In this document: one piece after another, positions 1 through 64,000 of the stretch
Numbering within the stretch: the stretch's first letter is position 1
Layout of the letters: each line of letters opens with the position of its first letter
Source of the DNA: Shigella phage MK-13
Strand: one strand, 5' to 3'
Length of the DNA stretch: 64,000 nucleotides
Sequence record: MK509462
Notes under the pieces: generated by a model
Seen by the model: only the letters and a program-made list of their open reading frames with translations
Told to the model about the DNA's origin: nothing
Database searches by the model: none
Translations under genes and position numbers: made by a program

Positions 1-20
1 CAAGTCTAACTAATGAACAA

Positions 21-42
21 GCCCTCTTCGGAGGGCTTTTTA
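21..42 (+). terminator. GC-rich hairpin (gccctc-ttcg-gagggc) followed by TTTTTATTT; rho-independent terminator-like
   Basis: Perfect 6-bp stem, 4-nt loop, T-run on plus strand; seen directly in sequence. Confidence 0.5.
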
Positions 43-984
43 TTTGCCCATCACGTCTTGCAATATCCCCAACAGGTTTGTCTTCTCCGCCGCCGTCAGG
101 TTATCGTTGCCCATGATGTCACGAGAGATACCCACCGAGATGCGCTCGAAGTCCTGTAGGCTGATCCCAGCCAGGTTGTTTACAAGTTGGTCAAGCTGTT
201 TGTAAGCCAGGAGAGCCTCTCCTGTGAAGTTTCCTTCTTTGACTTTCCGATAAAGCTGTCCGGCTTTTGAGGCCGCAGTTTCCCAGTCACCACTGGTAAG
301 AGCGTCAGCAATACCGAGAGGAAGAAAATCGCTGGAAAGGCTGCGTGTTTCATATTCTGTCTCCGATAGCACTTTGTTGTAAGAGAAAGAGATGTTGTAT
401 TGGTTGAACTGATCTGTAGCACCTTTGTCCAACTCGATGGAACTGAAGTTGATCGGATGAGCCTCGACGATGTAGACGCGGTGGACCACCTGATCTTCAG
501 TATCAAGTTGCTCAATGCAGATGTCGGTGACGAAGTCTTCGTAATAGCCCATCTTGGTCGTGTATGGATCAAAGATCAGGCTCTTCCACTTGTCCATTAC
601 AGACTTCTCGTAATAGTCATTGGCCAACAGGAATGACAGGTCGAGGTCGACGTTGGACTTGTTGTTCGGCATCTTGATGTGGTTGCCGTTGTTCGTCATT
701 GGAGTGGTGTCGATACCAACCCCTGGCAATGAGGCAACCATACACATCATCTGAAGGGAACGGGAAGTCTGGTTTGTCCCTCCAAAGAAAGCGTTTACAA
801 TACGGGCTGACTGCTTAAACAAGTCACCGAAAGATGAATTGGTGCTGTACGCCTTTCCGTCATTAGCCAGAGTGGCATTGGAGTCAAAGATCCCTGGTGG
901 TAGAGGGATGGTCACTCTGAAGCGGTTCTTGCGTGACAAGCCCCGCTGTAACACCTGTGTGATAAAATTGCGATAGTCTTCCAC
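40..984 (-). CDS. Tail tube family protein (T4 gp19/gp48/gp54-like; size fits a gp54-type baseplate-tube initiator)
   Basis: 314 aa ORF; N-terminal 'KNRFRVTIPLPPG' resembles the tail-tube family N-terminal motif; apparent GTG start; TATAAATA late promoter about 35 nt upstream. Confidence 0.45.
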   Translation of the reverse strand: MEDYRNFITQVLQRGLSRKNRFRVTIPLPPGIFDSNATLANDGKAYSTNSSFGDLFKQSARIVNAFFGGTNQTSRSLQMMCMVASLPGVGIDTTPMTNNGNHIKMPNNKSNVDLDLSFLLANDYYEKSVMDKWKSLIFDPYTTKMGYYEDFVTDICIEQLDTEDQVVHRVYIVEAHPINFSSIELDKGATDQFNQYNISFSYNKVLSETEYETRSLSSDFLPLGIADALTSGDWETAASKAGQLYRKVKEGNFTGEALLAYKQLDQLVNNLAGISLQDFERISVGISRDIMGNDNLTAAEKTNLLGILQDVMGK

Positions 985-1018
985 GGTGAGGACTCCACTT
1001 AAATAAGATAACTGTTGT

Positions 1019-1026
1019 TATTTATA
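1019..1026 (-). promoter_or_regulatory. T4-type late promoter core TATAAATA (minus strand) upstream of the tail-tube family gene
   Basis: Plus-strand tatttata = TATAAATA on minus strand; GGAG Shine-Dalgarno about 12 nt before the start codon. Confidence 0.5.
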
Positions 1027-1037
1027 GGAGTTGACAA

Positions 1038-1742
1038 ATGGCAAAGAATGCAGCTGGCGAAGAAGATCCGTTGCTGTTTCCGGCCGAGATGGACGCCCCT
1101 GAACTCGTCAAGCGATACATCCGAAAGTACCGCCAACACTTCGGTCCAGAGGCGAAGCGCAACATCCGCCGTTCGCATGTGTGGTTCATGGAGCGTGTGT
1201 CTAAGGACGCCAACCTGACTCCCAACCATATGAAACAGGCGTTCGCTGATCACAAGCGCCCCGTACAGGGTGTGCGGTATATGGTCGGGCGCATGTTCTA
1301 TTTCAAATATGATGCTCTGACGAAGGATGAACTACCCTACTGGGATATGTACCCTCTGGTATTCTTCTTCAACTTTGCCAAGGGTGATGGTATCACCTTT
1401 GGAGAGAAGGGCGTGACATACCTCTGGGGACTGAACATGCATTACCTGCCACCGAAGCTCAGGCTGTTAGTGTTCGAAGATCTCATCAAGTTGCGCAACG
1501 AACGGGCGTACCGCTCAAAGACGCGACTGAAGCTCACTTGGGATGCTCTGAAGCGCTTCGCCAACCATCCCCTGTACAATCACTGTGTGAAATTGTACCG
1601 CGCCGACCGCTTCCGTACTCAGCTCTATGAGATCGAGCCACAGTACTGGGAGATCGTCCTCTTCATGCGCACCGCTCGCTTCCAGAAACAGAGTCAGATG
1701 TCTGTTTGGAAAGATGCGCGTCGGATGCATAAGAAGAAATAG
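1038..1742 (+). CDS. Hypothetical protein
   Basis: 234 aa ORF with AGGAG RBS 7-11 nt upstream of ATG; no recognisable motif. Confidence 0.5.
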   Translation: MAKNAAGEEDPLLFPAEMDAPELVKRYIRKYRQHFGPEAKRNIRRSHVWFMERVSKDANLTPNHMKQAFADHKRPVQGVRYMVGRMFYFKYDALTKDELPYWDMYPLVFFFNFAKGDGITFGEKGVTYLWGLNMHYLPPKLRLLVFEDLIKLRNERAYRSKTRLKLTWDALKRFANHPLYNHCVKLYRADRFRTQLYEIEPQYWEIVLFMRTARFQKQSQMSVWKDARRMHKKK

Positions 1743-1804
1743 TTCTATAACCCGTTCCGAGGGATAATTCGTGAACGGGTAATCCTAAACAATGAGGCTA
1801 TAAC

Positions 1805-2554
1805 ATGTCACAATTTTATCGTATGTTCGGGTTGGAGTTCACCCCAGCTCGCCTTGATATGAAACTCCCAAATTTTGAAAAGAGTGGATTTGAAGTCGGT
1901 TGTATTCTAGGCTTTGATCGCAAAGGCAGATCCGTCCGTGAACACAACATCTTTGACGTGCTGGGTTTGAAATCAGACAGCGAGGCGGCAATCCGCTTCG
2001 AAGAGGACATCCGTTTTGGTCATGCCGACCTGTACGATTATGTCCGTGATGTGATCGCTGGTTATGAACACGCTAAAGCACATATGAAGATGGCCACCGA
2101 TGCATGCCTGAAACTGGCGCATTGTCTGTACTTCTTTAGTCGCAAGCGTCAGAATCTCGATATGGTATTCCCATCGGAACTACTTGAACGCTTCTCTGAA
2201 ACCGAATTCCTGCTGAAGCAAGCCGACGGGGTTGCTGTCAAATCTGGTGAAGTATTCCAATACCCGATAAATCTGGTGTCTGGACATCTGCTGGTAGGGC
2301 GTGATCAGGTCGACCTGGCGATTCATCCAGATATGGAGTATGATCAGAACTCCTGTCGTGCCATCCACAACTACGTAGGTGTCATTCTAGACAACTTGTA
2401 CTCCGCCATGGAAGAAGTGATGGCGATAGAACAACAGGAAGACATAATTCGTCGGATCCGCGAAGATATCGAAGGGAAGGTGAAGCAGGATATTCTGGGG
2501 GAATGTCTACCAGAGCATTTCCCTGAAGTTCCAAACTTCTACCTGTCCAAATAA
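1805..2554 (+). CDS. Hypothetical protein
   Basis: 249 aa ORF, RBS-like GAGG upstream; no recognisable motif. Confidence 0.5.
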   Translation: MSQFYRMFGLEFTPARLDMKLPNFEKSGFEVGCILGFDRKGRSVREHNIFDVLGLKSDSEAAIRFEEDIRFGHADLYDYVRDVIAGYEHAKAHMKMATDACLKLAHCLYFFSRKRQNLDMVFPSELLERFSETEFLLKQADGVAVKSGEVFQYPINLVSGHLLVGRDQVDLAIHPDMEYDQNSCRAIHNYVGVILDNLYSAMEEVMAIEQQEDIIRRIREDIEGKVKQDILGECLPEHFPEVPNFYLSK

Positions 2555-2574
2555 CCCCACTGTGTGAGGTGTGT

Positions 2575-2862
2575 ATGAAACGTTATCTGAAGCTGACGAC
2601 TGTCCTTGAGTCGATCATAGAGTATTTCATCATGCAACACCTCCGCGCTGACAACATGCATTTAGACGGTTGCCTGACGTATGACCACAAGATCATTGTC
2701 CATTCTGTTGAAGTGCTGGATGATGATCTGATGGTCGCAAATGTAGAACACTGTCTGTTTGATGAGTCAGTTGATGCGTACTGCCAACCACGGTTCGCAA
2801 AAGTCGAGCTAACAACTTGTTGGCCACCGGAAATGGTTTTCAATATTGACGTTGAAAGTTAA
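2575..2862 (+). CDS. Hypothetical small protein
   Basis: ORF 2569..2862, start moved to the ATG preceded by GAGGTG. Confidence 0.35.
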   Translation: MKRYLKLTTVLESIIEYFIMQHLRADNMHLDGCLTYDHKIIVHSVEVLDDDLMVANVEHCLFDESVDAYCQPRFAKVELTTCWPPEMVFNIDVES

Positions 2863-2940
2863 TATTCACGCAAGTTCGCGCTCCGCTTGGCTGGGCGCGG
2901 TTTAACACTAAGGTGTAAACTTCTTTTCAATAAAAAGTGG

Positions 2941-2970
2941 TTTACATTTATGAAAAATGCAGTATATTAT
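2941..2970 (+). promoter_or_regulatory. Sigma70-like early promoter (-35 TTTACA, 16-17 nt spacer, -10 TATATT)
   Basis: ggTTTACAtttatgaaaaatgcagTATATTat in the 177-nt intergenic region upstream of the 3040 gene; approximate coordinates. Confidence 0.45.
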
Positions 2971-3039
2971 GTTCTCACTACACGGTCAGAACAGCAATAT
3001 GCCGCGAAGACGGTCTTAATAACGAAAGGGTTTTTATTA

Positions 3040-3905
3040 TGTCATATATTCTTCATGTAGATTCTGGAACCAAAATTGAAATTGAAGGCAAAGACGTTAC
3101 GGCTATCCAGGCTGAAATCAAAGAAGCAGGCCTGATGATCGGCAACGTTACCCTGCGCCGTATGGTGGAAGGCGTTCTTCAGTCTGCCAACGGCTTCGAA
3201 CTGATTGAAGGTCTGAGCGCTGAAGAGAAGGAAGAAACTCAGCAGGCTCTGGCGCAAGCCCAAGAGCAAGCCCACGCTGAAGTATCCCTGAAAGACGCTG
3301 AAACCGTTGATGCTGAAGCGCCGATCTCCGCCGACGCAACCGCTGGTGCTGGTAACGCCGACGCAGGTGAAGCCCCAGTGTCCGACGCCCCGGTAGACGC
3401 GGTTAAAGACGCAGTCAACGCAGCTCTGGAAGAAGGTAATCAGCCGTCCGACGCGAAAGTGGGTTCCCTGGCGTCTTCTATGCTGAAAGAAGCGGCGAAG
3501 GGTAAGACCCTGACCCCGCAGGCGGCGCTGGAAGAGCGTAAACGCCGCCATACCAAACGTGAAGAAATGGTTGACGCGGCTCGCGCTTCTAACCACGGTC
3601 CGGTCTTGGCTGCGATTGAAGCAGGAGTTGTCCCAGGTGTGTTCCTGAGCTACGTGAACCCAGACATGCGCTGGTTCCAGTTCCCGGTCACCGAACTGGC
3701 CAACCCTGAAAACCTGCATGCCCGCACCAACACATACGTTGACGTCGCGCCTATCGTTTCCGGTGGCTGGGGCTTCAGTCTGTACGTGAACGGCAAGTCC
3801 TTCACCAAACGCCAGAAGATCAAAGAGGCCGATGCCGAGTCTCTGGTCAAAGCAATCAACGCCTGGTTGCCTCAGGCGCTGGCCGAAGCGAAAGCTGCCG
3901 CGTAA
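3040..3905 (+). CDS. Hypothetical protein (Ala/Glu/Asp-rich central region)
   Basis: ORF 2937..3905, start placed at ATG 3040 after AAAGGG RBS; low-complexity acidic/Ala-rich middle. Confidence 0.5.
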
Positions 3906-3935
3906 TTTAAGTTCAGAAGCTGTTCAATAGATGAA

Positions 3936-3966
3936 GGGGCTGCTATAATAGCAGCTCCTTTTGTTT
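3936..3966 (+). terminator. Hairpin (ggggctgctat-a-atagcagctcc) followed by TTTTGTTTATT; terminator with a TATAAT hexamer in its loop
   Basis: About 11-bp stem and T-rich tail directly after the 3905 stop; loop sequence TATAAT. Confidence 0.5.
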
Positions 3967-3979
3967 ATTGGAGCAGTCT

Positions 3980-4642
3980 ATGTCCTACTCCCTCAAGGGG
4001 TTGCTCAAGCGCCCCGTCCACACATTCATTAAACCGCCTGTCGTAAAGGGGATCTACCCAGCACGAGGGCAACTCTATTACGTCAAAGGCTCCAATGGTA
4101 GCGGCAAATCCACCGTACCGTCTCAGCTGGCGGAGAGGGATCCTCAGGCGTATGTTGTGACACATGACGGCAAGATTATGTTGACGGTCTGCCCGTCATT
4201 CAACGTGGTGTGTATCGGCAAATATGACAAGTCAAAGTCCAAGGGGGTTGATTCCCTGAAGGATACTGAACAAATGCTCTTCGCCCTGAGCATCGCTGAT
4301 CTACCTGAATATCAGGTATACGATGTGATCTTCGAAGGCATTATCCCTTCAACTCTACTGAGTTCCTGGATCCCCCGCCTGACGCGCCCACCGCGCGAAC
4401 TGGTTGTTCTCTTCATGGACACCCCTCTTGAAACCTGCATCGCCCGTGTTAAATCACGTAACGGCGGTGCGGACTTCAATGAGAGCCTCGTGGTAGAGAA
4501 GTGGGAGCGTGTTCAAGACCATCGCCAGCGCCATAAAGGCTTGTTCCCTACGGTGGCCGCAGGTATGATGAAGTCTCACGGTCTAACAGTAGACCAGGCT
4601 GTAATGGCATTCCTCTGTCGTGATTTTGGGAGTATTGATTGA
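3980..4642 (+). CDS. P-loop kinase (Walker A GSNGSGKST); candidate nucleotide or DNA-base kinase
   Basis: ORF 3968..4642, ATG at 3980; Walker A motif near residue 40; stop overlaps the start of the ThyA-fold gene (TGATG). Confidence 0.55.
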   Translation: MSYSLKGLLKRPVHTFIKPPVVKGIYPARGQLYYVKGSNGSGKSTVPSQLAERDPQAYVVTHDGKIMLTVCPSFNVVCIGKYDKSKSKGVDSLKDTEQMLFALSIADLPEYQVYDVIFEGIIPSTLLSSWIPRLTRPPRELVVLFMDTPLETCIARVKSRNGGADFNESLVVEKWERVQDHRQRHKGLFPTVAAGMMKSHGLTVDQAVMAFLCRDFGSID

Positions 4643-5688
4643 TGGAAATCAAAGCAATTAACAACAATGACATGCTGAAGCAGGCTGTCTTGGCTATCCG
4701 CGAATACGGAATTGAATCTGATCCTGGTAATGCGGAGATCAACACCGACGGCACCCGATTCCTTGATGGTGTGACGATTACCGTGGATGATATCCGCAGC
4801 CGCTGGCTGTCTGTTGAAGGTCGTAACTCATCGGCTATCGCTGCCATCGGCGAGACCTTCTGGGTTCTGTCCGGGCGCGATGACGTTCGCTTCCTGTCCC
4901 GCGTGTTGCCCCGCGCCGCCAACTTTTCCGACAACGGCCACACATGGCGAGCCGCTTATGGTCCGCGTCTGTACGCCCATGGCCAGCTGGATAGCGTCAT
5001 CAACCGTCTGCGCAAGAACCCAAACACCCGTCAGGCGTACCTCACCATCTATGACCCGGCTCTGGATTCAGATGCTGGCCTGGCGAAGTTCAGCGAGAGC
5101 GGCGAAGCGAAGACTAAAGACATGGTGTGTAACCTGGCTCTGTTGTTCGCCATCGTTGAAGGTCGTCTGAACCTGACGGTCATCAACCGCTCACAGGATG
5201 TTCTGTGGGGTATGAGTTCAATCAACTTCATTGAGTTCTCTATTCTTCAGGAAGTGATTGCTCGGGTGCTGGGTGTTGATGTCGGCCAGTACAAGCTCTT
5301 CTCTAACAATCTTCATTACTACAACAATGAAGTCAGCCAGAAGCAGCTGGGCAAGATCACGAAGGACACCAAAGTAGAAGCTGGGTTCATCAACTCAATG
5401 ATTCACTTCAAGAACGTGACCAACCAGAACCATATCCGCAATCTGTTCACTGGTGTGCTTCATCACTGTGATATCGGTAGCCCGTGGGAAACTGTGGTCG
5501 CCCACCTGAAGGAATATGATGCTGATCGCGGCCTGATTGTACAGATGGCGTACTGCCTGTACTGCAAGCTGAACGACAAACTCATCAACATGAACCTGAT
5601 TCAGGATCATGGTTTGAACATTGCGCTCACCCATTCTCCAGTTGACCGCAAGATCGTTGATCCTAAGTTCCTGGAAGGTGTGGTATGA
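4642..5688 (+). CDS. Thymidylate synthase-fold enzyme, divergent; candidate pyrimidine (dUMP/dCMP) hydroxymethylase
   Basis: Divergent counterparts of ThyA motifs: RQAYLTIYDP (ThyA RRIIxSAWNP), Cys in DMVCNLALLF (catalytic-Cys region), NRSQDVLWGMSSINF (ThyA QRSxDxxLGxPFN); recognised from memory of family motifs. Confidence 0.6.
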   Translation: MEIKAINNNDMLKQAVLAIREYGIESDPGNAEINTDGTRFLDGVTITVDDIRSRWLSVEGRNSSAIAAIGETFWVLSGRDDVRFLSRVLPRAANFSDNGHTWRAAYGPRLYAHGQLDSVINRLRKNPNTRQAYLTIYDPALDSDAGLAKFSESGEAKTKDMVCNLALLFAIVEGRLNLTVINRSQDVLWGMSSINFIEFSILQEVIARVLGVDVGQYKLFSNNLHYYNNEVSQKQLGKITKDTKVEAGFINSMIHFKNVTNQNHIRNLFTGVLHHCDIGSPWETVVAHLKEYDADRGLIVQMAYCLYCKLNDKLINMNLIQDHGLNIALTHSPVDRKIVDPKFLEGVV

Positions 5689-6254
5689 TGTACCCGAACC
5701 TTGAATTCTTTACGGGGCGCAAGCGCTCCGGTAAGGACTTCTGTTTGGAGTCCCTCATCAGCTATCACCATCTACAGGGTGATATGGATATCCAGCGCCT
5801 TTCGTTCTCAGACGAACTGCGCCGGGTCGCCAACTACATTTACCCGTGGCTGCCAGCGGAGGTAGAGGATGCCGTGAAGGACGTTCCTTACGTCCACCCT
5901 GATAACCCCAAGGGCTTAACCCCACGGCAGATCTGGCTTCATCTCGGCAGCGATACGGGCTTGCGTTATGTACAGCCTGATCTGTTCCTGGCATTCTTTA
6001 AGCGCTTCCAGCTTCCTCTGGTGGAGCAGAACCCTCATGTACATTATATCGTGAGTGACCTGCGCACCCCTCAGGAATATGAATGGGCGCTGAGTACGAA
6101 ATGCCCTATCACCCGCATTTCAAAGGCCGACCGCGCTGGTATCATAGAGGACGATATAGAGGCTTTCATTGACAAGATGGAAGTGGACTACGAATTCCTC
6201 AATCCATTTGATGGTTGGGCACCGTTCGTTAAATTCTACGGAGAACGTAAATGA
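5685..6254 (+). CDS. Deoxynucleoside monophosphate kinase (T4 gene 1-like)
   Basis: N-terminus FFTGRKRSGKD matches T4 gp1 FLSGVKRSGKD; ATGA start/stop overlap with the upstream gene. Confidence 0.6.
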   Translation: MMYPNLEFFTGRKRSGKDFCLESLISYHHLQGDMDIQRLSFSDELRRVANYIYPWLPAEVEDAVKDVPYVHPDNPKGLTPRQIWLHLGSDTGLRYVQPDLFLAFFKRFQLPLVEQNPHVHYIVSDLRTPQEYEWALSTKCPITRISKADRAGIIEDDIEAFIDKMEVDYEFLNPFDGWAPFVKFYGERK

Positions 6255-6805
6255 TCACAGCAGGGCATATCAAAAGCCTGCTCGAACTCCAAAAGGCCAC
6301 CAACGTGGCCTACTTTGGGGAAGAGTGGAAGAATGTATGGAGTCAGAACGCAGTCATCAACTCCATCTATCGTGAATGGGCAGAGTTCCTTGACGAAACC
6401 AGCCGCGACTGGAAGGTCTATGGCAACGACGTCGGGTTTCACCATGCGAACGCAGTCTATGAACTGGTGGACGTGGTACACTTCATGCTGTGCTTCATCC
6501 TTATGGACCGCACCAAAGGCGAGATCGAAGAAGAATTCGAAATCCTCGGTGGCCGCGAATTCACCCCATCTGCTTTGGGTGCTGTTGGGCATCGCGGTGT
6601 GACGTATCGTCTTGGGCAGTTCATGAACGAACCTTGTGTCGAGACCCTCATGTTCTTCCTGTCGGCTGCGTGTTCTTACATGGAGATCGATATTGAGACC
6701 TACATGCTGGCGCACAAGCGCAAGAACGATCGCAATCGTCTGCGTGCTGCTGGCGGCGCGGATTACGACAAGTCCACAGAAACCCCTCTGACCCTGGAGT
6801 TCTAA
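6251..6805 (+). CDS. All-alpha NTP pyrophosphohydrolase-like protein (MazG/dimeric dUTPase-like); candidate dUTP/dTTP/dCTP pyrophosphatase
   Basis: Acidic motifs (REWAEFLDE, YELVDVVHF) typical of the MazG/HisE-like fold; ATGA overlap with the dNMP kinase gene. Confidence 0.4.
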   Translation: MITAGHIKSLLELQKATNVAYFGEEWKNVWSQNAVINSIYREWAEFLDETSRDWKVYGNDVGFHHANAVYELVDVVHFMLCFILMDRTKGEIEEEFEILGGREFTPSALGAVGHRGVTYRLGQFMNEPCVETLMFFLSAACSYMEIDIETYMLAHKRKNDRNRLRAAGGADYDKSTETPLTLEF

Positions 6806-7347
6806 TGTTTACAGTCGTCGTTTCATATCATGCAGACAACGCGGCGAACGCATCCGCTAATTTCGCCGAGCACATCATCGGCGGCGGTCATAATGTATTC
6901 ATCACTGAATACACCAGGCCTGTTAAACTGGGTGATGGTCTTTCGGCGACTGTCACGCATAAGATCGCCAGCGAGCAACCAGAGTCTCTGTTCAGGATGA
7001 TCGAAGAGTATGCCAGCGGTGGCGTCGAGATACCAGAGGAACTGGTGGACGTCTACTTCGAAGGTTCGATCTATTACATCCACGCCATGCCAAAGGATGT
7101 AACCATTGAACAGATGATGTATATCCTGAATATTGCGCTGAACGCTGCGTGCATCAACCGCACGAACTACAACAATCTGCGCAATATGTACCTAACCGAC
7201 CGACATAATGACGCACCGTCGCCTGTTGAGATGATGTCTCTGAAGAGCATCCAAGAGGCGATTAACATTTTGTCCCAGAAGGTTATGGGTGTAGAATTAT
7301 TAACGACGATCAACAATAAAGAGGAAGTGAAATGGCCAGTTCATTAA
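6805..7347 (+). CDS. Hypothetical protein
   Basis: 180 aa ORF; TAATG overlap with upstream gene. Confidence 0.45.
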   Translation: MFTVVVSYHADNAANASANFAEHIIGGGHNVFITEYTRPVKLGDGLSATVTHKIASEQPESLFRMIEEYASGGVEIPEELVDVYFEGSIYYIHAMPKDVTIEQMMYILNIALNAACINRTNYNNLRNMYLTDRHNDAPSPVEMMSLKSIQEAINILSQKVMGVELLTTINNKEEVKWPVH

Positions 7348-8417
7348 TGGACCGCATGCTGAAGGTTGCCAAGAAACATGACGACCAGGCTTCAGTGCTG
7401 TCCCAATCAGACGCTCTGGAACCGTCTATCATCTGTTCTACTGGTATTCCCCTGATCGACATCGCCTGGTCCGGGCGTATTGACGGCGGCCTGATCTCCG
7501 GTATCAAGATGATGGTGGGTGATTCCCGTACCTTCAAAACGATGTTCGGTCTGGTGGATGTCAAGGCGTACATGGACAAGTTCCCTGATGCTATTTGCGT
7601 CTTTGCGGACTCGGAAAAGGGTGCCAACGCCGACTACTGGACTTCCATGGGCATTGACATGGACCGCGTCCTGTACGTTCCGATTGACAACGTTGAGCAG
7701 ACCAAGATCCGCCTGCTGCAAATCCTTCAGGAAGTGAAGAAGGGTGACAAGGTCATCGTGTTTATCGACTCAATCAGCCAGTTGCCGTCTACCAAGGAAG
7801 TTGAAGATGCGATCAAAGGTAATGACACCCAAGACATGACTCGCGCCCGTGCCCTCAACAGCTTCTGGCGTGTCATCACCCCTGAAATCAACAGCAAAGA
7901 CCTCGTGTTGGTGTGGATCAACTCCTATTACGATGAGATCGGCAACCAGTATGCCGAGCCTAACATCAAAGGCGGCAAGCAGGGCTTCCTGTCGTCTAAC
8001 CTGATCTGGTTCATCACCCGTTCTCAGGTGAAGGAAGACAAAGATCTGTTGGGCTGGAACTTCAACATCGGCATCATGAAAGGCCGCCATGTCAAAGAGA
8101 AAGCCAAACTCCCTGTGACAGTGCTGTACGACGGCGGCATTGACCGTTGGAGCGGCCTGCTTGAGATCGCTCGTGCTCTGGGTTACGTTGATATGCCGTC
8201 TTCCGGCTGGTATGTGCGTACAGCCAAGGGCGGCTTCGATCCTGAGAAGGAAAAGAAATATCAGAAGCGTCAGATGGATGATGATTTCTGGTATCCGCTG
8301 CTGGAGAATGTCGACTTCGCCGATGACGTGAAGAAGATGTTCGGTGTTTCTAACGGTACTATTATGCCTGCGAACATGCTGGAGCAGATGGACCATGTTA
8401 TCAACACATCCGAGTGA
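7332..8417 (+). CDS. uvsX: UvsX RecA-like recombinase
   Basis: 361 aa; long collinear similarity to T4 UvsX (IPLIDIAWSGRIDGG..., VIVFIDSISQL..., DMTRARALNSFWRVITP..., YDGGIDRWSGLLEIARALGYV). Confidence 0.85.
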   Translation: MASSLMDRMLKVAKKHDDQASVLSQSDALEPSIICSTGIPLIDIAWSGRIDGGLISGIKMMVGDSRTFKTMFGLVDVKAYMDKFPDAICVFADSEKGANADYWTSMGIDMDRVLYVPIDNVEQTKIRLLQILQEVKKGDKVIVFIDSISQLPSTKEVEDAIKGNDTQDMTRARALNSFWRVITPEINSKDLVLVWINSYYDEIGNQYAEPNIKGGKQGFLSSNLIWFITRSQVKEDKDLLGWNFNIGIMKGRHVKEKAKLPVTVLYDGGIDRWSGLLEIARALGYVDMPSSGWYVRTAKGGFDPEKEKKYQKRQMDDDFWYPLLENVDFADDVKKMFGVSNGTIMPANMLEQMDHVINTSE

Positions 8418-8724
8418 CAACGGAGGGGGAGGCAACTCCCCCAATAACTACACAATCATCGACCCTGGTGCTGATCAGCTGGCGATCATCAAGATCACTT
8501 CTGGCAAATTCCGTGGCGTTCAATTCCGGTTCGGCAAGGTTGCCATCAACGAAGTGGACGGCGAACCCCGCCTGTCTTTCGTGACCGATATATTGAAGAA
8601 ACCATTACGTCTGATGTTTGTGAATTTGAAAGAAAATGACTTGTTCACTGAGGTGACAGGGGATATCCTTGTAACCCTCATGCAGCGTAATGCTCAGGAA
8701 TACAATAAATTTTTGGTGGGGTAG
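8395..8724 (+). CDS. Hypothetical protein (position equivalent to T4 gene 40 between uvsX and 41)
   Basis: ORF 8344..8724; start placed at ATG 8395 preceded by GGAG; overlaps the uvsX 3' end. Confidence 0.35.
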   Translation: MLSTHPSDNGGGGNSPNNYTIIDPGADQLAIIKITSGKFRGVQFRFGKVAINEVDGEPRLSFVTDILKKPLRLMFVNLKENDLFTEVTGDILVTLMQRNAQEYNKFLVG

Positions 8725-8730
8725 TTGCCA

Positions 8731-10158
8731 ATGTTACTCGAATCTGTCGTGCTTTCACAGTTGATTTACAATGAAGATTACCAAAGAAAGATCCTGCCGT
8801 ACCTGAAAGCCGATTATTTTGACAACGAAGGCGAAAAGGTCATCTTTGGCCTGATTGACAGTTATGCCTCAGAGTATAATGCCCGCCCGTCTATCGAAGC
8901 ACTGTCTATCATTCTTGAACGGACAAAGCTGAACGAATATGTGTTTGACCAGGCGGTATCTGCCCTGGAGAACATCAACGACAACACCTTCAATGAAGAG
9001 TGGCTGGCGAAGGAAACAGAGACCTGGGCGCGGCAAAAGGCTGTACATAACGCAATCAAGACCGCCGTCAACATCTATGGGGATGAGAAGCGCAAGGACG
9101 AGATGAACAACATCCCGACCCTGTTGCAGGAAGCCCTGGCGATCCGGTTTGATTCATACCTCGGCCACATCTATTGGGAGATGGCGGCAGAGCAGTATGA
9201 CCATATGAACTCCAACGAGGCCAAGATCCCGTTCGCGGTTGAGATCTTCAACAAGGCGACGCGCGGCGGCGTTGGTAAGAAGACACTGAACATCGTAACA
9301 GGCGCGATCAACGCAGGTAAGACCACAACGCTGATTGACCTGACCGCAGGGTACTCGGAGCAGGGGCTGAACGTCTTTGTATTCACCCTCGAAGTGGCCG
9401 AGAACGTCTGGCGACACCGTCTTGATGCCCGTATCATGCGTCGCGACTTTGAGTCTTTAGAGAAACTCACAAGGCACGAGTACATCGCCACGATAGAGAA
9501 GCTCCGCAGTCGCCAAGATGGTGCACCCAAGGGTGATATCGTCATCAAGGAATATCCGTCCGGCGCTGGGCACACAGGTTTATTCCGCCGCGACATCCTT
9601 GAGTATATCCAGGCGACAGGTCGCGCTCCTGATGTTATCGTTATTGACTATCTTGGTGAAGCTGCTTCCTCGCGCCTGCCTGCCCACCTGATGCAGAACA
9701 CGAACGTCTATTACACGTCTGTGGCTCGTGAGTTTCGTGCGCTGGGATTTGAGTTTGATGTTCCTGTTTGGACTGGTATGCAGTTCAACCGTGAGAATCA
9801 GAATAGCACGGATGGTGGAATCAGTGACCTGGCAGATGCTATCGGTATCCCGAAGGTGGCCGACTTCATCATGGCATTCTATGCTCCTGACGAACTGGCG
9901 GCGGTCAAGAAAGCCCGAGCCTCAATACTCAAGAACCGTTATGCCAACAAGCAAAAGCTGAAGTCATTCCTGTTTGGTATGGACCAAGACAAACAGATCC
10001 TGTTTGACCTGGACTGGAATGAAGTTAAGAAGGACCTGACTGAGGCTGAGGCCAAATATGTTGAGAATGTACACATCAAACATGACCTCAACAAGTCAGG
10101 TTCGGCGGCGAGCGATGAGCAGAAAGCCCAAACAGTCAATAATTGGAATTTCGGCTAA
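8731..10158 (+). CDS. Replicative DNA helicase (T4 gp41-like, DnaB family)
   Basis: Walker A GAINAGKTT; FDSYLGHIYWEMAAEQYDHMNSNEAKIPF closely parallels T4 gp41; ATG 8731 after a GG-rich RBS (track start 8725 is TTG). Confidence 0.85.
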   Translation: MLLESVVLSQLIYNEDYQRKILPYLKADYFDNEGEKVIFGLIDSYASEYNARPSIEALSIILERTKLNEYVFDQAVSALENINDNTFNEEWLAKETETWARQKAVHNAIKTAVNIYGDEKRKDEMNNIPTLLQEALAIRFDSYLGHIYWEMAAEQYDHMNSNEAKIPFAVEIFNKATRGGVGKKTLNIVTGAINAGKTTTLIDLTAGYSEQGLNVFVFTLEVAENVWRHRLDARIMRRDFESLEKLTRHEYIATIEKLRSRQDGAPKGDIVIKEYPSGAGHTGLFRRDILEYIQATGRAPDVIVIDYLGEAASSRLPAHLMQNTNVYYTSVAREFRALGFEFDVPVWTGMQFNRENQNSTDGGISDLADAIGIPKVADFIMAFYAPDELAAVKKARASILKNRYANKQKLKSFLFGMDQDKQILFDLDWNEVKKDLTEAEAKYVENVHIKHDLNKSGSAASDEQKAQTVNNWNFG

Positions 10159-10220
10159 ATTCAATATCGTGGGTCATAGGGTATAATTCTATGATCTGAA
10201 TGTTAAACCAGGAGCACATC

Positions 10221-10556
10221 ATGTTACACAATGATTTTATGGCTGGCCTGGTGCAGGCCACCAAACAGGTGTGCCACACCAAACAAGCGATTGAGCTGAG
10301 TCCGGAGCAGACTCTGGAGTTCTTTGACAATCGTAAAATCTGGGAGGAATATGGCATCGGCATGATCTGCCAAGAGGGTGAACTCGTACAGCTGGATCTG
10401 CCGTCATTCCCCCTTCCAGTGCGCACCAACACAGTGGAATGGTATACGACGGAAGACGGTGTAGAGATCATCCCGAAGTTCCAATATCACTCCATCGTAA
10501 ACTTCTTTTTACGCCGCCGTGGGGCTAATCTGATCCCACAAGGCATGAGATCTTAA
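10221..10556 (+). CDS. Hypothetical protein
   Basis: ORF 10200..10556, start at ATG 10221 after AGGAG. Confidence 0.4.
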   Translation: MLHNDFMAGLVQATKQVCHTKQAIELSPEQTLEFFDNRKIWEEYGIGMICQEGELVQLDLPSFPLPVRTNTVEWYTTEDGVEIIPKFQYHSIVNFFLRRRGANLIPQGMRS

Positions 10557-10571
10557 CAAGAGGAACAACAA

Positions 10572-10892
10572 ATGTCTGTAGAACAAATCGGCTTTTATGC
10601 ACTACCGTCCGATCCCGAGTCTCGCCGCAAGCTGATGGGCGCGATTGAAAACTGCCGCGCCGCCCAGGTACGCATCAAATCGGAACAGACTTTCATTACT
10701 GAGACTCTGGCCGAGCTGGCGAAAGACACGGGCATTAAGGCCAGCGACCTGCGTAAGGTTGTGTCTGACCGCGCGAACGGCACCTACCAGAAAACGATCG
10801 AAACGAGCGAGAAGTATCAGGATCTTTATGAATCCTTGTTCCCGAACGCCAAGCCGGATCGCGACCCAAACGTTGATTCTGCTGAAGAATAA
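10572..10892 (+). CDS. Hypothetical protein
   Basis: 106 aa ORF with RBS (AGAGGAA) upstream. Confidence 0.45.
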   Translation: MSVEQIGFYALPSDPESRRKLMGAIENCRAAQVRIKSEQTFITETLAELAKDTGIKASDLRKVVSDRANGTYQKTIETSEKYQDLYESLFPNAKPDRDPNVDSAEE

Positions 10893-10912
10893 ACGGACCG
10901 AACACCAAGAAG

Positions 10913-10940
10913 CCCAGTCAAGTACTGGGCTTTTTAATTT
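10913..10940 (+). terminator. Rho-independent terminator (gcccagt-caagt-actgggc + TTTTTAATTT)
   Basis: 7-bp GC stem followed by T-run, 20 nt after the 10892 stop. Confidence 0.55.
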
Positions 10941-10948
10941 CAATAACT

Positions 10949-10977
10949 TTACTTTCAAGAATAAAGCGCCTAATATT
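10949..10977 (+). promoter_or_regulatory. Sigma70-like early promoter (-35 TTTACT, 17-nt spacer, -10 TAATAT)
   Basis: aactTTTACTttcaagaataaagcgccTAATATtt about 30 nt upstream of ATG 11008; approximate coordinates. Confidence 0.4.
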
Positions 10978-11007
10978 TAATCTCTATTGAAGAGTTGTTA
11001 CTAAATC

Positions 11008-12213
11008 ATGAGGCTGGAAATGAACGCCAAAACATTCAACATTCCGATCGACAATGAAGAACTGGTCGTTGAGCGACTGAAGAAGCTCGAGCGCACTGCC
11101 GAAAGGCTGGGTGTCCCGTTCCCGACTGTGACTTATGGTGAACCCTTCAAGACCCACACCCGCGACATCACTGGTGAGATTCTCACTCACTGGTGGAAAC
11201 CCGTCGCCCTCGAAGGAGAAGGCATTGACCGCCCGGTTTCTTACGGCGGATGGAAGATTATCGGTCAGTTCAATCACGAATACCCAAAGGTCATCCTGAA
11301 CAAACTGTCTGACAACATCAATGCCGACTTCATCCGCCGCTTCGAGGGAGAGAACGTCTCTTGGTGCCAGCACTGCAATCTGCTCATCAATCGCAAGAAC
11401 ACATATGTGATTGAGAATGAGCAGACCCACACCCAGATGCTGATTGGTAGCACCTGCATGCATCACTACGTACCGCATCAGAAATCGCTTGATGCGATTA
11501 TGTCTTATTATCTGGGCATCACCGAATTCTTCATGCCGGATGAAGACGACCCAGAGGGGATCTATCGCGTCCGGAATGAACGCTTCGCGGACACCCACGG
11601 TTATTTGCGTGCATGCTTCCAGGTGCTGCTGGCTGGAGTGGACATCAAATCAGAACTGTTTGACCAGGTGCTGGGCTACCTGCGTGCTGGGCAGAAGCCA
11701 AAGGCGGGTTCTGATGCCGAGATGTTTCTGATTAAGGCTCGTGAATATCGCGAAGACGCCGAGTCAGAAATGTACCACATGAAGCTCTTCATCAGCGCGC
11801 TGTCTGAATCCAACGAATTCAATGTTCGCTTGAAACGCATGTGTGAACCTGGCTATCACCTCATCAAGGACAATAACACAGTCCGTTGGGGTGCCAAGAA
11901 GTATTACGATTACATCCATCGTCCTCGCACCGACCGCAAGACGGAGAACAAGTGGGTAGCAGAAGTCGGTGAAATGCTGGAAGTCCGCGTCACGTTTGAC
12001 AAGCGTACCTTCCTCTTCTCTAATGAATACGGCGACAGCTACCTGTTCACTTTCAAAACAGCAGAAGGTAATACAATTACCTGGAAGACCTCGTACATGG
12101 ATACCGAGTTCCTGCAGGGCGACATGATCATCCGTGGTCGTGTCAAAGAACTGACCGAGTATAATGGCGTTAAACAAACTCAGGTCACCAGAGCCAAATT
12201 GAGGAAGTTATGA
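11008..12213 (+). CDS. Hypothetical protein with a putative zinc-binding Cys/His cluster
   Basis: 401 aa; WCQHCN...STCMHH cluster; no Toprim or other recognisable catalytic motif, so not called primase. Confidence 0.5.
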   Translation: MRLEMNAKTFNIPIDNEELVVERLKKLERTAERLGVPFPTVTYGEPFKTHTRDITGEILTHWWKPVALEGEGIDRPVSYGGWKIIGQFNHEYPKVILNKLSDNINADFIRRFEGENVSWCQHCNLLINRKNTYVIENEQTHTQMLIGSTCMHHYVPHQKSLDAIMSYYLGITEFFMPDEDDPEGIYRVRNERFADTHGYLRACFQVLLAGVDIKSELFDQVLGYLRAGQKPKAGSDAEMFLIKAREYREDAESEMYHMKLFISALSESNEFNVRLKRMCEPGYHLIKDNNTVRWGAKKYYDYIHRPRTDRKTENKWVAEVGEMLEVRVTFDKRTFLFSNEYGDSYLFTFKTAEGNTITWKTSYMDTEFLQGDMIIRGRVKELTEYNGVKQTQVTRAKLRKL

Positions 12214-12326
12214 ATTTGATTGAGTTTGTTCTGAAGTCGTTCGCCTTTGGTCTGATAGCATGCGGGGTGATTACAGCTATGCTTGTCATCATAGCTCTGA
12301 TCATCCCCTTTAAGAGGAAACGTTGA
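12210..12326 (+). CDS. Small hydrophobic protein (about 38 aa, one predicted TM helix)
   Basis: ATGA overlap with the upstream stop; translation MNLIEFVLKSFAFGLIACGVITAMLVIIALIIPFKRKR; below the ORF-track size cutoff. Confidence 0.3.
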   Translation: MNLIEFVLKSFAFGLIACGVITAMLVIIALIIPFKRKR

Positions 12327-12538
12327 TGGAATGTTCATGCGGAGGGCAGGGTACAAGTGCTTACCTGCCATTCACCACCGTGAAGGAAGCCGAAGCCGCC
12401 GGATTTGCCGTGGACAAGGCTCCCTGTGTAATCGCCACGAAGGATTGCCCGTGCTGTAAGAGGCACTCTCAGGACGTCTTCTACGCCCCTGATGCGCGCC
12501 CGGCTACGGTCAACCTCCTTTCACTGATGAGGAAGTGA
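12323..12538 (+). CDS. Small Cys-rich protein
   Basis: 71 aa with CSCGG...CPCC cysteine pattern; TTG/ATG start. Confidence 0.35.
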   Translation: MMECSCGGQGTSAYLPFTTVKEAEAAGFAVDKAPCVIATKDCPCCKRHSQDVFYAPDARPATVNLLSLMRK

Positions 12539-12539
12539 C

Positions 12540-12890
12540 ATGATCAAGTTTATCAACTGGTTGTTCTGTATACCACCACTGAGCGCCGAAATCCGTTGTC
12601 TAATCGATGCCATTGACGCCGATGACGTTGAATGGAACGGAGAGCGACTGGTTGGGATCGATGCTGTGATCTATAACGGTGTCAAAGTGTATGCTTACAC
12701 GGTCAACAGCTGTTCAGGCTACACAGTCGATATTGGTTATCACACAGATTGCCTGCCTCACCATGAAGCCAAGGCTGTGTACAGAGCCCTCGTCCGACAT
12801 CATAAGCGCCGGATTGATCGCACAGAGGCTCAGAAAGAGCTGAAACACCGTGAAGAAGTCCGCAAGGCTCTGGGATTTCATAACAAATAA
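12540..12890 (+). CDS. Hypothetical protein
   Basis: 116 aa ORF immediately following the upstream stop. Confidence 0.45.
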   Translation: MIKFINWLFCIPPLSAEIRCLIDAIDADDVEWNGERLVGIDAVIYNGVKVYAYTVNSCSGYTVDIGYHTDCLPHHEAKAVYRALVRHHKRRIDRTEAQKELKHREEVRKALGFHNK

Positions 12891-12950
12891 TTCATTAAAC
12901 GATTCACCCCATATAATACATGGGAACTTACACAAACGAGGACCACACTA

Positions 12951-13559
12951 ATGTCACTGAAAAACTTTCTGAAACGCATCTTCACCACTGTTGAAGCCAA
13001 CGTCACCACGGGTCTGGATAAACTGACCGGCACCGAAAAGCGCCTGAACCTGGCCGCTCGCAAGCTGTCTGATGAAATCCGCCGCCTGGAAGAAGCCCGT
13101 GTCGCCAACGTTCGCAACGGCGTCAAGCTGAAGAAGACCGCAGAACAGAACCTGGGTGAAGCTGCCAAGCGCGAAGAAGTCCTGAAGGACGCCATCGCTC
13201 GCGGTGTCACGCCAACCCGCGCCGACGCCCTGATTGTCCTGCATCGCCGTCGTATTGGCGAAGCCCTGTTGGCTCAGGTGAAGGACATCGAAGCAAGCAG
13301 CGACAAACTGAACGGTGCGATCATTCAGCTGGGTGACAAACTGGACGAAGTGAAGTCCAACCTCGAGCTGGTTCGTGTTCAAAAAGAGACGAACGACCTG
13401 GGTCTGGTGCTCCCTGAAGATATCGATTATGCCGCTGGCATGACCACCATCGATATCGATGCCATCCTGCGCGAAACCGAAATCGCTGATTCGAGCTACT
13501 CAGCTAACAGCCCGTCGTCTATCGAAGCTGACAACTACCTCGCCAGCCTGAGCAAATAA
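12951..13559 (+). CDS. PspA/IM30-like coiled-coil protein (candidate membrane-stress or remodelling protein)
   Basis: N-terminal amphipathic FLKRIFTTVEANV resembles the PspA N-terminus (FSRFADIVNANI); rest is heptad-rich coiled coil; inference only. Confidence 0.4.
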   Translation: MSLKNFLKRIFTTVEANVTTGLDKLTGTEKRLNLAARKLSDEIRRLEEARVANVRNGVKLKKTAEQNLGEAAKREEVLKDAIARGVTPTRADALIVLHRRRIGEALLAQVKDIEASSDKLNGAIIQLGDKLDEVKSNLELVRVQKETNDLGLVLPEDIDYAAGMTTIDIDAILRETEIADSSYSANSPSSIEADNYLASLSK

Positions 13560-13601
13560 CATCGGAGGGGCTTATGCCCCTCTATCACTTCGGGGGATCT
13601 T

Positions 13602-14135
13602 ATGATCAATCTTGATTCTTTCGGCATACTCACTGGTGTTGCTGCTTTCGTTCTTTTGTGTATTGGCAGTGCCTGGCTGAGAGGTCGACTGGAGAAACGG
13701 GAAGTCTTGAAGCGAGATCGTGTTGACATCCACAAAATAATGCTGGATAGAACTTGCAAACATGGTCCCAGCGGTGACTTCCGTTTGTATTATTTGTCGG
13801 ATGAAGTCACCCCTTCGGAATTCTTCAATTATGCGATGACTGGGCTGCATTGGCCGGAGATAAATGGCGTTGTTCAGAAAAACGATTACGTGTGCGCGAA
13901 TATGTTCTATCTGAACAAGCATGGGGAACGTGACGATCTGCGGATGTGGTTCTTTGGAAGAGAGGAACAAAGAGGGTTCGTAAAAGAACTTGCTCTCTTG
14001 CTTAACACGTACGAAAAGGCTGGTTGCCCGCCACTAGAGGTGGAAGAATCAGTAGAATCCATCGTGGCTCGCGCCCGTGGTGAAACCGTGGATCTACTGA
14101 ACAAATACGGCTTTGTCTGGGCGGAGGGTTCGTGA
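13602..14135 (+). CDS. Membrane-anchored protein (N-terminal TM helix)
   Basis: 177 aa; hydrophobic N-terminus ILTGVAAFVLLCIGSAWL. Confidence 0.45.
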   Translation: MINLDSFGILTGVAAFVLLCIGSAWLRGRLEKREVLKRDRVDIHKIMLDRTCKHGPSGDFRLYYLSDEVTPSEFFNYAMTGLHWPEINGVVQKNDYVCANMFYLNKHGERDDLRMWFFGREEQRGFVKELALLLNTYEKAGCPPLEVEESVESIVARARGETVDLLNKYGFVWAEGS

Positions 14136-14326
14136 TGGATACAGAAACATTTGCGGTCATCATCAGCATAACAATCGCTCTGGCATCCATTGGTATGCTT
14201 GGGCATTTTGAATCCTTGGTAGGCGCGTTTAGGGAGTTCTTGCAAAAACGCAAGCGTGCTAGAGAATTGGACCGACTTCCACATACTGACCTCATCGTGC
14301 ATAATGCCAGGAGGAGGCGCAAATGA
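14132..14326 (+). CDS. Small membrane protein
   Basis: 64 aa, hydrophobic segment AVIISITIALASIGMLG; ATGA overlap. Confidence 0.35.
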   Translation: MMDTETFAVIISITIALASIGMLGHFESLVGAFREFLQKRKRARELDRLPHTDLIVHNARRRRK

Positions 14327-14514
14327 AGTTCATTGAGACGGTAATGTCGGTTGTTATGACAGTCGGGGCATTGTTTGGCATAGCGTTGCTGTTCTTATGG
14401 TTCTTCTACATCGGTGTACGGTACTTAGAACACAAGAAACGCCGTACTAAGAAAGGGCGTCCAAAGAACGTCGACATCATTATCAGCCAAGCAAGATCCC
14501 GCACCCGCCAATAA
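14323..14514 (+). CDS. Small membrane protein with basic C-terminus
   Basis: 63 aa; TM-like VMSVVMTVGALFGIALLFLWFFYIGV followed by a KR-rich tail; ATGA overlap. Confidence 0.4.
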   Translation: MKFIETVMSVVMTVGALFGIALLFLWFFYIGVRYLEHKKRRTKKGRPKNVDIIISQARSRTRQ

Positions 14515-14525
14515 TCTATTGAAGT

Positions 14526-14560
14526 CCCCAGGGTTATAATAGCAGCACATATAACCCTGG
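14526..14560 (+). other. Intergenic hairpin (cagggttata...tataaccctg) carrying TATAAT in its 5' arm, directly upstream of the ligase RBS
   Basis: 10-bp inverted repeat; shares the 12-mer tataatagcagc with the hairpin at 3941. Confidence 0.4.
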
Positions 14561-14569
14561 AGACACCAC

Positions 14570-15994
14570 ATGATCCCTATCCTCGAAACAGTTCACCGAC
14601 TTCGCGAGACCAAAGGTAGCAATGCGAAGAAAGCTGTACTGACCGAAGCATTCAAGAACAATCCTGACTTGGCAGACTTCCTGCAATATGTCTATGACCC
14701 AATGACGTCTTTCTATCGTACCGAGTTGAAGCTCAGCGCGTACCCTCGCATGCTCGTGCGTGAAAAGACTGACGACATCAGCGAAGTCTATGACGTCCTC
14801 GATCAGATGGCGCAGCGTCTTGTCGGCGGTCAAAAGGCTGATGCCCTGCTGGCCTCTGTTGCTCTGAAGATGGACCCACAGTACCACGAACTCATCCAGA
14901 TGATCCTGGACCGTGATATCAAGGCGGGTATCGCCGAGAAGGGTATTAACGCCGCATTCAACGCTGCTGGGGGTACAGGTCGCCTGATCAACATTCTTCC
15001 GTATCATCGTTATGACAACATGACGATTGACCTGCTGAAGAAGATGGACTTCAAGCGCGGTGTCTACAGCCAGCTGAAGTCAGACGGTATGTTCGCCAAC
15101 ATCATCTGTCGATACAATAAAGAGCCTGAGATTCGCTCGCGCTCCGGTTCCCTTATCGCAGGCGGTTCGGTCGACAATCTGTCGCTGGTATTCAAAGATC
15201 TGATCTACGATGCGGGGATTGGTGAGAGTGTGTTCCATGGTGAACTTCTCGTTGTTGACCTCAAGTCGAATGCTATCCTACCTCGTGCTGTCGGCAACGG
15301 CAAACTCAACAGTGTGATTCAGACGGGTGAACCTCTGGAAGATCGTTATCAGGTGATCTACCGGGTGTGGGACGTCGTTCCTTACGAACAATGGTTCAAT
15401 GCCGAGCGCGTGGGCACCCCGTATGAGCGCCGCTTCGATATCATCCAGCAGTTGTTTGACGAAGACGATGGTCTGGTGCAGGTGCAGGAAACTCGTGTTG
15501 TTCACTCATTTGCCGAAGCTGTCGACCACTTCAAAGACGCGCTGGCTCGTAAAGAAGAAGGCACGATCTGTAAGGCCGCCGACATGCCGTGGGAAGATGG
15601 GACTTCCTCTGAAGGTCTGAAGCTGAAAATGGAAGTGGAGTGTGACCTTGAAATTGTTGGTTTCAACGAAGCCGACAAGAAGGGCAAACACGCCAAGACC
15701 TTTGGCTCCCTGCTGTGTAAGACTTCCGATGGCTTGCTTGTTGTTGGCGTCTCAGGGATCTCGGATGAGCTGAGGCTCCGGATGTGGGAGAACCAGGGCG
15801 ACTACATTGGCAAGATTGCCGCAGTGCTCTCCAATGGCGTACAGGATAAGACAGATGATGCGCTGAAGTCATTGTTCCTGCCACGCCTTGCGGAAATCCG
15901 TATTGACAAGAAAGTGGCCAACACGCTGGATGAAGTCTATGCGATTCAAAAAGCGTACATCGAAAACATCGTGTTCCTGTTGGAGTCTGCATAA
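14570..15994 (+). CDS. ATP-dependent DNA ligase (T4 gp30-like)
   Basis: 474 aa; adenylation motif I SQLKSDGMFA (T4 AQLKADGARC) with collinear flanking similarity. Confidence 0.8.
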   Translation: MIPILETVHRLRETKGSNAKKAVLTEAFKNNPDLADFLQYVYDPMTSFYRTELKLSAYPRMLVREKTDDISEVYDVLDQMAQRLVGGQKADALLASVALKMDPQYHELIQMILDRDIKAGIAEKGINAAFNAAGGTGRLINILPYHRYDNMTIDLLKKMDFKRGVYSQLKSDGMFANIICRYNKEPEIRSRSGSLIAGGSVDNLSLVFKDLIYDAGIGESVFHGELLVVDLKSNAILPRAVGNGKLNSVIQTGEPLEDRYQVIYRVWDVVPYEQWFNAERVGTPYERRFDIIQQLFDEDDGLVQVQETRVVHSFAEAVDHFKDALARKEEGTICKAADMPWEDGTSSEGLKLKMEVECDLEIVGFNEADKKGKHAKTFGSLLCKTSDGLLVVGVSGISDELRLRMWENQGDYIGKIAAVLSNGVQDKTDDALKSLFLPRLAEIRIDKKVANTLDEVYAIQKAYIENIVFLLESA

Positions 15995-16209
15995 TGAAAG
16001 TGTATTTGCTGCAGTATCATGATGGGTGTGACGGTCTACAGGTTCAATCCGTGTCCGGGACGCCAGAGGACGCCCAAAACTCCTTTCTTGAGAAAGCAGA
16101 GGCCTGGGGATTTACCCCAAAAGTGGCGACCCAGCATTTCAGTATTGAGATCTGGGACACAGAGACGGGTTGTTATGTTGATGACCTGAAAATCGAACTG
16201 AAGGGGTGA
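15994..16209 (+). CDS. Hypothetical small protein
   Basis: 71 aa ORF, start overlaps the ligase stop. Confidence 0.35.
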   Translation: MKVYLLQYHDGCDGLQVQSVSGTPEDAQNSFLEKAEAWGFTPKVATQHFSIEIWDTETGCYVDDLKIELKG

Positions 16210-16213
16210 TCTG

Positions 16214-16471
16214 ATGGACGAGCTATTCGCATTGGTGTGTACATTAACGTTCTTGCTGTCCTTGGTTGTCAGCTCGCTTGTGATGGTGCTGGTGTGGATA
16301 GCTATTCCCGACATCAAGAATCACAGGGTTCTCATCGCCGTGATGATCCTCGGCCTGAGCGCTTCCCTTACTCTTCACTATTCCAAACAGGAGTATAATC
16401 CTGACAAACATTACAAGACATTAGCGGACAGATACCATGAGTTTAAGAATGAAAGAGCTTCCGGTAAATGA
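16214..16471 (+). CDS. Small membrane protein
   Basis: 85 aa with two hydrophobic helices. Confidence 0.35.
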   Translation: MDELFALVCTLTFLLSLVVSSLVMVLVWIAIPDIKNHRVLIAVMILGLSASLTLHYSKQEYNPDKHYKTLADRYHEFKNERASGK

Positions 16472-16691
16472 CAAGAAGTACATGTACAAGGTTCTGCTGA
16501 GCCTGGGTGTGTCACAATCTGGGCTGGCTCGTTTATTGGATTGTTCTAATGTTGTGAACCACTGGGCGAAGGGTTATCGTGTTGTCCCCCGCTCCTTCCG
16601 TCGCTTCATCCTGGTGTTACAGTTCATCAAGAAGAAAGGGCTGATGGAAGAGTTGTTGCAATTTGTCAAAGAAGAGGAACGCAAATGCTGA
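16437..16691 (+). CDS. Small protein with helix-turn-helix-like segment
   Basis: 84 aa; LSLGVSQSGLARLLDCSNVVNHWAKG resembles an XRE/Cro-type HTH. Confidence 0.35.
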   Translation: MSLRMKELPVNDKKYMYKVLLSLGVSQSGLARLLDCSNVVNHWAKGYRVVPRSFRRFILVLQFIKKKGLMEELLQFVKEEERKC

Positions 16692-17344
16692 CAGAGTGGC
16701 AGAAGATGGAATATGAACGGGCGTTCAACGTGTATTGTGTCTTCATGGCGATTAAGTTGCACTTCACCACCAAGGACTTCGACTACAGTTTGTATGGACC
16801 GATGAACTACAAGTTCGAAACCTTCTTGGCGAAGGAAGCCGTGTGCAAACAGTTTGCTCGTCTGGCTCGTCGGTTCGAAACATCCCAGGGTGAAGTGGTA
16901 GAGAACTACATCATCGCCAACTTCATCAAATCACCGAAGACCTGGGTGACAACATTGCTTACCCGCCAGGCGCAATCGAATTATGATGAATATCGCAAGC
17001 TGTACGACAACTTCACATACAACTTCCTTGAGGAGTTCGAGAGGGAGATGATCCCGGCCATCAAAGAGCGCAACCTGTCGTTCATTGATTATGTGAAGGG
17101 TACAGGCCAGGGGCACCCGGCGCTGCTGACAGACATCATCACCAAGCGGTTCCCGATGTGGTTCCTGGTTGGTCTGAACAAGATAGTGGGGTTCATCCAC
17201 CTGTATGACACCCAGCTGCGGGAGGACATCTACTGGAACTCTGAGGCTTTCCTGCTCAGGAAGACGAATGCTGTAGTTCCGGATGAGGATACAACGTACT
17301 CGAAAGTGAGACTCCGTGAGCTAATCCAAGCCCACGGAATCTGA
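16685..17344 (+). CDS. Hypothetical protein
   Basis: 219 aa ORF. Confidence 0.45.
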   Translation: MLTEWQKMEYERAFNVYCVFMAIKLHFTTKDFDYSLYGPMNYKFETFLAKEAVCKQFARLARRFETSQGEVVENYIIANFIKSPKTWVTTLLTRQAQSNYDEYRKLYDNFTYNFLEEFEREMIPAIKERNLSFIDYVKGTGQGHPALLTDIITKRFPMWFLVGLNKIVGFIHLYDTQLREDIYWNSEAFLLRKTNAVVPDEDTTYSKVRLRELIQAHGI

Positions 17345-19291
17345 TTACCATTCCCACAGGATGCGGGAATTATCTGTTTTGTTCTCAGGCTCAAGGGATG
17401 AGCTGTTGAAGTTATTGGTCGTGTTGATCTTCTTAGAAGCATCCACATTCTGCTGCACTGGCATTACGACGCTGGCTGGAGGCGGTGAATAGCCGCCTTG
17501 CACTTGTTCAATATTAGACAGCGCCCTCCCTTGTGATGGCATAGCCCCACCCAGAGTACCACCCCCAATAGAACCATACGCATCTTTCAGCTGAGAGGTG
17601 CGGTCATCAGTCACATTCTTGTAATCTGAAGACACACCAGAAGGTATCGGAGTCAGCGTTTGTGGATCAATGTTCGGTTGTGGTGGCATCTGTGGCTGCG
17701 AGGCCGCTGTCGTATTAGGAGACGGATTCTCATCAGTGCCAATCAGCATAGACTGGCGAGCCTCATCCATCTTCTGCTTCGCAGCCTGTCCACCCAGAGC
17801 GTCTGGGATGATACTGACGAATTTGTCAACGATATCGAACATCGCGTTGGTGATAGCGTTCAGCATGTTGAAGAAAGGCTTCTTCACGTTTTCAGCAAAT
17901 CCCTTCTTGATATCGTCAATGACCTTGTTGGCCACACCCATGCCCTCGTCGATCACACTACCGATACCCCCTGTGATCCAGTCGACCAGCTTCATCAATT
18001 CCGACTGAAGGTTGTCTGCCAGCTTGCCAGGGATATCCGTAAGAGACGTGCCTCTCCCGATCCCTGCAAACAAGTCGTTACTAATCCAGTCTACAATGCC
18101 ATTCAGCCAGCGAGCAGGAGCCTCAGTGAGCATGAGGGTATATTTGCGCAGGGTTTCTCCCGCCTCTGTATCGAAGCCAAAGATCTTGGACACCCAGTCA
18201 AATAGATCACCAAAGCCGCCGACCAACTCGGATATGCCCGCCCGTACTCGGTCAACTATCGTGACAGCACCTTTACCCAGGATCTCCTTCGCATCAATGA
18301 AGCCTTTACCGAAGTCCCAGATCATAGACAGAAGAGCCAGTGGACCGACTTTCAGGAACTTGAACACCTTCCCAAATGGACCCAGAAGTTTGGTGATACC
18401 TTCTCCCAGCTTGGAGAACATACCGAGGAAAGCCCCGACAACGCCACCGATGATCTTGAATGGCTTGAGCAGGAATCCCTTCAGTGCATTCAGGCCAAGC
18501 ATGGCCGCCACCGCCGCCCCGATACCGGAGGAATCGTCTTTCTGGTCATCGTCTTTGGGTATAACAGAACTCGCCTGAGGATGACCACCCGTCTCTTTGT
18601 CGGTTTCCCCACGGCGCATCTCTTCCTTCTCACGCCACTTCTGGTCTTCATCAAAGATGCGCGTCAACGCTCCAACGATATGACCACCCGTGCGCCCAAT
18701 CTTGTCTTCAATGCTAGACAAGCGAGTAAGGCTGTCATCGGAGTTCTTTTTCAGTTCAGCAACATCATCACGAACCTCGATCATCACTCCGTCGATCATG
18801 TTCAGGAATGATCCTACACGGACCAGAGACACACTCTGCTCGTCCATGCGCTTGAGGCTGTCATCATTGGCCGACTTCAACTGATCTGAGATCAGGTTCA
18901 GATACTCCAGGGACGTGTCATCTGTTGGCATGCGGGTGATCTCACCGAGGCGGTCAATTTTGCCTGCGATGTTCTCCAGTTCCCGATTGCCTTCGTTGCC
19001 CACATCGACAGTATCCTTCATCCATACGCCGAAGTCGCGGGTGAAGATCGGAGACATGCGAGCGAATCCCATGACGATCTCATTGACCGTCGGGATGCGG
19101 ATTTCAAATGGCTTGGGCTCGGCCTTGGTGTCCTGTTTAGCAGCAGATTCCAGCTTGGCCAGATTCTTGTTCATCCGGTCAAGCTGTTTGTTGGTTTCAT
19201 TCTGAGCGCGGAGTTGTTTGCGCTGCATCATCTCCGCCTTGATCTTGTCTAGAACTTTGACAACATCATTGTTCGTTGCTTCCTGTGCCAT
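17345..19291 (-). CDS. Tail tape-measure-like protein (T4 gp29-like architecture)
   Basis: 648 aa; N-terminal coiled coil, central Gly-rich hydrophobic segments, Pro/Gln-rich C-terminus; assigned by composition and position only. Confidence 0.4.
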   Translation of the reverse strand: MAQEATNNDVVKVLDKIKAEMMQRKQLRAQNETNKQLDRMNKNLAKLESAAKQDTKAEPKPFEIRIPTVNEIVMGFARMSPIFTRDFGVWMKDTVDVGNEGNRELENIAGKIDRLGEITRMPTDDTSLEYLNLISDQLKSANDDSLKRMDEQSVSLVRVGSFLNMIDGVMIEVRDDVAELKKNSDDSLTRLSSIEDKIGRTGGHIVGALTRIFDEDQKWREKEEMRRGETDKETGGHPQASSVIPKDDDQKDDSSGIGAAVAAMLGLNALKGFLLKPFKIIGGVVGAFLGMFSKLGEGITKLLGPFGKVFKFLKVGPLALLSMIWDFGKGFIDAKEILGKGAVTIVDRVRAGISELVGGFGDLFDWVSKIFGFDTEAGETLRKYTLMLTEAPARWLNGIVDWISNDLFAGIGRGTSLTDIPGKLADNLQSELMKLVDWITGGIGSVIDEGMGVANKVIDDIKKGFAENVKKPFFNMLNAITNAMFDIVDKFVSIIPDALGGQAAKQKMDEARQSMLIGTDENPSPNTTAASQPQMPPQPNIDPQTLTPIPSGVSSDYKNVTDDRTSQLKDAYGSIGGGTLGGAMPSQGRALSNIEQVQGGYSPPPASVVMPVQQNVDASKKINTTNNFNSSSLEPENKTDNSRILWEW

Positions 19292-19302
19292 GGGTCACCT
19301 CG

Positions 19303-20691
19303 TTAAACCTTCTGTGCTTGGCCTTTCTCAATCGCCTGAGGAGTAGTGGTGGAAGCAGTTGTCTGATTGGTCTGAGGTGGAAGCACCTGCTCCAGCAAAC
19401 TGTCCTTGGCAATCTCAGCGATGCACTGATAATCTTTGGTCAGGCGGGAAATCTTGTGACGTACTTTGGTCACGATATAGTGGCCTGTCGATAGCTTACT
19501 TAACTCTGCCAGGTTTTCGTTCTTCTTAGGACGGTTGGACTGGTCTTCGATGTAGAACACCTGGCCGACGTTCAGGCGGTTATCACCAACGAGCAACACG
19601 CGCATCACAGTACTGGCAAGACTGAAGTTGATAACACGACGAGCATAATCAATCTGCTCCGCTCCATCCGGTTGGGCTTCAATATAACGGACGTTCTGAC
19701 GATCGAATTCATCTGAGAACATCGGGAATGGGTCAAGGTGAGCCGTCTCTGCAAACCACTCAGTGTAGATGCGCTGTGTTGGGGTGACTGTCTTGGTCTC
19801 AAAGTCGTAGACACGCTCGTTCACCGCTAGGACATCACGGTAGTTTGCCATGAACTGGTCACGCGCCAGCTTCTTCTCTGCCTTAATGATAGTGCGCATG
19901 AAACGCTCAGAGTTGAAGTTGTTATCCTGCATGAGCGGCGCGTCCTGAGGATCACGGAATAACTTGTTCTGCTGAGCCAGTTCCTGCTTCTCTTCTGCCG
20001 TCAATGACTGGCTTCCCTGGTTGAACAACGTCGTCAGGCTCTTGAAGTGATAGCCATTGAAGTCTTCATAGAACACGAATGGCATGAACAATTCGTCATA
20101 AGAACGGCTCGCCATATAATCAATAGATCGCAGCACAGGCCAGAGAGGGGTGGCGAACCGCTCTTGAATACCATATGACGGGTCTATGTCTTCGAACTTG
20201 GTGCGCGACTCCAGCTGATTGAAGATTACCTTTGCCATGTCAGAGTACGAACCGTCAAGACCGAGGGAGCAGCGGATCATGCTGTCCTTGTAGGCATCGG
20301 TAGTCACCATGTGCAACCAGAATGCTTTCTTGGACGAGCTGTTGGACTCATCGGCCACGCGCCCTACCCGCGCCACGCGCAGAGAAAGGGTTGTGTAATC
20401 CGAGGCCGCCGGACTCTTGAATGACACCACAACTTCTTCACCACCCAAGATAGGCATTGTGTCCAGAATGTCCCACCCCTCTTTTATCAAGACATTGGCT
20501 GTGAGCGATGGAGATGACTTCCCTTCAAGACCCAGATCCTGGAAGACGTTGAACTCCTCAAACAACGCCGTCAGGTCATATGGCGTTGGTGTTCCGCCCT
20601 GGGGTGTATGAGGGAGGATCGCCATATACTTCAGGTCAAATGTTGTTGACGGTGTTACAATACCGTCTTGGGTTTCTCTGTTTTCGATCAT
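19303..20691 (-). CDS. Baseplate or tail structural protein (possibly hub-like)
   Basis: 462 aa ORF in an operon with tape-measure-like and tail-tube-like genes; no diagnostic motif. Confidence 0.35.
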   Translation of the reverse strand: MIENRETQDGIVTPSTTFDLKYMAILPHTPQGGTPTPYDLTALFEEFNVFQDLGLEGKSSPSLTANVLIKEGWDILDTMPILGGEEVVVSFKSPAASDYTTLSLRVARVGRVADESNSSSKKAFWLHMVTTDAYKDSMIRCSLGLDGSYSDMAKVIFNQLESRTKFEDIDPSYGIQERFATPLWPVLRSIDYMASRSYDELFMPFVFYEDFNGYHFKSLTTLFNQGSQSLTAEEKQELAQQNKLFRDPQDAPLMQDNNFNSERFMRTIIKAEKKLARDQFMANYRDVLAVNERVYDFETKTVTPTQRIYTEWFAETAHLDPFPMFSDEFDRQNVRYIEAQPDGAEQIDYARRVINFSLASTVMRVLLVGDNRLNVGQVFYIEDQSNRPKKNENLAELSKLSTGHYIVTKVRHKISRLTKDYQCIAEIAKDSLLEQVLPPQTNQTTASTTTPQAIEKGQAQKV

Positions 20692-21242
20692 TTCGCCAAC
20701 TCCTGCTCCAGCTGATTGACAAACGAAGACACATAATCTGGGTCGAGTACTTGGATGTTCCGTTTGGCTTCGTTCTTACTGATTGCGTCATCATGATATG
20801 AAACTGCCGTCAGGCCATAGTTAGCAATTATGGACGGCTCATCCAGGTCCAGGTTATATGCAAATTTGATAGCACGGGCGTCAGTCACATTGTTGAACTG
20901 GTCGACATAATAGGCTGTATCCCACATACCATCGATGCCATAGTCCGCAGTCAGTTCTTCAACAATACGACGTTCCGGTTTCGGCCAGTCCTTATTGATG
21001 TCCATGATGCCGTTTATCAGGCAAGGTATCCAAAACAACTCGAAGGATCCGTAAACGCGTTCTGCGAAAGACCTTGGGGTTTCCCCCTCTTGGATCGTAT
21101 ACGGCAGGAGAAGCCCTTCGATGTCCTTAATTTTCTGTAAGATCATTACCCGGCGCGTTAAGTTCTGTAACAGCACCTGATCATTCTCTTGGACATCTTG
21201 CAATTGATGCCAAACAAGGGGAAACTTCTCAAAATATTTCAT
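20688..21242 (-). CDS. Hypothetical structural-module protein
   Basis: 184 aa; ATGA-type coupling within the tail operon. Confidence 0.4.
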   Translation of the reverse strand: MKYFEKFPLVWHQLQDVQENDQVLLQNLTRRVMILQKIKDIEGLLLPYTIQEGETPRSFAERVYGSFELFWIPCLINGIMDINKDWPKPERRIVEELTADYGIDGMWDTAYYVDQFNNVTDARAIKFAYNLDLDEPSIIANYGLTAVSYHDDAISKNEAKRNIQVLDPDYVSSFVNQLEQELAK

Positions 21243-21253
21243 GGCATCCTCTC

Positions 21254-22222
21254 TTAGAAGCTATCGCCTTCGGTTTCAAAGCGCCCTTTATGCAGAGGCT
21301 CCAGTTCGATGAAGGTCATGTCAACCTGTGTAGACACGATCCCATCATCCTTGTGTACTGCATATGAACTGTCCGGCGTTTCGTTGACGAACATGTTGGA
21401 CAGCACGCAGGTGGAGATGCGGTGGAGCCATTGGTTACGCTCACCATTGACCATGAACGTGATATCAAAGGTCGATGGATGCAGATAGAAGGCACTAGAG
21501 TTCTTGTTGTACTTGTACTCAGGGTACATGTGCATCTTGAACAAACGGATGATCTCACGGACCATCTTGGCTTCCTTCTGAGATCGCGGCGTGAATTTGA
21601 ATGTAAATGGAATCTCACGGTTGCGGACGCCCTGGAAGATCATCTCCACATACGGGTTGGTCATGGTGCCTGTGAACAACTCAAGGGTGTCATGGGCGTT
21701 AATGGTCGGTAGGAATGGAATGGACTCCGACGCAGATTGGATGGCCTTGGTGGCAGCGAATCGCCCCATCTCCTTCCCGACGTTCAATGCATCACCCAGT
21801 TTAAACTGAGTCATGTCTTGGGCGGCGCGGGAAAGGAACTGTGCCCCCATTCCAGCCAGCCCCAGCTCACTGCCATTCCAGCCAACGCCATAGTTGGTTG
21901 TAATGGACTCTGGCATACACAGAACAATAGATTCGTTCGAGCGAACGTGGCGCGCCCATGCATATTTGGTGATGGAACCAGACTTGGACCCATAGACCAC
22001 AGGAGTATTCCCCAGAGGGTTCTGTATTGGGTTCTCGACAGTCTGGGTAGCCGTGTCACCGTAAGATGAACCGGAGATGCGGTTGATGTTGAATAGGACA
22101 TAGTGTCCCAGGGTCTTACCCCCAGTGACGTCCAGGGGATAGGTCAATTGCTTCTGAGCCTGGGACAATCCCTTCGTGTTCAGAACTTTGATCTTATCGA
22201 TTGTCTTTTTGAAGTCGGACAT
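21254..22222 (-). CDS. Tail-tube/baseplate family protein (gp48/gp54-like)
   Basis: 322 aa; divergent from gp4 as gene 53 is in T4; N-terminal HYVLFNINRI weakly resembles the tube family motif. Confidence 0.4.
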   Translation of the reverse strand: MSDFKKTIDKIKVLNTKGLSQAQKQLTYPLDVTGGKTLGHYVLFNINRISGSSYGDTATQTVENPIQNPLGNTPVVYGSKSGSITKYAWARHVRSNESIVLCMPESITTNYGVGWNGSELGLAGMGAQFLSRAAQDMTQFKLGDALNVGKEMGRFAATKAIQSASESIPFLPTINAHDTLELFTGTMTNPYVEMIFQGVRNREIPFTFKFTPRSQKEAKMVREIIRLFKMHMYPEYKYNKNSSAFYLHPSTFDITFMVNGERNQWLHRISTCVLSNMFVNETPDSSYAVHKDDGIVSTQVDMTFIELEPLHKGRFETEGDSF

Positions 22223-22272
22223 GGTCTCAGCCCTTAAATAGATAGAGTGTTATGGCTATTTAGGACTAAATT

Positions 22273-22887
22273 ATGAGCAACTATCTTCAGGGGAAGTATA
22301 CCCCGGTTAATCCCAAGAAGTATCAGGGGAATGTGAACAACATCATCTTCCGCTCTTCGCTGGAGTTGGTGGCTTTCAAGTTCTGTGATATGAACTCCGC
22401 GATAGTGAAGTGGTCGAGCGAGGAGACTGTAATCCCTTACATTTCCCCAGTCGACGGGCGCACCCATCGTTACTTCATGGACCTCAAGGTCTGGACGCGC
22501 CGTGAAGGGCAAGAGGAACTGCAGGTCACCCTCATTGAGATCAAGCCCAAAGACCAGATCAAGCAGCCGAAGAAGACTCCGAACATGAAGGAGTCGACAT
22601 TCAACAATGCGATGCGAACCTGGTTGGTCAACTCTGCCAAGTGGGAGGCTACCCGTGAACTGTGTGCTAAGAAGAACTGGAAGTTCATTATCTGGACTGA
22701 AGAACATCTTGTTCCAGGTGAAGATCCGGATGTCCGCAAACAGTTTGAGCTGAAGTCGAAGAAGAAACGGGATATGGAGATGCAAGATCGCCGACATGCC
22801 GAACGCGTCAGGGTGCTGAAGGAACAGATGCGGAAGGAGATTAAACCCGCCCCAACGGAGCGGGATGATGGACTTCTATTACCTTAA
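22273..22887 (+). CDS. Head completion protein (T4 gp4-like)
   Basis: N-terminus YLQGKYTPVNPKKYQGNVNNIIFRSSLEL...IPYISPVDGRTHRYF parallels T4 gp4 (LYKGKFRPKNPEKYEGDINNIIYRSSWEL...IPYRSPIDNRYHRYF). Confidence 0.75.
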   Translation: MSNYLQGKYTPVNPKKYQGNVNNIIFRSSLELVAFKFCDMNSAIVKWSSEETVIPYISPVDGRTHRYFMDLKVWTRREGQEELQVTLIEIKPKDQIKQPKKTPNMKESTFNNAMRTWLVNSAKWEATRELCAKKNWKFIIWTEEHLVPGEDPDVRKQFELKSKKKRDMEMQDRRHAERVRVLKEQMRKEIKPAPTERDDGLLLP

Positions 22888-23153
22888 CTTCTTTTGTGGC
22901 CAGGGGCGTAGCAGGTATATCTGTCACGCCCGATTTGCCAGCCGTCTGCTCGCGCCTGTTTGACACACTCACCCCAAGTCTCACCAGAGTACTGCTTGAA
23001 CCCGCATTTGGGGTGGTGTTCTTCCCAAGCCCAACTACATGATTTGCAGTCGGAGCATTCACAATACAGGTCGATGGTGTAGCCTGAAGTGATCACAATC
23101 AATCGTCCAGCTGGTCGTAGATCTTCTGGCGGAACGCATTGCCGCCAGCACAA
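22884..23153 (-). CDS. Small Cys-rich (zinc-ribbon-like) protein
   Basis: 89 aa with CxC...CxxC...C pattern. Confidence 0.35.
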   Translation of the reverse strand: MCWRQCVPPEDLRPAGRLIVITSGYTIDLYCECSDCKSCSWAWEEHHPKCGFKQYSGETWGECVKQARADGWQIGRDRYTCYAPGHKRS

Positions 23154-23506
23154 CCCGTGGCCAGCAGGCGAGTGCCGCCCGTACCGATGACACTGATGGT
23201 AGAGAAGCCCAGGATGCGACCTGTGATGGACTGGTCGACCTTCACTGTTTCCACCTTGCCGATGCGCAACTCATCAGCATCACGACGGATGAAACCACGT
23301 TTGACGATGACACGCTTGTTGGTCACAGCGAATTCAGTGGTCAGGACGTTCAGTACAGTCGGGATCAGGAACAACAGACTGATGCCGAAGGTTGGCACAA
23401 ACAGCAGCACAACCAACACATACATCCAGAAGCCGCTCCACCAAGTCGGGCGGGTGAAGGCAATAACGTGCTCGTCTTTGCCGAGCATACGATCTACATA
23501 ACGCAT
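23099..23506 (-). CDS. Membrane protein with bacterial PH-like (bPH_2/YdbS-like) domain
   Basis: Two TM helices followed by TEFAVTNKRVIVKRGFIRRDADELRIGKVETV, typical of bPH_2 domains. Confidence 0.45.
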   Translation of the reverse strand: MRYVDRMLGKDEHVIAFTRPTWWSGFWMYVLVVLLFVPTFGISLLFLIPTVLNVLTTEFAVTNKRVIVKRGFIRRDADELRIGKVETVKVDQSITGRILGFSTISVIGTGGTRLLATGCAGGNAFRQKIYDQLDD

Positions 23507-23516
23507 GATAAATTCC

Positions 23517-24026
23517 TTACTTGTCAGGGTTCACTAAAACAGGGGTGGATACCAGTTCGCCGTTCTTCACAGAATGCTGGACTACAGCACACTGATCGAC
23601 CATGCGATATACTTCAATTCCAGCAGCCAGCATTTCAATAATGCCGTCTGTGATTCGGTACGGTATATTGTAGATGACCTTCTTGATAGCGCAGCTTTTG
23701 ATTATCAGCTGAGTACAAACAGGGCATGGGCTGTGTGAGACGAACATCGTCAGATCAACGCGGTTGTCCAATGCTTCAGGGATGCGCATCAAAGCGTTCT
23801 CTTCTGCGTGGACAACCCCGACTGATACCAACTCACCGTCTACTTCCTGCTCACAGACATTAGGAGCGCCAGGAGCAGTCCCGTTCCAACCGATGGCAAC
23901 AGGTTGGTCGGTCTGTTCATCAACGATAACACAGCCGACCTTCAGGCGCCGAGCATAGCTGGACAGTGCATATGCATGAGCCGAGCGCATGTGCGCAAAC
24001 ATCATACGGGGCTTGATAGTCATCAC
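23517..24026 (-). CDS. dCMP deaminase (T4 cd-like)
   Basis: Zinc-binding cytidine/deoxycytidylate deaminase motifs HAEENA and SPCPVC. Confidence 0.75.
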   Translation of the reverse strand: MMTIKPRMMFAHMRSAHAYALSSYARRLKVGCVIVDEQTDQPVAIGWNGTAPGAPNVCEQEVDGELVSVGVVHAEENALMRIPEALDNRVDLTMFVSHSPCPVCTQLIIKSCAIKKVIYNIPYRITDGIIEMLAAGIEVYRMVDQCAVVQHSVKNGELVSTPVLVNPDK

Positions 24027-24424
24027 TCACCTCTCAGAAGACGGGCGAAACGTTCAACAATCCGGTTGCGCGGTTTCACAGGGACGACTTCATTAATTGT
24101 GATCGCCATCCTGTAATTGGTGGAAAAGTCACAATCCGATTCGAAGGTGTAAACCTTCTCACCAGAGTACCCACTTTTGTAGTAATCCTCACAGAGTTGT
24201 GAAGACTCTACGATGGAATTTGCCACCCTCCAGTGCCCTAAAAGATATTGCCCCTGCACATCATCTTTGATGACATCCAAAACTGCTTCGAATTCACCTG
24301 ACATGACGGTCCTGAACGCCACGTTCGCTTCGTCGCCCTCTGGAAGGTATGCGTGGGTTCTGGACCAAATTTCTACGCCATCATCAACTCGGACTAGGGA
24401 GAACCCCAGCAAATATCTTTTCAT
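24023..24424 (-). CDS. Hypothetical protein
   Basis: 133 aa; ATGA coupling. Confidence 0.4.
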   Translation of the reverse strand: MKRYLLGFSLVRVDDGVEIWSRTHAYLPEGDEANVAFRTVMSGEFEAVLDVIKDDVQGQYLLGHWRVANSIVESSQLCEDYYKSGYSGEKVYTFESDCDFSTNYRMAITINEVVPVKPRNRIVERFARLLRGE

Positions 24425-24735
24425 GACACCAACGCCTTTTCCAGGAAGAAGATCATATCGTCCTGGTCTGCACGACCGAAGATCTGACCCATGGCGACCA
24501 TCTGGTGAACTTCCCTGGCAATGATTTCTTTACCAGGAGTAACTTCATCCAGGTCCATGATAGTGCTGACGCGGTCTACCATGCGCGGCGGGTGATTGAT
24601 GTAGCGCTGCAGGTACTTCTCGCGAGTGGCGATCAGGTTGTTCAGCTCGGCGATTTCAGACTCATCTTCTGAGAAGCGCTTTTCCTTCGCCTGCAGTTCA
24701 GCCAGGCGCTCATACATTTCTTTTAATGGGGTCAT
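24421..24735 (-). CDS. Hypothetical protein
   Basis: 104 aa, coiled-coil-like. Confidence 0.4.
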   Translation of the reverse strand: MTPLKEMYERLAELQAKEKRFSEDESEIAELNNLIATREKYLQRYINHPPRMVDRVSTIMDLDEVTPGKEIIAREVHQMVAMGQIFGRADQDDMIFFLEKALVS

Positions 24736-24744
24736 TTCCGGTTC

Positions 24745-24779
24745 CTCTTAATAAACTAAGGGGAAGTATATACTCCCCC
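24745..24779 (-). terminator. Hairpin (ggggaag-tatata-cttcccc type) with T-rich tail on the minus strand
   Basis: GC stem with TATATAC loop between minus-strand genes; approximate coordinates. Confidence 0.4.
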
Positions 24780-24805
24780 TTCTTCAATAACCGCTGAATC
24801 TTTAT

Positions 24806-25144
24806 TCAGAGATAAGACTTACCGAGTTCAGTCAGGCGGTAGAACGTCACCTCAGTGTTCGGCCAGTTCACGTACGAGCCGTCATGAACCATTGAGCCAG
24901 CTGGTTCAATCAGCCCTTTGGCCAACAGGGAAGCCCCAGTGCGGGTATCCCACGGATCACCTTTGACGGAGGTGAAACCACCAGCGTTCGGGCATACCTG
25001 GAACGTCCAGACGGTGTTGCCCTTGTCATTGGCCCAGGATTTGGGATGCAAGTACCGTTCACCATAACGGCGATGACCTTTCTCAAAGTTCTCTATTCCG
25101 TAGAGAACCAAGAGTTGGTGCCCTGTAATACGCGGCTTTTTCAT
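24806..25144 (-). CDS. Hypothetical protein
   Basis: ORF 24806..25237; start moved to the internal ATG that forms an ATGA overlap with the upstream gene. Confidence 0.35.
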   Translation of the reverse strand: MKKPRITGHQLLVLYGIENFEKGHRRYGERYLHPKSWANDKGNTVWTFQVCPNAGGFTSVKGDPWDTRTGASLLAKGLIEPAGSMVHDGSYVNWPNTEVTFYRLTELGKSYL

Positions 25145-25458
25145 AACAATACCCCTTTCAGAGCCAAAACAGAAAGCACACCGATAATCAACCATGTCGG
25201 GATAATCGGCTTGCAATTCATGTGGGTTATCCCACATGTAATCTCTGGGCTGCCTTGTATAGAAACATGGTCGGCGGTTGCTCTTAATGTCATCACACTA
25301 CCCATCAATACGATAGGTCTGACGTAATAGCCCGTTTCTGTTCTTTTCACGATACAAGGAGAGGAGAAACGCAAGTTGGGATCTCCTCCCCGATAACCCG
25401 TGAACTCCACCTTCTCCACTTCAGAAGGCACTTTCTGACCAGGAAAATAAATTTTCAT
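25141..25458 (-). CDS. Small protein with C-terminal TM helix
   Basis: 105 aa; C-terminal [19 protein letters not shown]. Confidence 0.35.
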
Positions 25459-26033
25459 ATTTCAATCCCCAGATTGGTATAGAGCAGCTCGGCCAATGTC
25501 ACAGGGCGCTTGAATTGTTCCCAGCTGCAGTTCAGGTATTCGCGTTCTTCACGCATTTCGCCGTGAAGATGACCATGGATATTATACGCCCAGCGGTCTA
25601 ATTGATAAGGAACGTGAGTGGTCAGCACACGACCAACCGGAGTGTCACGCTCATACATGGCACCGAAGGAGCTAATCCATCCCTCTTGATACAGCTGCAT
25701 CAACATCTTGAAGCTGTCATGGTTGCCTTGCGCCACCCTGATGATAAAGTTCGGACGCCAGTCATCGGGAACTGGGCGGCGCTTGAACTCATCAATGTTC
25801 CGCTTGGCACCCTCGCGCATCAGGCGAATGAACCCCTCAGCCCCGATGAAGCAGATGTCGCCTGCAAGTTCAAGGACGTCTCGGGACTTCAGTCCCTGAT
25901 AGATACTGTCAATGACCGCAGCGTCGTGGGCTTCCTGTGTGTCGAACCCACGGGGCTTGAAGATCTTCTTGTGTCCAAGGTGGGTGTCGCCCAGATACTT
26001 TACAATTCCTGCCATTATGGTCTCCTCAACCAT
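25455..26033 (-). CDS. Calcineurin-like metallophosphoesterase
   Basis: GDTHLG, GDICF, GNHD and HGHLHG motifs in canonical order. Confidence 0.65.
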
Positions 26034-26341
26034 TCTAAAATCGGTACGTTCACAAATCCTTTATGCCAGCGATGTGGTTTGTGACCTCTGTTGTGTTCGA
26101 GCAAACACGTGTCCGGTGGGACACTGAAGTGGATGCCGTCGATGTCGTAATAATTCCCATCAATCAGAGTGTACACGTGGCCTTCAATCTGACTGTAATG
26201 GATCTCTGCTTGAGGGTACACGTGCTTCAACAACAGAGCAACCTGATAGCACTTCCCGTTCTTTCCAACATATTCGACATCCACCTGTTGTGGAAACACA
26301 TCCTTGACGAGGTTTATCAACATAGTGATGTCGTTCACCAC
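26015..26341 (-). CDS. Hypothetical protein
   Basis: 108 aa ORF. Confidence 0.4.
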
Positions 26342-26421
26342 AACAGACGGTTTTCATATCGCCTCTCCCGAGGATTCATTGGTGAAACAATGATACTCTA
26401 TCCTGGATATAGAAAAGCCCC

Positions 26422-26781
26422 TCACGGGGCTTCATCTTCTTCAGATTTGAATACTTGCCATCGGCCTATTCCACACCATTCTCCGGTGTTGTTAGAGTAG
26501 CGGGTTGTTCTGGGTCCACCGATTTCATATCCCCATTTGAAGAAACTCCATCTCTCTTTCAGGGTCGGCGGCTTGTTACCCACCGACAAGGAGCAAGCGG
26601 TGATCCAGCGCATGATACTGATGGCCTGGAACGCTGGATGAACAAACAGAGAGTACAGAACTCCCAACGTCACCACGAGGAATACTGTCACTGTTATGAC
26701 GCCGACGAATTCGAAGAATGCGCTCATCCTACCACCTCCAGACCCATCAAGTCTTCCATAGTCTTTTGAATGCGCAGCCAA
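26422..26781 (-). CDS. Membrane protein
   Basis: 119 aa with hydrophobic helix VGVITVTVFLVVTLGVLYSLFV; true start may be the internal Met. Confidence 0.35.
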   Translation of the reverse strand: MAAHSKDYGRLDGSGGGRMSAFFEFVGVITVTVFLVVTLGVLYSLFVHPAFQAISIMRWITACSLSVGNKPPTLKERWSFFKWGYEIGGPRTTRYSNNTGEWCGIGRWQVFKSEEDEAP

Positions 26782-27356
26782 TCAAGCGCGGCGTCATAAC
26801 GAGGATCATGATAGACCATGCCTTCCAGTTCCCACGCCTTGATGCCAGCGTAGCGATCCTGTTGCCCGACACCCTTCACCCAGCTCACGATGTCGAAGGT
26901 GTGGTGGTAATCCCATGGCTCGTTGGAGTCCTGCTTGCACGTCACCTCAATGATGTGCTGAGCCTTGCGCAGATCGAACAAGTTACGGTCACACCAGTCA
27001 ACCGAGCGCGGGTCTACCCCAAGACGATGGCATCCCTTGCGGATTTCATCGGCCAGCTGGAAGATAGAGATGTCCTGCTCAGTCGGGTATAGACTGACGG
27101 CGCGAGCCGCATCACACGGGTTGCGTTTACCCGTCCCCAACCACCATTCTACCGTCCCCTGGTCCTTCACGCGACCGAGTTCGATCTGCTCTTTGACATT
27201 CAGCTTGATGAACGTCGTGCGCTCCTCAACCAGTTGCTGAAGAGTATAACGCTTGGTCAGGTCGGCGATGGTATGTGCCCAGGACAACACGACTGCATCA
27301 TCCCAGCGACCCAGAGTCTCGCTGTCGGCCACTGCCAAGAAGTTAGACTTGTACAT
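26724..27356 (-). CDS. Hypothetical protein (possible DEDD-type 3'-5' exonuclease)
   Basis: 210 aa; weak DxE (ADSET), H..FD and Y...D spacing reminiscent of DnaQ-like exonucleases; low confidence. Confidence 0.3.
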   Translation of the reverse strand: MYKSNFLAVADSETLGRWDDAVVLSWAHTIADLTKRYTLQQLVEERTTFIKLNVKEQIELGRVKDQGTVEWWLGTGKRNPCDAARAVSLYPTEQDISIFQLADEIRKGCHRLGVDPRSVDWCDRNLFDLRKAQHIIEVTCKQDSNEPWDYHHTFDIVSWVKGVGQQDRYAGIKAWELEGMVYHDPRYDAALDWLRIQKTMEDLMGLEVVG

Positions 27357-27971
27357 TTACGCCTCCTCGTCGATGATTTCTTGTTCATCTTCGACAATCA
27401 TGATACCATCTTCAATCAGATCCGACAGATCCATCAGATCATCATCGAACCCGTCTCCTTCCCTGATATAGAAGACTGGGACGACACGACGGCGGGTCTC
27501 TTCATACACGCTTTCAGCGATCCGGTTAATATGGCGCACTACGCTGTAGAGGTTCAGACCACCGATGCCACAGCCGATAGCAGGCAGGCCGACATAGACG
27601 GTTTCGTCTTTAGTTGCTTCCACAATTTCGTGAACCTGCTCAAACAGGGTCTGAACAGAACTGATGACAGACGGCATGCGGGCATTCGGACCTGGATAGA
27701 ACTGAGTGTAGAGGTTCGCGCCCCAAACGCCCTTGCTGTGGTCGAATGCATAGGACATGCCACCCAGGCGTTGCTCTGGACCACGAGGGTCGTTCGCATC
27801 GGCTTCACGCAGGGCGGGGAAGTTGTTGCCGATATGCAGAGCAATACCCGCGCCCATGGTAGACCAGCAGTTGGCACCATGGGCAAAGATGTTGATCAGA
27901 TTAAAGCTGCAGGCGGCTTTCAGTAAATCACCACCGTTGATTACATATGTGGTCATGCGTACTGTCTCCAT
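27357..27971 (-). CDS. Macro domain protein (ADP-ribose binding/processing)
   Basis: HGANCWSTMGAGIALHI matches the macro N-x(4)-GGG-VxxAI region and VGLPAIGCGIGGLN matches the PAISTG-VYGYP region. Confidence 0.5.
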   Translation of the reverse strand: METVRMTTYVINGGDLLKAACSFNLINIFAHGANCWSTMGAGIALHIGNNFPALREADANDPRGPEQRLGGMSYAFDHSKGVWGANLYTQFYPGPNARMPSVISSVQTLFEQVHEIVEATKDETVYVGLPAIGCGIGGLNLYSVVRHINRIAESVYEETRRRVVPVFYIREGDGFDDDLMDLSDLIEDGIMIVEDEQEIIDEEA

Positions 27972-28195
27972 TCAATAATGCTGTTGTCAATGCATTTAAC
28001 GTAGAAGATGCCAGAACGATGACGACAGTCGGACATCTGTATGATGAAGTTGTCACCGTTGCGCACAAGCGTACCAACATGGATACCCCGCGCTGCCAAA
28101 CGAGAGATGATCTCTTTGCTCAGTCTGTCCATGTAACCCGCAACAGACGCAGGCTCAAAACAACGCTCAAACAGGTTTTCAAATTCTGGGTTCAT
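27953..28195 (-). CDS. Hypothetical small protein
   Basis: 80 aa ORF. Confidence 0.4.
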   Translation of the reverse strand: MNPEFENLFERCFEPASVAGYMDRLSKEIISRLAARGIHVGTLVRNGDNFIIQMSDCRHRSGIFYVKCIDNSIIEWRQYA

Positions 28196-28220
28196 TTTGT
28201 CTTACCAAACAAGGGGTCAA

Positions 28221-28238
28221 GGCGGTAATGATACCGCC
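28221..28238 (-). other. Intergenic hairpin ggcggtaatgataccgcc flanked by T-runs
   Basis: 6-bp GC stem; TTTTTCTTC on plus strand; TATTGAAGAA motif adjacent on the minus strand. Confidence 0.4.
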
Positions 28239-28245
28239 TTTTTCT

Positions 28246-28656
28246 TCAATAGAGGTCTTCGGAAAAGAGTTCACGGAATGGGGTTGTCTTCAGGCGCACC
28301 TGATTGATTTGTCCGGCTTCACGGGCTACGACGCAAGCCTCTTCACGAGTGAGGAAGTTGCCCTGATTGTCGATAAAGCCCTGTTCACGGGTATGGGTGG
28401 ATTTAATCACACCAGCCTCTTTCAGGATCTTGAGCTGGCTGTTCATGAATTTGCTGTGGTGACGGTCGGCAACGACGATCACGTCACCATATTTGTTGGC
28501 GGCAGCGACCACACGGCGCTCCCAGGCACCTTCGGCAGGAAGGTCACGGGTGTACAATGGAACCATCGTATCACCGATGTCATTCCCCTTCACCTGTGAG
28601 AACAACTTGCCTTCAGTGCCCGTTGGGAGTTCGCGAAAATAACCTAGTAATTTCAT
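28246..28656 (-). CDS. Hypothetical protein
   Basis: 136 aa ORF. Confidence 0.45.
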   Translation of the reverse strand: MKLLGYFRELPTGTEGKLFSQVKGNDIGDTMVPLYTRDLPAEGAWERRVVAAANKYGDVIVVADRHHSKFMNSQLKILKEAGVIKSTHTREQGFIDNQGNFLTREEACVVAREAGQINQVRLKTTPFRELFSEDLY

Positions 28657-28659
28657 AAT

Positions 28660-28977
28660 CTATTCAATCCAAATTTCAGGTTCAGGGATGTCGACCATAT
28701 CCACTGTCTGGTTCTTCAGATCATGGAAACAGTCGCCGAGGAATTGTATTTTGCCGTCGGTCAGGAACAGATGGCAACGTGATGCTGGATCAGATGCATC
28801 CACCAGCAGGCTCGGCGTGAACGTAGGAGCAACGACATTGTTGTTCCACGACCACATCGGACCTTGGGCATCACCCTTCACGCGATATGGGTGAAGCATA
28901 TCACATCCAGGGCAGTGAAAATACAGGGAATCACCCATAGACAGAAGTTTAGGACTCAGAAGCTGTGACATGGTCAA
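28660..28977 (-). CDS. Hypothetical protein with Cys/His cluster
   Basis: 105 aa; HCPGCD...H...CH pattern. Confidence 0.4.
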   Translation of the reverse strand: MTMSQLLSPKLLSMGDSLYFHCPGCDMLHPYRVKGDAQGPMWSWNNNVVAPTFTPSLLVDASDPASRCHLFLTDGKIQFLGDCFHDLKNQTVDMVDIPEPEIWIE

Positions 28978-29261
28978 CCCTCTACAGTAGCATCAGGATC
29001 GTATGGGCGCAATTCACCAACCAGCTTCGGAAAGAGTGCAAGCCCAAACAGGTTGAAAGAACGCATGGTGCCGACCATTGCAACATCTTCTCCTTCCTCG
29101 ATATCTTTCAGGGCGCACATTGGGTAATATTCATCGACCTCTGGGTCTTCCGTCTCACCATAGAGACCAAACGCCACCTCTTCTTTGATAAAGCGAGGAA
29201 CCAGGAAATCAAATAGGAAAATGATGAATACCACAGGTGCCGCAGAACGGAGATAGAACAT
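28974..29261 (-). CDS. Hypothetical protein
   Basis: 95 aa ORF; ATGA coupling. Confidence 0.4.
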   Translation of the reverse strand: MFYLRSAAPVVFIIFLFDFLVPRFIKEEVAFGLYGETEDPEVDEYYPMCALKDIEEGEDVAMVGTMRSFNLFGLALFPKLVGELRPYDPDATVEG

Positions 29262-29303
29262 AGCACAACCCTCGCAGGTGAGGAGGGGCGAACCCCTCCT
29301 ATG

Positions 29304-30635
29304 TTATAGGCCAAGAGCCTTTTCAAGGTCATCAAGGTCTTCAGTGTAAAGATCGATGTCCTCTTTCTTACTTAATTCCTTGTGCTGTGCTTCAAGGTTC
29401 TCAATCTGCTTGAGTAGGCGCTCACGGGCGTCCAGGGTGATGGATGACAGCGGCATCTTGAACAACTCGTCAAGATCACCGCCAAAGTCCGGGTAGTCCT
29501 GCATGAACAGAGACTTCAGCACGTCAATCTTTTGGCGGAGATCAACACGCGTCGCCCATTCAATGAACACCGCCCGGTCACCCAGCTTGCGGATCCTGTC
29601 TGCCATGTCCTTCAACAGATACTGGCGACGATCTTCATACCGCGACAGGCGATAATTGAAGAACGGCAGCAACATATCCTGCCAACCCGCATAACGATGG
29701 ATTACCCCGTCTTCATCCCATGCTGTCCAAACAGGCTTGTTAGCAGAGTACAACTTGAACATCTGCTCAACCTGTTCATCACTCAGCTTAGAGAGTTCAC
29801 CCCGCTTGAATACAACCGTGATATCCCAGCCGTCTTCGGTCGTGTCGTTGGCGTACTCGGTCAGGATACCAGCCTTGTACAGAGGCAGCAACACCTTGGT
29901 CTCATAGGTCTTGGCGAACCAACCCACTGGGACTTCGGTGATATGCAGGGTGGTGGCATTGACGCGACGGAAGATGCCGCGACTGTATGCTCTTCCTTCC
30001 TCAGTATAGCCTGTCTCCCCTTTGTAGCCGTTCCAGTACGGTTTTAAGTCTTTCGGGTCTTCGCCACGGAGAAGCGCTCTCAGGGCACTGAGCACGGACT
30101 TAACGCAATGACACGGGGTGTCGGTGGAATATCCGGTGCCGATACCATTGATCCCATTCACCAGGAACATAGGGAGGATAGGCAGGAAGAACTTCGGTTC
30201 CAGTCTTTCTTCACCAAGGTAATTGTATTCTAAAATACCCTCATCCTCCTTGCGGAAGATCTTGCGGATAACATCAGATATAGCCACCGAAATGTATCGG
30301 GCAGATGAAGCATCACGCCCCATGATAGAACCAAACTGGCCGTCGCGGTCAAAGTACGGGATGTTGTTCGTACCTGGGAACCCCTGAGCCATGTTCACGA
30401 TAGTGCCGCTCATGTTCTCACCACCAGACTTGTAGTTGGTCCGGGCGGCGGCGAACATACCAAGGCGGTCAACGATCTCCTCCTTGTTGTACTCAAGAGC
30501 AGCGAAAAGGATCTTGCGCTGGCTCGGCTTGAGGCTGTCAATCAGCTGAGGAATTTGACGGATGCTGTTGACCACAGAAAACTGCTTATGGTCAGTGTTG
30601 ACAAAGTCCGTTACAGTAATGCTCTTGGCAACCAT
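29304..30635 (-). CDS. DNA topoisomerase II medium subunit (T4 gp52-like, GyrA-like)
   Basis: Lies immediately downstream of the GyrB-like large subunit gene; start moved to the internal ATG preceded by AGGA just after the upstream stop. Confidence 0.6.
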   Translation of the reverse strand: MVAKSITVTDFVNTDHKQFSVVNSIRQIPQLIDSLKPSQRKILFAALEYNKEEIVDRLGMFAAARTNYKSGGENMSGTIVNMAQGFPGTNNIPYFDRDGQFGSIMGRDASSARYISVAISDVIRKIFRKEDEGILEYNYLGEERLEPKFFLPILPMFLVNGINGIGTGYSTDTPCHCVKSVLSALRALLRGEDPKDLKPYWNGYKGETGYTEEGRAYSRGIFRRVNATTLHITEVPVGWFAKTYETKVLLPLYKAGILTEYANDTTEDGWDITVVFKRGELSKLSDEQVEQMFKLYSANKPVWTAWDEDGVIHRYAGWQDMLLPFFNYRLSRYEDRRQYLLKDMADRIRKLGDRAVFIEWATRVDLRQKIDVLKSLFMQDYPDFGGDLDELFKMPLSSITLDARERLLKQIENLEAQHKELSKKEDIDLYTEDLDDLEKALGL

Positions 30636-30636
30636 C

Positions 30637-32550
30637 TTATTCATCCTCAGTTTCAAACAGGCAAACATCGCTAAACCAGGTTTTGCGGTAATCGGCGGCC
30701 TCATCACCGAAGCCATTCTTCAGTGACTGTTGATAGCCATCGTCCAGCGTGACCGTCGTAGTATACGCATCCAGGTTGTTTAGAATACGTTTGAAGTCTT
30801 CAGTGCTGTTACCGCCAAGACCTTTCAGATATTTCTTCTTCGTGATCTTCTTGGCATCAGGCGTCTTCAGGAACTCCTCATACTCGGCGTTGTTCATGAA
30901 CTCATGCATCACCTTACCACACCATACACGCATGTAAGGGGTGCGCAGGAGCTTCAGCCTGCCCTGACGGACGTACTCCGGCCAGTAGGTGCAATACAGG
31001 GTGATCAACAACCCACGGATGTGAATACCGTCATCGTCCGCATCGGTAGCCACAACAGTCTGTGGGTAGCGGCTGATGTCAAGTGGCTGACCGGGCACTG
31101 CGCCGCCGTGAATCGTACACAGGTTCTTGAACTCTTCATTGTTCATCACCTTTGTGCGCGGGGCGTTCAGGCAGTTGATGAACTTACCACGAAGCGGGAA
31201 CAATCCGATCTTTTTGGTGTCACGGGCGTTCAGGATAGGATTGGAGGCGCTATCACCCTCGGTCAGTAGCAGGGAGCATCCGCTGCGGTCACCACGGGCG
31301 GTCGCCGGGTAATACTTCTCAATCTCACGATAATCCCGCTTGCTGATATCCTTCTTGGCCTTTTCAAACTCAGCATCATCCTGCTCATTGCGCAGGGAAG
31401 CCAGTTCTTTGCTCAGACCAGCCATAACGAACTCAAGCGCCTTGCGGATGAGTTTGTCACTCGGTTTGTACGACGTACCGAACTGGCTTACAGGAGTGGT
31501 CATGCGCTCCTTGGTCTGGCTGTCAAAGCGCGGGTTGTTGATGTCGACGGCAATGAACAAGGACATGTGGTTCTTGATCATGGCAGGTTTCAGCTCGGTC
31601 TTGAACTTCTTCACCAGCTGAGGACGAATCGCAGCCACGATCTGGTCGGCGACATAATCAACGTGAGGACCACCGATGTGGGTGGCAATAGAGTTCACGT
31701 ATGATGCGTGCATGAACGTACCGGATGAAGGGGCTACAGCAACCGACCATTCACCAGATTCATCAACAGCGGAACCAGCATGGAAGTAATCAACGAAGTG
31801 ACCAAAGCGGTCAATCCGGATTTGCTTCCCGTTCAGCACAACCTTCAGGCGCGGGTTACACGCAGCCACTTCAAACGCGCGGCGATAGATCATCAGCAGG
31901 TTGTTCTGGTCAAGCCCTTTGACGCCCAGGCGAGCATAGTCAGGAATCCAGGCGATGGTGGTGCCGAACTCTTTCGGTGTATTGCTGATGACCGGATTAG
32001 ACTTCTTGCTCATGTTGTCTTCAAACAGCTGGGCATAAGACTTCTTGCCGTCGCTGGTAGCAACACGGAACCACTTTGAGAACACGTTGACGAGCGAAGC
32101 CCCTTCACCGTTCTGGCCACCAGACTTCTGGTTGTTGTACTCTTCGTCTTCGTCGTTGAAGTTGCTGCCTGCATACAGGGAGCCGAAGAGCATCTCAGGC
32201 AACCACTCGTTGGTAACACCGTGCTTCACAACAGGGATGCCCCCGTTATCGGCCACGATGATTTGACCGTTCATCGGGGAAACCGTGACAGTGATTTCCG
32301 TCAGGGATTTACCCTCAGGCGTCTTGCTGTGGTCAACACAGTTGGTGATGATTTCATCAAACTGTTTGATCAGGGCGGGGGAGTACTCAAAGTTGTCACG
32401 GAAAATGACTTGGTCTTTGGTTGGGTCGTACACCCACACCGTACCAACAGACGAACGGATGCTGCCCAGATGACGCTCTGGGCGAAGGAGGATATGCTCG
32501 ACGTGAGTGAGCTTCTTGTACTTGCGTTCAATATCAATTTTATCAGACAT
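30637..32550 (-). CDS. DNA topoisomerase II large subunit (T4 gp39-like, GyrB-like ATPase + Toprim), single unsplit ORF
   Basis: 637 aa; N-terminal GHKL region (HILLRPERHLGS, FDEIITNCVDH, VADNGGIPV) as in T4 gp39; continuous reading frame. Confidence 0.75.
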   Translation of the reverse strand: MSDKIDIERKYKKLTHVEHILLRPERHLGSIRSSVGTVWVYDPTKDQVIFRDNFEYSPALIKQFDEIITNCVDHSKTPEGKSLTEITVTVSPMNGQIIVADNGGIPVVKHGVTNEWLPEMLFGSLYAGSNFNDEDEEYNNQKSGGQNGEGASLVNVFSKWFRVATSDGKKSYAQLFEDNMSKKSNPVISNTPKEFGTTIAWIPDYARLGVKGLDQNNLLMIYRRAFEVAACNPRLKVVLNGKQIRIDRFGHFVDYFHAGSAVDESGEWSVAVAPSSGTFMHASYVNSIATHIGGPHVDYVADQIVAAIRPQLVKKFKTELKPAMIKNHMSLFIAVDINNPRFDSQTKERMTTPVSQFGTSYKPSDKLIRKALEFVMAGLSKELASLRNEQDDAEFEKAKKDISKRDYREIEKYYPATARGDRSGCSLLLTEGDSASNPILNARDTKKIGLFPLRGKFINCLNAPRTKVMNNEEFKNLCTIHGGAVPGQPLDISRYPQTVVATDADDDGIHIRGLLITLYCTYWPEYVRQGRLKLLRTPYMRVWCGKVMHEFMNNAEYEEFLKTPDAKKITKKKYLKGLGGNSTEDFKRILNNLDAYTTTVTLDDGYQQSLKNGFGDEAADYRKTWFSDVCLFETEDE

Positions 32551-32599
32551 CGGTCTATCCCGTCAATGGTAAACACACAAGATTATGTATGGGCTTGGG

Positions 32600-33184
32600 T
32601 TATAGACCAAATTTAGTACGCCACTTTTCAACTTTGTGTTCAATAGCGTGCTCTACCTTAACAATAGTGCTTTTGAGATTATTGTTATGGTCGCAAGCCA
32701 ATTTGGCTGTGTGTTTGATGACACCGTTCACCAACTCGACCAGATTATCATCTGTTCTTTGTGGTTGATTGAGCAACCTGGTAATGCGACCTTTGTAGTG
32801 GTTGATCATCGCCATTTGCTTGTCGAGACTATCAACCCCACCACAGAACCAGTAATCTTCCAGGGTGTGTTGTGTAAGATCACTTGTTCGGTTAGCCTGT
32901 GACAGAGAGAATATCAATGAATCGAATATCTCGTCTTTGGTCATAGAACCGTGTTGTTGAGTATGCTGGTAGTCGCAAACATACAGCAAGTCCAGAGCAG
33001 AGATAATAACGTCAGCCACTTCACCGTTTAAAGGTTCTGACCCAGCGATACCATACAACACATCAGACAGTTCGCAAGTTTCTTCAACGAGTTTGCAATA
33101 CACAAAAAAGGATGGTCGATTTGGCGTAATCTGGCTCAGTTCGTATGATGTTTCTAACACACGACGAATAAAATTCATTTTCAT
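32600..33184 (-). CDS. MazG-like nucleotide pyrophosphohydrolase domain protein
   Basis: KLVEETCELSDV ... GEVADVIISALDLLYV resembles the MazG EExxEL / DxxxxL signature. Confidence 0.4.
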   Translation of the reverse strand: MKMNFIRRVLETSYELSQITPNRPSFFVYCKLVEETCELSDVLYGIAGSEPLNGEVADVIISALDLLYVCDYQHTQQHGSMTKDEIFDSLIFSLSQANRTSDLTQHTLEDYWFCGGVDSLDKQMAMINHYKGRITRLLNQPQRTDDNLVELVNGVIKHTAKLACDHNNNLKSTIVKVEHAIEHKVEKWRTKFGL

Positions 33185-33684
33185 TTCAGAGTTCCTTGTA
33201 TACGGATACGATTAATGTGTGCAATGATATAGTCCATAGAGGTTTGAAAACTATATTTCCCGTTCCGAACGTATGCATGGATCAGAGGGAGTCGACTGTA
33301 CGCCAATCTGATCTTCAGCAGGTCGGGCATTGTCTGGAGTTTCATGCTGGTGGCAAACAGAATGTCCCGCTTGAATTCTTCGGATGATGGATCAAGGACA
33401 GCGATGCGAGTGGCCGCCAACCCCTGCCCATATTGCTTGGCTTCGTAGCCGTCGAGCAAGCGCAGGTTGTCATCCCTGTACTTTAGCCAATACCAGTAGC
33501 CTTCCATGGAGTTGAACACGCCGTGCTCATAGGTAGTCACTGGATGATGGGCAAAATGCGAGAGGAAGCGCCCGAGTTCCGTTTGGCTCTGGCTGTAGAT
33601 GTTGAAGTGATTCTTACCCTCTGTTTCAGGGGTCATCTTGTTCTGTGGAACGCTCATTAACAGCATCATGATGTAGTTTCTCAA
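33181..33684 (-). CDS. NADAR-like (YbiA-like) domain protein
   Basis: FNIYSQSQTELGRFLSHFAHHPV...G.FNSMEGYW parallels YbiA INFYSTSDDYGDFSNFAAWPI...SEHYF; C-terminal part diverges. Confidence 0.4.
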   Translation of the reverse strand: MRNYIMMLLMSVPQNKMTPETEGKNHFNIYSQSQTELGRFLSHFAHHPVTTYEHGVFNSMEGYWYWLKYRDDNLRLLDGYEAKQYGQGLAATRIAVLDPSSEEFKRDILFATSMKLQTMPDLLKIRLAYSRLPLIHAYVRNGKYSFQTSMDYIIAHINRIRIQGTLK

Positions 33685-33711
33685 ATCAAAGTATTGCTGT
33701 GTGCAGCCAGT

Positions 33712-33909
33712 TTATTTCTTCACACACCCCAAATAGGAGCAGAGTAAACCGACAGCAGAAAATATAATGGCAAGTAGGTAACGAGTCACCTGCATTTGTG
33801 ATGTTGTAAGCAGGCTGACAACGCTTTCGAGCGCCAGGAACAAACAAACTCCAGCGACTACACCGAACTTGAACGAATTACGTTCTCTGTTAATTCTGAA
33901 CTTGTACAT
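33712..33909 (-). CDS. Small membrane protein
   Basis: 65 aa with two hydrophobic helices. Confidence 0.35.
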   Translation of the reverse strand: MYKFRINRERNSFKFGVVAGVCLFLALESVVSLLTTSQMQVTRYLLAIIFSAVGLLCSYLGCVKK

Positions 33910-33958
33910 TGTGCGCCTCCTGTTAGGGAAATAGGGGAGTTTCCTCCCCTGTAACTAT

Positions 33959-34459
33959 CTAGCCCAGAAACACTACTAAAGTCAAATTTGTGAAAGCACT
34001 GCGGCTATTGCGCAACATTTCATGGGCGGCAGCCAAGCGTTTCGGATCATGAAGTGTATCAGAGAACACGATGATGTTTGCTTTATCGATACCCGTGCCC
34101 ATGTAATGGGAGATGGTTGTCGTGTGCTGTTTCTTGTCTACATCGGGTGGCGGTACATCCGCGCCTGCTCGGGAGTGGAAGAAATAATCGCGTTCACGAA
34201 CGCTATGGAAGACGCCCATGATGTTGAGGTTGTTCTCTGTCTGGAAATCATAGGACAGAATCTTCTTCAGCGCGGCGGTATGCCCAGTCTGGCGCAGCAT
34301 GCGATAGTACAGTATGTTTCCAGGACAGGTGGGGTCCGTCACGCCTCCCCTCGATTGGCGATCTTTCTGGATTTCATACGCATCCAGGATAAGTTGTTGG
34401 ACCATTCCAATATGGGCAGTCAGGGAGATTTCTACTTTACGCTTGATCATGGATTTCAT
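33959..34459 (-). CDS. Hypothetical protein
   Basis: 166 aa ORF. Confidence 0.45.
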   Translation of the reverse strand: MKSMIKRKVEISLTAHIGMVQQLILDAYEIQKDRQSRGGVTDPTCPGNILYYRMLRQTGHTAALKKILSYDFQTENNLNIMGVFHSVRERDYFFHSRAGADVPPPDVDKKQHTTTISHYMGTGIDKANIIVFSDTLHDPKRLAAAHEMLRNSRSAFTNLTLVVFLG

Positions 34460-34530
34460 TTGGTGTATCCTCAGTTAGGTTCCGCTCATGGGGAACGGGT
34501 CCATTATACACCGAATACTGGAAATGAAAA

Positions 34531-34546
34531 AGAGGCCGGAGCCTCT
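34531..34546 (-). terminator. Hairpin agaggc-cgga-gcctct with T-runs on both sides
   Basis: 6-bp stem; TTTGTT on plus, TTTTTC on minus; downstream of minus gene 34578..34811. Confidence 0.45.
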
Positions 34547-34577
34547 TTTGTTAACCCATGATGATCGCGTTCATGAC

Positions 34578-34811
34578 TTATTCCTCTTCATATTTGCCTG
34601 TCCTGAAGTTCCACCTTCGTGCATTCTTCAGGTCGAGGTCTTTGAAGATATTCCCAAAGATCTTTTGGAAGTCGGTCTGCTCTTGTTCTTCCTCAAGATC
34701 CTTGGGTTTCTTGACAGGCTCTTTCACCATACCACCTTCGGGTTTCCCCACATCGGTGGTAGTGGTGCCAGGGGCTGCCGAGTCTTCAAGAAAGTCCTGG
34801 AAGCCCTTCAT
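34578..34811 (-). CDS. Hypothetical small protein
   Basis: 77 aa ORF. Confidence 0.35.
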   Translation of the reverse strand: MKGFQDFLEDSAAPGTTTTDVGKPEGGMVKEPVKKPKDLEEEQEQTDFQKIFGNIFKDLDLKNARRWNFRTGKYEEE

Positions 34812-34813
34812 GA

Positions 34814-35635
34814 TTAGACCACAGCCATTTCACAACGGGTGGAGGCCACAGAGTGGCCGTCGGCGTCTTCAACAACACACCAGTACTCACCCTCGTCTGC
34901 GGCATCAACTGCAGTGATAACCAGGCTCGCAGTTGCAGCAGTGGCGTTGGCGCCAGCATCGATCACCACACCTTCACCGCCAGGGACATCAGAGAAGTAC
35001 CAAGCATATGTGTATGGGGTAGTGCCGCCTGTAGCAGCGATGGTGAAGGTTGCGTCTTCACCTGCTGTTACATCCTGAGAAGCAGCCAGATCAGTAGACA
35101 GAGCCAGCGCACCCGCCACTGTGATGACGGTAGAGTCAGTGTGACCACCTTCGATGGTAACACCGTACACAGTCACAGAACCAGGAGCCAGCAGCTTGAA
35201 TTTACCACCGCCGATGTGTACAGCTTTGGTGATGTCACCAGAGTACCAGTTGACACCCTGGTAGGTCGCGTTCGCCGGAGCGACGGTCGCCAGCAGTTCA
35301 ACAACCTGACCGACTTCACCACCAGCAGTCGCAGGGGTGATGGTCAGGCCAGTGGTCAGCACGGCGCTTGGGTCGTGGATTTCGTAAGAGATCTCGAAGC
35401 CGATAGGCTTGGTTGGATCAACTTTGGTCACGCCATCAGCCTGAAGATTGCTCTTGGTCAGAAGTGCATCCAGGCCTTTACACTCGGTCAGGATCTCGTC
35501 AGGGTCTTGGTTAAGACTGGTCTTTTCCCAACCCTTGGCAGTGCCTGTCACGGTGTGCAGACGCTCGGTTTCCGGTTTGTTGCGAACAACTTCCGGTGCT
35601 ACTAATACAGTGATTGTTGGCATGGTTTCCTCCAC
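34814..35635 (-). CDS. Ig-like domain protein (Big_2 plus I-set-like domains; Hoc-like surface decoration candidate)
   Basis: 273 aa; Big_2-like APANATYQGVNWYSGDITKAVHIGGGKFKLLAPGSVTVYGV and Ig-like ...ASLVITAVDAADEGEYWCVVEDADGH... Confidence 0.55.
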   Translation of the reverse strand: MEETMPTITVLVAPEVVRNKPETERLHTVTGTAKGWEKTSLNQDPDEILTECKGLDALLTKSNLQADGVTKVDPTKPIGFEISYEIHDPSAVLTTGLTITPATAGGEVGQVVELLATVAPANATYQGVNWYSGDITKAVHIGGGKFKLLAPGSVTVYGVTIEGGHTDSTVITVAGALALSTDLAASQDVTAGEDATFTIAATGGTTPYTYAWYFSDVPGGEGVVIDAGANATAATASLVITAVDAADEGEYWCVVEDADGHSVASTRCEMAVV

Positions 35636-35994
35636 TCGCCCAAATCGTTGTTCAGAGCCATTAATAGCTCGTTATCTGGTTCGTATGAACCGGAACATAA
35701 ATCATCACGCCATACGCCTAACGTCAACAAAGCAGCCTTGAGGCGCGGAAGCTGAGACTTATCCGTTTTCAACACAAGCATACGACAGACTGCTTCTGCT
35801 TCGAACGTATTGAAGAGAGTGATCAGCTGATTCAATATGAGCCTTGGACTCTTGCCAGGCACAAATCTCTTCAATGATTGGTTAATTAGCGAAATTCGCT
35901 GTATGTCTGTCAGCAACTCATCCCGTGAGATAGAATCAACAATGTAATGCCTCAAGGCATACTCTATCAGATTGCTTTCGTCAACGATAACCAT
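35602..35994 (-). CDS. Hypothetical protein
   Basis: 130 aa ORF. Confidence 0.4.
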   Translation of the reverse strand: MVIVDESNLIEYALRHYIVDSISRDELLTDIQRISLINQSLKRFVPGKSPRLILNQLITLFNTFEAEAVCRMLVLKTDKSQLPRLKAALLTLGVWRDDLCSGSYEPDNELLMALNNDLGEWRKPCQQSLY

Positions 35995-36023
35995 ATAGAT
36001 TAATTCAGCTGTTGTACACTGCT

Positions 36024-36449
36024 TTATTTAATCTGCAATTTTTCGATCAGTTGAGCAATCAACGTAATGCGATCTTCTACTGTGATACCCAAAGGTTCAG
36101 CCAGCAGCTTCAGGTCGTCCATACCCAGAAGGTTCAGAGTATCTGCTGTAATGTTGGTGGAGATGACAGCGCCCTTCTCAAACGGCTTGCCATACTTGTC
36201 GCGACCATAACGCTTCAGCGTGGACGCCAACCCTGGAAGCTCCTGGAGGAGTTCTTTGGTGCCGTCTTGGTATTCGCACACCCAACCGTACCCGCCAGCG
36301 TAGACGACGCCTCCATCCCCGCCTGTAGGCATGTTGTCTACAGCGCGTTGCAGGTAGGTAGGTAACACACCTTCCTCCTTCGCCTGGATGTCATCAACGG
36401 GGGCTGCAGTTGCGGTTTCAACTTTCTTGGTTTCGGGTTTCTTCGCCAT
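36024..36449 (-). CDS. Hypothetical protein
   Basis: 141 aa ORF with basic N-terminus. Confidence 0.4.
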   Translation of the reverse strand: MAKKPETKKVETATAAPVDDIQAKEEGVLPTYLQRAVDNMPTGGDGGVVYAGGYGWVCEYQDGTKELLQELPGLASTLKRYGRDKYGKPFEKGAVISTNITADTLNLLGMDDLKLLAEPLGITVEDRITLIAQLIEKLQIK

Positions 36450-36723
36450 GATTGGTTCTCCTATAGACTGTTATGTATTTACCACAGCAATTGCAGCAGT
36501 ATACGTGCATTGCATACCCATCATCTGTGAAGTCACAACCACCACAGCGACAGAACAACTTCACGAACTGGTCGCCATGCACTTCACGGGGAGGGAATTG
36601 TTTGTGGGAGTATTCCCTGGTCTCTCCTTCGAATTGGAAAGAGTCAATCAGGAACTTCGTTATCCGGCGGTGTGGTCCATATGCTTGCTGGGCATATTTG
36701 AAGTAGACATCAGTGGTTAACAT
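36418..36723 (-). CDS. Cys-rich small protein
   Basis: 101 aa; CRCGGCD...CCNCCGK pattern. Confidence 0.35.
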   Translation of the reverse strand: MLTTDVYFKYAQQAYGPHRRITKFLIDSFQFEGETREYSHKQFPPREVHGDQFVKLFCRCGGCDFTDDGYAMHVYCCNCCGKYITVYRRTNHGEETRNQES

Positions 36724-36740
36724 ATCGACCTCAAAGAAAA

Positions 36741-36756
36741 GGAGGCCGAAGCCCCC
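36741..36756 (-). terminator. Hairpin (ggaggc-cgaa-gccccc) with minus-strand T-run
   Basis: GC stem between minus genes; TTTTCTTTG follows on the minus strand. Confidence 0.4.
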
Positions 36757-36774
36757 TTGCAGGTTTACTGAAGA

Positions 36775-38337
36775 TTACTTGTACAGGCCAGTGACGTCAA
36801 TAGACTTGTGCTGGCGGTTGTACTCAGCAGTGTAGTCATCCAACACCAGGTATTCGCAGCAGCGGATTTTACTGGAGCCATAATCGTTGGTGATAGACAC
36901 GATATCTTTCGGGTTCAGCTTACAGCGAACAACGCGCTGGCCAACAGAACCGAAACACTGTTTCAGGTAGGCCAGGGAGCACACATGCAGACCGTATGAA
37001 CACAGGTCGGAGTTGTTGTCGTTCACGAATGAGCGAGCCATGCGCACGATAGTGCCTGGTGCGTTGCTGATCGTGTTGCTGTGTTTGTCCATGTAGTTGC
37101 CGCGCACCGATTTGTAGAGGATGATGTCACCATCGTCGTCAATTTCGATGTCGGAGTACGCCATGAACTCATAGATGCGCCCAGACTGAACCAGAGCAGC
37201 CGACGGGTTCTGGAACATTTTGTCCATAAACTTCGCCATGCGGTCCAGGTTGTGGAAGTCACCCTTCAGCATCAGCGCCAGTACACGCTTGGCGATGGAT
37301 GTGCCTGTGATGTCATGGCCAGACCAGCGGACACGGTTGTCAGACACGTCTACCAGACCTTCAGCGTACTTCGCGATGGCATCACGAGGGCGCATCAGCG
37401 AGTATGCCAGCTTCACGTCTTTGTCTTTGATCGCCTGTACGATGCGGTCATATGCTGGATGTGAAGTGGTGATCGTTTCCGGCTTGCCGTCAATTGCGAT
37501 AACAACGCTGTCAGGCAGAATCAGGATCTGGTGTTCGTTCAGGAACACGTCCAGGTCTTTCGCGCCGAAGTCCTGCTTGGTCTTCTTGTCATCAGCCACT
37601 TCTTCAACTTCTTTGATAGCGACAGCGAATTCCACAGAAGACAGAGCCAGGCGCAGGGTGCGGCCGAGGATGGCATCGAAGTAACCAACACGACGACGGG
37701 CATCCAAGGATCCACGAATAGGATAGGTTTCCCCGTCAACCACAACGCTGATTTCAACGTTGCTCGGAACTTTATCCGCACCTTCTGACAGCGCCACAGA
37801 AATTTCTGCCATCTTACCGATAGCTTCAACGCCGAAAGCGCGGCTGTTTCCTTCAACAGGAGTCAGTTCGGATTTTTCAAAGAAAGCCCCTTTGAAATTG
37901 CCGTCGTTAGTGAGACACAGATACTTGTTGTGGTTCGGTAGATATGCCCCAACATACCATTCTGAGTCATCTTTGTCTTTGGCCGTGCCGCCCGGTTGCA
38001 CCTCGAACACTTCCTGCTCTTCCTGCTTGATAGGAGAGATCACAGTTACCTTGTTTTCCTCCTCAGTAATCCGGACCAGCAGAGCGCGAGCAATGGTCTT
38101 GGCGCTTACAGCAAAGAACTCAGCCAGGGCGCGGTTGCTTTCGCCAGCCTTGCTCTTCACCTGAATCTGCTGAATCTCTTCAGTGGTCAGAGATTTCAGC
38201 GATAACGGGTTAACACCGAGTTCCGTGTCTGCAACACGTTGTACAGTCGAGCGGGGTATGCCCAACAGAGTGGCAATTGCGCTCTGGCTCATGCCTGCCT
38301 TCAAATGCTTGAGGATCTTTTCGTCAATCTTGTTCAT
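36775..38337 (-). CDS. Protein with tandem N-terminal helix-turn-helix motifs, in the rIIB position downstream of rIIA
   Basis: ORF 36775..38424; start moved to the internal Met to avoid overlap with rIIA; two HTH-like segments (MSQSAIATLLGIPRSTVQRV; SNRALAEFFAVSAKTIARAL); rIIB identity not established. Confidence 0.4.
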   Translation of the reverse strand: MNKIDEKILKHLKAGMSQSAIATLLGIPRSTVQRVADTELGVNPLSLKSLTTEEIQQIQVKSKAGESNRALAEFFAVSAKTIARALLVRITEEENKVTVISPIKQEEQEVFEVQPGGTAKDKDDSEWYVGAYLPNHNKYLCLTNDGNFKGAFFEKSELTPVEGNSRAFGVEAIGKMAEISVALSEGADKVPSNVEISVVVDGETYPIRGSLDARRRVGYFDAILGRTLRLALSSVEFAVAIKEVEEVADDKKTKQDFGAKDLDVFLNEHQILILPDSVVIAIDGKPETITTSHPAYDRIVQAIKDKDVKLAYSLMRPRDAIAKYAEGLVDVSDNRVRWSGHDITGTSIAKRVLALMLKGDFHNLDRMAKFMDKMFQNPSAALVQSGRIYEFMAYSDIEIDDDGDIILYKSVRGNYMDKHSNTISNAPGTIVRMARSFVNDNNSDLCSYGLHVCSLAYLKQCFGSVGQRVVRCKLNPKDIVSITNDYGSSKIRCCEYLVLDDYTAEYNRQHKSIDVTGLYK

Positions 38338-38368
38338 CTTGTAGTTCCCACGTTGGTTAACAGGACTA

Positions 38369-41125
38369 TTATGCCCTGATGATGGAATTTGAAATAACGT
38401 CCAAGTAATCCGAAGAATTTTCAATCGGGTTCAGAGCGCTTGGTTTGTAGTTCTCTTTCAAGAACCGGATAACACGGTGGCGCTCGATGGTCAATCGGTT
38501 TTCCCGCCTTGCTTTCAATGACGGAGTCCTCGATATATCAAACGGCGTAAATCCATGAGACCGCAACACATCCGAAGCGTAGCCAAAGATCTGTAGCATC
38601 TGATGTTCTGAACGGAAGATCTTTTCGTCACGCTCGTTGGCGTACAAATTCACGTTAAGAGAATGTATTGTGTCCTGGAAATGGCTAAAGCGGCGCTTGT
38701 CATTGATTGAAACCGGGGCTTTCGCCAGGCTTTGGTAATGACGTACAGTCTGCTCATCCAAGATATCGTCCACGACTTTCATTAACTTGTTGTAACGGCT
38801 GACCAATTTGCCATAACGATCGTCTTCAACATCACCAAACGCCTGGTGAACCAGACGGCTCCCGTATTTTAAACGATCCGCCCCAAGGCGCATGCGGCGG
38901 TATGATTCCAGTATGCGCCTGGCGCTATCGCGCTCCAACATAGGCTTCACGTTTTCCAACATGATCTTCAGGATTTCATCGATCGGGATGAAGACTTCTG
39001 GGAACTTCTTCATCATTGGCACGGATTTACGGCGAGCCAGGAAGATCCTTCTGTGAACGTTCAGTATGTCGCTGATATACACTGGCTTGCCTTCATCGTC
39101 AACACTGACTGCGTGCTCGTACAGAGATTTACGAATACCCCGAGCCGCCGCCGTCGTCAACGTTCTGTCCATCACCTGATGGATACACTCATGGCCGGAC
39201 ACCTCAATGTAGACGATGCGCTCGCCCTTGTTGATAATATCTGAGATCTGGTCGCCCGTCAGTTCTTCTTGCAGGCAGATATCGAAGTTGCTGGATGTGA
39301 ACGGAAACAGGCCAGGGTCTTTGGTGACCGGAGGCGTGACATACGTCAGTTCGTTCATGAACTTGACTTCAGCAGGCTCCAGCACCGCACTCAGCCAATC
39401 GACGAACTTGTCAGCGAAGCACAGATAATCAACCGTCGTTTCTTCTTTACCAATCCAAGTTTCAAAGAAATCATAGAGAGCCTGAGAATTATTGAACGCA
39501 GGGTTGTCCTTAGATTGGTTGCGCTTGGTGACATAGGATGTGTTCGGCTTGGCCACGATGACCATCGTTCCTGTATCTTTCAGCTGCTTGATCTTCAGAT
39601 TACGTGCACGAACACTATCTTCGATCACCACAGTAACGTGCTGTCCACGATCAATCCACTTCTGGATTTCTGAAATGGTCAGGGTACTGGACTCACCCCA
39701 GTCATAGAAGATCTCCATAGAGAACGGCGATGACAGCTCATTGAACGGCGCGGTATGGCCATAATCGCGATCAATCTCAACAGGCAGCGGGTAACGGTAA
39801 TATGAATCATGGAAGCGCTTGTCCGCCGGGTATTCCTTTTCAACCATCTTACGGAACCCGCTACCGAACATTTCGCTCAGTCTTGCCTTCTCCATATACA
39901 GGGCAAGAGGACCACGCTTACACGCCAACTCCAGGTCGCGCATCTTTTCTGCCAAGATTGCATTGGCGGTGCCCTTAAACTCCTCAGAGAGCGTCTCACG
40001 CGTGAATTCGTCATACGACAGGTCTTCACGCGACGGCGGTACGTTCAGGGAACCGAGTTCGAAGAACGTATAGGACGACGGGAACTTGCTCATGATGGAA
40101 GCAGTGTCCGGGTCCAGCTGGTCCAGGTCAATCGGGTACGACACACCACCCATCACAGCATAATGGGTGTTCCCCTGGCCTTTCGGCTGGATGTACGTAT
40201 TGTTGACCTTGAAATCATAACTGATATCTTCCCAGCTGAAGCGGTATGAAGCGTTCTCAACAATTGGGCGTTGTTCAGGGCGCATAACACGACCAAGACG
40301 GACCAGTTCATCGGAGAATGCAGAGAAACGAGCGTTCTTCACCGGGATCTTCACCGTCATACCGTTGAACTCATCAGTGTCTTCCGGCTTTGGATCACGG
40401 GTTTCAAGATCTTTGGTGATCAGATCAACAGTCGGGATGCGCTTGGCGTTCAGGTACATCAGGAAGCGATGGAGTTTACCGTTCATGCGGCTTTCCACAG
40501 TGAACGAATCCGATACCGCAAATGGTGATTTGGAGCCAAGACCGAATGCCCCAATCTGATCATCATCTTCTTCCTTCGTACTGTGGAAGAGGGTGGTGTA
40601 CAATCCAGGCGTACGAATGATCTCGCCGTCTTCACGACGGAACACCAAAGACCCATTGTAGAACCCTGGAATACCGATGACTTCGGCCGAATCGGGGATC
40701 TCGTCTTCCTTCACGACCATGTTGCCTTCCAGCAGCACCTCATCTTCCTGCGCTGGGATGGCTTCACCGATGATCTTCTCAAGCGGCAGACCGATACCGT
40801 AATCACGGATTTCCAGCCATGGCTCAAAGTCATCAGGCAAATGCACAACAACTCGTGTGCCCTTCGGTGCCAGGTATTTGCTGTGGCGGGCAGGAGGGGG
40901 AGTGAGAGGCGCGTAGTGGGATGCTACCATGCGGTGCATACGATCACGCATGCCATGGGAGTCGATGGCGTTACAGGTGGTTTCACGCAGGGCTGCAGCC
41001 TCTTTGTAACGATACAATGATGAGAACAGAGTCTCAAACATCTTGTCGTTCATTTTGACGTTAAACGCCTGCCCCTGAATGGAAGACGACGAGCGGATGA
41101 AGTGCTCGGACTTGCGCATTTTCAT
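38369..41125 (-). CDS. rIIA: rIIA-like protein with N-terminal GHKL (HATPase_c) ATPase domain
   Basis: 918 aa; N-box ETTCNAIDS, G1 box DYGIGLP, G2 box GAFGLGSKS; within 6 kb of the topoisomerase genes, as in the T4 rII-60-39 region. Confidence 0.55.
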   Translation of the reverse strand: MKMRKSEHFIRSSSSIQGQAFNVKMNDKMFETLFSSLYRYKEAAALRETTCNAIDSHGMRDRMHRMVASHYAPLTPPPARHSKYLAPKGTRVVVHLPDDFEPWLEIRDYGIGLPLEKIIGEAIPAQEDEVLLEGNMVVKEDEIPDSAEVIGIPGFYNGSLVFRREDGEIIRTPGLYTTLFHSTKEEDDDQIGAFGLGSKSPFAVSDSFTVESRMNGKLHRFLMYLNAKRIPTVDLITKDLETRDPKPEDTDEFNGMTVKIPVKNARFSAFSDELVRLGRVMRPEQRPIVENASYRFSWEDISYDFKVNNTYIQPKGQGNTHYAVMGGVSYPIDLDQLDPDTASIMSKFPSSYTFFELGSLNVPPSREDLSYDEFTRETLSEEFKGTANAILAEKMRDLELACKRGPLALYMEKARLSEMFGSGFRKMVEKEYPADKRFHDSYYRYPLPVEIDRDYGHTAPFNELSSPFSMEIFYDWGESSTLTISEIQKWIDRGQHVTVVIEDSVRARNLKIKQLKDTGTMVIVAKPNTSYVTKRNQSKDNPAFNNSQALYDFFETWIGKEETTVDYLCFADKFVDWLSAVLEPAEVKFMNELTYVTPPVTKDPGLFPFTSSNFDICLQEELTGDQISDIINKGERIVYIEVSGHECIHQVMDRTLTTAAARGIRKSLYEHAVSVDDEGKPVYISDILNVHRRIFLARRKSVPMMKKFPEVFIPIDEILKIMLENVKPMLERDSARRILESYRRMRLGADRLKYGSRLVHQAFGDVEDDRYGKLVSRYNKLMKVVDDILDEQTVRHYQSLAKAPVSINDKRRFSHFQDTIHSLNVNLYANERDEKIFRSEHQMLQIFGYASDVLRSHGFTPFDISRTPSLKARRENRLTIERHRVIRFLKENYKPSALNPIENSSDYLDVISNSIIRA

Positions 41126-41204
41126 AGTATAGAAATCCTATCAATGTCAAAGGGAAACATATTGATTGAGTGGGTATGATACTGTGGTGGGCTTCAATTG
41201 AAAA

Positions 41205-41222
41205 AGCCCTCGGCTGAGGGCT
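41205..41222 (-). terminator. Hairpin gccctc-ggct-gagggc with flanking T/A runs
   Basis: 6-bp GC stem; TTTTTC on the minus strand downstream of gene 41232..41579. Confidence 0.45.
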
Positions 41223-41231
41223 TTGTTCAGA

Positions 41232-41579
41232 TCAATCTTCGGTGGCAAATCGTGCCTGGAAGTTGAATGTCGGTCGGGTTGCCCCAGGCTCAAGGGTTTC
41301 CTCAAGATAGCCCACGACGGTGCGGGTGACTGACACAGGCTCTTTGCGAGGGTTGACCGGAGTGGCCAGTGCGATGATAGAGGACTGCTGCTCTTCTACA
41401 CGCGTGTAGTCCACATTGAAGTGATAACGGCTACCGAACGCGGCCACTTCAACTTCAGTGATCTGTAGATCTTTCAGGTCAGTGCTGCTCAGGGTTCCCA
41501 CGTTCAACTGTGAGCGCAGATGCTCAACAATGTTGGAGTACACATACTGTGGGGTGATCAGCTGTTCAATAGAACTCAT
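41232..41579 (-). CDS. Hypothetical protein
   Basis: 115 aa ORF. Confidence 0.4.
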   Translation of the reverse strand: MSSIEQLITPQYVYSNIVEHLRSQLNVGTLSSTDLKDLQITEVEVAAFGSRYHFNVDYTRVEEQQSSIIALATPVNPRKEPVSVTRTVVGYLEETLEPGATRPTFNFQARFATED

Positions 41580-41931
41580 AACATATCCTCTACTTTTTGG
41601 GTTCGGTTTTACTTAATCGAGCGACCTCTGCTCGAAGGAAGATGATCTCGTCGGCCATCATCTTACCTTCTTCAAACATCACCCATGATCTGGCTAACTT
41701 GGGATTGCCAACGGACAAATCCTTCAGGCGCTCCTCACTTACGTTTGCGCTTGTTCTTTCCATTGGTCTTCGCCTTCTTCTTGCGGGTTACAGATGGACG
41801 GCCATGTCCCGGTTCGCCGGGTGTGCCACCCTGAGTGTAACGACGCCCCCACATGTCATCACCACGATGCGCGGCGACGATTTCCATTTCTGACAGCGCT
41901 AGCATAGCAGCAACAGCCGCAGATGATTTCT

Positions 41932-42384
41932 TCATTTCGTTTCCCCCTTGGCAGCATAGGACAGCGCCTGAACAATCATCACAGCCAGGCCAATAGAAGC
42001 CTCCAGCCCTTCGCGAACGCTCTGCTCGATTTCATAATCAGACTGAACTTCAGGGCAGTTCTTTTCCTGGCGTCGGCGTTCTGCGTTGATCATATCACGC
42101 AGGAGCAGGTCGGTGAAGGAGTACTCATCAAAGTTCTCCAGATAATTCTGAATCCCCGTGGATACAGGGGCTGGCTCCGGCTCCGGTTCCTGTACCCCAG
42201 GATCTTTCAGGGCAGCAACAGTGGCATCAATATCCCACAGAGGGTTCAGCAGTAACAGAAGATTGACTGTGTTGCCTGACTCCGAAGTCGGGTTATTCCC
42301 CAGCACCTTGTACAGATTCTTCAGCGTCTTGTCAAAGGTCAGAACCACCTGAACGAGTTCTTCATAAGTTGGTTTGGTAGTCAT
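41932..42384 (-). CDS. Hypothetical protein
   Basis: 150 aa ORF. Confidence 0.4.
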   Translation of the reverse strand: MTTKPTYEELVQVVLTFDKTLKNLYKVLGNNPTSESGNTVNLLLLLNPLWDIDATVAALKDPGVQEPEPEPAPVSTGIQNYLENFDEYSFTDLLLRDMINAERRRQEKNCPEVQSDYEIEQSVREGLEASIGLAVMIVQALSYAAKGETK

Positions 42385-42761
42385 TTGCGTTTGCTCCGGC
42401 GTTTATTCTTCATTTTAGCGGCCTGACGTTTGTGAGCAGCGGCTCCACGCAGGCGTGTGGGTTCTTGATAGCGGCGGTCGGCGTAAAATTCACGCATGCT
42501 GGCCTCGGCTGGTAATTCTCTTTCATCCAGTCGTTTCAGCTTGGCGATCAATTCCTTGGTGTCTGGCATCTGTTGTAGCTCGTCACAGATGATCATACGC
42601 TCACCAGGCTCACTCCGACGCTTCGGAATATCGTCGGGAGTGATGTGTACAACCTCAACTCCTGGTAGCTTCTCTTCCAGTAGAACTTTGATCAACCGAG
42701 AGCCCAGTCCGGCTCCAATAATCGCAATCTTTCTTGGCTTGTCTGTCATGTTCCTGTCCAC
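42381..42761 (-). CDS. Hypothetical protein with Gly-rich dinucleotide-binding-like N-terminus and basic C-terminus
   Basis: KIAIIGAGLGSRL (GxGxxG-like) and a lysine/arginine-rich tail. Confidence 0.4.
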   Translation of the reverse strand: MDRNMTDKPRKIAIIGAGLGSRLIKVLLEEKLPGVEVVHITPDDIPKRRSEPGERMIICDELQQMPDTKELIAKLKRLDERELPAEASMREFYADRRYQEPTRLRGAAAHKRQAAKMKNKRRSKRK

Positions 42762-42762
42762 G

Positions 42763-42800
42763 AAAAAGGGGATAGAGCAATAATACCCTATCCCCTTTTA
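42763..42800 (-). terminator. Bidirectional terminator-like hairpin (ggggatag...ctatcccc) flanked by A-run and T-run
   Basis: 8-bp stem; AAAAA upstream and TTTTATTGAAGAA downstream on the plus strand. Confidence 0.5.
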
Positions 42801-42811
42801 TTGAAGAACGA

Positions 42812-43243
42812 TTAGTCTTCAGATTCTACAACCCCACCGCGCAAATCCTGAACAGGCTTTCCGTCAGGTGCCATAATATAGATGGTGTTGATAGTCTCAA
42901 ACCAAGACAGCTGGTCGATCCCTTCAGTATACGGCGTTACTGGAACAGAAGTCTTGACCTCTTTGCCTTTCGTGTTCGGATGTTCAACCACATCCAAGAA
43001 CGCACAGTTCCCGCTCGGGTGGATCACACCATCAGTAAACAGCACGATCTTCTTGCGAGGGTTGCTGGCCTCACCCAGGCACACCACCAGATGATGAATC
43101 ATCTCGGGGCGGGTAATCAACGTGTCGTCACGGATGATACCTTGCTTGATAGCAGAGATCACCACTTCGTCTAACAGCGCCTGCTGCTGGTCCAGCGTCA
43201 GTGATTCAGTAAGTTTCAGAGCCATTATTCGTACCCCAAACAT
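42812..43243 (-). CDS. Hypothetical protein
   Basis: 143 aa ORF. Confidence 0.4.
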   Translation of the reverse strand: MFGVRIMALKLTESLTLDQQQALLDEVVISAIKQGIIRDDTLITRPEMIHHLVVCLGEASNPRKKIVLFTDGVIHPSGNCAFLDVVEHPNTKGKEVKTSVPVTPYTEGIDQLSWFETINTIYIMAPDGKPVQDLRGGVVESED

Positions 43244-43357
43244 TTGTTTAAGAAAGTCAGAACGTCATCCATGTTCTTGACTTCAATTTCAATGCCAAGC
43301 TCCTTTGCCAGCGTGTTGGCGTGCTTGACGATTTCTTTATCACGTTCTGACATGATA

Positions 43358-43933
43358 TCAGCCTTTGAAGTTGATCGGTTTCTGAACCCCAGCGTCGAAC
43401 GCGGCCTGGGTACGGGTATCGCTCACCACCTGACAGGTCTTGTCAAGATCGATGCGCGGGTAGCCAAACATGCCAGCGATCAACGAACCAGGGAACTGAG
43501 CCAGCTTGGTTTCGTACATTGCGCAGATATCCAGCTTCTTGGTCTGACTGATGCGGAATTCATCACGCCCAGAACTGATCACCACCTGGATCTCTTTGTA
43601 CAGGCTGGAATCGAACTGAATGTTCTGCTCCTGGATCCACTGCATAACAGCCTTGGAACCATCAGCGCCATAACGCCCTTCGAACGTGCCTTTGATCACT
43701 TCCTTCAGGCCGTCTTTGTACATGTCAGGAATCTGCGCCGTCTCCTGAACTTTGAGCGTGTAGTTGCTCAGGTAGTTCTCTGAGTCTTTGTTGAACTTCT
43801 TGACCTGTTGCTCAGTGCGGTTGAAGTCGTTGAAGTAGCTGATGACTGTGCCGATGCCGACAATCACCATGCCCAGCAAAGCCAAACCAACGATCCAACC
43901 TGTTGCAATACCCTTAGATTGAGACATTCTCAC
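43358..43933 (-). CDS. LemA-like membrane protein
   Basis: N-terminal TM helix then YFNDFNRTEQQVKKFNKDSENYLSNY...; overall resemblance to the LemA family; inference. Confidence 0.35.
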   Translation of the reverse strand: MRMSQSKGIATGWIVGLALLGMVIVGIGTVISYFNDFNRTEQQVKKFNKDSENYLSNYTLKVQETAQIPDMYKDGLKEVIKGTFEGRYGADGSKAVMQWIQEQNIQFDSSLYKEIQVVISSGRDEFRISQTKKLDICAMYETKLAQFPGSLIAGMFGYPRIDLDKTCQVVSDTRTQAAFDAGVQKPINFKG

Positions 43934-43945
43934 TTCCTCTTTTGA

Positions 43946-45061
43946 TTAAAAATTAAACGGATAACGACGACGGCCACCATTGTACTCCATTCGCTGCAAT
44001 ATGAAAATTGCGGTGAACGGCAAGCAGCCCAGCAGAACAACAACCACAACTTCCCAGGTCTTGAGTTCCCGCCACTTCAGGTACTCCATTTCCTTCATCT
44101 CAACGCGGTTGTAGCCTTTGGTGATGTTGGCGACAACGTCTGTCATGACGCCGATACCCATATCATGTCCAATCAGGTCCATACCGTTGCGGGAGTGAAG
44201 TTCACGGTTGTGCATACCATCAGCGAACGAAGTGCTCTTACCCCAATTGATCTTCAGGTCTTTGCTGATGTCGGTGACGACAATGACGTCGTTCTTTTTA
44301 CCGCCATCCCATGCATAGACCAAGCCCTGGAAATATTCAACTGGCTGACCGGATGTCACAACCCAGACGATGTTCACCTGCTTGGCCGCGCCCAGCTTCT
44401 TCAGAACATCATTCAGATAGTCGTTCCAGTATGTGGTTGGCAAAGCCAGGCCGGACACGTTCAGGACACGAGTGACACGATAGTAGTCATAGACCTCAGG
44501 GTACTTGGGAATCTTGTCTTTGAAGCGCTCAGCAAACTGCTGGTCTGAGCGGGAGAACAGAGAGTCCTTGTTGCCCAGCACATAGTTCATGTAGGAGTGC
44601 TCACGGGCGGCTGGCTCACCAATCTGAACCTGCGCCCAGCGCGGCGGCTGGCCAAGACCACGGCGATCAATGCGGTCAATCGTCAGATTACCAACAGTCG
44701 TCAGCACATCCCAGTCCACGTCATACGAATGCTCATAGCAGGTGCTGCAATGGCGAGTACGGGTACAGGACTTGCTGCTACCGGAACCGGAGCATGATGT
44801 GGTGTAGTAGCAGTTGCACTGATACGAGTGCTCGCAGCTCACCTTATTGCGCTCCTTGCCAGTGACGTATCCGTTCAGGATCTCAACGTCCCCTGAACTG
44901 CCGAGGGAGAACGCAGCATAAGCCCCGACCTGAATCAGACAGGACAGCACCACCACAATCGCCGTCGCAATCAGAGTCTCTTTCGGCTCATGGGTCTTGC
45001 GGTGGTAGACCACAAACAGGATGGCCAGTATCAATGGCACACCAAACAGGAGATAGATCAT
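43946..45061 (-). CDS. Cys-rich membrane protein (TM helices at both ends)
   Basis: 371 aa; N-terminal TM segments, Cys-rich block SCEHSYQCNCYYTTSCSGSGSSKSCTRTRHCSTCYEH, C-terminal TM helix. Confidence 0.45.
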   Translation of the reverse strand: MIYLLFGVPLILAILFVVYHRKTHEPKETLIATAIVVVLSCLIQVGAYAAFSLGSSGDVEILNGYVTGKERNKVSCEHSYQCNCYYTTSCSGSGSSKSCTRTRHCSTCYEHSYDVDWDVLTTVGNLTIDRIDRRGLGQPPRWAQVQIGEPAAREHSYMNYVLGNKDSLFSRSDQQFAERFKDKIPKYPEVYDYYRVTRVLNVSGLALPTTYWNDYLNDVLKKLGAAKQVNIVWVVTSGQPVEYFQGLVYAWDGGKKNDVIVVTDISKDLKINWGKSTSFADGMHNRELHSRNGMDLIGHDMGIGVMTDVVANITKGYNRVEMKEMEYLKWRELKTWEVVVVVLLGCLPFTAIFILQRMEYNGGRRRYPFNF

Positions 45062-45444
45062 AACTCACCATCCACGAGTTGTGCCTTGGTCATCCCAAGG
45101 AGTTGATCTTTGTACTCAGGCTTGGCACCGTTCTTTAACAACAGATCCCAACGCTCTTCATGGTACTGTGGGTCCAGCGCTTCATCAAATGTGATGTGAT
45201 GGCGGAACATAACAGTTGCCACTGAATGGACGCAGTGAGCGATTGCGCGCTTCAGAGTGCGTTCTGGCGTAATGTGCTTTTTATATTCAATGCCCATCAG
45301 ATCCAATTCTTTGAAAAGATAGGAGAATGACAGGGCGCCTTGTGAATGCAGCACGACGATAGTGGCTTTCTTAGGGTGGAGTGTACCATCCGTTTCTTTC
45401 ATGAACAGATCGTACAGGTACTGTTTGTATTCGGACTGTGTCAT
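45058..45444 (-). CDS. Hypothetical protein
   Basis: 128 aa; ATGA coupling with the upstream gene. Confidence 0.4.
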   Translation of the reverse strand: MTQSEYKQYLYDLFMKETDGTLHPKKATIVVLHSQGALSFSYLFKELDLMGIEYKKHITPERTLKRAIAHCVHSVATVMFRHHITFDEALDPQYHEERWDLLLKNGAKPEYKDQLLGMTKAQLVDGEL

Positions 45445-45653
45445 TTAGATTCACCCATGACGATAACGGAAGCGCCATTACGGAAGCGCCCATATTCAGG
45501 CGGAAGACCTTCGCGAACTTTCTGTGCGAACGCTTCAGAAACCACCAGACGGCCAACCAGAGGGTCTTTTTGTTTCGGAGTGGACTCAAAGTAATCACCA
45601 AAAGTCGCTTCCATATCCAGTAGGGACATATCTTCAATTCGTTTCATTGCCAT
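45441..45653 (-). CDS. Hypothetical small protein
   Basis: 70 aa ORF. Confidence 0.35.
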   Translation of the reverse strand: MAMKRIEDMSLLDMEATFGDYFESTPKQKDPLVGRLVVSEAFAQKVREGLPPEYGRFRNGASVIVMGESK

Positions 45654-45677
45654 GATGTATTTCCTTGCAAAAAGAAA

Positions 45678-45712
45678 GGGGAACGGGCTAATATTAACCC
45701 ATTCCCCTTTAT
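45678..45712 (-). terminator. Hairpin (ggggaacggg...cccattcccc) with T-runs
   Basis: Long GC-rich stem; TTTCTTTTT follows on the minus strand. Confidence 0.45.
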
Positions 45713-45736
45713 TGAAGAACGCAATCGCAATCAGAT

Positions 45737-45903
45737 TACTTTTTCTTCAGCTCGTCCAGTTTGGCTTCGATTTGTTCCAGGATGTCTTTACCCTTCTGAA
45801 CAATCACTTCACCGTCTTGCGCGTGTTTGCGGAATACCAGAGCGCCAGCTACGAAGCCGACAACCACACCAGGAAGCGCATAAACCAGCAGATCTTGTAA
45901 CAT
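45737..45903 (-). CDS. Small membrane protein (about 55 aa)
   Basis: Hand translation MLQDLLVYALPGVVVGFVAGALVFRKHAQDGEVIVQKGKDILEQIEAKLDELKKK; below the track size cutoff. Confidence 0.3.
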
Positions 45904-45939
45904 GATAATATCCTCACTTTATAGGTGAGGATATTTATA

Positions 45940-47172
45940 TCAGCGTTTCAAGAGTGCCATGAGGTTGACGCTGCTGGGCTTCGACTTGTCTTCAGGCTTG
46001 ACAGCTGTCTTCGGGCGTTCACACACCTCAGATGGTTCCCAGCGCGTACCCTTTTGCAGGTGCCAAATGTGCAGAGGGATGCCAGTATCAAAGAACACAG
46101 GCATCTTCCACTTCTGGACGCCTGGAACGTGCCCTGCAGGAGCCTTTTCGCATAACAGGGTATCTGGTAACCAGAGTGAACGGGCTTCCCAGAGCGCTGC
46201 ACAGGAGTACTCCGGCCAGATGCGTTCCATGTAGTCGATCTCATCCCAGGTACGCTCGGCATCCCACCCAATGTAACGGGTATTCTTCTCACGGAAGAAC
46301 TTCTTCAGCCAGCATGCACCGGAGGTTTCAAAGTTCAGGCGATTGATGAACGTCAGATGCCCGAACTCAGCCACGCATTCCTTGAACGCCTGTTCAAGGT
46401 CGGCCTCAAGGATGTCACACTCTTCATCAGTGATAGGACAACCATTGATCTTTTTCTTCCCATGCTTGGTCACCCAATCATCACGGTTGGACAAGAACGC
46501 CGCGCCGTTGCGGTTGGACTCGCTGCCATCACGATCACGCAGCATGAAGCCAGGGACGTCGATATCCCACATATTGCCAAACACCATGTTCAGAGCTTCC
46601 AGGAAGTTCCAGGCGCTCAGGCGGCCGAAGTATTTCCAGGACATCGCCGTTTCCCACAACTTAGTGAACTGGTCGCCCTGGGGCTTGGTCTCCAACATCG
46701 GTCGGAATGCTTCCATCTGGGAGCGCCCTGCCAGCCAGTCAATGTAGGACTGAACACATGGGATCATCTTCGACTTGCGATAGCGGCAGTCGGTATCGAA
46801 GCGCATGCGCTCAAAGTTCAGGTTGTACCAATCAGAGAAGCGCTGCATCTCTTCTTTGGACTGAGGGGGTACAGGGAACTCACTGTAGATTGTCCATGGA
46901 CCGATGGCGTTGTAACAGCAGCCCCAAAGGAATGCCATCCAGATTTTGCGCTCGATCTTCTCAAGCTGCGTGATGCCTTCTGTGACTTCGATCGCATAAT
47001 CCATCAGACGCATCTGCTGGTTGTGCTCTTCGGTGTAGGACAGCGCCTCCACCCAAGCCTTGAGCAGGTACATGCGATTCTCAGGCTTGCGATAATCAAC
47101 AGCCAGGTCAATCGGGTACTTCCATTCAGCCGGGGGTGTATAGCCCGTCGGCATTTTAGATAGATGCGTCAT
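45940..47172 (-). CDS. Large conserved-looking hypothetical protein (Trp/Cys-rich); candidate enzyme of the nucleotide/DNA-modification module
   Basis: 410 aa with no recognisable motif; sits between the kinase/HAD genes and the small-protein cluster. Confidence 0.45.
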   Translation of the reverse strand: MTHLSKMPTGYTPPAEWKYPIDLAVDYRKPENRMYLLKAWVEALSYTEEHNQQMRLMDYAIEVTEGITQLEKIERKIWMAFLWGCCYNAIGPWTIYSEFPVPPQSKEEMQRFSDWYNLNFERMRFDTDCRYRKSKMIPCVQSYIDWLAGRSQMEAFRPMLETKPQGDQFTKLWETAMSWKYFGRLSAWNFLEALNMVFGNMWDIDVPGFMLRDRDGSESNRNGAAFLSNRDDWVTKHGKKKINGCPITDEECDILEADLEQAFKECVAEFGHLTFINRLNFETSGACWLKKFFREKNTRYIGWDAERTWDEIDYMERIWPEYSCAALWEARSLWLPDTLLCEKAPAGHVPGVQKWKMPVFFDTGIPLHIWHLQKGTRWEPSEVCERPKTAVKPEDKSKPSSVNLMALLKR

Positions 47173-47647
47173 CTTTCGCTTCCTCTTCAGGAGCCAGCTG
47201 AATATCTTCCGGTTTCACGAACCCCATCGGGCGTTCCCACATATCGATAAAGCGACGGTCAGCGGTCACGAACCACAGACGGGCTGCAGTGTGGGTCTTA
47301 CCCGAGATGAACATCTGGGCATTCGTCTGGGTGCGGAACGGAGCCGCTTGCAGCCACTGACCGAAGTCTTTGGACGACGGGTTGGCGTTCAGCTGGAACT
47401 GAGGGATGACACAGTTCTTTTCAGGGATCAGGCGCACAGCCGTAATGTGCTGGGCGTTTCCGGTGTAGTCAATTGCAACGGCCACAGCATTGCGAGGGAT
47501 TTCGATTTTCATTTTGGTTCCTTGAATATTTTGTAACCAGCAGCGCCGATAGACATCACCGCGCCAATACAGTACATCACAGTCACGTTCAACTTCTCTG
47601 AGGTTGTTAAGTCCAGAGGGGTGAAATGATAGGCCAGGGCAGCGCAC
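47156..47647 (-). CDS. Hypothetical protein
   Basis: 163 aa ORF; true start may be the internal MKIEIP. Confidence 0.35.
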   Translation of the reverse strand: MRCPGLSFHPSGLNNLREVERDCDVLYWRGDVYRRCWLQNIQGTKMKIEIPRNAVAVAIDYTGNAQHITAVRLIPEKNCVIPQFQLNANPSSKDFGQWLQAAPFRTQTNAQMFISGKTHTAARLWFVTADRRFIDMWERPMGFVKPEDIQLAPEEEAKDDASI

Positions 47648-47708
47648 ATTGAAACGGCTGCCATAACCAGACCGACGAATAACAGATAATTAGACAACCG
47701 TTTCATGA

Positions 47709-48626
47709 TCACCCCTTCTTCATCAGGTCAAGGAGAGAGCGCGACGCTGCCTTCGGTGCTTCCGGCTGGGCACTCGCCTTGGTTTTAGTTTTAGATGCCT
47801 TCTGCGGCTTCTCAGGCACTCTGTGCGCCAAAGGATCATTACCGCCGACCTCACGGGTCATCGGATTGGTTTCGCAGTAGGCGTAGAAGTCTTTGGTGTG
47901 CATGTCAACATCGCGCAGTTCAGAGCGTGTCTGATGACAAATCGCATTACCCACAACCCACAGCGGGGCGTCGTATGGGAGCACCGCCAACTCGGACTGC
48001 TGTTTGGTCGTGAACTCCTGGGTGTTGGCCTCTGGTGCTTTATACAGGATATCCTGTCCGCTGTAATCATCAACAGCCACAGTGAAGCCCAGCGTCAACA
48101 TTTCGGTCTTCGATTTCTCAAACTCCTTGGAGTAAGATTCGTTGCGCGACCAGCCGGAGTCCCCTGCTTCTTTACCAGAGCGACCACGGATGCGGGCATC
48201 GTACTGATAGCGGTCGGGGTACGCAAAGTACAGCAGCGCCAATGATTCAATCGGATAATTCTTGAACATCCACTCAGGACGCCATTTGTCCGACAGCATG
48301 AGGGGTTCGCCCTCGCACACCAGAGTGTAACCCTGCGCCAGCCAGCCCTTGACCAGATCACGGGCGATATCACCCGAGCCTGTGGCAGCATGAATGGCGT
48401 CCATGGAAGTCCAGGAAGCCAGGCCGGATTTGTTGGACACAGTGTACTGGCCGACGAAGATCAACTTCAGCTCTTCGAATTTCAGGCCAAACGGGCGCGT
48501 CTTATCACCAATGGTGTAGGTGAGTTCGGTAGGCTCCAGCTTCGTACGGAGCCATTCGATGAACTGTACAACACGAGTACCCTTACCCGTGCCGCTGGTT
48601 CCTTTGATTACGATGATCTTTGCCAT
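47709..48626 (-). CDS. P-loop kinase with adenylate/NMP-kinase-type Walker A (GTSGTGKGT)
   Basis: N-terminal KIIVIKGTSGTGKGTRV resembles the GxPGxGKGT P-loop of NMP kinases; 305 aa. Confidence 0.45.
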   Translation of the reverse strand: MAKIIVIKGTSGTGKGTRVVQFIEWLRTKLEPTELTYTIGDKTRPFGLKFEELKLIFVGQYTVSNKSGLASWTSMDAIHAATGSGDIARDLVKGWLAQGYTLVCEGEPLMLSDKWRPEWMFKNYPIESLALLYFAYPDRYQYDARIRGRSGKEAGDSGWSRNESYSKEFEKSKTEMLTLGFTVAVDDYSGQDILYKAPEANTQEFTTKQQSELAVLPYDAPLWVVGNAICHQTRSELRDVDMHTKDFYAYCETNPMTREVGGNDPLAHRVPEKPQKASKTKTKASAQPEAPKAASRSLLDLMKKG

Positions 48627-48931
48627 TATACAGCATCCTCAATACGCCAGCTCACGCCGCCCATCCATGGTGCCCAGAATACAGCAACCTGTGGGCGGCC
48701 ATTCTCTTCAAACTTCACTTTATACTGGTCGTCGAAGTTATAGAAGATTTCATCCGCTTCAGAGCGCTGACCGATCTCCACCAGTACGTCATGAAGAGCC
48801 TTGGCTGCGCCGATAGGAGTCGGAGTCTCCTGCTGGCGAATGAAGTTGTTGACATGGATAATCACGCCATCCATATCGCTATCACCGGAACGCTTGTCTG
48901 GGGTTTCCCCAAACTTGGATTGTTCTTGCAC
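48626..48931 (-). CDS. Hypothetical protein
   Basis: 101 aa ORF. Confidence 0.35.
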   Translation of the reverse strand: MQEQSKFGETPDKRSGDSDMDGVIIHVNNFIRQQETPTPIGAAKALHDVLVEIGQRSEADEIFYNFDDQYKVKFEENGRPQVAVFWAPWMGGVSWRIEDAV

Positions 48932-48940
48932 GATGTCCTC

Positions 48941-49720
48941 CTATCGGACGTATTGATAATGACCAATCAAGCGGTTCACCACTTCAACAATATTGTGATT
49001 CAGGAAGTCGAAGTGGTTCTGGCCTTCTACTGGTTTAATATAAAGCATATCTTCCGAGTTCGAAAGATCCAGTTTTTCATAATTGCCCTGAGGAACAAAG
49101 ATGACGAAGATATTGTTCAGGCCGCACGGCTCAACATACTTCGGATTGTCATCAATCAAGACATCGCCTGCCAGCAGATGCTTTTCGTCAGTACTGACAA
49201 ATCCGTTGAAGATACCAGGGAACTTGTCGTAGACAAACTGGCGCTTGCTGCGCTCGTGTTCCGGCTCACACTTGGACACTGCGATGAATTCAACATTGTC
49301 AAAGTCTTCGAGCAGAATCTTCTTCAGATTCACCAGGAACTCGTAAGCACCAGGAAGCGGGTTCATCTTGGCGTACAGGTCAGGGCGACGCCACCAGTCC
49401 ATAGGATCACGCCCTGTAGGAGCATACATCCATTGCCCAGCGAGGTACACGCGGCGTATCAACCACGCCGGATGTGCACGTTCTCGCATCAGAATAGCCA
49501 GGTCGCCAGCATGAGCCATATAGCACTCTTTGGTGATCGGCTGGAACTGATATGACTTATGTTCCCCCGTAGCAATAGCAGCGGCAGCGATGTTCTCTTC
49601 GTTGAACCACTGCACCCAAGGGGAGAGGCTGTCGACCAGCGTCAGGTCAACATCCACGAGGACGCGATACAGACCACCGACCTTTGATTTCATATCATAG
49701 AGACAGACCAGGTTGTTCAT
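48941..49720 (-). CDS. HAD-superfamily phosphatase-like protein (possible 5'(3')-deoxyribonucleotidase or polynucleotide phosphatase)
   Basis: HAD motif I-like VLVDVDLTLVDS near the N-terminus. Confidence 0.4.
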   Translation of the reverse strand: MNNLVCLYDMKSKVGGLYRVLVDVDLTLVDSLSPWVQWFNEENIAAAAIATGEHKSYQFQPITKECYMAHAGDLAILMRERAHPAWLIRRVYLAGQWMYAPTGRDPMDWWRRPDLYAKMNPLPGAYEFLVNLKKILLEDFDNVEFIAVSKCEPEHERSKRQFVYDKFPGIFNGFVSTDEKHLLAGDVLIDDNPKYVEPCGLNNIFVIFVPQGNYEKLDLSNSEDMLYIKPVEGQNHFDFLNHNIVEVVNRLIGHYQYVR

Positions 49721-50067
49721 TTGTCTTCCTCAACTTTGTCGTAGCCCGTAGCAACGCACTGTTCTTCGGTACAATCCGCATACAGAACAACAGACGCCTG
49801 CTTCACGTAGGTGGTGCAGTGGTAGGTTTCGTCTTCCTGGATGGAATCGTCATAGTTGCAGACAGTTTGGAGCGGACCTGGGGTGGTGTTATCCAGCGCT
49901 GCATGTGCCTTGATGGTGTCTTCCATCTTGGCCACGGCTTGTTCGTTGGTGAACGTCGGCGCGTCGAGGTCAGGGGTTGACACGACGTCCGCCAGGGTAG
50001 AGCATGCGGTGGTAGAGAAAGCCAGAGCGCACACCAGAAGAATCTTATTGAGTTTCATTTCAATCAC
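49717..50067 (-). CDS. Putative lipoprotein
   Basis: Signal peptide with lipobox-like LAFSTTAC; 116 aa. Confidence 0.45.
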   Translation of the reverse strand: MIEMKLNKILLVCALAFSTTACSTLADVVSTPDLDAPTFTNEQAVAKMEDTIKAHAALDNTTPGPLQTVCNYDDSIQEDETYHCTTYVKQASVVLYADCTEEQCVATGYDKVEEDK

Positions 50068-50094
50068 CTGTTTGTCAAAGGGTTAACAGGGGGA

Positions 50095-50124
50095 ATTATA
50101 TCCCCCTTTGGTTTATTGAATCAA
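50095..50124 (-). promoter_or_regulatory. Sigma70-like promoter (-35 TTGATT, 18-nt spacer, -10 TATAAT inside a GGGGG/CCCCC hairpin) upstream of the lipoprotein gene
   Basis: Minus strand aaggTTGATTcaataaaccaaagggggaTATAATtccccc; overlaps the polymerase stop; approximate coordinates. Confidence 0.45.
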
Positions 50125-53120
50125 CCTTTCTTCTTTTGCATCATGGCAAGAAGGTTCACACGACGCTTGTGTGACCAGCCGACCACGTCAAGGATGGACT
50201 GAATCGGGTCGATGAAGGACTTCTCAAAGGCTGTGTGGTAATCCACCCATTTACCCATACCCAGTTCCTCGGGGAAGAACTCAGGATATGCGAAGTAATT
50301 CTGGCCAAACGGGTTGCCATTCTTCAGCAGTACCATGTTGACCTTATCACCCGACTCAATCATTGGCAGGCCGAGGTCTTCGTTCTTCTCAACCAGACGG
50401 TTGTAACCCACACAAGCCTTGGCAGCGTAGTGAGCACCAGAGATGAACGAGCCGTCGGCGGCCACACACTTCTCTATGTCGGACACACCGGATGCCTTGG
50501 CGATATCGTCTACAGAGAGCTTCATGTACTCCTCTTTGTACTGGGAGATGAGCGTCTGTACTTCCTCTTCTGTGCCGAGCAGGATCTTCTCATAGCACTT
50601 GACAAGGCGCTCACGACACCATTCCGGCGTGGTGGACTTACGGGCTTCCAGACCTTTGAACTTGATCTTCGGCTTCTCGTACTTGATACCCTCACTGTCG
50701 TACACGGCCATGGCATACATCTTCTTGGCTCGCCAGACGGCAGCTGATGCAATTACTTCACGCTCCCACACCATGCGCTGTTCAAATCCGTTCATGGTGT
50801 TACACAGAAGCTGTGCCCACTCATTGGTCTTCGGCTGGTAGTTGTCTTTGATCCATTGGTCGATATTATCAACCATAGCATGATGGTCAGTAACATCAGG
50901 CCACAACTGCTTGACAAGACGCTCAATGCAGATGTAGTTGGAGTCGGTATCACCCGCGATGACGAAGTCCTGGCCTGTCGTGCCGCACAGCTTGTTCAGA
51001 TAGTCATCGGTGTAGCGCTTGTTCCACTTGTTGATCAGCTGACCGGACGTTGTGATGGCTTCGGCGATGTTGAGGTTGAAGTACTCTTTGAACCAGACGT
51101 TTGAGATCGCGCCATAGCCCGCGTTCATCAAGATCTTCAGACCTTGCTGTAGGGTCTCTTGAGCAACGCCCAGATCTTCCCACTTCTTCATCACTTCGGT
51201 CAGTGCATCAAGATCGATGTTCTTGTGCTCTTCATACCACTCTGGATCGTAGTAGCGGGACTTCATCGCAGACTCAAGATGGAAGTCACCCTTCGACATC
51301 TCTTTACACCATCCAGCCCACTGCTCGTACTTCAGCCCCTTGGCTTTCTCTACTTTACGGTCGCTGTAGATGCCGCGCATGATTTCAGACAGGAACGACA
51401 TCTTCTCGTTGCTGAAGAACTGAACGTTCGGCGTGAAGGACACGTTGTAGCGGCGCAGGGTTTCAAAGTGGAACTCACCCAGGGCAACCAGTTCATCAAC
51501 AACCTGCAGGCGTTCGTCAATCGCACGCAACAGCTTATCGTGAAGGGCTTTCATCAACCGACGTTTGTGCATCGGTGTTGCCATGTTATTCATCTGAGCA
51601 GCCAGCTCTTCACACATAGCCTCAATGATCTCACGGCGCTGGTGTTTGTCGCCAACGATAGTCTCAGGACCGAGGTTGTATTGCTGGATGATGTGAGGGT
51701 AGAGGGAGTTCAAGTCCTCAGAGAAGACCCAGAAGTAGATTCCTGGTGTCACCTCCATGACGTATGCGCCCTCAAAATCGGTCGGACCATCGTATACACG
51801 CTGGATCTTAGGCACTATCCCCTTCTCATACAGACGATAGTAGCACATGGCCAGCCACGGAGCCACAGTTCCCAGGCCGTCTTCATAGTTGGACTTGGTG
51901 CGGTACGCAAGGACGAACATCAGCTGAAGCAAACGCAGCTTCTGTTCTAGACGCCACACCAGCTTGACGTCCTTGATACCATATCGGGTGTGTTTGGCAT
52001 AGTCGTTGAAGTACAGGTCAAAGAGCGACTTGCTCTCACTGTAGTCCATCTTCTTCTCACCCAGCTCACAGTAAGCAATCCAGTCAAGAGAGTAGCGCTC
52101 ACGGGTGGTGTACGTGTGCTTCTTGTAGATCTGCATATAATCGAGCATAGGACAGCCCACGAACTGATACGTCGTGATATCGCCCTTCTTATCGCGAATG
52201 ATACGCTTCTTGATGACACCCCATGGGCTGAGGCGGTTGGTTTCGGCTTCGCCCAGTACCTGGTTCATGCGCTCAACAAGATACGGGCTATCGAACGTTT
52301 CAATGTTCCAGCCTGTCCAGCCGTCGAACTGACGCTGTGACCAGAAGTCAAGGAAAGATCGCAGCAGATCCTGCTCGGTGACAAACTCCTTGTACTCCAC
52401 CTCAAGTCCACCGATCTCCGCGTCTTCTGGATCGTATCTGAACTTCGCACGATCCTTCGCGCACGGCATACCCCACACCATGAACTTATTGGTCGCCATG
52501 TCCTGAAGCTGGATAAGCGTGATAGGGAACGCCGCATTCATGTCCTGGGTGATCTTGCCATTGCTATCAATGATAGGGAACTGGTCGGTCACGTTGTTGC
52601 TGATAAAGGAACTGGGGAAGTGCTCACGGATGAAGTCATGGTTGGCCAGTACCTGCTGATGGAAGCGGCGGATGCGTGCCTCGCTACCTTTGAACGTCTG
52701 CTGCTCAATAGTCGGATGAGGGAATGGACCCTTGGTCATCTCCCCATCTTTCCACCCGGCGGTGAACACTTCGATATCGAGGTTGGCGATATGGATATTG
52801 GAGTAATCCGGCTCGATCTTCCCAGGAAAGCTGTGGGCGATGAACTGGTATGCATAATCGGTCTGCCCGTAAATGGCTGCACCCTGGACTTCCTTATACT
52901 CCTCAAGGTAGTTGTCGGCAGTGCGCATGTCAGGGAACTTCTTAGAGACCAGGGGTTCGTTGAGCAAGCCGACCTTTTCAACATTTGAATAATCAGCCGT
53001 GGGTAAATAGAGAGTGGGTTCGAATTTCTTTTTCAACAGACGGCGATTACCCATGTCATCTGCGATTCGAATCAACAGGTCATTGCCCCGGCGGGCAACG
53101 TTCGTATAGAAAACGGTCAT
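50121..53120 (-). CDS. DNA polymerase, family B (T4 gp43-like)
   Basis: 999 aa; motif C IAGDTDSNYI, exonuclease and polymerase regions collinear with T4 gp43. Confidence 0.9.
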   Translation of the reverse strand: MTVFYTNVARRGNDLLIRIADDMGNRRLLKKKFEPTLYLPTADYSNVEKVGLLNEPLVSKKFPDMRTADNYLEEYKEVQGAAIYGQTDYAYQFIAHSFPGKIEPDYSNIHIANLDIEVFTAGWKDGEMTKGPFPHPTIEQQTFKGSEARIRRFHQQVLANHDFIREHFPSSFISNNVTDQFPIIDSNGKITQDMNAAFPITLIQLQDMATNKFMVWGMPCAKDRAKFRYDPEDAEIGGLEVEYKEFVTEQDLLRSFLDFWSQRQFDGWTGWNIETFDSPYLVERMNQVLGEAETNRLSPWGVIKKRIIRDKKGDITTYQFVGCPMLDYMQIYKKHTYTTRERYSLDWIAYCELGEKKMDYSESKSLFDLYFNDYAKHTRYGIKDVKLVWRLEQKLRLLQLMFVLAYRTKSNYEDGLGTVAPWLAMCYYRLYEKGIVPKIQRVYDGPTDFEGAYVMEVTPGIYFWVFSEDLNSLYPHIIQQYNLGPETIVGDKHQRREIIEAMCEELAAQMNNMATPMHKRRLMKALHDKLLRAIDERLQVVDELVALGEFHFETLRRYNVSFTPNVQFFSNEKMSFLSEIMRGIYSDRKVEKAKGLKYEQWAGWCKEMSKGDFHLESAMKSRYYDPEWYEEHKNIDLDALTEVMKKWEDLGVAQETLQQGLKILMNAGYGAISNVWFKEYFNLNIAEAITTSGQLINKWNKRYTDDYLNKLCGTTGQDFVIAGDTDSNYICIERLVKQLWPDVTDHHAMVDNIDQWIKDNYQPKTNEWAQLLCNTMNGFEQRMVWEREVIASAAVWRAKKMYAMAVYDSEGIKYEKPKIKFKGLEARKSTTPEWCRERLVKCYEKILLGTEEEVQTLISQYKEEYMKLSVDDIAKASGVSDIEKCVAADGSFISGAHYAAKACVGYNRLVEKNEDLGLPMIESGDKVNMVLLKNGNPFGQNYFAYPEFFPEELGMGKWVDYHTAFEKSFIDPIQSILDVVGWSHKRRVNLLAMMQKKKG

Positions 53121-53181
53121 GTAATTCTCCAGGTTATCCGTGCCGTTAGCACGTGAGCATATTTAACCATAGAGCCATTCA

Positions 53182-53772
53182 TTGACCAAGGAGTTTATTA
53201 TGGCAATCCCCCTCGTTGGTATGATCCCAGGGGCGCTCAAGCAACTCTGGAACCTCGGGACTGATTTGATCCAATATAAGCGGGAAGTTGTTCAAGCCAA
53301 ACACGACGTCAAGCTGGAGGCCATCAAGTCCTCCTCAGATTGGGAGCTGTCTAAGATCACCGAAGTCGGCGGATCTTGGAAAGACGAATTCTGGACTATC
53401 GTGTTAGCCGTACCCGCTATCCTCGTCATGACTGCTCCGGTTGTGGAACTGATTTTGTTCCCTGGTGAGTATCATAAAGGGGATTTCATCAAAGCAGTAA
53501 TCGGTGGCCTCCAGGCGCTCGATACCGCACCTGAATGGTATACCTATTCATTATTGACAGCAATTAGTGCATCATTCGGTATCAAAGGCTACAACCACTA
53601 CAAAAGCAACGGGCGAAAAGCCCAGGCTGTGGATGCTCTCAAGCAGTTTGGGGTCAGGGTCGTACAAAAAGATCCCACTGTTGTTACTCAGTCGGGTGCT
53701 CCCGATCTTGAGTCTGCTCCCCCAGCTGGGTCTACTGCGACCTCTGGTGCGTGGCCTAATCTGAAGAAATAA
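53182..53772 (+). CDS. Membrane protein
   Basis: 196 aa with hydrophobic helices; start may be the second Met. Confidence 0.4.
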   Translation: MTKEFIMAIPLVGMIPGALKQLWNLGTDLIQYKREVVQAKHDVKLEAIKSSSDWELSKITEVGGSWKDEFWTIVLAVPAILVMTAPVVELILFPGEYHKGDFIKAVIGGLQALDTAPEWYTYSLLTAISASFGIKGYNHYKSNGRKAQAVDALKQFGVRVVQKDPTVVTQSGAPDLESAPPAGSTATSGAWPNLKK

Positions 53773-53777
53773 GTTCA

Positions 53778-53805
53778 AGGGGAGGAAACTCCCCTTTCTT
53801 TTGGT
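53778..53805 (+). terminator. Rho-independent terminator (aggggag-gaaa-ctcccct + TTCTTTTGGTGTTT)
   Basis: 7-bp stem with T-rich tail directly after the 53772 stop. Confidence 0.55.
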
Positions 53806-53814
53806 GTTTAGGGA

Positions 53815-54027
53815 ATGAAAGTGGTAAACAAGAGATTGCTCGTCACCCAAGGCGGGGCGACGATAGTGCGCGGAAGGATCTATGAACAGACACAGCTGGG
53901 TGATCACAAGACACGCCTGACTGTTAAGGCTCCCGATGGTGGTTGGCCGACAAAGGTGATTGTCCCAGACGGTCTCATAGAACGAGGGTCGGCAACGTAC
54001 AAGGGAGCAGAGTTCAAAATTTATTAA
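53815..54027 (+). CDS. Hypothetical small protein
   Basis: 70 aa ORF. Confidence 0.3.
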   Translation: MKVVNKRLLVTQGGATIVRGRIYEQTQLGDHKTRLTVKAPDGGWPTKVIVPDGLIERGSATYKGAEFKIY

Positions 54028-54044
54028 AATATTTATTGAATAAA

Positions 54045-54073
54045 GTTTACTTCTTCAATAACTGGCGTATACT
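54045..54073 (+). promoter_or_regulatory. Sigma70-like early promoter (-35 GTTTAC, 17-nt spacer TTCTTCAATAACTGGCG, -10 TATACT)
   Basis: Intergenic 54028..54119 upstream of ATG 54120; approximate coordinates. Confidence 0.45.
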
Positions 54074-54119
54074 TCTAATTGTAGTACGAGCAAACAACAA
54101 TCTGAAGAGAAGGAAATAC

Positions 54120-54680
54120 ATCATGGCAATCGAAATTATCGCTCAATCCAAATCAGGCAAGACTGTAATGTACGGTACTGAAGAAGGCCGCTGCATCATC
54201 AACTACGGCACCATCACTGGCGAGTCTCCAGAGAAAGGCGGTCGCTACCTGGTTGAGTACGGTTCACGCCTGCTGATGGTAAGCAAAGTCGATGGCCGTG
54301 AAATCATGATCCCTCGTAAAGAATACTTTGATTCACGCATTGAAGCCATGCAGTTCTTTTTCTTCCAGAAACGTCACGAACTCTTCGTTGAAGCGAAAGA
54401 CGCAGGTCTGGACGATGCCACTGCCGAACTGATTGCCGAAGGTAAAATGACTCTTGAGGCTGCTCTGGGTGACATGGATTGCGAAGCCGAAGCCCATTAT
54501 ATCGAATATTCCGCTTACCAGAATGAATGTGAAGACGATCCTGAAGACGACGGCTTCGACCCTGACCTTCACGGCGGCGAGGACGACAATACTCCTTCCC
54601 TGGAAGTGATCATGGCAGGCGGTCAGGCCGCTTGGGAGTGGCAGAACGAAAAGAACGCCTGGCTGGATTCCCGTCTTTAA
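54120..54680 (+). CDS. Hypothetical protein with strongly acidic C-terminal half
   Basis: ORF 53943..54680, start placed at ATG 54120 after AGAAGGAAA; C-terminus rich in D/E (EDDPEDDGFDPDLHGGEDD). Confidence 0.45.
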   Translation: MMAIEIIAQSKSGKTVMYGTEEGRCIINYGTITGESPEKGGRYLVEYGSRLLMVSKVDGREIMIPRKEYFDSRIEAMQFFFFQKRHELFVEAKDAGLDDATAELIAEGKMTLEAALGDMDCEAEAHYIEYSAYQNECEDDPEDDGFDPDLHGGEDDNTPSLEVIMAGGQAAWEWQNEKNAWLDSRL

Positions 54681-54727
54681 TATGATGAAGCCCCTGTGGG
54701 GGCTTACTTTGAACTGAAGGACTATAT

Positions 54728-54893
54728 CATGGCAATCGAATATACCGAATCAGAGCACCGGAAGGTGGGCGCGAAATTGGAAGAATTGGCCAAACTCCTC
54801 CGCGAGTACCCATTCTCCGCTGATGTCAAAGAAGAACTCACTCGTGCCATGATGTCTATGGTGACCCTGTTGGCATTTGAAGTATCTGAATGA
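54728..54893 (+). CDS. Hypothetical small protein
   Basis: Start placed at the ATG following the repeated AAGGACTATATC context. Confidence 0.35.
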
Positions 54894-54904
54894 AGGACTA
54901 TATC

Positions 54905-55456
54905 ATGAGCATTCCAAAAACTCCTGTCCGTATCGCTGTTGAGCCTCTGTTGTCGCAGGCCGAAGAAGCTGCCGAGCAGTACGCGAACAAAATCATCAAG
55001 AACGTGATGGACGACCTGGCCGCCAACGGCTGGGATCTTCAGAAGTGCGCTCCTTGGCCATCAACTGTCGGCATCCGAATGGGGCATCACGATTACCATC
55101 GCATGAAGGCAAAGCAGTCTTTGTATATGAGCCTGACTGCCGACAATAACCCACCAACCCGCTCTTATCGACCAGGTGCACCGAACATCGTCAAGGCCGA
55201 TCCAGAGCGCCAACGTCTGTTCATCAAGGAAGCCCGTCGCAACGCTGCACATCAGTATGAGTCTTTCATCTGCAAACTGGAAGACAAGATTGGCGGTCAC
55301 AGCGCGGCTGTGCTGGACGGTTCCCATATTTGGGGGCATTCAATTCTGACCGTGACTACTCCGGAAGGGATCCAGCGCTGGAAGACCCAGACTATCATCA
55401 ACGTGTCGAAGCTGGGTAAACTCTTTAACCAATATCCAACTCGGAAGGTGAAATGA
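54905..55456 (+). CDS. Hypothetical protein
   Basis: Start placed at the ATG following the second AAGGACTATATC context. Confidence 0.45.
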   Translation: MSIPKTPVRIAVEPLLSQAEEAAEQYANKIIKNVMDDLAANGWDLQKCAPWPSTVGIRMGHHDYHRMKAKQSLYMSLTADNNPPTRSYRPGAPNIVKADPERQRLFIKEARRNAAHQYESFICKLEDKIGGHSAAVLDGSHIWGHSILTVTTPEGIQRWKTQTIINVSKLGKLFNQYPTRKVK

Positions 55457-55827
55457 TGAACAACTTCGCACAGGAACTACAAGCAACCATAACCCAGGCT
55501 CAGGCCTGGAATGCTATGAGCAAAGTTGAAAAAGCCGTCGACATCTTTGTCAAGGAAGTGAAGAAAAACCTTATGCTCGAGGCGTCACGAGGCGTTGAAA
55601 TTGACGATATGGCATACGTCGTTTGTGGGCATACCTTTGACAATATGTTCACGGCATTCCACCAGGCTTACAGATGTTCACACTATCCGTCAGAGCACGA
55701 AATGAAAAAGTTCAAGAAGTTGCTGGGAGAAAGGATGCTCCAGGAAGGTCTGAAATTCGAATTCCGAAAGAATGAGCGAACCGAAATCGTTACCATGAGA
55801 TTCACAGCCCACACGGGCGAGATTTAA
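55453..55827 (+). CDS. Hypothetical protein
   Basis: 124 aa; ATGA coupling. Confidence 0.45.
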   Translation: MMNNFAQELQATITQAQAWNAMSKVEKAVDIFVKEVKKNLMLEASRGVEIDDMAYVVCGHTFDNMFTAFHQAYRCSHYPSEHEMKKFKKLLGERMLQEGLKFEFRKNERTEIVTMRFTAHTGEI

Positions 55828-55832
55828 AAGAA

Positions 55833-55853
55833 AGGGGCTTAATGCCCCTTTTG
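55833..55853. terminator. Bidirectional terminator (aggggc-ttaat-gcccct) between convergent genes
   Basis: 6-bp GC stem flanked by A-run and T-run, between the + gene ending 55827 and the - gene ending 55854. Confidence 0.55.
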
Positions 55854-56312
55854 TTATTCTTCCCAGAAGTCGTCATCGTCCCCGACGGCGGCCAGTTCCG
55901 TGTCCAGGTCTTCATCAGTGAACGGCGGTAGTACCCCATTCTGAATCAGATAATCCATTTCATCGTCTTCCAGCTGCAGGTCAGTGGCAATATACAGCGC
56001 TCCGCTGCCCTCTTCGTCCGTCTCGATACTGTACGAAGTGTATGGCACCCCATTCACTGTAATGATGATAGACGTTGGATCCTCGGGATCTACGTGCGCC
56101 TCGAACGGCACACCATCAATCGGCGCATCTTCCAGGAAGGTGGCAAGGGCTACAGCGGCGCGAACAACATCAGTGCCTTCAACGCCTGCATAGATCTCTT
56201 CCGCGCCCGTCTCTTCACGATCAAACAGCTCAATCGTGATACCGTCTTGAACACCAGTCCATACGGGGATGTCATTGGTGTATTCTGATTCAAACAATTT
56301 GGAGGTTGGCAT
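55854..56312 (-). CDS. Highly acidic protein (candidate DNA-mimic-type anti-restriction protein)
   Basis: 152 aa with very high Asp/Glu content throughout; function inferred only from composition. Confidence 0.4.
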   Translation of the reverse strand: MPTSKLFESEYTNDIPVWTGVQDGITIELFDREETGAEEIYAGVEGTDVVRAAVALATFLEDAPIDGVPFEAHVDPEDPTSIIITVNGVPYTSYSIETDEEGSGALYIATDLQLEDDEMDYLIQNGVLPPFTDEDLDTELAAVGDDDDFWEE

Positions 56313-56457
56313 GTTGGGTTCCTCAGTGGGTTAGCCATATGGGGTATTTAGGCTTCCCGCACCGCCAGGCCTGGTTTGTACAGGACGATCTCACGGAAAT
56401 ATTCAAGAAAGGTTTCATAGATACCCCACACGGGTTGTATGGGGTATTTAGAAGGGA

Positions 56458-57756
56458 TCAGGAAGGGGTGAAGCCGTTTACGGGTACTGTTTCAGGGATA
56501 GCCAGCTCAGGGCATGCAGCCTTCATTGGCTCGATGTACGGCTTGCTACCCACAATCCAGAACAGAGTGTTCTCATTGAGCAACTCGGGCTTGTTCTGCT
56601 GGATCCAGGTCATGACCTTGCCTTCATAGCGAGGGTGCAACTCAATATCACCCCACTGATAATCCATCAGGTCATTGTAACGAACCCAGTTGGTGGTGTG
56701 AAGATCCCAATGGTGTACCTCAAAACGAGGAAGCGTTATCTCTGGCTCGTCCTTCTGCCTGATACCACTTAGGAGGCCAGCCAGCGAAACGCTCTTAGAG
56801 GCATGCTGAAGCTCCTTCTTGCCGTGGACATAGTCTGGGTTGTCGTGATAACGGCGGGTGAAGTCGACAATGTGAGGCAGATTGGCTTGCTTACCAATGA
56901 TACGCAGGCGGCTCTCAATGAAGTCCAGGCGGTTTGGTCCAATCCCAATCAGATAAACACGCTTCAGATTAGGCTTAGGATGCATCGCCAGCCCGGTCAG
57001 GATGCTTGTGCATGAGTTGCATGATCCAGCAGGGATGATCAGATCGGTGATGTGGTCTGGGATGTTAGCAACCTGCTCGCCACCCAGCATATGGAAGCCA
57101 GCGATGCGCTCTGGGGAGTGAGCCGTGTGGTCCAGGGTGATACCATATTCCAGGTAGTACGCCTTTGGATTCACCTGCTCAATGAGTTTCTTACAGCGCG
57201 GCTGGATCGTGCTGTTGTAACCCGAGCCGACGAAGTTGAACTCACTGCCGAACCAGGCGCTCATCTCAACCATCCCATGGTTCATGCAAGTGGTTGGTTT
57301 GGTCGCGCCGAGTACAGTGGTTGTCTTTCCGCCGAAGTGCCGAGAGACTGCCGTCGCCATAGGGGATTGCGGACTACCAACGACAGTACCGTGGATGATG
57401 TCAGGGGAACCTCCGGCCTTCAGGTGCTCAACCATCAGCCAGATGGCCTGGCGCAACTTACTGCCATTGATGCCCTGCTGACCATTTGCGTAATTGGACA
57501 GCGGTGCAAAGTAATCTTCACGCTTGAACCAGACCTGCTGATTGGTTTCGGGGTTGGCAACGAGTTCGCACGGGGTGTGCTTGTAGAGATAGTCTTCCCA
57601 GTGGATGACATTGCGGTCAAGCGAGAGAGCATTGAAGATAGTTTTGCGGTCGCCCATAAGGGCATCCGGGGTATATGGAGCAAAGATAAAAGGGCTGGCG
57701 TTTTCTTCTATCGCCTGTTTGGTGATATCTATAAGTTTCTGAGTTTTGTCGTTCAT
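56458..57756 (-). CDS. PLP-dependent enzyme, fold type II (tryptophan synthase beta / ACC deaminase-like superfamily)
   Basis: WFKREDYFAPLSNYANGQQGINGSKLRQAI parallels the KRDDL...GGNKxRKLE lysine motif region of ACC/D-cysteine desulfhydrase-type enzymes; 432 aa. Confidence 0.5.
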   Translation of the reverse strand: MNDKTQKLIDITKQAIEENASPFIFAPYTPDALMGDRKTIFNALSLDRNVIHWEDYLYKHTPCELVANPETNQQVWFKREDYFAPLSNYANGQQGINGSKLRQAIWLMVEHLKAGGSPDIIHGTVVGSPQSPMATAVSRHFGGKTTTVLGATKPTTCMNHGMVEMSAWFGSEFNFVGSGYNSTIQPRCKKLIEQVNPKAYYLEYGITLDHTAHSPERIAGFHMLGGEQVANIPDHITDLIIPAGSCNSCTSILTGLAMHPKPNLKRVYLIGIGPNRLDFIESRLRIIGKQANLPHIVDFTRRYHDNPDYVHGKKELQHASKSVSLAGLLSGIRQKDEPEITLPRFEVHHWDLHTTNWVRYNDLMDYQWGDIELHPRYEGKVMTWIQQNKPELLNENTLFWIVGSKPYIEPMKAACPELAIPETVPVNGFTPS

Positions 57757-57825
57757 TCTATTTCTCCTGTAGACATTGGCTTATCATAGCGTATCTACAG
57801 GAGTATAGAAAAGGAGAATCTCGGC

Positions 57826-58524
57826 TTACTTCTTGAACAGACGAAGGAACTTCATCATGTTTTCCATGAAAGTCGGCTTCTTGACCTTTTGTTTTACCGG
57901 AGCACCCTGATCATTCAGAACACGACTGGCCGGAGGGGTAGGAGCCACAGGTGGCTCTACATATTTTCGATTCAGGCTTTCTTCAATCTCGCCCAATGAG
58001 GCGTCCTTCGTAGCCGGAACGATATTCACTGTATGACGCGGGGATTCAGCGACGTATTTGTTGTCAACCACAGTGACAGGCTTGACGAGATTCTTTTCGT
58101 ACTCGCGAGCCATGGCCTGGTACTTCCGATTCTCTGCGTCGAAGTCCATAGAAACGGCTTTACGACAACGGCGGGTTGCGCTTTCATCACCATAGAAATA
58201 GAAGAAGTTTTTGACCAGCCAATGGATTGCCTGTTCACGCGTATAGAATACTTTGAACGGCTGACCGTCGCCCTCTTCGGCGGCGGTAATACTAGAGTAA
58301 CCCATAAGGACAACCTGCCCCTTCACGCCGAGATCAAAGGGTGTGCATTCGCCAGGCTGGTTGAGATCACGCGGAGCGAGCTGGGAGCCGCGATGGATAT
58401 AATTCGGCGACAAGAACTCGTTCAGAGTACGCTTGTTGCCTTTGTATTGGAACATACGGATTATAGTTGGGGTGGACTGCAATTCCCATTCTTCAGTATT
58501 TTCCCAGATAGAAACATTACGCAT
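57826..58524 (-). CDS. Hypothetical protein
   Basis: 232 aa ORF. Confidence 0.45.
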   Translation of the reverse strand: MRNVSIWENTEEWELQSTPTIIRMFQYKGNKRTLNEFLSPNYIHRGSQLAPRDLNQPGECTPFDLGVKGQVVLMGYSSITAAEEGDGQPFKVFYTREQAIHWLVKNFFYFYGDESATRRCRKAVSMDFDAENRKYQAMAREYEKNLVKPVTVVDNKYVAESPRHTVNIVPATKDASLGEIEESLNRKYVEPPVAPTPPASRVLNDQGAPVKQKVKKPTFMENMMKFLRLFKK

Positions 58525-58546
58525 TGGTGTATCCTCAAATCAATGA

Positions 58547-58579
58547 TAGGGGTTTAACGGTTAAATTTTAAACCCCTAT
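58547..58579 (-). other. Intergenic AT-rich hairpin (taggggttt...aaacccctat)
   Basis: About 10-bp inverted repeat between minus-strand genes. Confidence 0.35.
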
Positions 58580-58594
58580 TGGTTGTTGAACAAA

Positions 58595-59113
58595 TTAGAT
58601 GGTGCTCATGTAGAGAGGAACCACCTGCTCTGCGATCAGAACGATCTCATTAATGGTGAAGTCGCCACCATAAGAATACAGCTTCATCTGCGCCCCGTTG
58701 GTTGCGAGGTTCCCTGCCTTGTCAACACTGAAGAACGTGATAAAGGAGAGAACGTCTGGGGGCGGTACGCTGGAATCTCGACTCTTAGACAATTGGTTGC
58801 CTGTAGAGCCAACAAAGTCCAGCAACATCGTCCTGTTGGATGTCGAACCAGACCATGTTCCGATGATGTTCACCTTGACAGGCAAGATAGAATCGACCGG
58901 AAATGCATGGAACTTATGGTCGGACAATTTGAAGAAAGGGGCTAACCCAGTCACAGACGAAGGATGCGGTGTTTTACCGTCCAACAACGTTAAGAGATCA
59001 ACACCAGTCGCTCCAGCAGGCAAAGCCGCTGTGAGGCCAGAGAACCTCACTTCAACTTTGATGCGGTGCGTCTGGAGCATATTGCCCAGGTAAGGAGAAG
59101 GTAGAATGGCCAT
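58595..59113 (-). CDS. Hypothetical protein (late-transcribed, possibly virion-associated)
   Basis: 172 aa; immediately downstream of a gene with a TATAAATA late promoter. Confidence 0.4.
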   Translation of the reverse strand: MAILPSPYLGNMLQTHRIKVEVRFSGLTAALPAGATGVDLLTLLDGKTPHPSSVTGLAPFFKLSDHKFHAFPVDSILPVKVNIIGTWSGSTSNRTMLLDFVGSTGNQLSKSRDSSVPPPDVLSFITFFSVDKAGNLATNGAQMKLYSYGGDFTINEIVLIAEQVVPLYMSTI

Positions 59114-59121
59114 GGCTCCTC

Positions 59122-59357
59122 CTAGGAAACGATAACAGAGGAAGCAGAAGACGCGCTCTTAACCCACCCAACAGTCGGCGGGGTGAGCACAACGATATTA
59201 CCTTGATAGAGAGTATGAGCCGGAGAGGAAGCACTCGGCGTGGTTGGACTATCACACAAATACACAGAACCTTGAGTCACTTGTATTGTTTTCAATGATG
59301 TGCCATCTGAGACTTGCGTCCATGTACTTGCATCCAGAGTAAACTTGGCTGTTGCCA
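59122..59357 (-). CDS. Hypothetical small protein (late gene)
   Basis: ORF 59122..59376; start placed at the ATG preceded by AGGAGG; TATAAATA about 30 nt upstream. Confidence 0.4.
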
Positions 59358-59386
59358 TGATACACCTCCTGTACAAGTTCAGATCT

Positions 59387-59394
59387 ATTTATAC
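59387..59394 (-). promoter_or_regulatory. T4-type late promoter core TATAAATA (minus strand)
   Basis: Plus-strand tatttata = TATAAATA on minus, followed by an AGGAGG RBS and ATG. Confidence 0.5.
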
Positions 59395-59786
59395 CGGACA
59401 AAAGAAAGCCGGATATCCTTATCCGGCTATACCACATCGATGGGATGGGTGGAAAGACTACACACTTTGCACTGGTACTGCCCTATGGGAGAGCGCGTCA
59501 GGAGTCGAACCTGAAGTCGTCGGCGTAGAGAAAGCTATTTGCATTTCACTATCCTCGCCGCGATTTTCTTAACTTCCTAAACACCCGATTACGAGAGAGT
59601 CGGCATGCACACCTTCTAACTCTTCAGGAAGTCACGCCCACAATTTGGTGCCCGTTAGAGGGGTTGAACCTCAGCACTCTGGTGATCAACCCAGAGAGTC
59701 GCGCCTCATCCGTTTGTTAGTCAGATTTGGGTCTTGCAAAACCTTAACCGACCGTCTACAAACAGACTGCTTGACCGAGCGTAATT

Positions 59787-59870
59787 TGGAGCGGGAGAGC
59801 AGGATTCGAACCTGTCCAGTGATCGTCGCCGATGATCAGTCGGCTACTGTCCAACCCCTATGGCTCCCGC
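59787..59870 (-). tRNA. tRNA-like gene, atypical (anticodon unresolved; GAT if the central hairpin is the anticodon arm)
   Basis: Hand-folded: 7-bp acceptor gcgggag/ctcccgc, T-loop TTCGAAT, encoded CCA, 5-bp hairpin gccga-ctGATca-tcggc; one extra nucleotide between T-stem and acceptor and a long variable region. Confidence 0.35.
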
Positions 59871-60093
59871 GAAATAAGGACGGGCTTCACACCCGATTGA
59901 GCATTTGATCTGCCGTAGCCCAACTCCCCGCGCTTCTCAGCGCCGATTGGTTAACTGGCGACCAGTGCCTTCTGGTTCGATCTCCTGGAACTTTACAGGC
60001 TTTGCGCCCGACCATTTCTGGAAGTTGGGGCATCGTTTCCGATGTGGAGTCACCCCATTTTATACACAGCGTGGCTGCAACGCTTACTGTGTT

Positions 60094-60177
60094 TGGTGTG
60101 AGTGGATGGATTCGAACCACCGCGCTGTTACGGGGAGATTTACAGTCTCCTGCATTCGACCGCTCTGCCACACTCAC
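60094..60177 (-). tRNA. tRNA-Tyr (anticodon GTA), class II with long variable arm
   Basis: Hand-folded: acceptor gtgagtg/cactcac, anticodon arm ggaga-ctGTAaa-tctcc, T-arm ggtgg-TTCGAAT-ccatc, encoded CCA; anticodon loop matches E. coli tRNA-Tyr from memory. Confidence 0.7.
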
Positions 60178-60187
60178 ATTTGGTCTA

Positions 60188-60251
60188 CCGCTGCGTGCTG
60201 GGCCACGCTCGAGGACATCGGCCATCCTTCCTCAGCTAATCCACGCAGCGG
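60188..60251 (-). other. Long hairpin (10-bp inverted repeat ccgctgcgtg / cacgcagcgg, about 44-nt loop) adjacent to tRNA-Tyr
   Basis: Inverted repeat seen directly; possible processing signal or small RNA. Confidence 0.35.
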
Positions 60252-60434
60252 CAGATTTGTTTCAGAGTGTCCGGTGTAGCAACCCGTGAGGTGCGCACTA
60301 CTGTAGCCTCTACACTCTGAATTTGGTGGGCGTTACTATCGTCGTCTTCGGATTCCGTTCGGCTATTGGACAGAGGCTTGGAGCTTGTCGGTCGCGTACT
60401 TCGTGCCTATTCACTTTCGTTCACACCCATTGTC

Positions 60435-60510
60435 TGGCGACGATGACAGGACTTGAACCTGTGACATATGGATTAACAGTCCACCGTTCTACCGACTGAA
60501 CTACATCGTC
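60435..60510 (-). tRNA. tRNA-Asn (anticodon GTT)
   Basis: Hand-folded canonical cloverleaf: acceptor gacgatg/catcgtc, D-arm gttc/gaac, anticodon loop ctGTTaa, T-arm acagg-TTCAAGT-cctgt, encoded CCA; near-identical core to E. coli tRNA-Asn from memory. Confidence 0.75.
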
Positions 60511-60939
60511 TTTATCCGTGCTTGTTCGCTTCAATCGCCCTTAATTGGGCATCAGCGTCAGCTTTGGTGTCATGTGTACCAAGAACCTTCGTCTTGGTGT
60601 GGTCAAGGACAACCCACTTGTCACCTCGCTTTTCAACAAACTCGACAATCTCTTTGTTGTCGGTAGCGAGGCCATCCCACTCAGCAATAAAATCACCGAA
60701 CGTTTTCATCATACTCACCAATTGTTTATTGAACAACTGGTTTATTTAGGTGCTCCCAAGGCGGTATTTGAATCCCGCGATCCCATCACACCTGCCGTAG
60801 ACCGGAGCTTGCTGGCAGTCCAACAATGTTTGGCGGGGTTTGAGGATTTTCACCTCACCTGCTGGGTTTGGCCGCCCAGCCGTTCTCTATGAGGATTCGC
60901 TGTCCGGACAACTATCCCTTAAACTATCGCCCCTCAATT

Positions 60940-61019
60940 TGGTTGGAGGAGAAGGATTCGAACCTTCAACGGCTGCCGCCATCCCCTCAGGGAATGTCTA
61001 CCCCTTCCATCATCCTCCA
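60940..61019 (-). tRNA. tRNA, isotype uncertain (possible anticodon TGA)
   Basis: Perfect 7-bp acceptor tggagga/tcctcca, perfect T-arm gaagg-TTCGAAT-ccttc, encoded CCA; D and anticodon arms fold ambiguously by hand. Confidence 0.45.
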
Positions 61020-62540
61020 AATTATTGTGTGACCAACCAAGGACTGTCAACCCTTTATCCCGTTTGTGCATGATCAGTTCATGCAGGCCTGTTTGTGCGC
61101 CTCACAGCATGCGCTTCTGTTGGTCATTGGCTTGCACCGTAGCCTCGCAACAGGCGTTTATTTTTCCAGGGCTTTCCACTTGCAAGTCTTAACCATACAG
61201 GGATACGGGCTTGCAAGATCGGGTTGGTCACAACTCTGATGGCTCTCGCCTTTCCGCTCATTTACCTGTCATCCACAACCGATATACATTATGGAATCTT
61301 GAGAGCCATCAGAGTTGCAGCCATGCTACAACCCGCACCTGGGAGAGGACAAGGTGATCGACCCCAGATACTTGCCTGCTTTCGCCAGGCCAAACGGTTT
61401 AGCGTCGGGTGCCTCCCGATGCCATTATCATGGCGAATAATGGCGTTGACTTATCCTCAGGTGGTTCTTGCCACTCAACCCTTGCGCTTAGCAGGATTCA
61501 CTAAACAACCCGCACTTCAGTGTCTTCGTCACACTTCAGCACTTGTCCTCTAACGTTCAGACCAAACGAGGCTGGCCGATAGCAAACTTGTTCTCTGGTA
61601 TTTTGTGACCCGCCAGAACGGTATGGGTTGATAGCCCGAACTCAGTTTGTATCGTAGAGTGATCACACTTGTCAGGATGATCACTATTTTGCGAACTCGA
61701 GAATACTGCACCTGTCTCGGGTTTCCCCTTAGTACGGTCACTCATTGTTCGAAGCAGTCAGGGAGCTACCCTTGATGACCGCGCTTATCTTGAGCTGTTC
61801 CTGGTGCCCACCAGTGTCCGGAATGTATAGGCATCGCAGCTTTACAAGGCAATGGTCTATTTCACCCATCGCTCTCCCAAGTTCGCAAAGTAGAGTTCTC
61901 TGAACTTCAATGACCCCTCATCTTGTACTATCGCCGCCGGGAACGTTCACCATGTGAATCAACCCTTGGGTTAAGTTCAACGTCCAGAGGACTCTACTTT
62001 GCGTTGTGGGGGCTGACCCCCACACGGCTACTTCTTTAACAGGGATTGCCAGCCCTGGGGATTCCACTGTTTAAGGCTTCATCCCATAACGCCTTAGGCG
62101 TGTTCTCAAATTATTGAGCTTGCTTAACTGCAAACTGATGCGCTGTGAGACACATCTTTGAGGGCACTCAGTGTGCAACAGGCTCCGATATTTCATAGGG
62201 CATTACTGCCTCGGATTTGAGTTGCCTTTCTCCTGAAACTCCATGCAGTCTCGCGTCTGACGCGGAATGCCCTCAAAGATGTGGAGCCGCTTTAGGGAGT
62301 CGAACCCAAGTGATTGGCCAGCGCTGACCTCACACCCCACCTGATATGTTCACCGGAACTTGCCTACTCAGGAGCTTATCCCCTTTTGACAATCAGGTAT
62401 AGCGGCATTGTAAATCTGTTTGGGCGGAGGCCTGTAACCAGCAGGCATCTCCTAGCGAACTTCTGAACACCAGGCTCGGGTGCGCCTGTCGCTGTGGTGA
62501 GTTCGACTTAACTCCTGAGCGGTTATTCCCAGTCGTCGAC

Positions 62541-62624
62541 ACCCCCCAAACAGATTTTAGTCGGCGGGAGCTTATTAATCACACCCCCCAAACAGATTTT
62601 AGTCGGCGGGAGCTTATTAATCAC
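62541..62624. repeat. Perfect tandem duplication of a 42-bp unit (accccccaaacagattttagtcggcgggagcttattaatcac x2)
   Basis: Two identical adjacent copies; a partial inverted copy (aaatctgtttggg) lies about 120 nt upstream. Confidence 0.7.
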
Positions 62625-63357
62625 ACCCTCCCGCCTATTGTAGTGCGCCGAATTTTGTTATGAGGAGTCGGAAGACCTCACTGACTTATAGGCTATTACG
62701 CCGCCATCAGAACTACATCATCGTTTGCATTTATTTTTGTGGTCTGTTTCTTAAAACCCGCAAAGTCACGCACAACGAAAACGAAAACCTGTTTGAGCAC
62801 AAGACGCCATGTCCTGGGTTCACATCGAAGTGTTTGTCTAATGCCCAAACAGCTTTTCGTTCAATGGGTTAACTATACTCTGCAACCCGTTATTGACAAA
62901 ACTTTAAATCTGCCGGAACTTACGCATCCGGCCTCGCCTGTTGGTGCTCCTTCGAATCCGGGAAGATCAGCAGGAACTATGAATCAAGTTAATTCAACCA
63001 ACAGGAACCTTTGTGTTGCCCTTTGACGCAACATTATGAACCCTCTGTGAAGATCCATAATGTTGTCGGCGTGATGGAACCTGGCAGATCCGTCCTCCCC
63101 TATATGTTGGTGTCGACTTGCCAACGGGGTGCTCTCAAGCATCTGAGCTAATCACGCTACAACAGGGAGTTTCGTTCTCCGACGGTCAGTGCGTCCACTA
63201 ACACCATGCAAGGTGGATGTCACGCCTCTATTCACGCATGCCCCTGAGACTGGGATTAGTGAGGTCGGCTTTAGATGCCTAACTCAATGCGCTGTTCGCC
63301 TCACGTTTAATACTTTACCACAGCCCAGCTAATTTGAAAAGTCCTCTCCTCTTTGAG

Positions 63358-63504
63358 TTACACTGCCCACAGCAGTGCGGACGAACCTTCACTCAAAACC
63401 GGATGCACCGAAGTGGGCGACTGTTTACCGGACTGATCGGGTAGACCCAGGAGAGTAAAGGTAATCCCGATCAGGAGGATGAGGAGTAACATCATGTAAA
63501 ACAT
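63358..63504 (-). CDS. Small hydrophobic protein (about 48 aa)
   Basis: Hand translation MFYMMLLLILLIGITFTLLGLPDQSGKQ... preceded by a strong GGAGGG RBS; approximate coordinates. Confidence 0.3.
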   Translation of the reverse strand: MFYMMLLLILLIGITFTLLGLPDQSGKQSPTSVHPVLSEGSSALLWAV

Positions 63505-63561
63505 AGTGTTCCCTCCCTTCCATGCAACTAACTTTACTGCAATTCTTTATTGAATAAAGCG

Positions 63562-64000
63562 TTATTTTACCACTTTTAACTTCACATCACGCTCGAGCAG
63601 ATACACATATTCACGGGCGGCTGCGAGCGACATATAATGGGTGGATGGGGTGCTGTGTTTGTTCAGCGTCTCTTTTAATTCAACTCGCTCAGCCCACCCA
63701 TTGATGGAGGTGCCGTAGAAGCCGATGATAGCAGCGAAATAAATGCGTTGAGTTTCCGGCTCCAGGATGTAGTTCACGGTGAAGCAAACTTCAGAGCGAA
63801 TGCCAGAAGGTTTGATACCAATACGAAAATATGGCATCTCATTGCTAACACACAAATGGCGAAAACGATCACGACGGGCTTGTGTTGACTCCGTAAGTTC
63901 TTTACGCAGATGTATATCGTCGATGTTAAAAGAGAATGTGTTGTTGCTCTTTAGATCTGATTTAGCCAGGTCGATAGCAGAAGGAAGGACACGGCGGAAA
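63562..64000 (-). CDS. Hypothetical protein, partial (5' end beyond the window)
   Basis: Track ORF 63562..63855 starts at TTG, but the frame stays open upstream to position 64000 with no stop. Confidence 0.4.
   Translation of the reverse strand, partial: FRRVLPSAIDLAKSDLKSNNTFSFNIDDIHLRKELTESTQARRDRFRHLCVSNEMPYFRIGIKPSGIRSEVCFTVNYILEPETQRIYFAAIIGFYGTSINGWAERVELKETLNKHSTPSTHYMSLAAAREYVYLLERDVKLKVVK

Follow-up and report, generated by a model that had tools for sequence, protein, structure and literature searches.

T4 middle promoters coexist with sigma-70-like early and gp55-type late promoters and are activated by sigma appropriation through MotA and AsiA. Their -35 hexamer is replaced by the MotA box, located 12±1 bp from the -10 box, and they serve replication, nucleotide-metabolism and tRNA genes (PMC2988021). 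For early promoters the T4/PST consensus is TTTACW-N17-TAYWAT (PMC4122927), to which T4 adds extras such as A-tract UP elements and TGn. Promoters are also found combined with hairpins. T4-type phages (RB49/phi1, T4/PST, KVP40/nt-1) contain PeSLs, short conserved units of stem-loop and promoter that recur between genes (PMC4122927). In T4 e, soc, 49 and I-TevI the promoter lies inside an inhibitory RNA hairpin, and internal transcripts without the 5' arm escape (PMC3014915).

In the present study we describe a recurrent word, TTCAATAA, in 64,000 nucleotides of Shigella phage MK-13 (MK509462; hereafter the window), and in its relatives. The phage is a ViI-like Agtrevirus (Ackermannviridae) with ~97% identity to Salmonella phage SKML-39. 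The word is probably the long-sought early/middle promoter signal of this family.

An intergenic 8-mer

The first-pass annotation of the window had listed a string, TTCTTCAATAA, at seven places beside intergenic hairpins and in both orientations. Copies are present at all seven (10984-10991, 14516-14523, 24780-24790, 28242-28252, 42798-42808, 45709-45719 and 54051-54061), each of them intergenic, and a further intergenic copy is located at 54033-54043, near the last. A hairpin adjoins five (14516, 24780, 28242, 42798 and 45709), and reversed copies, (C/T)TATTGAA, do occur, e.g. CTATTGAA at 10984-10991. Both strands of the window contain 12 matches to TTCTTCAATAA at ≤1 mismatch, compared to 1.04 expected from 100 dinucleotide shuffles (maximum 4), and the whole SKML-39 genome contains seven intergenic and no coding copies. 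The repeat is therefore real, but what is conserved is the 8-mer TTCAATAA, extended by a TTC prefix in some copies only.

Enrichment between genes, proposed earlier as the decisive check, is evident in both genomes. TTCAATAA is the top-ranked intergenic 8-mer in SKML-39 (23 intergenic vs 5 coding copies, a ~49-fold difference in density), and in the window the 2.8 kb of intergenic sequence contain 13 copies of the core 7-mer TTCAATA, compared to 12 in 55.8 kb of coding sequence (~23-fold). The core is a real repeated word located 12 bases 5' of a TATAAT-like box at many genes, and the sites that carry it fall into two architectures, type A and type B (Table 1).

Table 1. Type A sites and candidate type B sites in the window.
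Site	Position	Strand	Elements	Hairpin or flank	Downstream gene
A1	2926..2968	+	TTCAATAA 2926-2933, 6 nt, GTTTAC/TTTACA 2940-2946, N16, TATATT 2963-2968		3039-3905
A2	10939..10991	+	TTCAATAA 10939-10946, TTTACT 10948-10953, N17 with degenerate copy TTCAAGAATAA, TAATAT 10971-10976; leader with reversed copy CTATTGAA 10984-10991	terminator hairpin 10920-10938 immediately upstream	11008/11020
A3	54033..54073	+	palindromic copy TTATTGAATAA 54033-54043, GTTTAC/TTTACT 54045-54051, spacer copy TTCTTCAATAA 54051-54061, TATACT 54068-54073		54124-54680
B1	1743..1779	+	TTCTATAA, N12, GATAAT	-10 in loop of CCCGTTC...GAACGGG; -18.6 kcal/mol, z -2.8	1805
B2	3923..3966	+	TTCAATAG, N13, TATAAT (with TGn)	-10 at dyad of GGGGCTGCTATAATAGCAGCTCC, then TTTTGTTT (terminator-like); -27.7 kcal/mol, z -6.5	3980
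B3	10160..10196	+	TTCAATAT, N14, TATAAT	-10 in loop of GGTCATAG...CTATGATC	10221 and 10572 (HTH-like protein, family phrog_639)
B4	12891..12924	+	TTCATTAA, N13, TATAAT	-10 in loop of CCCAT...ATGGG; weak, z -0.6, no better than shuffles	12951
B5	14516..14562	+	reversed CTATTGAA, N11, TATAAT	-10 inside 11-bp-stem hairpin; GGAG (ribosome-binding site) in 3' arm; -20.4 kcal/mol, z -5.2	14570 (DNA ligase)
B6	24758..24790	-	reversed TTATTGAA(GAA), N12, TATACT (or N10, TATATA)	-10 in loop of GGGGGAG...CTTCCCC; z -2.8	24735-24424
B7	28219..28252	-	reversed CTATTGAA(GAA), N11, TATCAT	-10 in loop of AAGGCGGTA...TACCGCCTT; z -2.9	28195-27953
B8	42763..42808	-	TTCTTCAATAA, N12, TATTAT	-10 in loop of 16-bp hairpin, then TTTTT (terminator); -25.8 kcal/mol, z -5.1	42749-42384
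B9	45669..45719	-	TTCTTCAATAA, N12, TAATAT	-10 in loop of 16-bp hairpin, then TTTCTTTTT (terminator); -28.3 kcal/mol, z -6.0	45653-45441
B10	50088..50120	-	TTCAATAA, N12, TATAAT	-10 is loop of AGGGGGA...TCCCCCT; directly 3' of DNA polymerase gene	50058-49717
B11	58546..58590	-	TTCAACAA, N12, TAAAAT	-10 inside hairpin AGGGGTTTAA...TTAAACCCCT	58524-57826
B12 (weaker)	63531..63554	-	TTCAATAA, N10, TAAAGT	no hairpin	63504-63361
B13 (variant)	26390..26414	-	TTCTATAT, N11, TATCAT		
B14 (variant)	57764..57810	-	TTCTATAC, N14, TATGAT	-10 in loop of CTCCTGTAGA...TCTACAGGAG; -25.1 kcal/mol, z -7.2	
B15 (variant)	41176..41202	-	TTCAATTG, N13, TATCAT	directly 3' of terminator	rIIA
B16 (variant)	34503..34528	-	TTCATTTC, N12, TATAAT (with TGn)	terminator AAAGAGGC...GCCTCTTTTT directly upstream	histone-like gene

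Two arrangements of the word

Type A consists of TTTACT, a 16-17 nt spacer and TAnnnT, and is found three times in the window and nine times between genes in SKML-39. Both promoters quoted by the earlier annotation belong here and read as given: TTTACT, ttcaagaataaagcgcc, TAATAT (10948-10953 to 10971-10976) 5' of the 11008/11020 gene, and GTTTAC (54045-54050), ttcttcaataactggcg, TATACT (54068-54073) 5' of the 54124 gene. The proposed likeness to T4 early promoters holds in the (G)TTTAC(T) -35 hexamer, the spacer length and the -10 boxes (TATACT, TAATAT or TATATT), all of which fit the T4/PST consensus. Unlike T4 early promoters, type A sites lack TGn, and where T4 has A-tract UP elements, the spacer and the sequence upstream of the -35 hexamer carry TTCAATAA. 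Of the three window sites, two have the word inside the spacer and all have a copy just 5' of the -35 hexamer; five of the nine SKML-39 spacers contain (T)TCTTCAATAA or a degenerate copy. This arrangement is kept in L018, a relative with 66% DNA-polymerase identity.

Type B consists of TTCAATAA, 12±1 nt and TAnnnT, without a -35 hexamer. The window contains ~16 candidates, and type B outnumbers type A by ~3 to 1. Among 53 copies, the most frequent distance from box to TAnnnT is 12 nt (nine copies, six of which match TATAAT in at least 5/6 positions), and a minor peak at 6 nt corresponds to type A. A composite of box, N11-13 and -10 gave 53 matches in SKML-39 compared to 10.0 in shuffled sequence (maximum 14), and 27 in the window compared to 3.9±1.8 (maximum 8); 17 of the 27 fall within the non-coding 12.9% of the window. 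The consensus is ..Tt.TTCAATAAc.........ggTATaaTTg. With its 3' end 12±1 bp from the -10 box, the word covers about -32 to -25, so that, as in T4 middle promoters, a phage-specific box with its centre near -30 stands in for the -35 hexamer ahead of a stringent TAnnnT. It differs in sequence from the MotA box, (a/t)(a/t)(a/t)TGCTTtA, and also occurs reversed.

The first-pass annotation places the word, as a conserved element, in the spacer of (G)TTTAC early promoters and assigns the hairpin-side copies to the same architecture. The recurrent TTTAC-N16/17-TAnnnT promoters, their agreement with the T4/PST consensus and the word in five of nine SKML-39 spacers, retained in L018, suit this explanation. 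However, no hairpin-associated copy has a TTTAC hexamer upstream, these copies are 12±1 nt rather than 6 nt from the -10 box, type B is the larger class, and the spacer of A1 (2941) has no copy. We regard it as improbable as an account of all copies. Since hairpin-side copies have a loop -10 at 12±1 nt and no -35 hexamer, the majority of copies form a second and larger class with middle-promoter geometry. The earlier observation is thus confirmed and its interpretation supported in part: a single early architecture describes type A, and the word is a spacer element there but not beside hairpins.

The sites could also be constitutive early promoters read by the host alone, with TTCAATAA as an unusual -35 or UP-like contact for sigma-70 region 4 or alpha-CTD. 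The -10 boxes match sigma-70 well, the AT-rich word occurs in both orientations and at -45, -30 and -22, as UP-like contacts can, and the gene layout demands many early-active promoters (PMC3184105). The site at 50120 can be read as TTGATT-N18-TATAAT, so that sigma-70 alone might suffice at some sites. On the other hand, TTCAAT is 14 nt from the -10 box, where 16-18 nt would be usual, and type B sites show no conservation at 17 nt and rarely a TGn. The tight 12±1 spacing and the near-invariant 8-mer resemble a specific protein site, and the word is missing from related phages of the same hosts' wider group. A generic sigma-70 scan returned 16 sites (12±3.5 expected). We consider a host-only explanation rather unlikely.

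Copies of the box (31 sites in SKML-39, 15 in the window) point in the sense direction, and most are located 50-66 nt 5' of a start codon. Relatives have the composite 9-14 nt 5' of the mature tRNA-Asn and tRNA-Trp genes, where a translation signal could not explain it. Genes 3' of the box include ligase, sliding clamp, RNase H, nucleotide metabolism, rIIA and tRNAs. These fit a pre-replicative class, similar to the replication, nucleotide-metabolism and tRNA genes served by T4 middle promoters. Structural genes carry CTAAATAcCcc or TATAAATA instead; as in T4, the middle-like class coexists with sigma-70-like early and gp55-type late promoters.

Hairpins around the -10 box

In contrast to T4 middle promoters, the -10 box frequently lies within a hairpin loop. 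It is centred in the loop at 17 of 31 SKML-39 sites, and at 10 of 15 automated-scan matches in the window the loop that holds it belongs to a GC-rich hairpin, often a terminator. Folding z-scores of cassette hairpins reach -7, and a TAnnnT-containing loop is associated with an upstream box (counts 7/6/6/65; Fisher p = 4e-4). That the loops are -10 boxes was a point absent from the earlier annotation. At the 42808 cassette, 100% of cells pair across 10 relatives, with two-sided compensatory changes in 3 pairs; slid alignments pair at 48-68%. Several hairpins (B3, B4, B10) have no T-run, and hence not every one is a classical intrinsic terminator.

The association raises the question whether the word is part of a terminator or a signal in RNA (a bidirectional A-tract, a processing site or an anti-Shine-Dalgarno sequence) rather than a promoter element in DNA. 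In B2, B8 and B9, AATAAA runs into an A-tract that pairs with the T-run, and the purine-rich ribosome-binding region of B9 is able to base-pair with UUCUUC. Nevertheless, many hairpin-free copies keep 11-12 nt to the -10 box (in L018, at 25984, 39041 and 150202 in SKML-39, and in the tRNA promoters), ~40 tetraloop terminators lack the word, and it is found in both orientations, which would be incompatible with a signal in RNA. An RNA-level role in place of a promoter role is highly improbable.

Conservation and divergence at cassettes

All 19 Ackermannviridae loci retrieved contain the cassette, among them L018, where the stems have changed in sequence and retained their structure. B5 is conserved in all relatives and B7 has an equivalent in SKML-39. 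A 181-nt query aligns to Klebsiella phages over the 44-nt cassette only (91% identity). The composite has no match in 395 kb of distant, more AT-rich relatives, compared to 1.96 per 10 kb within the family; the word is restricted to this family, in agreement with the earlier suggestion of a phage-specific element. Conservation among close relatives partly reflects shared ancestry.

Blocks that diverge between the window and SKML-39 adjoin cassettes (42801-43400, 54081-54380, 26401-26640 and 14101-14500). Divergence sets in at ~54081-54125 next to A3, the gene 5' of B8 differs up to position 42808, and B13 adjoins a gene with 60% amino-acid identity to its SKML-39 counterpart. The 45719 cassette (B9) is identical in relatives, yet followed by two different, unrelated genes. 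Like PeSLs, the cassettes are intergenic repeats of stem-loop and promoter that often border genes differing between close relatives. With this precedent (PMC4122927), the cassettes could primarily be islands for crossovers that swap neighbouring genes, with promoter features secondary. This would leave the fixed spacing from box to -10, the start-codon distance and the placement at tRNA genes unexplained, and we find it unlikely as the primary role. It would add to a promoter role rather than replace it, because PeSLs of T4-type phages are functional promoter-terminator units. The layouts differ in that a PeSL has its stem-loop just 5' of a complete -35/-10 promoter, whereas here a -35 hexamer is absent, the loop contains the -10 box and the 5' arm serves as the spacer.

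A candidate mechanism for box-dependent promoters

Judged from sequence, we think it reasonably likely that the family's pre-replicative (early/middle-type) promoters use TTCAATAA as their upstream recognition box, and that their main class is -35-less, terminator-nested and factor-read. At type B sites the box would take the place of the -35 hexamer and be read by a putative phage-encoded DNA-binding factor, as MotA reads its box in T4, while host RNA polymerase would bind the -10 hexamer through sigma-70. Type A promoters would be recognised by the sigma-70 holoenzyme unaided; through the box in the spacer and/or just 5' of the -35 hexamer, the same factor could modulate them or shut them off, which would give it a dual role.

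The factor is hypothetical. In contrast to T4, a MotA/AsiA homologue is not detectable here: the annotation of SKML-39 (208 genes) lists none, and neither is reported for CBA120 (PMC3184105). The sole annotated regulator beside the sites (10572-10892, phrog_639) matched nothing in Pfam, among PDB sequences or by fold. Reversed copies keep the 11-12 nt spacing, which a monomeric activator with a fixed orientation would hardly allow; a dimer on an 11-bp quasi-palindrome also misfits, since the centres would differ by 3-4 bp.

At about two-thirds of type B sites, the -10 box is found in the loop, or at the dyad centre, of a GC-rich hairpin at the end of the upstream gene; several of these hairpins carry a T-run. 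Read-through transcripts from upstream would carry the whole hairpin and stop there, and transcripts initiating at predicted start sites ~7 nt past the -10 box would begin within the 3' arm, lack the 5' arm and continue. Each cassette would thus be a terminator with a nested promoter. The predicted promoter lies within DNA encoding the 5' part of the hairpin, as in T4 e, soc, 49 and I-TevI. Those promoters are late and the effect is translational, whereas here most hairpins are terminator-like and leave the ribosome-binding site uncovered. At one cassette the hairpin in the upstream transcript would instead mask this site. Similar to the T4 genes, the ribosome-binding site is located in the hairpin 3' arm at the ligase cassette (14516-14562) and at a late cassette (45907-45939).

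A recurrent intergenic box

The recurrence of the motif is real and highly non-random. With at most one mismatch, TTCTTCAATAA, the word that the first-pass annotation had called recurrent, has 12 matches in the window against 1.04 expected by chance. A copy was found at each of the places listed there, all of them intergenic and five adjoining a hairpin, and the two promoters quoted are present letter for letter. The proposed enrichment of intergenic over coding sequence was likewise borne out, TTCAATA being ∼23-fold denser in intergenic DNA of the window.

Over long stretches the window matches two phages of the genus Agtrevirus (Ackermannviridae), Salmonella phage SKML-39 and Shigella phage Ag3, at 95–98% identity. 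Window genes were modelled by transferring SKML-39 genes with tblastn, and the assembled whole SKML-39 genome (159,624 bp, 208 genes) served as genome-wide test bed. There, TTCAATAA is the top intergenic 8-mer, with 23 copies in 12.5 kb, whereas 147 kb of coding sequence has 5, and TTCTTCAATAA occurs seven times in intergenic sequence and never in coding sequence. These counts identify the 8-mer as the conserved unit and the TTC prefix as optional. The box is not known to bear a convincing likeness to IHF, sigma-32, FNR or ARG boxes.

Predicted type A promoters are a minority class

Two architectures were told apart by orienting each intergenic copy along the direction of the neighbouring genes. 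Type A has the form (G/C)TTTAC(T), a 16–17 nt spacer, and TATACT, TAATAT or TATATT, and was found three times in the window (see table) and nine times in intergenic DNA of SKML-39. Only type A has a -35 hexamer resembling TTGACA, or GTTTAC as in T4, 16–18 nt 5' of TAnnnT, a feature of host sigma-70 and T4 early promoters. The promoter architecture described in the first-pass annotation holds for this minority class, but most copies of the word belong to a second class, type B. Five of the nine SKML-39 type A sites have (T)TCTTCAATAA, or a degenerate version of it, in the spacer, with 6 nt left between its end and the -10, and almost all type A sites carry an extra box copy, in either orientation, directly 5' of the -35. 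A relative with just 66% identity to the window in its DNA polymerase (locus L018) keeps TTTACT-N3-TTCAATAA-N6-TAnnAT with TTATTGAT upstream. Other T4 early features differ: no TG precedes the -10 at 54046, and whereas T4 early promoters have A-rich UP elements, the region upstream of type A in the window holds TTCAATAA/TTATTGAATAA rather than A-tracts. Type A as type B in disguise was ruled out, since the hexamer 12 nt 3' of the spacer copy is TCTAAT or TCATTC, with no A at position 2. Outside the window, two SKML-39 type A promoters (27370–27440 and 63389–63460) have in common, besides the promoter itself, ∼25 nt of leader, TTCATTCCATAAGCAG...GAAATGAAGGAAC, possibly through duplication of a cassette or as a conserved element of the 5' UTR.

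Positions of type A promoters and late-type words
Feature	Location	Strand	Elements
Type A, A1	window 2941	+	TTTACA, N16-17 spacer, TATATT
Type A, A2	window 10948	+	TTTACT, N16-17 spacer, TAATAT
Type A, A3	window 54046	+	TTTACT, N16-17 spacer, TATACT
Late-type word in hairpin	window 45907-45939	-	word + hairpin
Late-type words	window 56445-56451 and 56345-56351	-	word + hairpin
Late-type pair, back-to-back	window 999-1005 / 1019-1026	+ / -	divergent intergenic region 985-1037
Late-type pair, back-to-back	window 22234-22240 / 22257-22263	+ / -	divergent intergenic region 22223-22272
Late-type words in hairpins	SKML-39 62011-62038, 67111-67134, 28752-28780		

Type B combines the box with a -10 at fixed distance

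The commoner type B form consists of TTCAATAA (variants TTCTATAA and TTCATTAA), 12±1 nt, and TAnnnT. The histogram of box-to-(-10) spacings has a sharp peak at 12, and curated spacings are mostly 11–13 nt, with 10 or 14 in a few. Compared to dinucleotide shuffles, this composite is 5- to 7-fold over-represented, with 53 matches against 10.0 in SKML-39 and 27 against 3.9±1.8 in the window. Non-coding DNA, which is 12.9% of the window, holds 17 of the 27 window matches. At most type B sites the box starts 50–66 nt 5' of a start codon.

A consensus of 14 type B sites showed no conserved hexamer 16–18 nt from the -10. TTCAAT, if read as the -35, lies 14 nt from the -10, and an extended -10 is rare. 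A generic sigma-70 scan of the window gave no enrichment (16 sites against 12±3.5). Three window cassettes (14516, 24790 and 28252) have reversed copies, (C/T)TATTGAA, at the same 11–12 nt from the -10, and the copy before the ligase gene is kept in every relative examined. Two explanations of the reversed copies were dropped: antisense promoters, because no -10 follows on the opposite strand, and a dimer bound to the 11-bp quasi-palindrome TTATT(G/C)AATAA, because its centres fall at -30 for forward copies and at -27/-26 for reversed ones.

The -10 is often nested in a hairpin loop

The first-pass annotation had placed the word next to hairpins. The copies do adjoin hairpins, yet these hairpins are part of the same unit, with the -10 box as their loop. 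In an automated scan the -10 hexamer was centred in a GC-rich hairpin loop in 17 of 31 SKML-39 matches and in 10 of 15 window matches, three of the 15 belonging to the type A promoter at 10939–10991. Compared to shuffled sequence, folding energies are lower by up to 7 standard deviations. A TAnnnT loop is associated with an upstream box among the 77 perfect-stem hairpins in intergenic DNA of SKML-39 (Fisher p = 4e-4), and ∼40 plain tetraloop terminators have neither.

A GC-rich stem followed by a T-run, the form of an intrinsic terminator, was seen in three type B cassettes, B2, B8 (42808) and B9 (45719). The hairpins of B3, B4 and B10, the last following the DNA polymerase gene, lack a T-run, and one type B hairpin is weak. 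LIMEstone1 lists the orthologues of both B8 and B9 as terminators, and Mutine, May and Menlow do so for that of B8. The LIMEstone1 record sets the -10 of a ‘putative promoter’ inside the B8-type terminator and gives a terminator only for B9; no feature marks the box at either. Across ten distinct relatives, 100% of cells of the B8 hairpin pair, compared to 48–68% in slid controls, and three pairs have changed on both sides. The B10 stem differs between the window (GGGGGA/TCCCCC) and L018 (GTGGGG/CCCCAC), yet box, spacing and a loop of GATAAT/TATAAT are kept. From the sequence we infer that the bulk of the motif copies form a distinct, family-specific class of predicted -35-less promoters nested in terminator hairpins.

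Conservation and mosaic borders

Type B cassettes are present in 19 of 19 Ackermannviridae polymerase loci examined, and the ligase cassette in the Ackermannviridae ligase loci examined; among close relatives, common descent accounts for much of this conservation. Of a 181-nt query, only the 44-nt cassette still aligns in Klebsiella phages, at 91% identity. No composite was found in the locus L025, nor in 395 kb from polymerase relatives that are more distant and richer in AT. In three relatives TTCAATAA-N11-TATAGT stands 9–14 nt upstream of the mature 5' end of tRNA-Asn or tRNA-Trp, where a coding or translational signal cannot account for its conservation.

The window diverges from SKML-39 in blocks at 14101–14500, 23981–24620, 26401–26640, 34081–34440, 42801–43400, 54081–54380 and 57581–59440. 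Genes in these blocks are 47–78% identical to SKML-39, surrounding DNA is 97–100% identical, and several blocks are bounded by a promoter/terminator cassette. Block edges coincide with cassettes at 42808, 54081–54125, ∼26401–26414 and 14461–14515. The B9 cassette is identical among relatives, yet two alternative genes follow it. The region of A3 is missing from LIMEstone1, and in the Ag3 record the region compared is free of regulatory annotation. The B8 region occurs in 268 database genomes and carries at most a terminator or ribosome-binding site among the matches listed.

Comparison with T4 and a possible mechanism

T4 middle promoters, which drive genes of replication and nucleotide metabolism as well as tRNA genes, have a phage box in place of the -35, centred at -30 and separated by 12±1 bp from the stringent sigma-70 -10 (PMC2988021). 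Type B has this MotA geometry, with the box 12±1 bp 5' of a sigma-70 -10 and no -35, and precedes genes for ligase, sliding clamp, RNase H, rIIA, nucleotide enzymes and tRNAs; structural genes have CTAAATAcCcc or TATAAATA in place of the box. From the geometry and the gene classes together, we interpret TTCAATAA as the -30 box in pre-replicative promoters of Ackermannviridae. The box of the window and SKML-39, TTCAATAA, differs from the MotA box (a/t)(a/t)(a/t)TGCTTtA. Neither MotA nor AsiA is among the products of the 208 annotated SKML-39 genes, a Pfam scan of ten window proteins gave nothing relevant to them, and both are absent from ViI-like phages according to the CBA120 paper (PMC3184105). 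By analogy with T4, TTCAATAA is probably read by a hypothetical phage factor. The HTH-like protein encoded at 10572–10892, annotated as a regulator, was the one candidate examined for this factor but led no further, position being its sole link to the box. Its only match is phrog_639, Pfam and NCBIfam give no family for it, and a PDB sequence search returned nothing beyond the HTH-like stretch. A single-sequence AlphaFold model is all-helical (pLDDT 80.5), with no Foldseek match in the PDB.

Like the T4-type promoter-terminator units (PeSL), the cassettes are conserved, repeated intergenic units at gene-replacement borders between close relatives. PeSL have the stem-loop 5' of a complete -35/-10 promoter, whereas in type B the promoter lies within the loop and has no -35; the PeSL order was seen only in some type A sites (e.g., window 10920–10976 and SKML-39 63365). 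T4 genes e, soc, 49 and I-TevI have a promoter inside a hairpin, for translational control (PMC3014915). With their predicted starts inside the hairpin, the window cassettes would be arranged likewise; a ribosome-binding site lies in the 3' arm at 14516–14562 (ligase) and 45907–45939 (late-type) and in no other cassette. The predicted nested promoters appear to be a variant of known T4-type designs.

With the -10 nested in the loop, the predicted start, ∼7 nt further 3', would fall inside the 3' arm of the hairpin. A transcript begun there would have no 5' arm, so that the hairpin could not form and the new transcript would escape it; transcripts from upstream would carry the whole hairpin and be stopped or masked. 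The box positions at type A are operator-like, and a single factor could both damp these early promoters and activate type B. We tentatively entertain the possibility, without favouring it, that Ackermannviridae have an unrecognised sigma-appropriation-like system, in which a putative protein with no sequence relation to MotA/AsiA reads TTCAATAA and switches RNA polymerase from type A to type B. The switch would lead from TTTACT promoters with an operator-like spacer box to ∼25–30 -35-less promoters per genome, placed inside the terminator loops of preceding genes, so that each gene module would end and restart transcription within ∼45 bp. In a bolder variant of this possibility, hairpin or cruciform extrusion would expose the -10 as single-stranded DNA and aid promoter opening.

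The Ag3 and CBA120 genome papers found only about eight sigma-70-like promoters (PMC3184105, PMC3121705), and early promoters were not identifiable by informatics in CBA120 (PMC3184105). Promoter prediction in LIMEstone1 used T4 consensus sequences. In the searchable open-access literature, no promoter role of TTCAATA(A) in ViI-like phages is reported. The abstract of the 2012 ‘Viunalikevirus’ genus paper (Adriaenssens et al.) reportedly mentions conserved regulatory sequences, possibly an earlier description. A family-wide box of fixed geometry offers a concrete, testable answer to the ViI-like early-promoter question, yielding ∼25–30 candidate promoters per genome, predicted start sites and a bait sequence for the factor. 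ViI-like phages are in wide biocontrol use (Salmonella, E. coli O157, Klebsiella and Dickeya), and better transcription-unit maps would be useful for their engineering and annotation. As a compact design, a promoter nested in a terminator loop would also have some general interest.

Late-type words and other loci

The late-promoter-like words CTAAATAcCcc and TATAAATA are also built into hairpins, in the loop or the 5' arm (see table). Four tRNA genes (Ser, Asn, Tyr, Ile) cluster at 59787–61019 on the minus strand of the window, with a TTGACA-type promoter-like site directly 5' of tRNA-Ser. At 30616–30638 the window lacks the ∼600-bp HNH homing-endonuclease gene that lies between the two topoisomerase II genes of SKML-39. 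The window gene at 3980–4642 (+) is labelled ‘terminase small subunit’ in SKML-39 (phrog_800), and thymidylate kinase and polynucleotide kinase families also match. It adjoins thymidylate synthase, SKML-39 has another small terminase gene beside the large one, and the label is probably wrong. A 202-aa protein encoded at 12951–13559 (+) matches the PspA/IM30 family (E = 1.9e-9), which is unusual for a phage replication-gene cluster.

Follow-up and report, generated by a model that had tools for sequence, protein, structure and literature searches.

Promoter-like −10 hexamers at the tips of conserved intergenic hairpins in an Agtrevirus phage

Can a promoter element and an RNA hairpin share the same few nucleotides as a single signal? 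The question is raised by three places in a stretch of 64,000 nucleotides of Shigella phage MK-13 (record MK509462; the whole stretch is hereafter called the window), where a preliminary description had noticed TATAAT hexamers embedded in terminator-like hairpins and had proposed compact terminator-promoter units or regulated initiation. The window comes from an Agtrevirus phage, ViI-like and belonging to the Ackermannviridae, with 97–98% identity to Ag3 and SKML-39. The observation was correct at all three coordinates and did not reflect chance, as a −10-like hexamer occupied the apex of 8 of 22 strong sense-strand intergenic hairpins versus 5 of 199 coding ones (Fisher P = 2.4e-6). In fact, the three sites are members of a family of composite intergenic signals, found in about ten gaps of this phage, in which a promoter-like TATAAT box tops a conserved hairpin. 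Since T4-like phages have already been described with a stop-and-restart signal of this kind, we consider the class real and not a new principle.

Anatomy of the three sites

Site 1 lies on the + strand between the end of a hypothetical gene (3905) and the start of a dNMP kinase-like gene (3980). The hairpin core, GGGGCTGCTATAATAGCAGCTCC (3936-3958), extends into a full terminator-like hairpin of 13 pairs, GAAGGGGCTGCTA/taa/TAGCAGCTCCTTT (3933..3961), followed by a T-tract, TTTTGTTT (3959-3966), which makes it look like an intrinsic terminator on the gene strand and is kept in all orthologs. TATAAT (3944-3949), preceded by TGc as in an extended −10, sits at the apex; it had been described as the loop, but the loop contains three of its bases, the other three being part of the top pairs. 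The end of the hexamer is 30 nt upstream of the ATG, and orthologs keep it unchanged except for TATTAT in LIMEstone1. An upstream box, TTCAATA (3923..3929), centred 16 nt before the hexamer, is invariant in 11/11 distinct orthologous sequences. The predicted RNA fold is strong (−20.6 kcal/mol, z = −5.2) and favours the sense over the antisense strand (−21.4 vs −14.7 kcal/mol); ortholog stems are kept, with a shifting G.U pair and one change from G.U to A-U.

Site 2, also on the + strand, lies upstream of the DNA ligase gene (ATG at 14570). Its arms, CCAGGGTTATA (14528-14538) and TATAACCCTGG (14550-14560), belong to a full hairpin, GTC-CCAGGGTTATA / 11-nt loop / TATAACCCTGG-GAC (14524..14564), with a fold of −20.4 kcal/mol (z = −5.1). 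The claim that a hairpin arm carries TATAAT was borne out: the hexamer (14535-14540) begins in the 5' arm and runs into the loop, stops 29 nt short of the ATG and is invariant in 8/8 distinct orthologous sequences. The loop 3' of the hexamer varies freely, whereas TATAAT and the stem do not; 97.3% of cells in the eight sequences are paired, and one pair occurs as A-U, G-U and G-C. The box is present in inverted orientation, TATTGAA (14517..14523), its centre being 16 nt upstream of the hexamer. For most phages, homology by blastn begins at window positions 14510-14513, and the box is conserved despite at least five different upstream sequences abutting it. No T-run follows this hairpin on either strand. 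The ligase Shine-Dalgarno sequence, GGAGA (14559..14563), lies within the 3' arm.

Site 3 is on the − strand, between the end of the DNA polymerase gene (50121) and the start of a DUF7292 gene (50058). Here the described sequences and positions were correct: the hairpin GGGGGAATTATATCCCCC (50089-50106), in full AGGGGGA/tataat/TCCCCCT (50088..50107), encloses a minus-strand TATAAT (50100-50095) that forms the whole loop and is invariant in close clades, and TTGATT (50124-50119) lies exactly 18 nt upstream. The combination TTGATT-18-TATAAT is promoter-like, with 10/12 matches. The box TTCAATA (50114..50120), centred 15 nt before the hexamer, overlaps the TTGATT that had been taken for the −35, and is kept in every clade as well as in the distant L076 genome. 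The fold (−14.1 kcal/mol, z = −2.2) is a modest gain over shuffled sequence. The T-run is antisense, such that this hairpin is terminator-like on the + strand only.

The term 'terminator-like' thus suits site 1, on its gene strand, but neither site 2, which has no T-run, nor site 3. Sites 1 and 2 lack a sigma70-type −35, as no TTGACA-like hexamer occurs 16-18 nt upstream; the box lies ~7 bp too near the hexamer to be a −35.

A family of composite elements

TATAAT as such is not enriched (19 copies on both strands vs ~31 expected). Six of the 19 copies fall within the intergenic 5.6% of the sequence (P = 4e-4), all six in the sense orientation, and three of these six have a strong flanking stem, compared with a background of 4.6% (P = 0.002). 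TTCAATA occurs 27 times vs 7.4 expected, ~15 of them intergenic. A scan of 152 kb of SKML-39 yielded ten credible copies of the element. In the family as a whole, the parts follow one another in a constant order. After the upstream gene's stop codon come the box, a G-rich arm, the hexamer at the tip, a C/T-rich arm that may or may not be followed by a U-tract, and a leader of 22–30 nt, Shine-Dalgarno included, up to the start codon. The hexamer is of the −10 type, TATAAT or a variant differing by one or two bases. The box, TTCAA or TTGAA, is common to all elements, with its centre 15–17 nt before the hexamer in 11/11, and the end of the hexamer is 28–37 nt from the start codon. The elements occupy short gaps (42–74 nt) and head tightly packed gene blocks.

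The sister elements follow this plan with stems of their own. Downstream of a primase/helicase gene, the + strand element at 10160..10198 combines a TTCAATA box with the hairpin TGGGTCATAGGGT/ata/ATTCTATGATCTG and TATAAT at 10182-10187; its fold is −12.1 kcal/mol in sense vs −4.2 in antisense. The others are on the − strand. Two have a TATTGAA box: one, at 24758..24789, with AAGGGGGAGT/atat/ACTTCCCCTT and a conserved TATACT, and the other, at 28219..28251, with AAGGCGGTA/tcat/TACCGCCTT and TATCAT (TATTAT in relatives). A TTCAA box accompanies CAGGGC/ataata/GTCCTG and CATAAT at 38361..38393, an element that spans the rIIA stop codon upstream of rIIB. Finally, TTCAATA precedes AAAAGGGGATAGGGTA/ttat/TGCTCTATCCCCTTTT with TATTAT at 42763..42805, conserved in 12 distinct sequences, and AAAGGGGAATGGGTTA/atat/TAGCCCGTTCCCCTTT with TAATAT at 45669..45716; both are followed by a T-run and they have a 14-nt string in common. 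Some gaps of similar size contain plain hairpins without a −10 (13564-13583 and 29281-29300), and the ordinary terminators of the phage mostly have 4-nt loops, such as TTCG or GAAA.

Parts of this class had been recorded in PhiSboM-AG3, which is 97% identical to the window, as sigma70 promoters and Rho-independent terminators, each kind predicted separately (Anany et al. 2011, PMC3121705, Table S2). That supplement lists the sequence of site 1 as promoter Porf067 and terminator Torf069, site 3 as promoter Porf237, and the elements at 28219, 24758 and 45669 as Torf021, Torf031 and Torf248. The two kinds of signal stand in separate tables, without mention of their overlap, of the box or of conservation, and the tables omit site 2 and the elements at 10182, 38361 and 42763 (PMC3121705).

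Conservation, covariation and strand bias

Hexamer, upstream box and stem are conserved together across Ackermannviridae genera. In a comparison of ~20 related genomes, the stems change with compensation around a hexamer that is either invariant or still −10-like. The clearest case is the 10160..10198 element: 97.5% of cells are paired, three pairs have changed in a compensatory manner, and 0/500 shuffles equal the covariation score of 0.349 (vs 0.235 in shuffles); an ortholog from another clade has precisely TATAAT as its loop. At sites 1 and 2 there is too little variation for covariation to reach significance (190/500 shuffles do as well). Compensatory stem changes were also found at 24758 (GGGGGAG/CTTCCCC to GGAGAG/CTCTCC among relatives), at 38361 (CAGGGC/GTCCTG to CGGGGC/GCCCCG in other clades) and at 28219, whose distant ortholog in L137 has ATTATGGGGTA/taatg/TACCCCATAAT with TATAAT. 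At the position of site 3, L076 has the hairpin AAGTGGGG/tgataatag/CCCCACTT and L083 has AAGTTCAAAGG/tgattaatattg/CCTTTGAACTT followed by a T-run, so that three unrelated stems surround TATAAT, GATAAT or TAATAT. Replacement of the stem leaves the hexamer at the apex, which suggests joint and not accidental placement.

Under symmetric scoring, the wobble pairs in the stems comprise 61 G.T vs 3 A.C. This asymmetry implies that the hairpin acts in the sense strand, most simply as an RNA hairpin. A two-strand cruciform or a protein-binding palindrome is ruled out by stems that accept G.T and not A.C. Regulated initiation by way of a hairpin in the DNA, as a reading of these sites, gains no support.

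Possible functions and comparison with known systems

The closest parallel is provided by the promoter-early stem-loop (PeSL) cassettes of the T4-type phages RB49/phi1, T4/PST and KVP40/nt-1 (Arbiol et al. 2010, PMC2839356; Comeau et al. 2014, PMC4122927). Their stem-loops are most commonly found in the interval from −35 to −10 or on top of the −10; one was measured to terminate like rrnB T1, and one cassette reached ~13,000 Miller units (PMC2839356; PMC4122927). As here, PeSLs are intergenic, belong to T4-related myoviruses, and consist of a stop codon, an AT-rich stretch, a promoter, a G-run/C-run stem-loop with G.T pairs, a Shine-Dalgarno sequence and a start codon. Two RB49 PeSLs that we read directly, GGGGGTA/gtaata/TACCCCC and GGGGATAT/agcata/ATATCCCC, have the same shape as our elements. 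However, RB49 PeSLs carry a canonical TTGACA at 17 nt, whereas sites 1 and 2 have no −35 and the elements here have instead the TTCAA/TTGAA box, ~7 bp nearer the hexamer. RB49 copies are also alike over ~60–85 nt including the leader, compared with strings of at most 14 nt among the copies described here. Moreover, PeSLs precede orphan genes of hyperplastic regions and our elements precede core replication genes; a recombination role is not evident for our elements.

We give somewhat better than an even chance to the reading that the elements are composite promoter and RNA hairpin signals working as the PeSL cassettes do. The hexamer and box would form a promoter for the host RNA polymerase and, for want of a proper −35, the box may be recognised by a phage factor. 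This embedded promoter would start the downstream early/middle block of replication and nucleotide metabolism genes. In RNA coming from the upstream gene, both arms would fold as a hairpin, leading to termination where a U-tract follows (site 1, 42763 and 45669) and elsewhere perhaps to attenuation, 3'-stabilisation or masking of the next ribosome site (site 2). RNA from the embedded promoter would begin in the loop or the 3' arm and, lacking the 5' arm, would escape the hairpin. In the literature on Ackermannviridae phages we found no mapping of transcription starts or of termination; the promoter and terminator activities of the class, and the protein that would read the box, are inferred. 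'Compact terminator-promoter units', as first proposed, is the best reading for the class given the joint conservation, the position at block starts and the PeSL precedent; its terminator part fits less well, as among the three sites only site 1 has an intrinsic terminator shape on the transcribed strand. A sense-strand U-tract is absent at sites 2, 3, 10182, 28219 and 38361, which leaves 'terminator' unproven for the majority of elements.

The upstream half of these putative promoters recalls T4 middle promoters, which combine a MotA box (TGCTTtA) near −30 with a sigma70 −10. Both have a TAnnnT −10 with a phage-specific box ~11–13 nt upstream in place of the −35, and both precede replication genes, rIIB included. 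However, the TTCAA/TTGAA box is unrelated to the MotA box and may have either orientation, and the Ag3 and LIMEstone1 papers make no mention of MotA/AsiA homologues.

Alternatively, the hairpins might be 3'-end stabilisers or processing sites of the upstream message, overlapped by an independent promoter through genome compactness. The gaps of only 42–74 nt, the lack of U-tracts in most of these hairpins, the wobble bias towards sense-strand RNA and the plain hairpins without a −10 in similar gaps agree with this, and such gaps alone may make promoter and hairpin overlap without functional coupling. We nevertheless find this explanation unlikely: in 8/22 hairpins the hexamer is at the apex and not elsewhere in the gap, it is still there after the swap to an unrelated stem, and RB49 repeats the same arrangement.

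A second alternative, rather unlikely for the class as a whole, is that termination is not the purpose and that the elements gate translation in the manner of T4 gene e, soc or I-TevI, whereby the hairpin hides the ribosome-binding site in read-through RNA and, with the promoter inside the hairpin DNA, only the promoter's own shorter RNA is translated. The T4 genes concerned are e, soc, 49 and I-TevI: each has an RBS-sequestering hairpin with a promoter within the DNA that encodes the 5' strand or loop, and transcripts from that promoter are made without the inhibitory arm (Uzan and Miller 2010, PMC3014915, section 29). Site 2 resembles gene e in burying the ligase Shine-Dalgarno sequence in a hairpin without a U-tract, with a predicted probability of being unpaired of 0.20 in read-through RNA vs 0.39 in RNA starting 7 nt after the hexamer. 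A second fit is provided by 45901-45939(-), whose hairpin buries both Shine-Dalgarno and AUG and has a 5' arm overlapping TATAAATA; the predicted unpaired probabilities rise from 0.00 to 0.40 and from 0.02 to 0.51, respectively. However, the T4 cases have late promoters (TATAAATA) with Shine-Dalgarno and AUG both buried, whereas most elements here have a TATAAT-type hexamer and an uncovered Shine-Dalgarno. At sites 1, 3, 10182, 24758, 28219, 42763 and 45669 the hairpin is 10–20 nt from the Shine-Dalgarno sequence and no gain in its accessibility is predicted in the short RNA; in addition, three elements have clear U-tracts, and the effect at site 2 is just twofold, in silico.

It seems quite improbable that there is no promoter at all, with terminators or RNA hairpins whose apexes are AT-rich for structural reasons and resemble TATAAT by chance. 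The lack of any overall excess of TATAAT, the absence of a canonical −35 at sites 1 and 2, and the near-palindromic apexes that are −10-like on the antisense strand too (sites 1, 2, 24758 and 42763) would fit such a view. Against it, the non-palindromic TATAAT is invariant while adjacent loop and stem bases vary, intergenic copies are sense-oriented in 6/6 cases, the distances from hexamer to box and to start codon are fixed, ordinary terminators here mostly have 4-nt loops, and the equivalent RB49 cassettes are active promoters.

Hairpin promoters are known from phage N4, whose phage-encoded virion RNA polymerase recognises 5–7 bp stems with 3-nt loops on the template strand. The elements here likewise place a putative promoter inside a short hairpin with conserved loop bases, but in their case a sigma70-type hexamer occupies the loop, and the bias among wobble pairs suggests RNA of the sense strand. 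A role in DNA, with an extruded non-template hairpin showing an unpaired −10 to sigma (a pre-melted promoter, akin to the N4 hairpins or to single-strand promoters) or an operator for a dimeric regulator, is highly improbable: it would suit the hexamer in or adjoining every loop, the G.T-only wobble (equally possible in a non-template DNA strand) and the missing −35, which calls for another way of recruiting polymerase, but the wholly different stems among elements and orthologs exclude a common operator, the 61 G.T vs 3 A.C a two-strand cruciform, GC-rich clamps on either side of the −10 would impede duplex melting, we know of no precedent for host sigma70 using an extruded hairpin promoter, and an RNA hairpin is the simpler account of the same data.

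Two further sequences are promoter-like. At 41176..41202 (− strand), directly after a terminator (41203-41224) and upstream of rIIA, an element related to the class consists of the full palindromic box TTCAATTGAA, 11 nt and TATCAT, with no hairpin over the −10. At 12908..12924 (+ strand), a weak 5-bp hairpin, CCCAT/ATGGG, surrounds TATAAT (−5.6 kcal/mol, z = −1.8); here only the promoter-like part is conserved, as orthologs in other clades keep TATAATAC without the stem.

Hairpins with embedded -10 hexamers

Re-reading the sequence confirmed the three hairpins in which the preliminary description had located a TATAAT hexamer, all of them accurately described. Site 1 (3936-3958, plus strand) lies between a hypothetical gene and a dNMP-kinase-like gene that opens an eight-gene block; its hairpin, GGGGCTGCTATAATAGCAGCTCC, has TATAAT (3944-3949) straddling the apex and is followed by TTTTGTTT. 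Site 2 (14526-14560, plus strand) consists of CCAGGGTTATA, an 11-nt loop and TATAACCCTGG at 14528-14560, with TATAAT at 14535-14540. Its stem reaches 14524-14564 through an outer GTC/GAC pairing, and DNA ligase starts with the ATG at 14570. At site 3 (50089-50106, minus strand), GGGGGA-TATAAT-TCCCCC lies in the gap that separates the DNA polymerase gene from a DUF7292 gene, with TTGATT 18 nt upstream. RNA fold energies for sites 1, 2 and 3 were -20.6, -20.4 and -14.1 kcal/mol (z = -5.2, -5.1 and -2.2, respectively). Consensus scans found site 1 terminator-like on the gene strand, and site 3 promoter-like on the gene strand and terminator-like on the opposite (plus) strand only; there was no T-run at site 2. 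The Rfam 15 covariance models, at gathering thresholds, gave no match at the hairpins and only two matches, both to tRNAs, in the whole window. Sites 1 and 2 have in common an identical 12-mer, TATAATAGCAGC (3944-3955 and 14535-14546, both plus strand), an identity that is lineage-specific, since the site 2 copy diverges past the hexamer in other clades.

TATAAT as such shows no enrichment (19 copies, counting both strands, versus ~31 expected). Six of these 19 copies are intergenic, in a sequence with 5.6% of intergenic DNA (P = 4e-4), and all six are sense-oriented, toward the downstream gene (P = 0.016). Strong stems flank three of the six against a background of 4.6% (P = 0.002, contiguous-stem score). 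Likewise, a -10-like hexamer (at least 5/6 matches, A2 and T6 required) was present at the apex of 8 of the 22 strong sense-strand intergenic hairpins versus 5 of the 199 coding ones (Fisher P = 2.4e-6). The hexamer distribution and this apex census therefore indicate that the three sites belong to a class, with further members at 10160-10198 on the plus strand (hexamer at 10182) and at 24758-24789, 28219-28251, 38361-38393, 42763-42805 and 45669-45716 on the minus strand. A scan of 152 kb of SKML-39, a close relative, yielded ten credible copies.

The contiguous-stem score and the apex census replaced a 44-nt MFE test of hexamer enclosure, which was dropped as uninformative because 57% of random positions pass it. 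A test of whether -10-like hexamers in hairpin apexes prefer the sense strand was weakened too, since the opposite strand of an AT-rich, near-palindromic apex itself reads TATTAT, AATAAT or TATACT; this leaves exact TATAAT, which is not palindromic, as the only informative hexamer. A weak candidate, the in-gene hairpin at 16388-16403, was set aside. The hairpin at 12908-12924 is also weak as a class member: its TATAAT is conserved although the hairpin itself is not.

Conservation and nature of the structure

The source of the window is an Agtrevirus, a ViI-like myovirus within the Ackermannviridae. Over the 6 kb sampled, it is 97-98% identical to the Shigella phages ChubbyThor and Ag3 and the Salmonella phages P46FS4 and SKML-39. 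We compared orthologous regions from ~20 Ackermannviridae genomes (IMG/VR), including LIMEstone1, Kuttervirus-type, Klebsiella-phage and Serratia-phage lineages and two more distant genomes. TATAAT, exact at sites 1-3, was either invariant or still -10-like among the orthologs. At site 1, the full 50-nt element is almost invariant, although protein identity in the flanking genes drops to 77%; the rare substitutions in the stem preserve pairing, with a G.U shifting position or replaced by A-U. TATAAT, stem and an upstream box (TTCAA or TTGAA) are kept at site 2, where the loop 3' of the hexamer varies freely. One pair of this stem, 97% paired overall, occurs as A-U, G-U and G-C; the sequences at this site do not vary enough for the covariation score to reach significance. 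At the 10160 element, compensatory changes affect three pairs around the invariant TATAAT, and 0 of 500 shuffles reached its covariation score. Two distant genomes have wholly different stems at the site 3 position (AAGTGGGG/CCCCACTT and AAGTTCAAAGG/CCTTTGAACTT), which hold GATAAT and TAATAT 13 nt past a TTCAATA-type box, as elsewhere. A distant ortholog of the 28219 element similarly has a new stem, with TATAAT in the loop region. In a plain hairpin without -10 (13564-13583), the loop varies freely.

Orthologous stems contained 61 G.T versus 3 A.C combinations under a scoring that treats both alike, and at site 1 and the 10160 element folding is much better for the sense strand than for its complement. 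A hairpin in the sense-strand RNA would fit this wobble bias, and we consider a hairpin of the non-template DNA strand less likely. A two-strand cruciform or a palindrome bound by a protein is disfavoured because neither predicts the excess of G.T over A.C or the sense-strand bias. A common operator is ruled out, since the stems are unlike one another between elements. The regulated initiation suggested in the preliminary description finds no support in the form of a DNA structure.

Putative promoter signals and possible hairpin functions

All functions discussed here, whether of promoter, terminator or mask, are inferred from sequence and comparison. When aligned on the hexamer, 11 of 11 promoter-like elements showed the end of TTCAA or the start of TTGAA 15-17 nt upstream of it. 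This box, free in orientation and centred near -28.5, is found among other positions at 3923-3929, 10160-10166, 14517-14523, 24783-24789, 28245-28251, 41193-41202, 42799-42805, 45710-45716 and 50114-50120, and the element upstream of rIIA carries the full palindromic version TTCAATTGAA. TTCAATA occurs 27 times in the window versus 7.4 expected, with ~15 of these copies in the 5.6% of intergenic DNA. In all eleven elements, 28-37 nt separate the hexamer end from the start codon, and the elements head gene blocks without internal gaps. In the consensus scan, sites 1 and 2 lacked anything like TTGACA at a distance of 16-18 nt, the sole nominal -35 among the three sites being that of site 3 (TTGATT-18-TATAAT). 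We take the position of the box to resemble that of the MotA box of T4 middle promoters rather than a -35. When 16 small proteins encoded nearby were scanned against Pfam and PHROGs, no box-reading protein was identified, the sole regulator-type match being to a generic 'transcriptional regulator' family (10572-10892). A reading of the hexamers as late promoters was rejected, as they do not fit TATAAATA and have replication genes downstream; the structural genes in the window bear TATAAATA- or CTAAATA-type motifs instead. Such motifs, of the TATAAATA or CTAAATAG type, were seen upstream of tail-tube and baseplate genes at 975-1047 and 22213-22282.

The elements with a U-tract (site 1, 42763 and 45669) have the complete shape of an intrinsic terminator on the transcribed strand. 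A GC-rich stem followed by a U-tract on that strand is absent from site 2, and site 3 has one only on the antisense (plus) strand; at the orthologous position, the L065 clade shows a T-rich tail and L083 a strong T-run. Hairpins lacking the U-tract may serve for attenuation, 3'-end stabilisation or masking of ribosome sites. At site 2, the predicted structure places the ligase Shine-Dalgarno sequence GGAGA inside the 3' arm, and its predicted accessibility increases modestly, from 0.20 to 0.39, in an RNA begun 7 nt past the hexamer and consequently devoid of the 5' arm. This is the logic of the T4 genes e, soc, 49 and I-TevI, where the promoter's own RNA lacks the 5' arm (PMC3014915), and a ribosome-site mask is the more likely role of the site 2 hairpin. 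Such masking is not general: the predicted accessibility is unchanged in the short RNA at the remaining elements, sites 1 and 3 included. The 'compact terminator-promoter units' of the preliminary description are partly supported, for the class and for site 1, but neither for site 2, likelier a mask, nor for site 3, without a sense-strand terminator in this phage.

An arrangement like that of T4 lysozyme and soc was observed at 45901-45939 (minus strand). There, the hairpin AATATCCTCAC/GTGAGGATATT has a TATAAATA of the T4 late type overlapping its 5' arm, and the Shine-Dalgarno sequence and AUG of a 55-codon gene (45736-45903) in its 3' arm. The predicted Shine-Dalgarno accessibility, 0.00 in the read-through RNA versus 0.40 in the promoter's own RNA, clearly conforms to the gene e type.

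Relation to the stem-loop cassettes of T4-type phages

The promoter-early stem-loop (PeSL) cassettes of T4-type phages are intergenic and combine a sigma70-like promoter, preceded by an AT-rich stretch, with a stem-loop, often with G-run and C-run arms; this stem-loop 'most commonly' occupies the -35/-10 interval or lies over the -10, and a Shine-Dalgarno sequence and start codon come next (Arbiol 2010, PMC2839356; Comeau 2014, PMC4122927). One such stem-loop terminated on par with rrnB T1 and one cassette reached ~13,000 Miller units (PMC2839356, PMC4122927). Reading the cassettes of phage RB49 directly, we found TTGACA...GGGGGTA/gtaata/TACCCCC and GGGGATAT/agcata/ATATCCCC, of the same shape as in the window. 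The window elements share with PeSLs the sigma70-type -10 in an intergenic cassette, the stable stem-loop near or over the -10, often with G-run/C-run and G.T pairs, and the bounds set by an upstream stop codon and by a Shine-Dalgarno sequence and start codon. However, the PeSL -35 at 16-18 nt (TTGACA at 17 nt in RB49) is missing at sites 1 and 2. PeSL copies are also alike over ~100 bp, enough for homologous recombination, whereas the window copies share strings of 9-14 nt at most, for instance TATAATAGCAGC (sites 1 and 2) and CGTTCTTCAATAAA (42763 and 45669). In RB49 (14500-32300, minus strand), a long common leader, CATACCGAAACGAA...GGAGAATCAAA, and the upstream string AAAAAGTTGTTGACA recur from one PeSL copy to the next, so that true PeSL copies are far more alike than the window elements. 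Finally, PeSLs are concentrated in hyperplastic regions, next to orphan genes and at indel breakpoints, and the window elements have no clear tie to these. Homology breakpoints cluster at 14500, 28220 and 45640-45660, and just as much at many ordinary borders between genes, so that a PeSL-style role in recombination is not evident; the neighbours of sites 1 and 3 are conserved, and the genes downstream of the elements are core replication genes. Because of these three differences (-35 at sites 1 and 2, likeness of copies, and association with hyperplastic regions and breakpoints), the elements are not PeSLs in the strict sense but rather a variant, which by analogy would operate like them.

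Some of these elements had already been annotated. In the 2011 description of Ag3, Porf067 and Torf069, whose coordinates overlap, both correspond to site 1 and Porf237 to site 3; several sister hairpins are given as terminators, and the overlap of promoter and terminator passes without comment (PMC3121705). The LIMEstone1 paper merely counts promoters and terminators. In the Ackermannviridae literature, we found neither mapping of transcript starts or termination nor a description of these elements.

It is conceivable, though on balance doubtful, that hexamer and box define a previously undescribed class of Ackermannviridae promoters in which a phage factor bound to the box replaces the sigma70 contact with the -35, as a functional analogue of the T4 MotA/AsiA middle promoters, and in which transcription stops and re-initiates on the same ~30 bp, the released polymerase being passed to the embedded promoter. 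If confirmed, the elements themselves would supply a map of transcription units in the replication and nucleotide-metabolism half of the ViI-like phages, which include the biocontrol phages CBA120, LIMEstone and Kuttervirus. They would also show the promoter-in-stem-loop design to reach beyond the T4-type phages into a second family, where the upstream recognition element differs, and point to a factor reading the TTCAA/TTGAA box. As self-insulating cassettes of ~60 nt (stop, restart, translate), the elements would be attractive parts for phage engineering. They are a real, conserved and tidy regulatory design, the principle of which is already in print for related phages: composite promoter-terminator cassettes and promoters inside hairpins that mask ribosome sites are established in T4 biology, and no principle is altered.

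Two other motifs were noticed. The hairpin GTTCCCCATGAGCGGAAC (34479-34496, minus strand) lies in the 5' leader of an HU/histone-like gene, past a conventional terminator-then-promoter arrangement. All clades retain this hairpin, its stem in the distant genome L137 being the compensatory GTCTC/GAGAC, and it may be an autoregulatory operator. CTAAATACCCC, which looks like a family-specific late-promoter motif, occurs twice within one 145-nt gap (56335-56351 and 56437-56451, minus strand), one copy in an arm of the hairpin ATACCCCATAC/GTGTGGGGTAT.

The SKML-39 annotation, transferred via tblastn, gave a gene map of the window, which comprises the genome part for replication and nucleotide metabolism, some of the baseplate genes, the genes for rIIA/rIIB and DNA polymerase, and a tRNA cluster. 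The cluster has four genes (Ile-GAT, Tyr-GTA, Asn-GTT and Ser-TGA; 59787-61019, minus strand), two of the four confirmed by Rfam, in a stretch (58.6-63.3 kb) without genes in the transferred map. The HNH endonuclease located between two topoisomerase II genes of SKML-39 is missing (30637-30638, minus strand), and an extra 133-codon ORF separates the dCMP deaminase gene from the one next to it (24023-24424, minus strand). A phage gene at 12951-13559 (plus strand) matched the PspA/IM30 membrane-stress family (Pfam PF04012, E = 1.9e-9).

What the first reader, a model, noticed from the sequence alone, without database searches (positions are those of the whole stretch)
3980..6805. Translationally coupled operon: P-loop kinase, divergent ThyA-fold enzyme, dNMP kinase, NTP pyrophosphatase - candidate thymidine hypermodification pathway
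Four genes are chained by TGATG/ATGA stop-start overlaps (4640-4644, 5685-5688, 6251-6254) and run into uvsX and the helicase. The ThyA-fold protein keeps the catalytic-Cys context but diverges from canonical thymidylate synthase motifs, as expected for a pyrimidine hydroxymethylase. From established knowledge of phages with hypermodified thymidine, a dUMP hydroxymethylase plus a P-loop kinase acting on 5-hydroxymethyl-dU (with dNMP kinase and dUTP/dTTP pyrophosphatase support) is the core of such pathways. dCMP deaminase (23517..24026) would feed dUMP into it.
Basis: partly seen in the sequence, partly recalled or inferred. Interest (0 to 1): 0.8.

Follow-up and report, generated by a model that had tools for sequence, protein, structure and literature searches.

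The report
Known phage thymidine hypermodification operon

Summary
Four genes (3980-4642, 4642-5688, 5685-6254, 6251-6805) are chained by TGATG/ATGA overlaps.

The interpretation also holds:
- Gene 1 matches Pfam 5-hmdU DNA kinase (PF18748) at 3e-107 and is 87.7% identical to ViI gp67, which has been tested biochemically.
- Gene 2 has a thymidylate synthase fold but fails every curated thymidylate synthase model. It groups with the ΦW-14, SPO1-type and M6 dUMP hydroxymethylases.
- Genes 3 and 4 are a T4 gp1-type dNMP kinase and a dimeric-dUTPase-family NTP pyrophosphatase.

The same window also holds orthologs of ViI gp247 (serine:DNA transferase, 90%), gp243 (second kinase, 86%) and gp226 (PLP decarboxylase, 91%). 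It also has a dCMP deaminase, an NT5C-like nucleotidase and the DNA polymerase.

The window is 97-98% identical to Agtrevirus phages ChubbyThor, SKML-39 and Ag3. Lee et al. 2018 list SKML-39 and Ag3 as 5-HMUDK phages, and papers on PP35 and SW16-7 make the same gene assignments.

Verdict: correct, already known, low interest. The only gap is that 5-NeOmdU has not, in the papers I found, been measured chemically in Agtrevirus DNA.

The parts
3919..3977 (+). Conserved intergenic hairpin. Its upper part plus the U-run is terminator-like, and its lower 3' arm covers the kinase Shine-Dalgarno sequence (GGAG 3970-3973).
   Evidence: MFE -33.2 kcal/mol, z -5.98, with 0 of 200 shuffles as stable. Terminator-like site at 3933-3961. 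Conserved in Limestonevirus, Kuttervirus and Taipeivirus, and rebuilt with different bases in Miltonvirus.
3923..3949 (+). Promoter-like motif TTCAAT-N15-TATAAT, with the -10 element lying in the hairpin loop. It is the likely start of the transcription unit.
   Evidence: It is a near match to the family-specific regulatory motif TTCAAT[N14]TATAAT reported for Ackermannviridae (PMC7283392). Similar sites lie in other intergenic gaps of the window. Function is inferred, not shown.
3980..4642 (+). 5-hmdU DNA kinase (5-HMUDK, ortholog of ViI gp67). It phosphorylates 5-hydroxymethyl-dU within DNA.
   Evidence: PF18748 at 3e-107, covering 1-195 of 196 profile positions. Walker A GSNGSGKS at residues 37-44. 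87.7% identical to ViI gp67 and 100% to Ag3 orf00067.
4642..5688 (+). dUMP hydroxymethylase, a thymidylate synthase superfamily enzyme that makes 5-hmdUMP.
   Evidence: PF00303 at 9e-16 and phrog_3676 at 1e-183. Fails the NCBIfam TS equivalogs. Best solved homolog is MilA CMP hydroxymethylase at 1e-18. ΦW-14 HMase hits at 2e-45. Active-site alignment A1.
5685..6254 (+). dNMP kinase of the T4 gp1 type. Inferred reaction: 5-hmdUMP to 5-hmdUDP.
   Evidence: phrog_139 at 5.7e-47. GRKRSGKD P-loop shared with T4 gp1. 31% identity, 4e-18, to ΦW-14 gp231, which follows that phage's HMase. 92% identical to ViI dnk.
6251..6805 (+). All-alpha NTP pyrophosphatase of the dimeric dUTPase family. Inferred to be a dUTPase, and possibly a dTTPase, that supplies dUMP.
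   Evidence: PF08761 at 32.1 bits against a cutoff of 22.9, and phrog_173 at 5.5e-40. Nearest solved structure is the C. jejuni dimeric dUTPase 1w2y. EWAE and ELVD metal-binding-type motifs.
6805..7347 (+). ACT-like phage protein of unknown function.
   Evidence: PF24021 at 1.2e-80 and phrog_3839. Found in 268 phage records, all enterobacterial Ackermannviridae by name except two outliers, always between dUTPase and uvsX in the rows listed. Only 57-58% identical to its ViI counterpart.
7332..8417 (+). UvsX recombinase (context, same transcription unit).
   Evidence: phrog_97 at 1.4e-95, plus RecA and T4_UVSX_C domains.
8725..10158 (+). gp41-type replicative helicase (context, last gene before the next promoter-like motif at 10160-10187).
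   Evidence: phrog_19 at 1.8e-102 and DnaB_C. Motif.
23517..24026 (-). dCMP deaminase, which supplies dUMP.
   Evidence: PF00383 at 5.3e-18. HAE at residue 73 and PCPVC at residue 100.
45940..47172 (-). Amino acid:DNA transferase (ADDT, also called aGPT-Pplase2, ortholog of ViI gp247). It transfers serine onto 5-phosphomethyl-dU.
   Evidence: PF18724 at 2.1e-61. 90.3% identical to ViI gp247.
47709..48626 (-). Second 5-hmdU DNA kinase (HMUD2, ortholog of ViI gp243).
   Evidence: PF18747 at 7.1e-161. 85.5% identical to ViI gp243.
48941..49720 (-). NT5C-like 5'-deoxynucleotidase, a candidate dTMPase.
   Evidence: PF06941 at 1.8e-8. DVDLT HAD motif at residues 23-27. 78.8% identical to ViI Vi01_194. 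The role is inferred by analogy with hmU phages.
50121..53120 (-). Family B DNA polymerase, which would incorporate 5-hmdUTP.
   Evidence: PF03104 and PF00136, each at 1.7e-16.
56458..57756 (-). PLP-dependent decarboxylase (ortholog of ViI gp226). It converts O-serinyl-thymidine to 5-NeOmdU.
   Evidence: 90.7% identical to ViI gp226. The lysine equivalent to ViI K92 is conserved in an identical context. The PALP match is weak, 31.3 bits and below the cutoff of 35.

Best explanation
The window comes from an Agtrevirus (Ackermannviridae, ViI-like) phage. Region 3980-6805 is the front end of the published 5-NeOmdU thymidine hypermodification pathway.

Before replication (inferred by homology):
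1. The dCMP deaminase (23517-24026) and the dUTPase-family pyrophosphatase (6251-6805) supply dUMP.
2. The ThyA-fold enzyme (4642-5688) adds a hydroxymethyl group from methylene-tetrahydrofolate to give 5-hmdUMP instead of dTMP.
3. The dNMP kinase (5685-6254) and the host NDP kinase convert it to 5-hmdUTP.
4. The phage family-B polymerase (50121-53120) incorporates it into DNA.

After replication (shown for the ViI orthologs, inferred here):
5. The P-loop kinase (3980-4642) and its paralog (47709-48626) phosphorylate the hydroxymethyl group of 5-hmdU in DNA.
6. The amino acid:DNA transferase (45940-47172) replaces the phosphate with serine through its side-chain oxygen.
7. The PLP enzyme (56458-57756) decarboxylates the product to 5-(2-aminoethoxy)methyl-dU.

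The result is DNA in which part of the thymine (16-40% in measured relatives) carries a positively charged side chain that blocks many restriction enzymes. The five coupled genes, uvsX and the helicase are probably transcribed as one unit from a family-type promoter at 3923-3949.
For: Family assignments: PF18748 at 3e-107, PF00303, PF08761, phrog_139 and phrog_173; PF18724, PF18747, PF00383 and PF06941.

Orthology to the ViI proteins used in reconstitution: gp67 87.7%, gp247 90.3%, gp243 85.5%, gp226 90.7%. The operon has the same gene order as in ViI.

Catalytic motifs are intact: Walker A, catalytic Cys, Asn at the uracil-specifying position, the PLP lysine, and HAE/PCxxC.

The HMase groups with proven dUMP hydroxymethylases and not with TS.

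Biochemistry of the ViI enzymes and LC-MS of ViI, CBA120 and CBA6 DNA: PMC5889632 and PMC8989533. A Taipeivirus was measured at 16.4% 5-NeOmdU (bioRxiv 10.64898/2026.05.19.726188).

SKML-39 and SboM-AG3, which are 97-98% identical to the window, are listed as 5-HMUDK phages in PMC5889632. The fifth gene, gp160 (aGPT-Pplase1), is present in Agtrevirus and Limestonevirus genomes at 79-84% identity.
Against: I found no direct chemical measurement of virion DNA from any Agtrevirus or Limestonevirus. PMC6336734 says the structure and ratio are 'yet to be determined' for PP35.

I found no direct assay of the Ackermannviridae HMase, dNMP kinase or dUTPase-family protein in the papers I read. Their substrates are inferred from SPO1 and ΦW-14 precedents.

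The HMase C-terminal region (52% identical to ViI) and the pyrophosphatase (62-65%) are much more diverged than the post-replicative enzymes.

gp160 is not in this window.

The Asn177 equivalence rests on an alignment with a one-residue indel in that loop.
Confidence: 0.9

Rival explanations
1. This is an ordinary dTTP-supply operon: a true thymidylate synthase plus a thymidylate kinase, as many GenBank records annotate these genes, with no base modification.
For: ChubbyThor and several Dickeya phages label the genes 'putative thymidylate kinase' and 'putative thymidylate synthase'. Pfam PF00303 is matched above its cutoff.
Against: The kinase matches PF18748 at 3e-107, while thymidylate-kinase-type hits are marginal (phrog_761 at 8e-6). 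It is the ortholog of ViI gp67, which phosphorylates DNA.

The ThyA-fold protein scores 18-59 bits against NCBIfam TS equivalogs whose cutoffs are 108-427. It has Asn in place of His147, a changed Trp80/Trp83 region, and a C-terminal extension of about 100 residues in place of the TS C-terminus. E. coli ThyA does not detect it by tblastn.

The window also carries ADDT, HMUD2 and the PLP decarboxylase, which have no role in plain dTTP synthesis.
Confidence: 0.03
2. The phage stops at 5-hydroxymethyl-uracil DNA, as older Ackermannviridae literature states. The operon would then be an SPO1-type hmU pathway without hypermodification.
For: Several papers still describe the family as HMdU-substituted (PMC10791037).
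Against: The interval itself starts with a 5-hmdU DNA kinase. The window holds orthologs of the serine:DNA transferase and the PLP decarboxylase at 90-91% identity with catalytic residues intact. In every relative measured, the final base is 5-NeOmdU and no 5-hmdU remains in virion DNA (PMC5889632, PMC8989533; bioRxiv 2026).
Confidence: 0.04
3. The ThyA-fold enzyme is a dCMP hydroxymethylase, as in T4, and the phage modifies cytosine.
For: The closest solved structure by sequence is a cytidylate hydroxymethylase, MilA (1e-18).
Against: The specificity position carries Asn, as in TS and all dUMP HMases aligned, and not the Asp of T4 gp42 and MilA. The match to T4 gp42 is weak (7e-4), against 2e-45 for the ΦW-14 dUMP HMase. 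The phage encodes a dCMP deaminase that destroys dCMP. The ViI-group nucleoside profiles listed dC among the canonical peaks.
Confidence: 0.01
4. Gene 3980-4642 is the small terminase subunit, as RefSeq and PHROG 800 label it.
For: phrog_800, 'terminase small subunit', at 6e-70. RefSeq uses this label in ViI, SKML-39, Ag3 and many others.
Against: The protein has a Walker A P-loop and matches the 5-hmdU DNA kinase profile end to end. ViI gp67 is an experimentally proven kinase. ViI has a separate small terminase, Vi01_162c, directly upstream of its large terminase. The 511-position PHROG profile is matched only over positions 4-220. That would fit a family containing kinase fusions such as SP10 gp186, whose two halves PMC5889632 lists as kinase and aGPT-Pplase. 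That last link is my inference.
Confidence: 0.01

Closest known systems
Salmonella phage ViI (Vi01) / E. coli phage CBA120 5-NeOmdU pathway (Lee et al. 2018 PNAS, PMC5889632; Lee et al. 2021 NAR, PMC8989533)
   Same: The operon has the same order: kinase, HMase, dNMP kinase, dUTPase-family gene, ACT-like gene, uvsX, helicase. Orthologs of gp67, gp243, gp247 and gp226 are 85-91% identical. The same family promoter motif and hairpin lie upstream of the kinase.
   Different: The subfamily differs (Aglimvirinae against Cvivirinae). The HMase is only 76% identical overall (core 86%, C-terminal region 52%). The pyrophosphatase is 62-65% identical and the ACT-like protein 57-58%. I found no chemical measurement of the DNA for this genus.
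Agtrevirus / Limestonevirus phages Ag3, SKML-39, ChubbyThor, SW16-7, PP35
   Same: 96.8-98.1% nucleotide identity over 3900-7400 for the Agtrevirus phages and about 91% for the Dickeya phages. The kinase is 100% identical to Ag3 orf00067. The same gene assignments have been published for PP35 (PMC6336734) and SW16-7 (PMC10458263).
   Different: Essentially nothing at the level of this finding. The window is another isolate of the same genus.
Delftia phage ΦW-14 (alpha-putrescinylthymine) and Bacillus hmU phages of the SPO1/SP8 type
   Same: They share a dUMP hydroxymethylase of the same clade (ΦW-14 42% identity, 2e-45; SPO1-type 34%, 2e-29). ΦW-14 keeps HMase, dNMP kinase and dUTPase adjacent in that order. 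The pre-replicative logic is the same: dCMP deaminase, dUTPase/dTTPase, dTMPase (PMC8989533).
   Different: SPO1-type phages stop at 5-hmdU. ΦW-14 attaches putrescine and not serine. The 5-HMUDK gene is not next to the HMase in ΦW-14 (gp37 against gene 230).
T4 dCMP hydroxymethylase (gp42), dNMP kinase (gp1) and dCTPase logic
   Same: Same strategy: a TS-fold hydroxymethylase, a dedicated dNMP kinase with a GxKRSGKD P-loop, and an NTP pyrophosphatase that feeds the monophosphate pool and excludes the normal base (the last point is established knowledge).
   Different: The base is different (C against U/T). Sequence similarity is only marginal (gp42 7e-4, gp1 3e-3). T4 modifies by glucosylation and not by phosphorylation and amino-acid transfer.
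MilA, CMP 5-hydroxymethylase of mildiomycin biosynthesis (PDB 5b6d, 5jnh)
   Same: It is the best-scoring solved structure (1e-18 over residues 50-249). It is a hydroxymethylase with a TS core and extra C-terminal sequence.
   Different: It acts on a ribonucleotide and on cytosine. It has Asp and not Asn in the specificity loop. It is bacterial secondary metabolism and not a phage enzyme.

Membership tests
5-hmdU DNA kinase (5-HMUDK, Pfam PF18748 HMUDK_HMUD1) | Full-length profile match above the curated cutoff | tested here: met
   357 bits against a cutoff of 27, E 3e-107, profile positions 1-195 of 196.
5-hmdU DNA kinase (5-HMUDK, Pfam PF18748 HMUDK_HMUD1) | P-loop (Walker A) NTPase motif | tested here: met
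   GSNGSGKS at residues 37-44.
5-hmdU DNA kinase (5-HMUDK, Pfam PF18748 HMUDK_HMUD1) | Orthology to a biochemically validated member, in the same genomic position | tested here: met
   87.7% identity over all 220 residues to ViI gp67 (YP_004327432), in the same position upstream of the HMase. Activity of gp67: PMC8989533.
5-hmdU DNA kinase (5-HMUDK, Pfam PF18748 HMUDK_HMUD1) | ATP-dependent phosphorylation of 5-hmdU within DNA | not testable with these tools
   Needs an assay of purified protein on 5-hmdU DNA (for example SP8 DNA) with LC-MS or 32P transfer.
dUMP hydroxymethylase (thymidylate synthase superfamily) | TS fold with the catalytic Cys and nucleotide-binding residues | tested here: met
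   PF00303 at 58.2 bits against a cutoff of 24.3. E58, Y94, R126, C146, R166, S167, D169, H207 and Y209 (E. coli numbering) are invariant in alignment A1.
dUMP hydroxymethylase (thymidylate synthase superfamily) | Uracil-specifying Asn (E. coli N177) and not the Asp of cytosine-specific enzymes | tested here: met
   Asn is present in the window protein and in the ViI, ΦW-14, SPO1-type and M6 enzymes. This rests on an alignment with a one-residue insertion in the loop and was not checked in 3D.
dUMP hydroxymethylase (thymidylate synthase superfamily) | Closer to proven dUMP hydroxymethylases than to TS or dCMP hydroxymethylase | tested here: met
   ΦW-14 2e-45, M6 4e-32, SPO1-type 2e-29. RB69 td 5e-9, E. 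coli ThyA no hit, T4 gp42 7e-4.
dUMP hydroxymethylase (thymidylate synthase superfamily) | Product is 5-hmdUMP, made without oxidising the folate | not testable with these tools
   Needs an enzyme assay.
Canonical thymidylate synthase ThyA (EC 2.1.1.45) | Score above the curated equivalog cutoffs | tested here: not met
   Seven NCBIfam TS equivalogs score 18-59 bits against cutoffs of 108-427.
Canonical thymidylate synthase ThyA (EC 2.1.1.45) | His147, the Trp80/Trp83 region and the short TS C-terminus that closes over the cofactor | tested here: not met
   His147 is replaced by Asn. IWDEW is replaced by PRAANF. The C-terminus is replaced by an extension of about 100 residues (348 aa against 264).
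T4 gp1-type dNMP kinase (PHROG 139) | Profile match and the characteristic GxKRSGKD P-loop | tested here: met
   phrog_139 at 5.7e-47. GRKRSGKD against T4 gp1 GVKRSGKD. 31% identity, 4e-18, to ΦW-14 gp231. There is no Pfam or NCBIfam model, so no curated cutoff.
T4 gp1-type dNMP kinase (PHROG 139) | Phosphorylates 5-hmdUMP | not testable with these tools
   Inferred from the hmU-phage precedent (PMC8989533).
Dimeric dUTPase / all-alpha NTP pyrophosphatase (Pfam PF08761) | Profile match above cutoff and acidic metal-binding motifs | tested here: met
   32.1 bits against a cutoff of 22.9. EWAE at 42-45 and ELVD at 71-74 align to the C. jejuni dUTPase 1w2y. It does not reach the NCBIfam dUTPaseEpsil equivalog cutoff (27.8 against 300).
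Dimeric dUTPase / all-alpha NTP pyrophosphatase (Pfam PF08761) | Substrate is dUTP and/or dTTP | not testable with these tools
   GenBank labels vary (dUTPase, dCTP pyrophosphatase, NTP-PPase). No assay found.
ViI-type 5-NeOmdU hypermodification system | Presence of the five genes that reconstituted 5-NeOmdU (two kinases, two aGPT-Pplases, one PLP enzyme) | tested here: inconclusive
   Four of the five are in the window at 85-91% identity. gp160 (aGPT-Pplase1) has no match in the window. It is present in related Agtrevirus and Limestonevirus genomes at 79-84%, so it probably lies outside these 64 kb.
ViI-type 5-NeOmdU hypermodification system | 5-NeOmdU replaces part of dT in virion DNA | not testable with these tools
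   Measured in ViI, CBA120, CBA6, 1.255.O and φHS2. I found no measurement for Agtrevirus.
Small terminase subunit (RefSeq / PHROG 800 label for 3980-4642) | Terminase small subunit identity and position next to the large terminase | tested here: not met
   It is a P-loop kinase by profile and motif. ViI has a separate TerS, Vi01_162c, adjacent to TerL. The label appears to be a propagated annotation error.

The most novel reading that the evidence does not exclude
The pathway has parts whose roles are unexplained: the ACT-like protein translationally coupled to the nucleotide operon (6805-7347), the second DNA kinase (47709-48626) and aGPT-Pplase1 (outside the window). Those parts might account for a step described as unsolved for ΦW-14 and SP10, namely how 5-hmdU that is not hypermodified becomes plain thymine. 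They might also set what fraction of sites is modified. One version has the ACT-like protein acting as a small-molecule sensor for this operon's enzymes. My evidence does not test any of this.
Probability: 0.1. Interest if true: 0.5.

Novelty: already known. Interest (0 to 1): 0.15.

Why it matters
For the scan, it matters mainly as a calibration point. A reader working from raw sequence correctly recognised a thymidine hypermodification pathway, but the pathway was published in 2018-2021 and has already been mapped onto near-identical phages.

Three things have some practical value:
1. Public annotation of this operon is often wrong. The DNA kinase is widely labelled 'terminase small subunit' or 'thymidylate kinase', and the hydroxymethylase is labelled 'thymidylate synthase'.
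2. Ackermannviridae are used in phage therapy and biocontrol, and modified DNA affects restriction evasion, sequencing and cloning.
3. In the papers I searched, the chemistry has not been measured directly for the Aglimvirinae subfamily, so a single LC-MS run would close a small gap.

Tried and rejected
- Structure prediction of the ACT-like protein from a single sequence gave pLDDT 39.9 and pTM 0.33, too poor for a fold search, so none was run. I ran no further search on building an alignment for a side issue.
- Sequence searches of solved structures found no homolog for the 5-HMUDK beyond generic P-loop hits, none for the dNMP kinase and none for the ACT-like protein.
- NCBIfam has no model for 5-HMUDK, HMUD2, ADDT, the PLP enzyme or the dNMP kinase.
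- PADLOC gave no hits for any pathway protein, as expected for counter-defence genes.
- The generic sigma-70 and terminator scan found no more sites than in shuffles, 7 against 6.6 and 9 against 6.6. Only the 3933-3961 hairpin stood out, and the family-specific motif had to be found by hand.
- The EcoSal review of hypermodified DNA (PMC11163837) is not held.
- I considered and rejected four readings, listed under rival explanations: an ordinary dTTP operon, an hmU-only phage, a dCMP hydroxymethylase, and a small terminase.
- I did not use the metagenome or genome collection scans, the large protein searches or the RNA-family tools. The annotated phage collection and the literature already answered the question.

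Full report
**What is in the sequence.** ATG 3980, preceded by GGAG at 3970-3973, opens a 220-aa ORF that ends at TGA 4640-4642. That stop shares its A with ATG 4642 (TGATG). The 348-aa ORF 4642-5688 overlaps the next start by ATGA at 5685-5688. The 189-aa ORF 5685-6254 overlaps the next by ATGA at 6251-6254. The 184-aa ORF 6251-6805 ends in TAA 6803-6805.

This last stop shares a base with ATG 6805 of a fifth ORF (6805-7347, 180 aa), and uvsX (7332-8417) overlaps that fifth gene by 16 nt. By synteny with ChubbyThor gp89, a small ORF then precedes the helicase (8725-10158).

Stop/start overlaps are common in this genome. In a crude gene set, 20 of 72 same-strand neighbour pairs can have a 1- or 4-nt overlap. 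The junctions alone are therefore weak evidence, although the run of four from 3980 to 7347 is the longest in the window.

**What the proteins are.**
- Gene 1 matches Pfam PF18748 (5-hmdU DNA kinase) end to end at 3e-107 and has a Walker A motif, GSNGSGKS.
- Gene 2 matches the thymidylate synthase superfamily model (PF00303, 9e-16). It scores only 18-59 bits against seven NCBIfam TS equivalogs whose cutoffs are 108-427.
- Gene 3 matches PHROG 139, dNMP kinase, at 5.7e-47. It shares the GxKRSGKD P-loop with T4 gp1 and is 31% identical (4e-18) to the kinase that follows the ΦW-14 hydroxymethylase.
- Gene 4 matches the dimeric dUTPase family (PF08761, above cutoff; phrog_173 at 5.5e-40). It has ExxE and ExxD motifs that align to the C. 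jejuni dUTPase.
- Gene 5 is PF24021, 'phage ACT-like domain', of unknown function.

**The ThyA-fold enzyme in detail.** I aligned it with E. coli ThyA, RB69 td, T4 gp42, and the ViI, ΦW-14, SPO1-type and M6 homologs.
- Residues kept: Glu58, Tyr94, Arg126, Cys146, Arg166, Ser167, Asp169, His207 and Tyr209 (E. coli numbering).
- The window protein and all the dUMP-hydroxymethylase homologs have Asn at the position aligned with Asn177, which specifies uracil. That loop has a one-residue insertion.
- Features that differ from TS: His147 becomes Asn, the Trp80/Trp83 segment is changed, and about 100 extra C-terminal residues replace the TS C-terminus.
- The best solved homolog is MilA, a CMP hydroxymethylase, at 1e-18. 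The best TS scores 4e-10, and E. coli and L. casei TS score about 1e-5.
- Searching the window with reference proteins gives ΦW-14 HMase 2e-45, M6 4e-32, SPO1-type 2e-29 and RB69 td 5e-9. E. coli ThyA finds nothing. T4 gp42 reaches 7e-4 only in a direct pairwise comparison.
- No other ThyA-fold gene exists in the window.

**Where the window comes from.** Over 3900-7400 the window is 98.1% identical to Shigella phage ChubbyThor, 98.0% to Salmonella phage SKML-39, 96.8% to Shigella phage Ag3 (all Agtrevirus, Ackermannviridae) and about 91% to the Dickeya Limestonevirus phages. The kinase is 100% identical to Ag3 orf00067 and 88.6% identical to the CBA120 ortholog.

**Relation to the characterised system.** In Salmonella phage ViI the genes have the same order: kinase Vi01_061c (the papers' gp67), thyA, dnk, dUTPase, an uncharacterised gene, uvsX, a small gene, and the gp41 helicase.

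Identities between window and ViI proteins:

| Protein | Identity to ViI |
|---|---|
| kinase (gp67) | 87.7% |
| HMase | 76% |
| dNMP kinase | 92% |
| pyrophosphatase | 62-65% |
| ACT-like protein | 57-58% |

The rest of the pathway is also in the window, on the other strand:
- ADDT / aGPT-Pplase2 (45940-47172): PF18724 at 2e-61, 90.3% identical to gp247.
- HMUD2 (47709-48626): PF18747 at 7e-161, 85.5% identical to gp243.
- PLP enzyme (56458-57756): 90.7% identical to gp226, with the lysine equivalent to K92 conserved.
- NT5C-like nucleotidase (48941-49720), with a DVDLT motif.
- Family-B DNA polymerase (50121-53120).
- dCMP deaminase (23517-24026), with HAE and PCPVC motifs.

Only gp160 (aGPT-Pplase1) has no match in the window. 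It is present in other Agtrevirus and Limestonevirus genomes at 79-84% identity, so it presumably lies outside these 64 kb.

**What is already published.**
- Lee et al. 2018 (PMC5889632) found that ViI, CBA120, CBA6 and a Vibrio phage replace about 40% of dT with 5-NeOmdU. They reconstituted the base from lysates expressing gp67, gp160, gp226, gp243 and gp247, and noted that 5-HMUDK co-occurs with a dUMP hydroxymethyltransferase. Their table of 5-HMUDK phages lists SKML-39 and SboM-AG3.
- Lee et al. 2021 (PMC8989533) showed with purified proteins that gp67 and gp243 phosphorylate 5-hmdU in DNA, that gp247 transfers serine, and that gp226 decarboxylates. They also describe the pre-replicative roles of dUMP hydroxymethylase, dNMP kinase, dTTPase, dTMPase and dCMP deaminase.
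- The PP35 paper (PMC6336734) and the SW16-7 paper (PMC10458263) map the same genes in Limestonevirus and Agtrevirus genomes.
- A 2024 review says the genes are conserved across the family (PMC11721090).
- A 2026 preprint measured 16.4% 5-NeOmdU in a Taipeivirus.
- I found no direct measurement for Agtrevirus or Limestonevirus. The PP35 paper says the structure and ratio remain to be determined.

**Mechanism, and what is shown versus inferred.** The steps are as set out under the best explanation.
- Shown for orthologs that are 85-91% identical: DNA kinase activity, serine transfer and decarboxylation.
- Inferred from more distant homologs (SPO1 and ΦW-14 precedents): hydroxymethylation of dUMP, phosphorylation of 5-hmdUMP, dUTP/dTTP hydrolysis and dTMP removal.
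- Inferred from sequence only: a single transcription unit from about 3950 to 10158.
- Unknown: the role of the ACT-like protein, why there are two kinases and two aGPT-Pplases, and how the remaining 5-hmdU becomes thymine. Lee 2018 states this last point is unknown for ΦW-14 and SP10.

**Side observations.**
- The 74-nt gap upstream of the kinase folds into a hairpin of about 27 bp (-33.2 kcal/mol, z -6). Its top looks like an intrinsic terminator and its base covers the kinase Shine-Dalgarno sequence. It is almost invariant in Limestonevirus, Kuttervirus and Taipeivirus, and rebuilt with different bases in Miltonvirus.
- The hairpin contains TTCAAT-N15-TATAAT, a near match to the family motif TTCAAT[N14]TATAAT (PMC7283392). 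Similar motifs precede other genes in the window.
- The hydroxymethylase gene is mosaic across the family. A Kuttervirus (BPS5) carries an allele 96% identical to the window's, while its flanking kinase (88.6%), pyrophosphatase (63%) and ACT-like gene (58%) are at normal inter-subfamily distance. ViI and BPS5, both Kuttervirus, differ by 23% in this one protein.

**Verdict.** Interest is low.

Noticed in passing
window 3919-3977 (+), with the motif at 3923-3949: A very stable hairpin of about 27 bp (-33.2 kcal/mol, z -6) lies between the upstream gene and the kinase start. Its top is terminator-like, its 3' base covers the kinase Shine-Dalgarno sequence, and a TTCAAT-N15-TATAAT promoter-like motif has its -10 element in the loop. 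It is nearly invariant in four genera and rebuilt with compensatory bases in Miltonvirus. Transcripts starting inside it would free the ribosome-binding site, whereas read-through transcripts would sequester it. I recall a similar arrangement for some T4 genes, but I did not test this.
   Followed up: partly
window 10160-10187 (+), 12891-12917 (+), 16374-16399 (+), 50120-50095 (-), 34528-34503 (-): More copies of the TTCA(A/T/C)T-N14-16-TATAAT motif. The + strand sites and the 50120 site lie in gaps just upstream of genes, and several have the -10 element in the loop of a short hairpin. This matches the family regulatory motif reported in PMC7283392.
   Followed up: partly
window 3980-4642 and its orthologs in RefSeq records (e.g. 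NC_015296 Vi01_061c, NC_019910, NC_013693): The experimentally proven 5-hmdU DNA kinase family is labelled 'terminase small subunit' in RefSeq and in PHROG 800, and 'thymidylate kinase' in other records. ViI has a separate true small terminase next to its large terminase. This looks like a propagated annotation error.
   Followed up: yes
window 4642-5688 compared with L018 (Kuttervirus BPS5) and L004 (ViI): The hydroxymethylase gene is mosaic across subfamilies. BPS5, a Kuttervirus, has an allele 96% identical to this Agtrevirus one, while its neighbouring genes are 58-89% identical. ViI and BPS5 differ by 23% in this protein alone. The divergence is concentrated in the C-terminal region of about 108 residues (52% against 86% for the catalytic core). 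This suggests allelic exchange of the gene between subfamilies.
   Followed up: partly
window 6805-7347 (+): An ACT-like phage protein (PF24021) is translationally coupled to the pyrophosphatase gene. It was found in 268 phage records, all enterobacterial Ackermannviridae by name except two outliers, and lies between dUTPase and uvsX in every row listed. It evolves fast (57% identity to ViI, about 41% to Taipeivirus). Its function is unknown, and a single-sequence structure model was unusable (pLDDT 39.9).
   Followed up: partly
window 48941-49720 (-): An NT5C-like 5'-deoxynucleotidase with an intact DVDLT motif sits between the second DNA kinase and the DNA polymerase gene. It is a candidate for the dTMPase activity known from hmU phages. 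I did not see it mentioned in the pathway papers I read.
   Followed up: partly
window 59787-61019 (-): A cluster of four tRNA genes: Ile-GAT, Tyr-GTA, Asn-GTT and Ser-TGA. The closest relative, ChubbyThor, is annotated with Asn, Tyr and Ser-GCT at the corresponding place, so the tRNA set differs between near-identical phages.
   Followed up: no
L012 12726-13589 (ViI Vi01_131c), outside the window: In ViI, the aGPT-Pplase1 gene (gp160) lies next to a MazG-like pyrophosphatase gene. This is a second NTP pyrophosphatase associated with the pathway. Neither gene has a match in this window.
   Followed up: no
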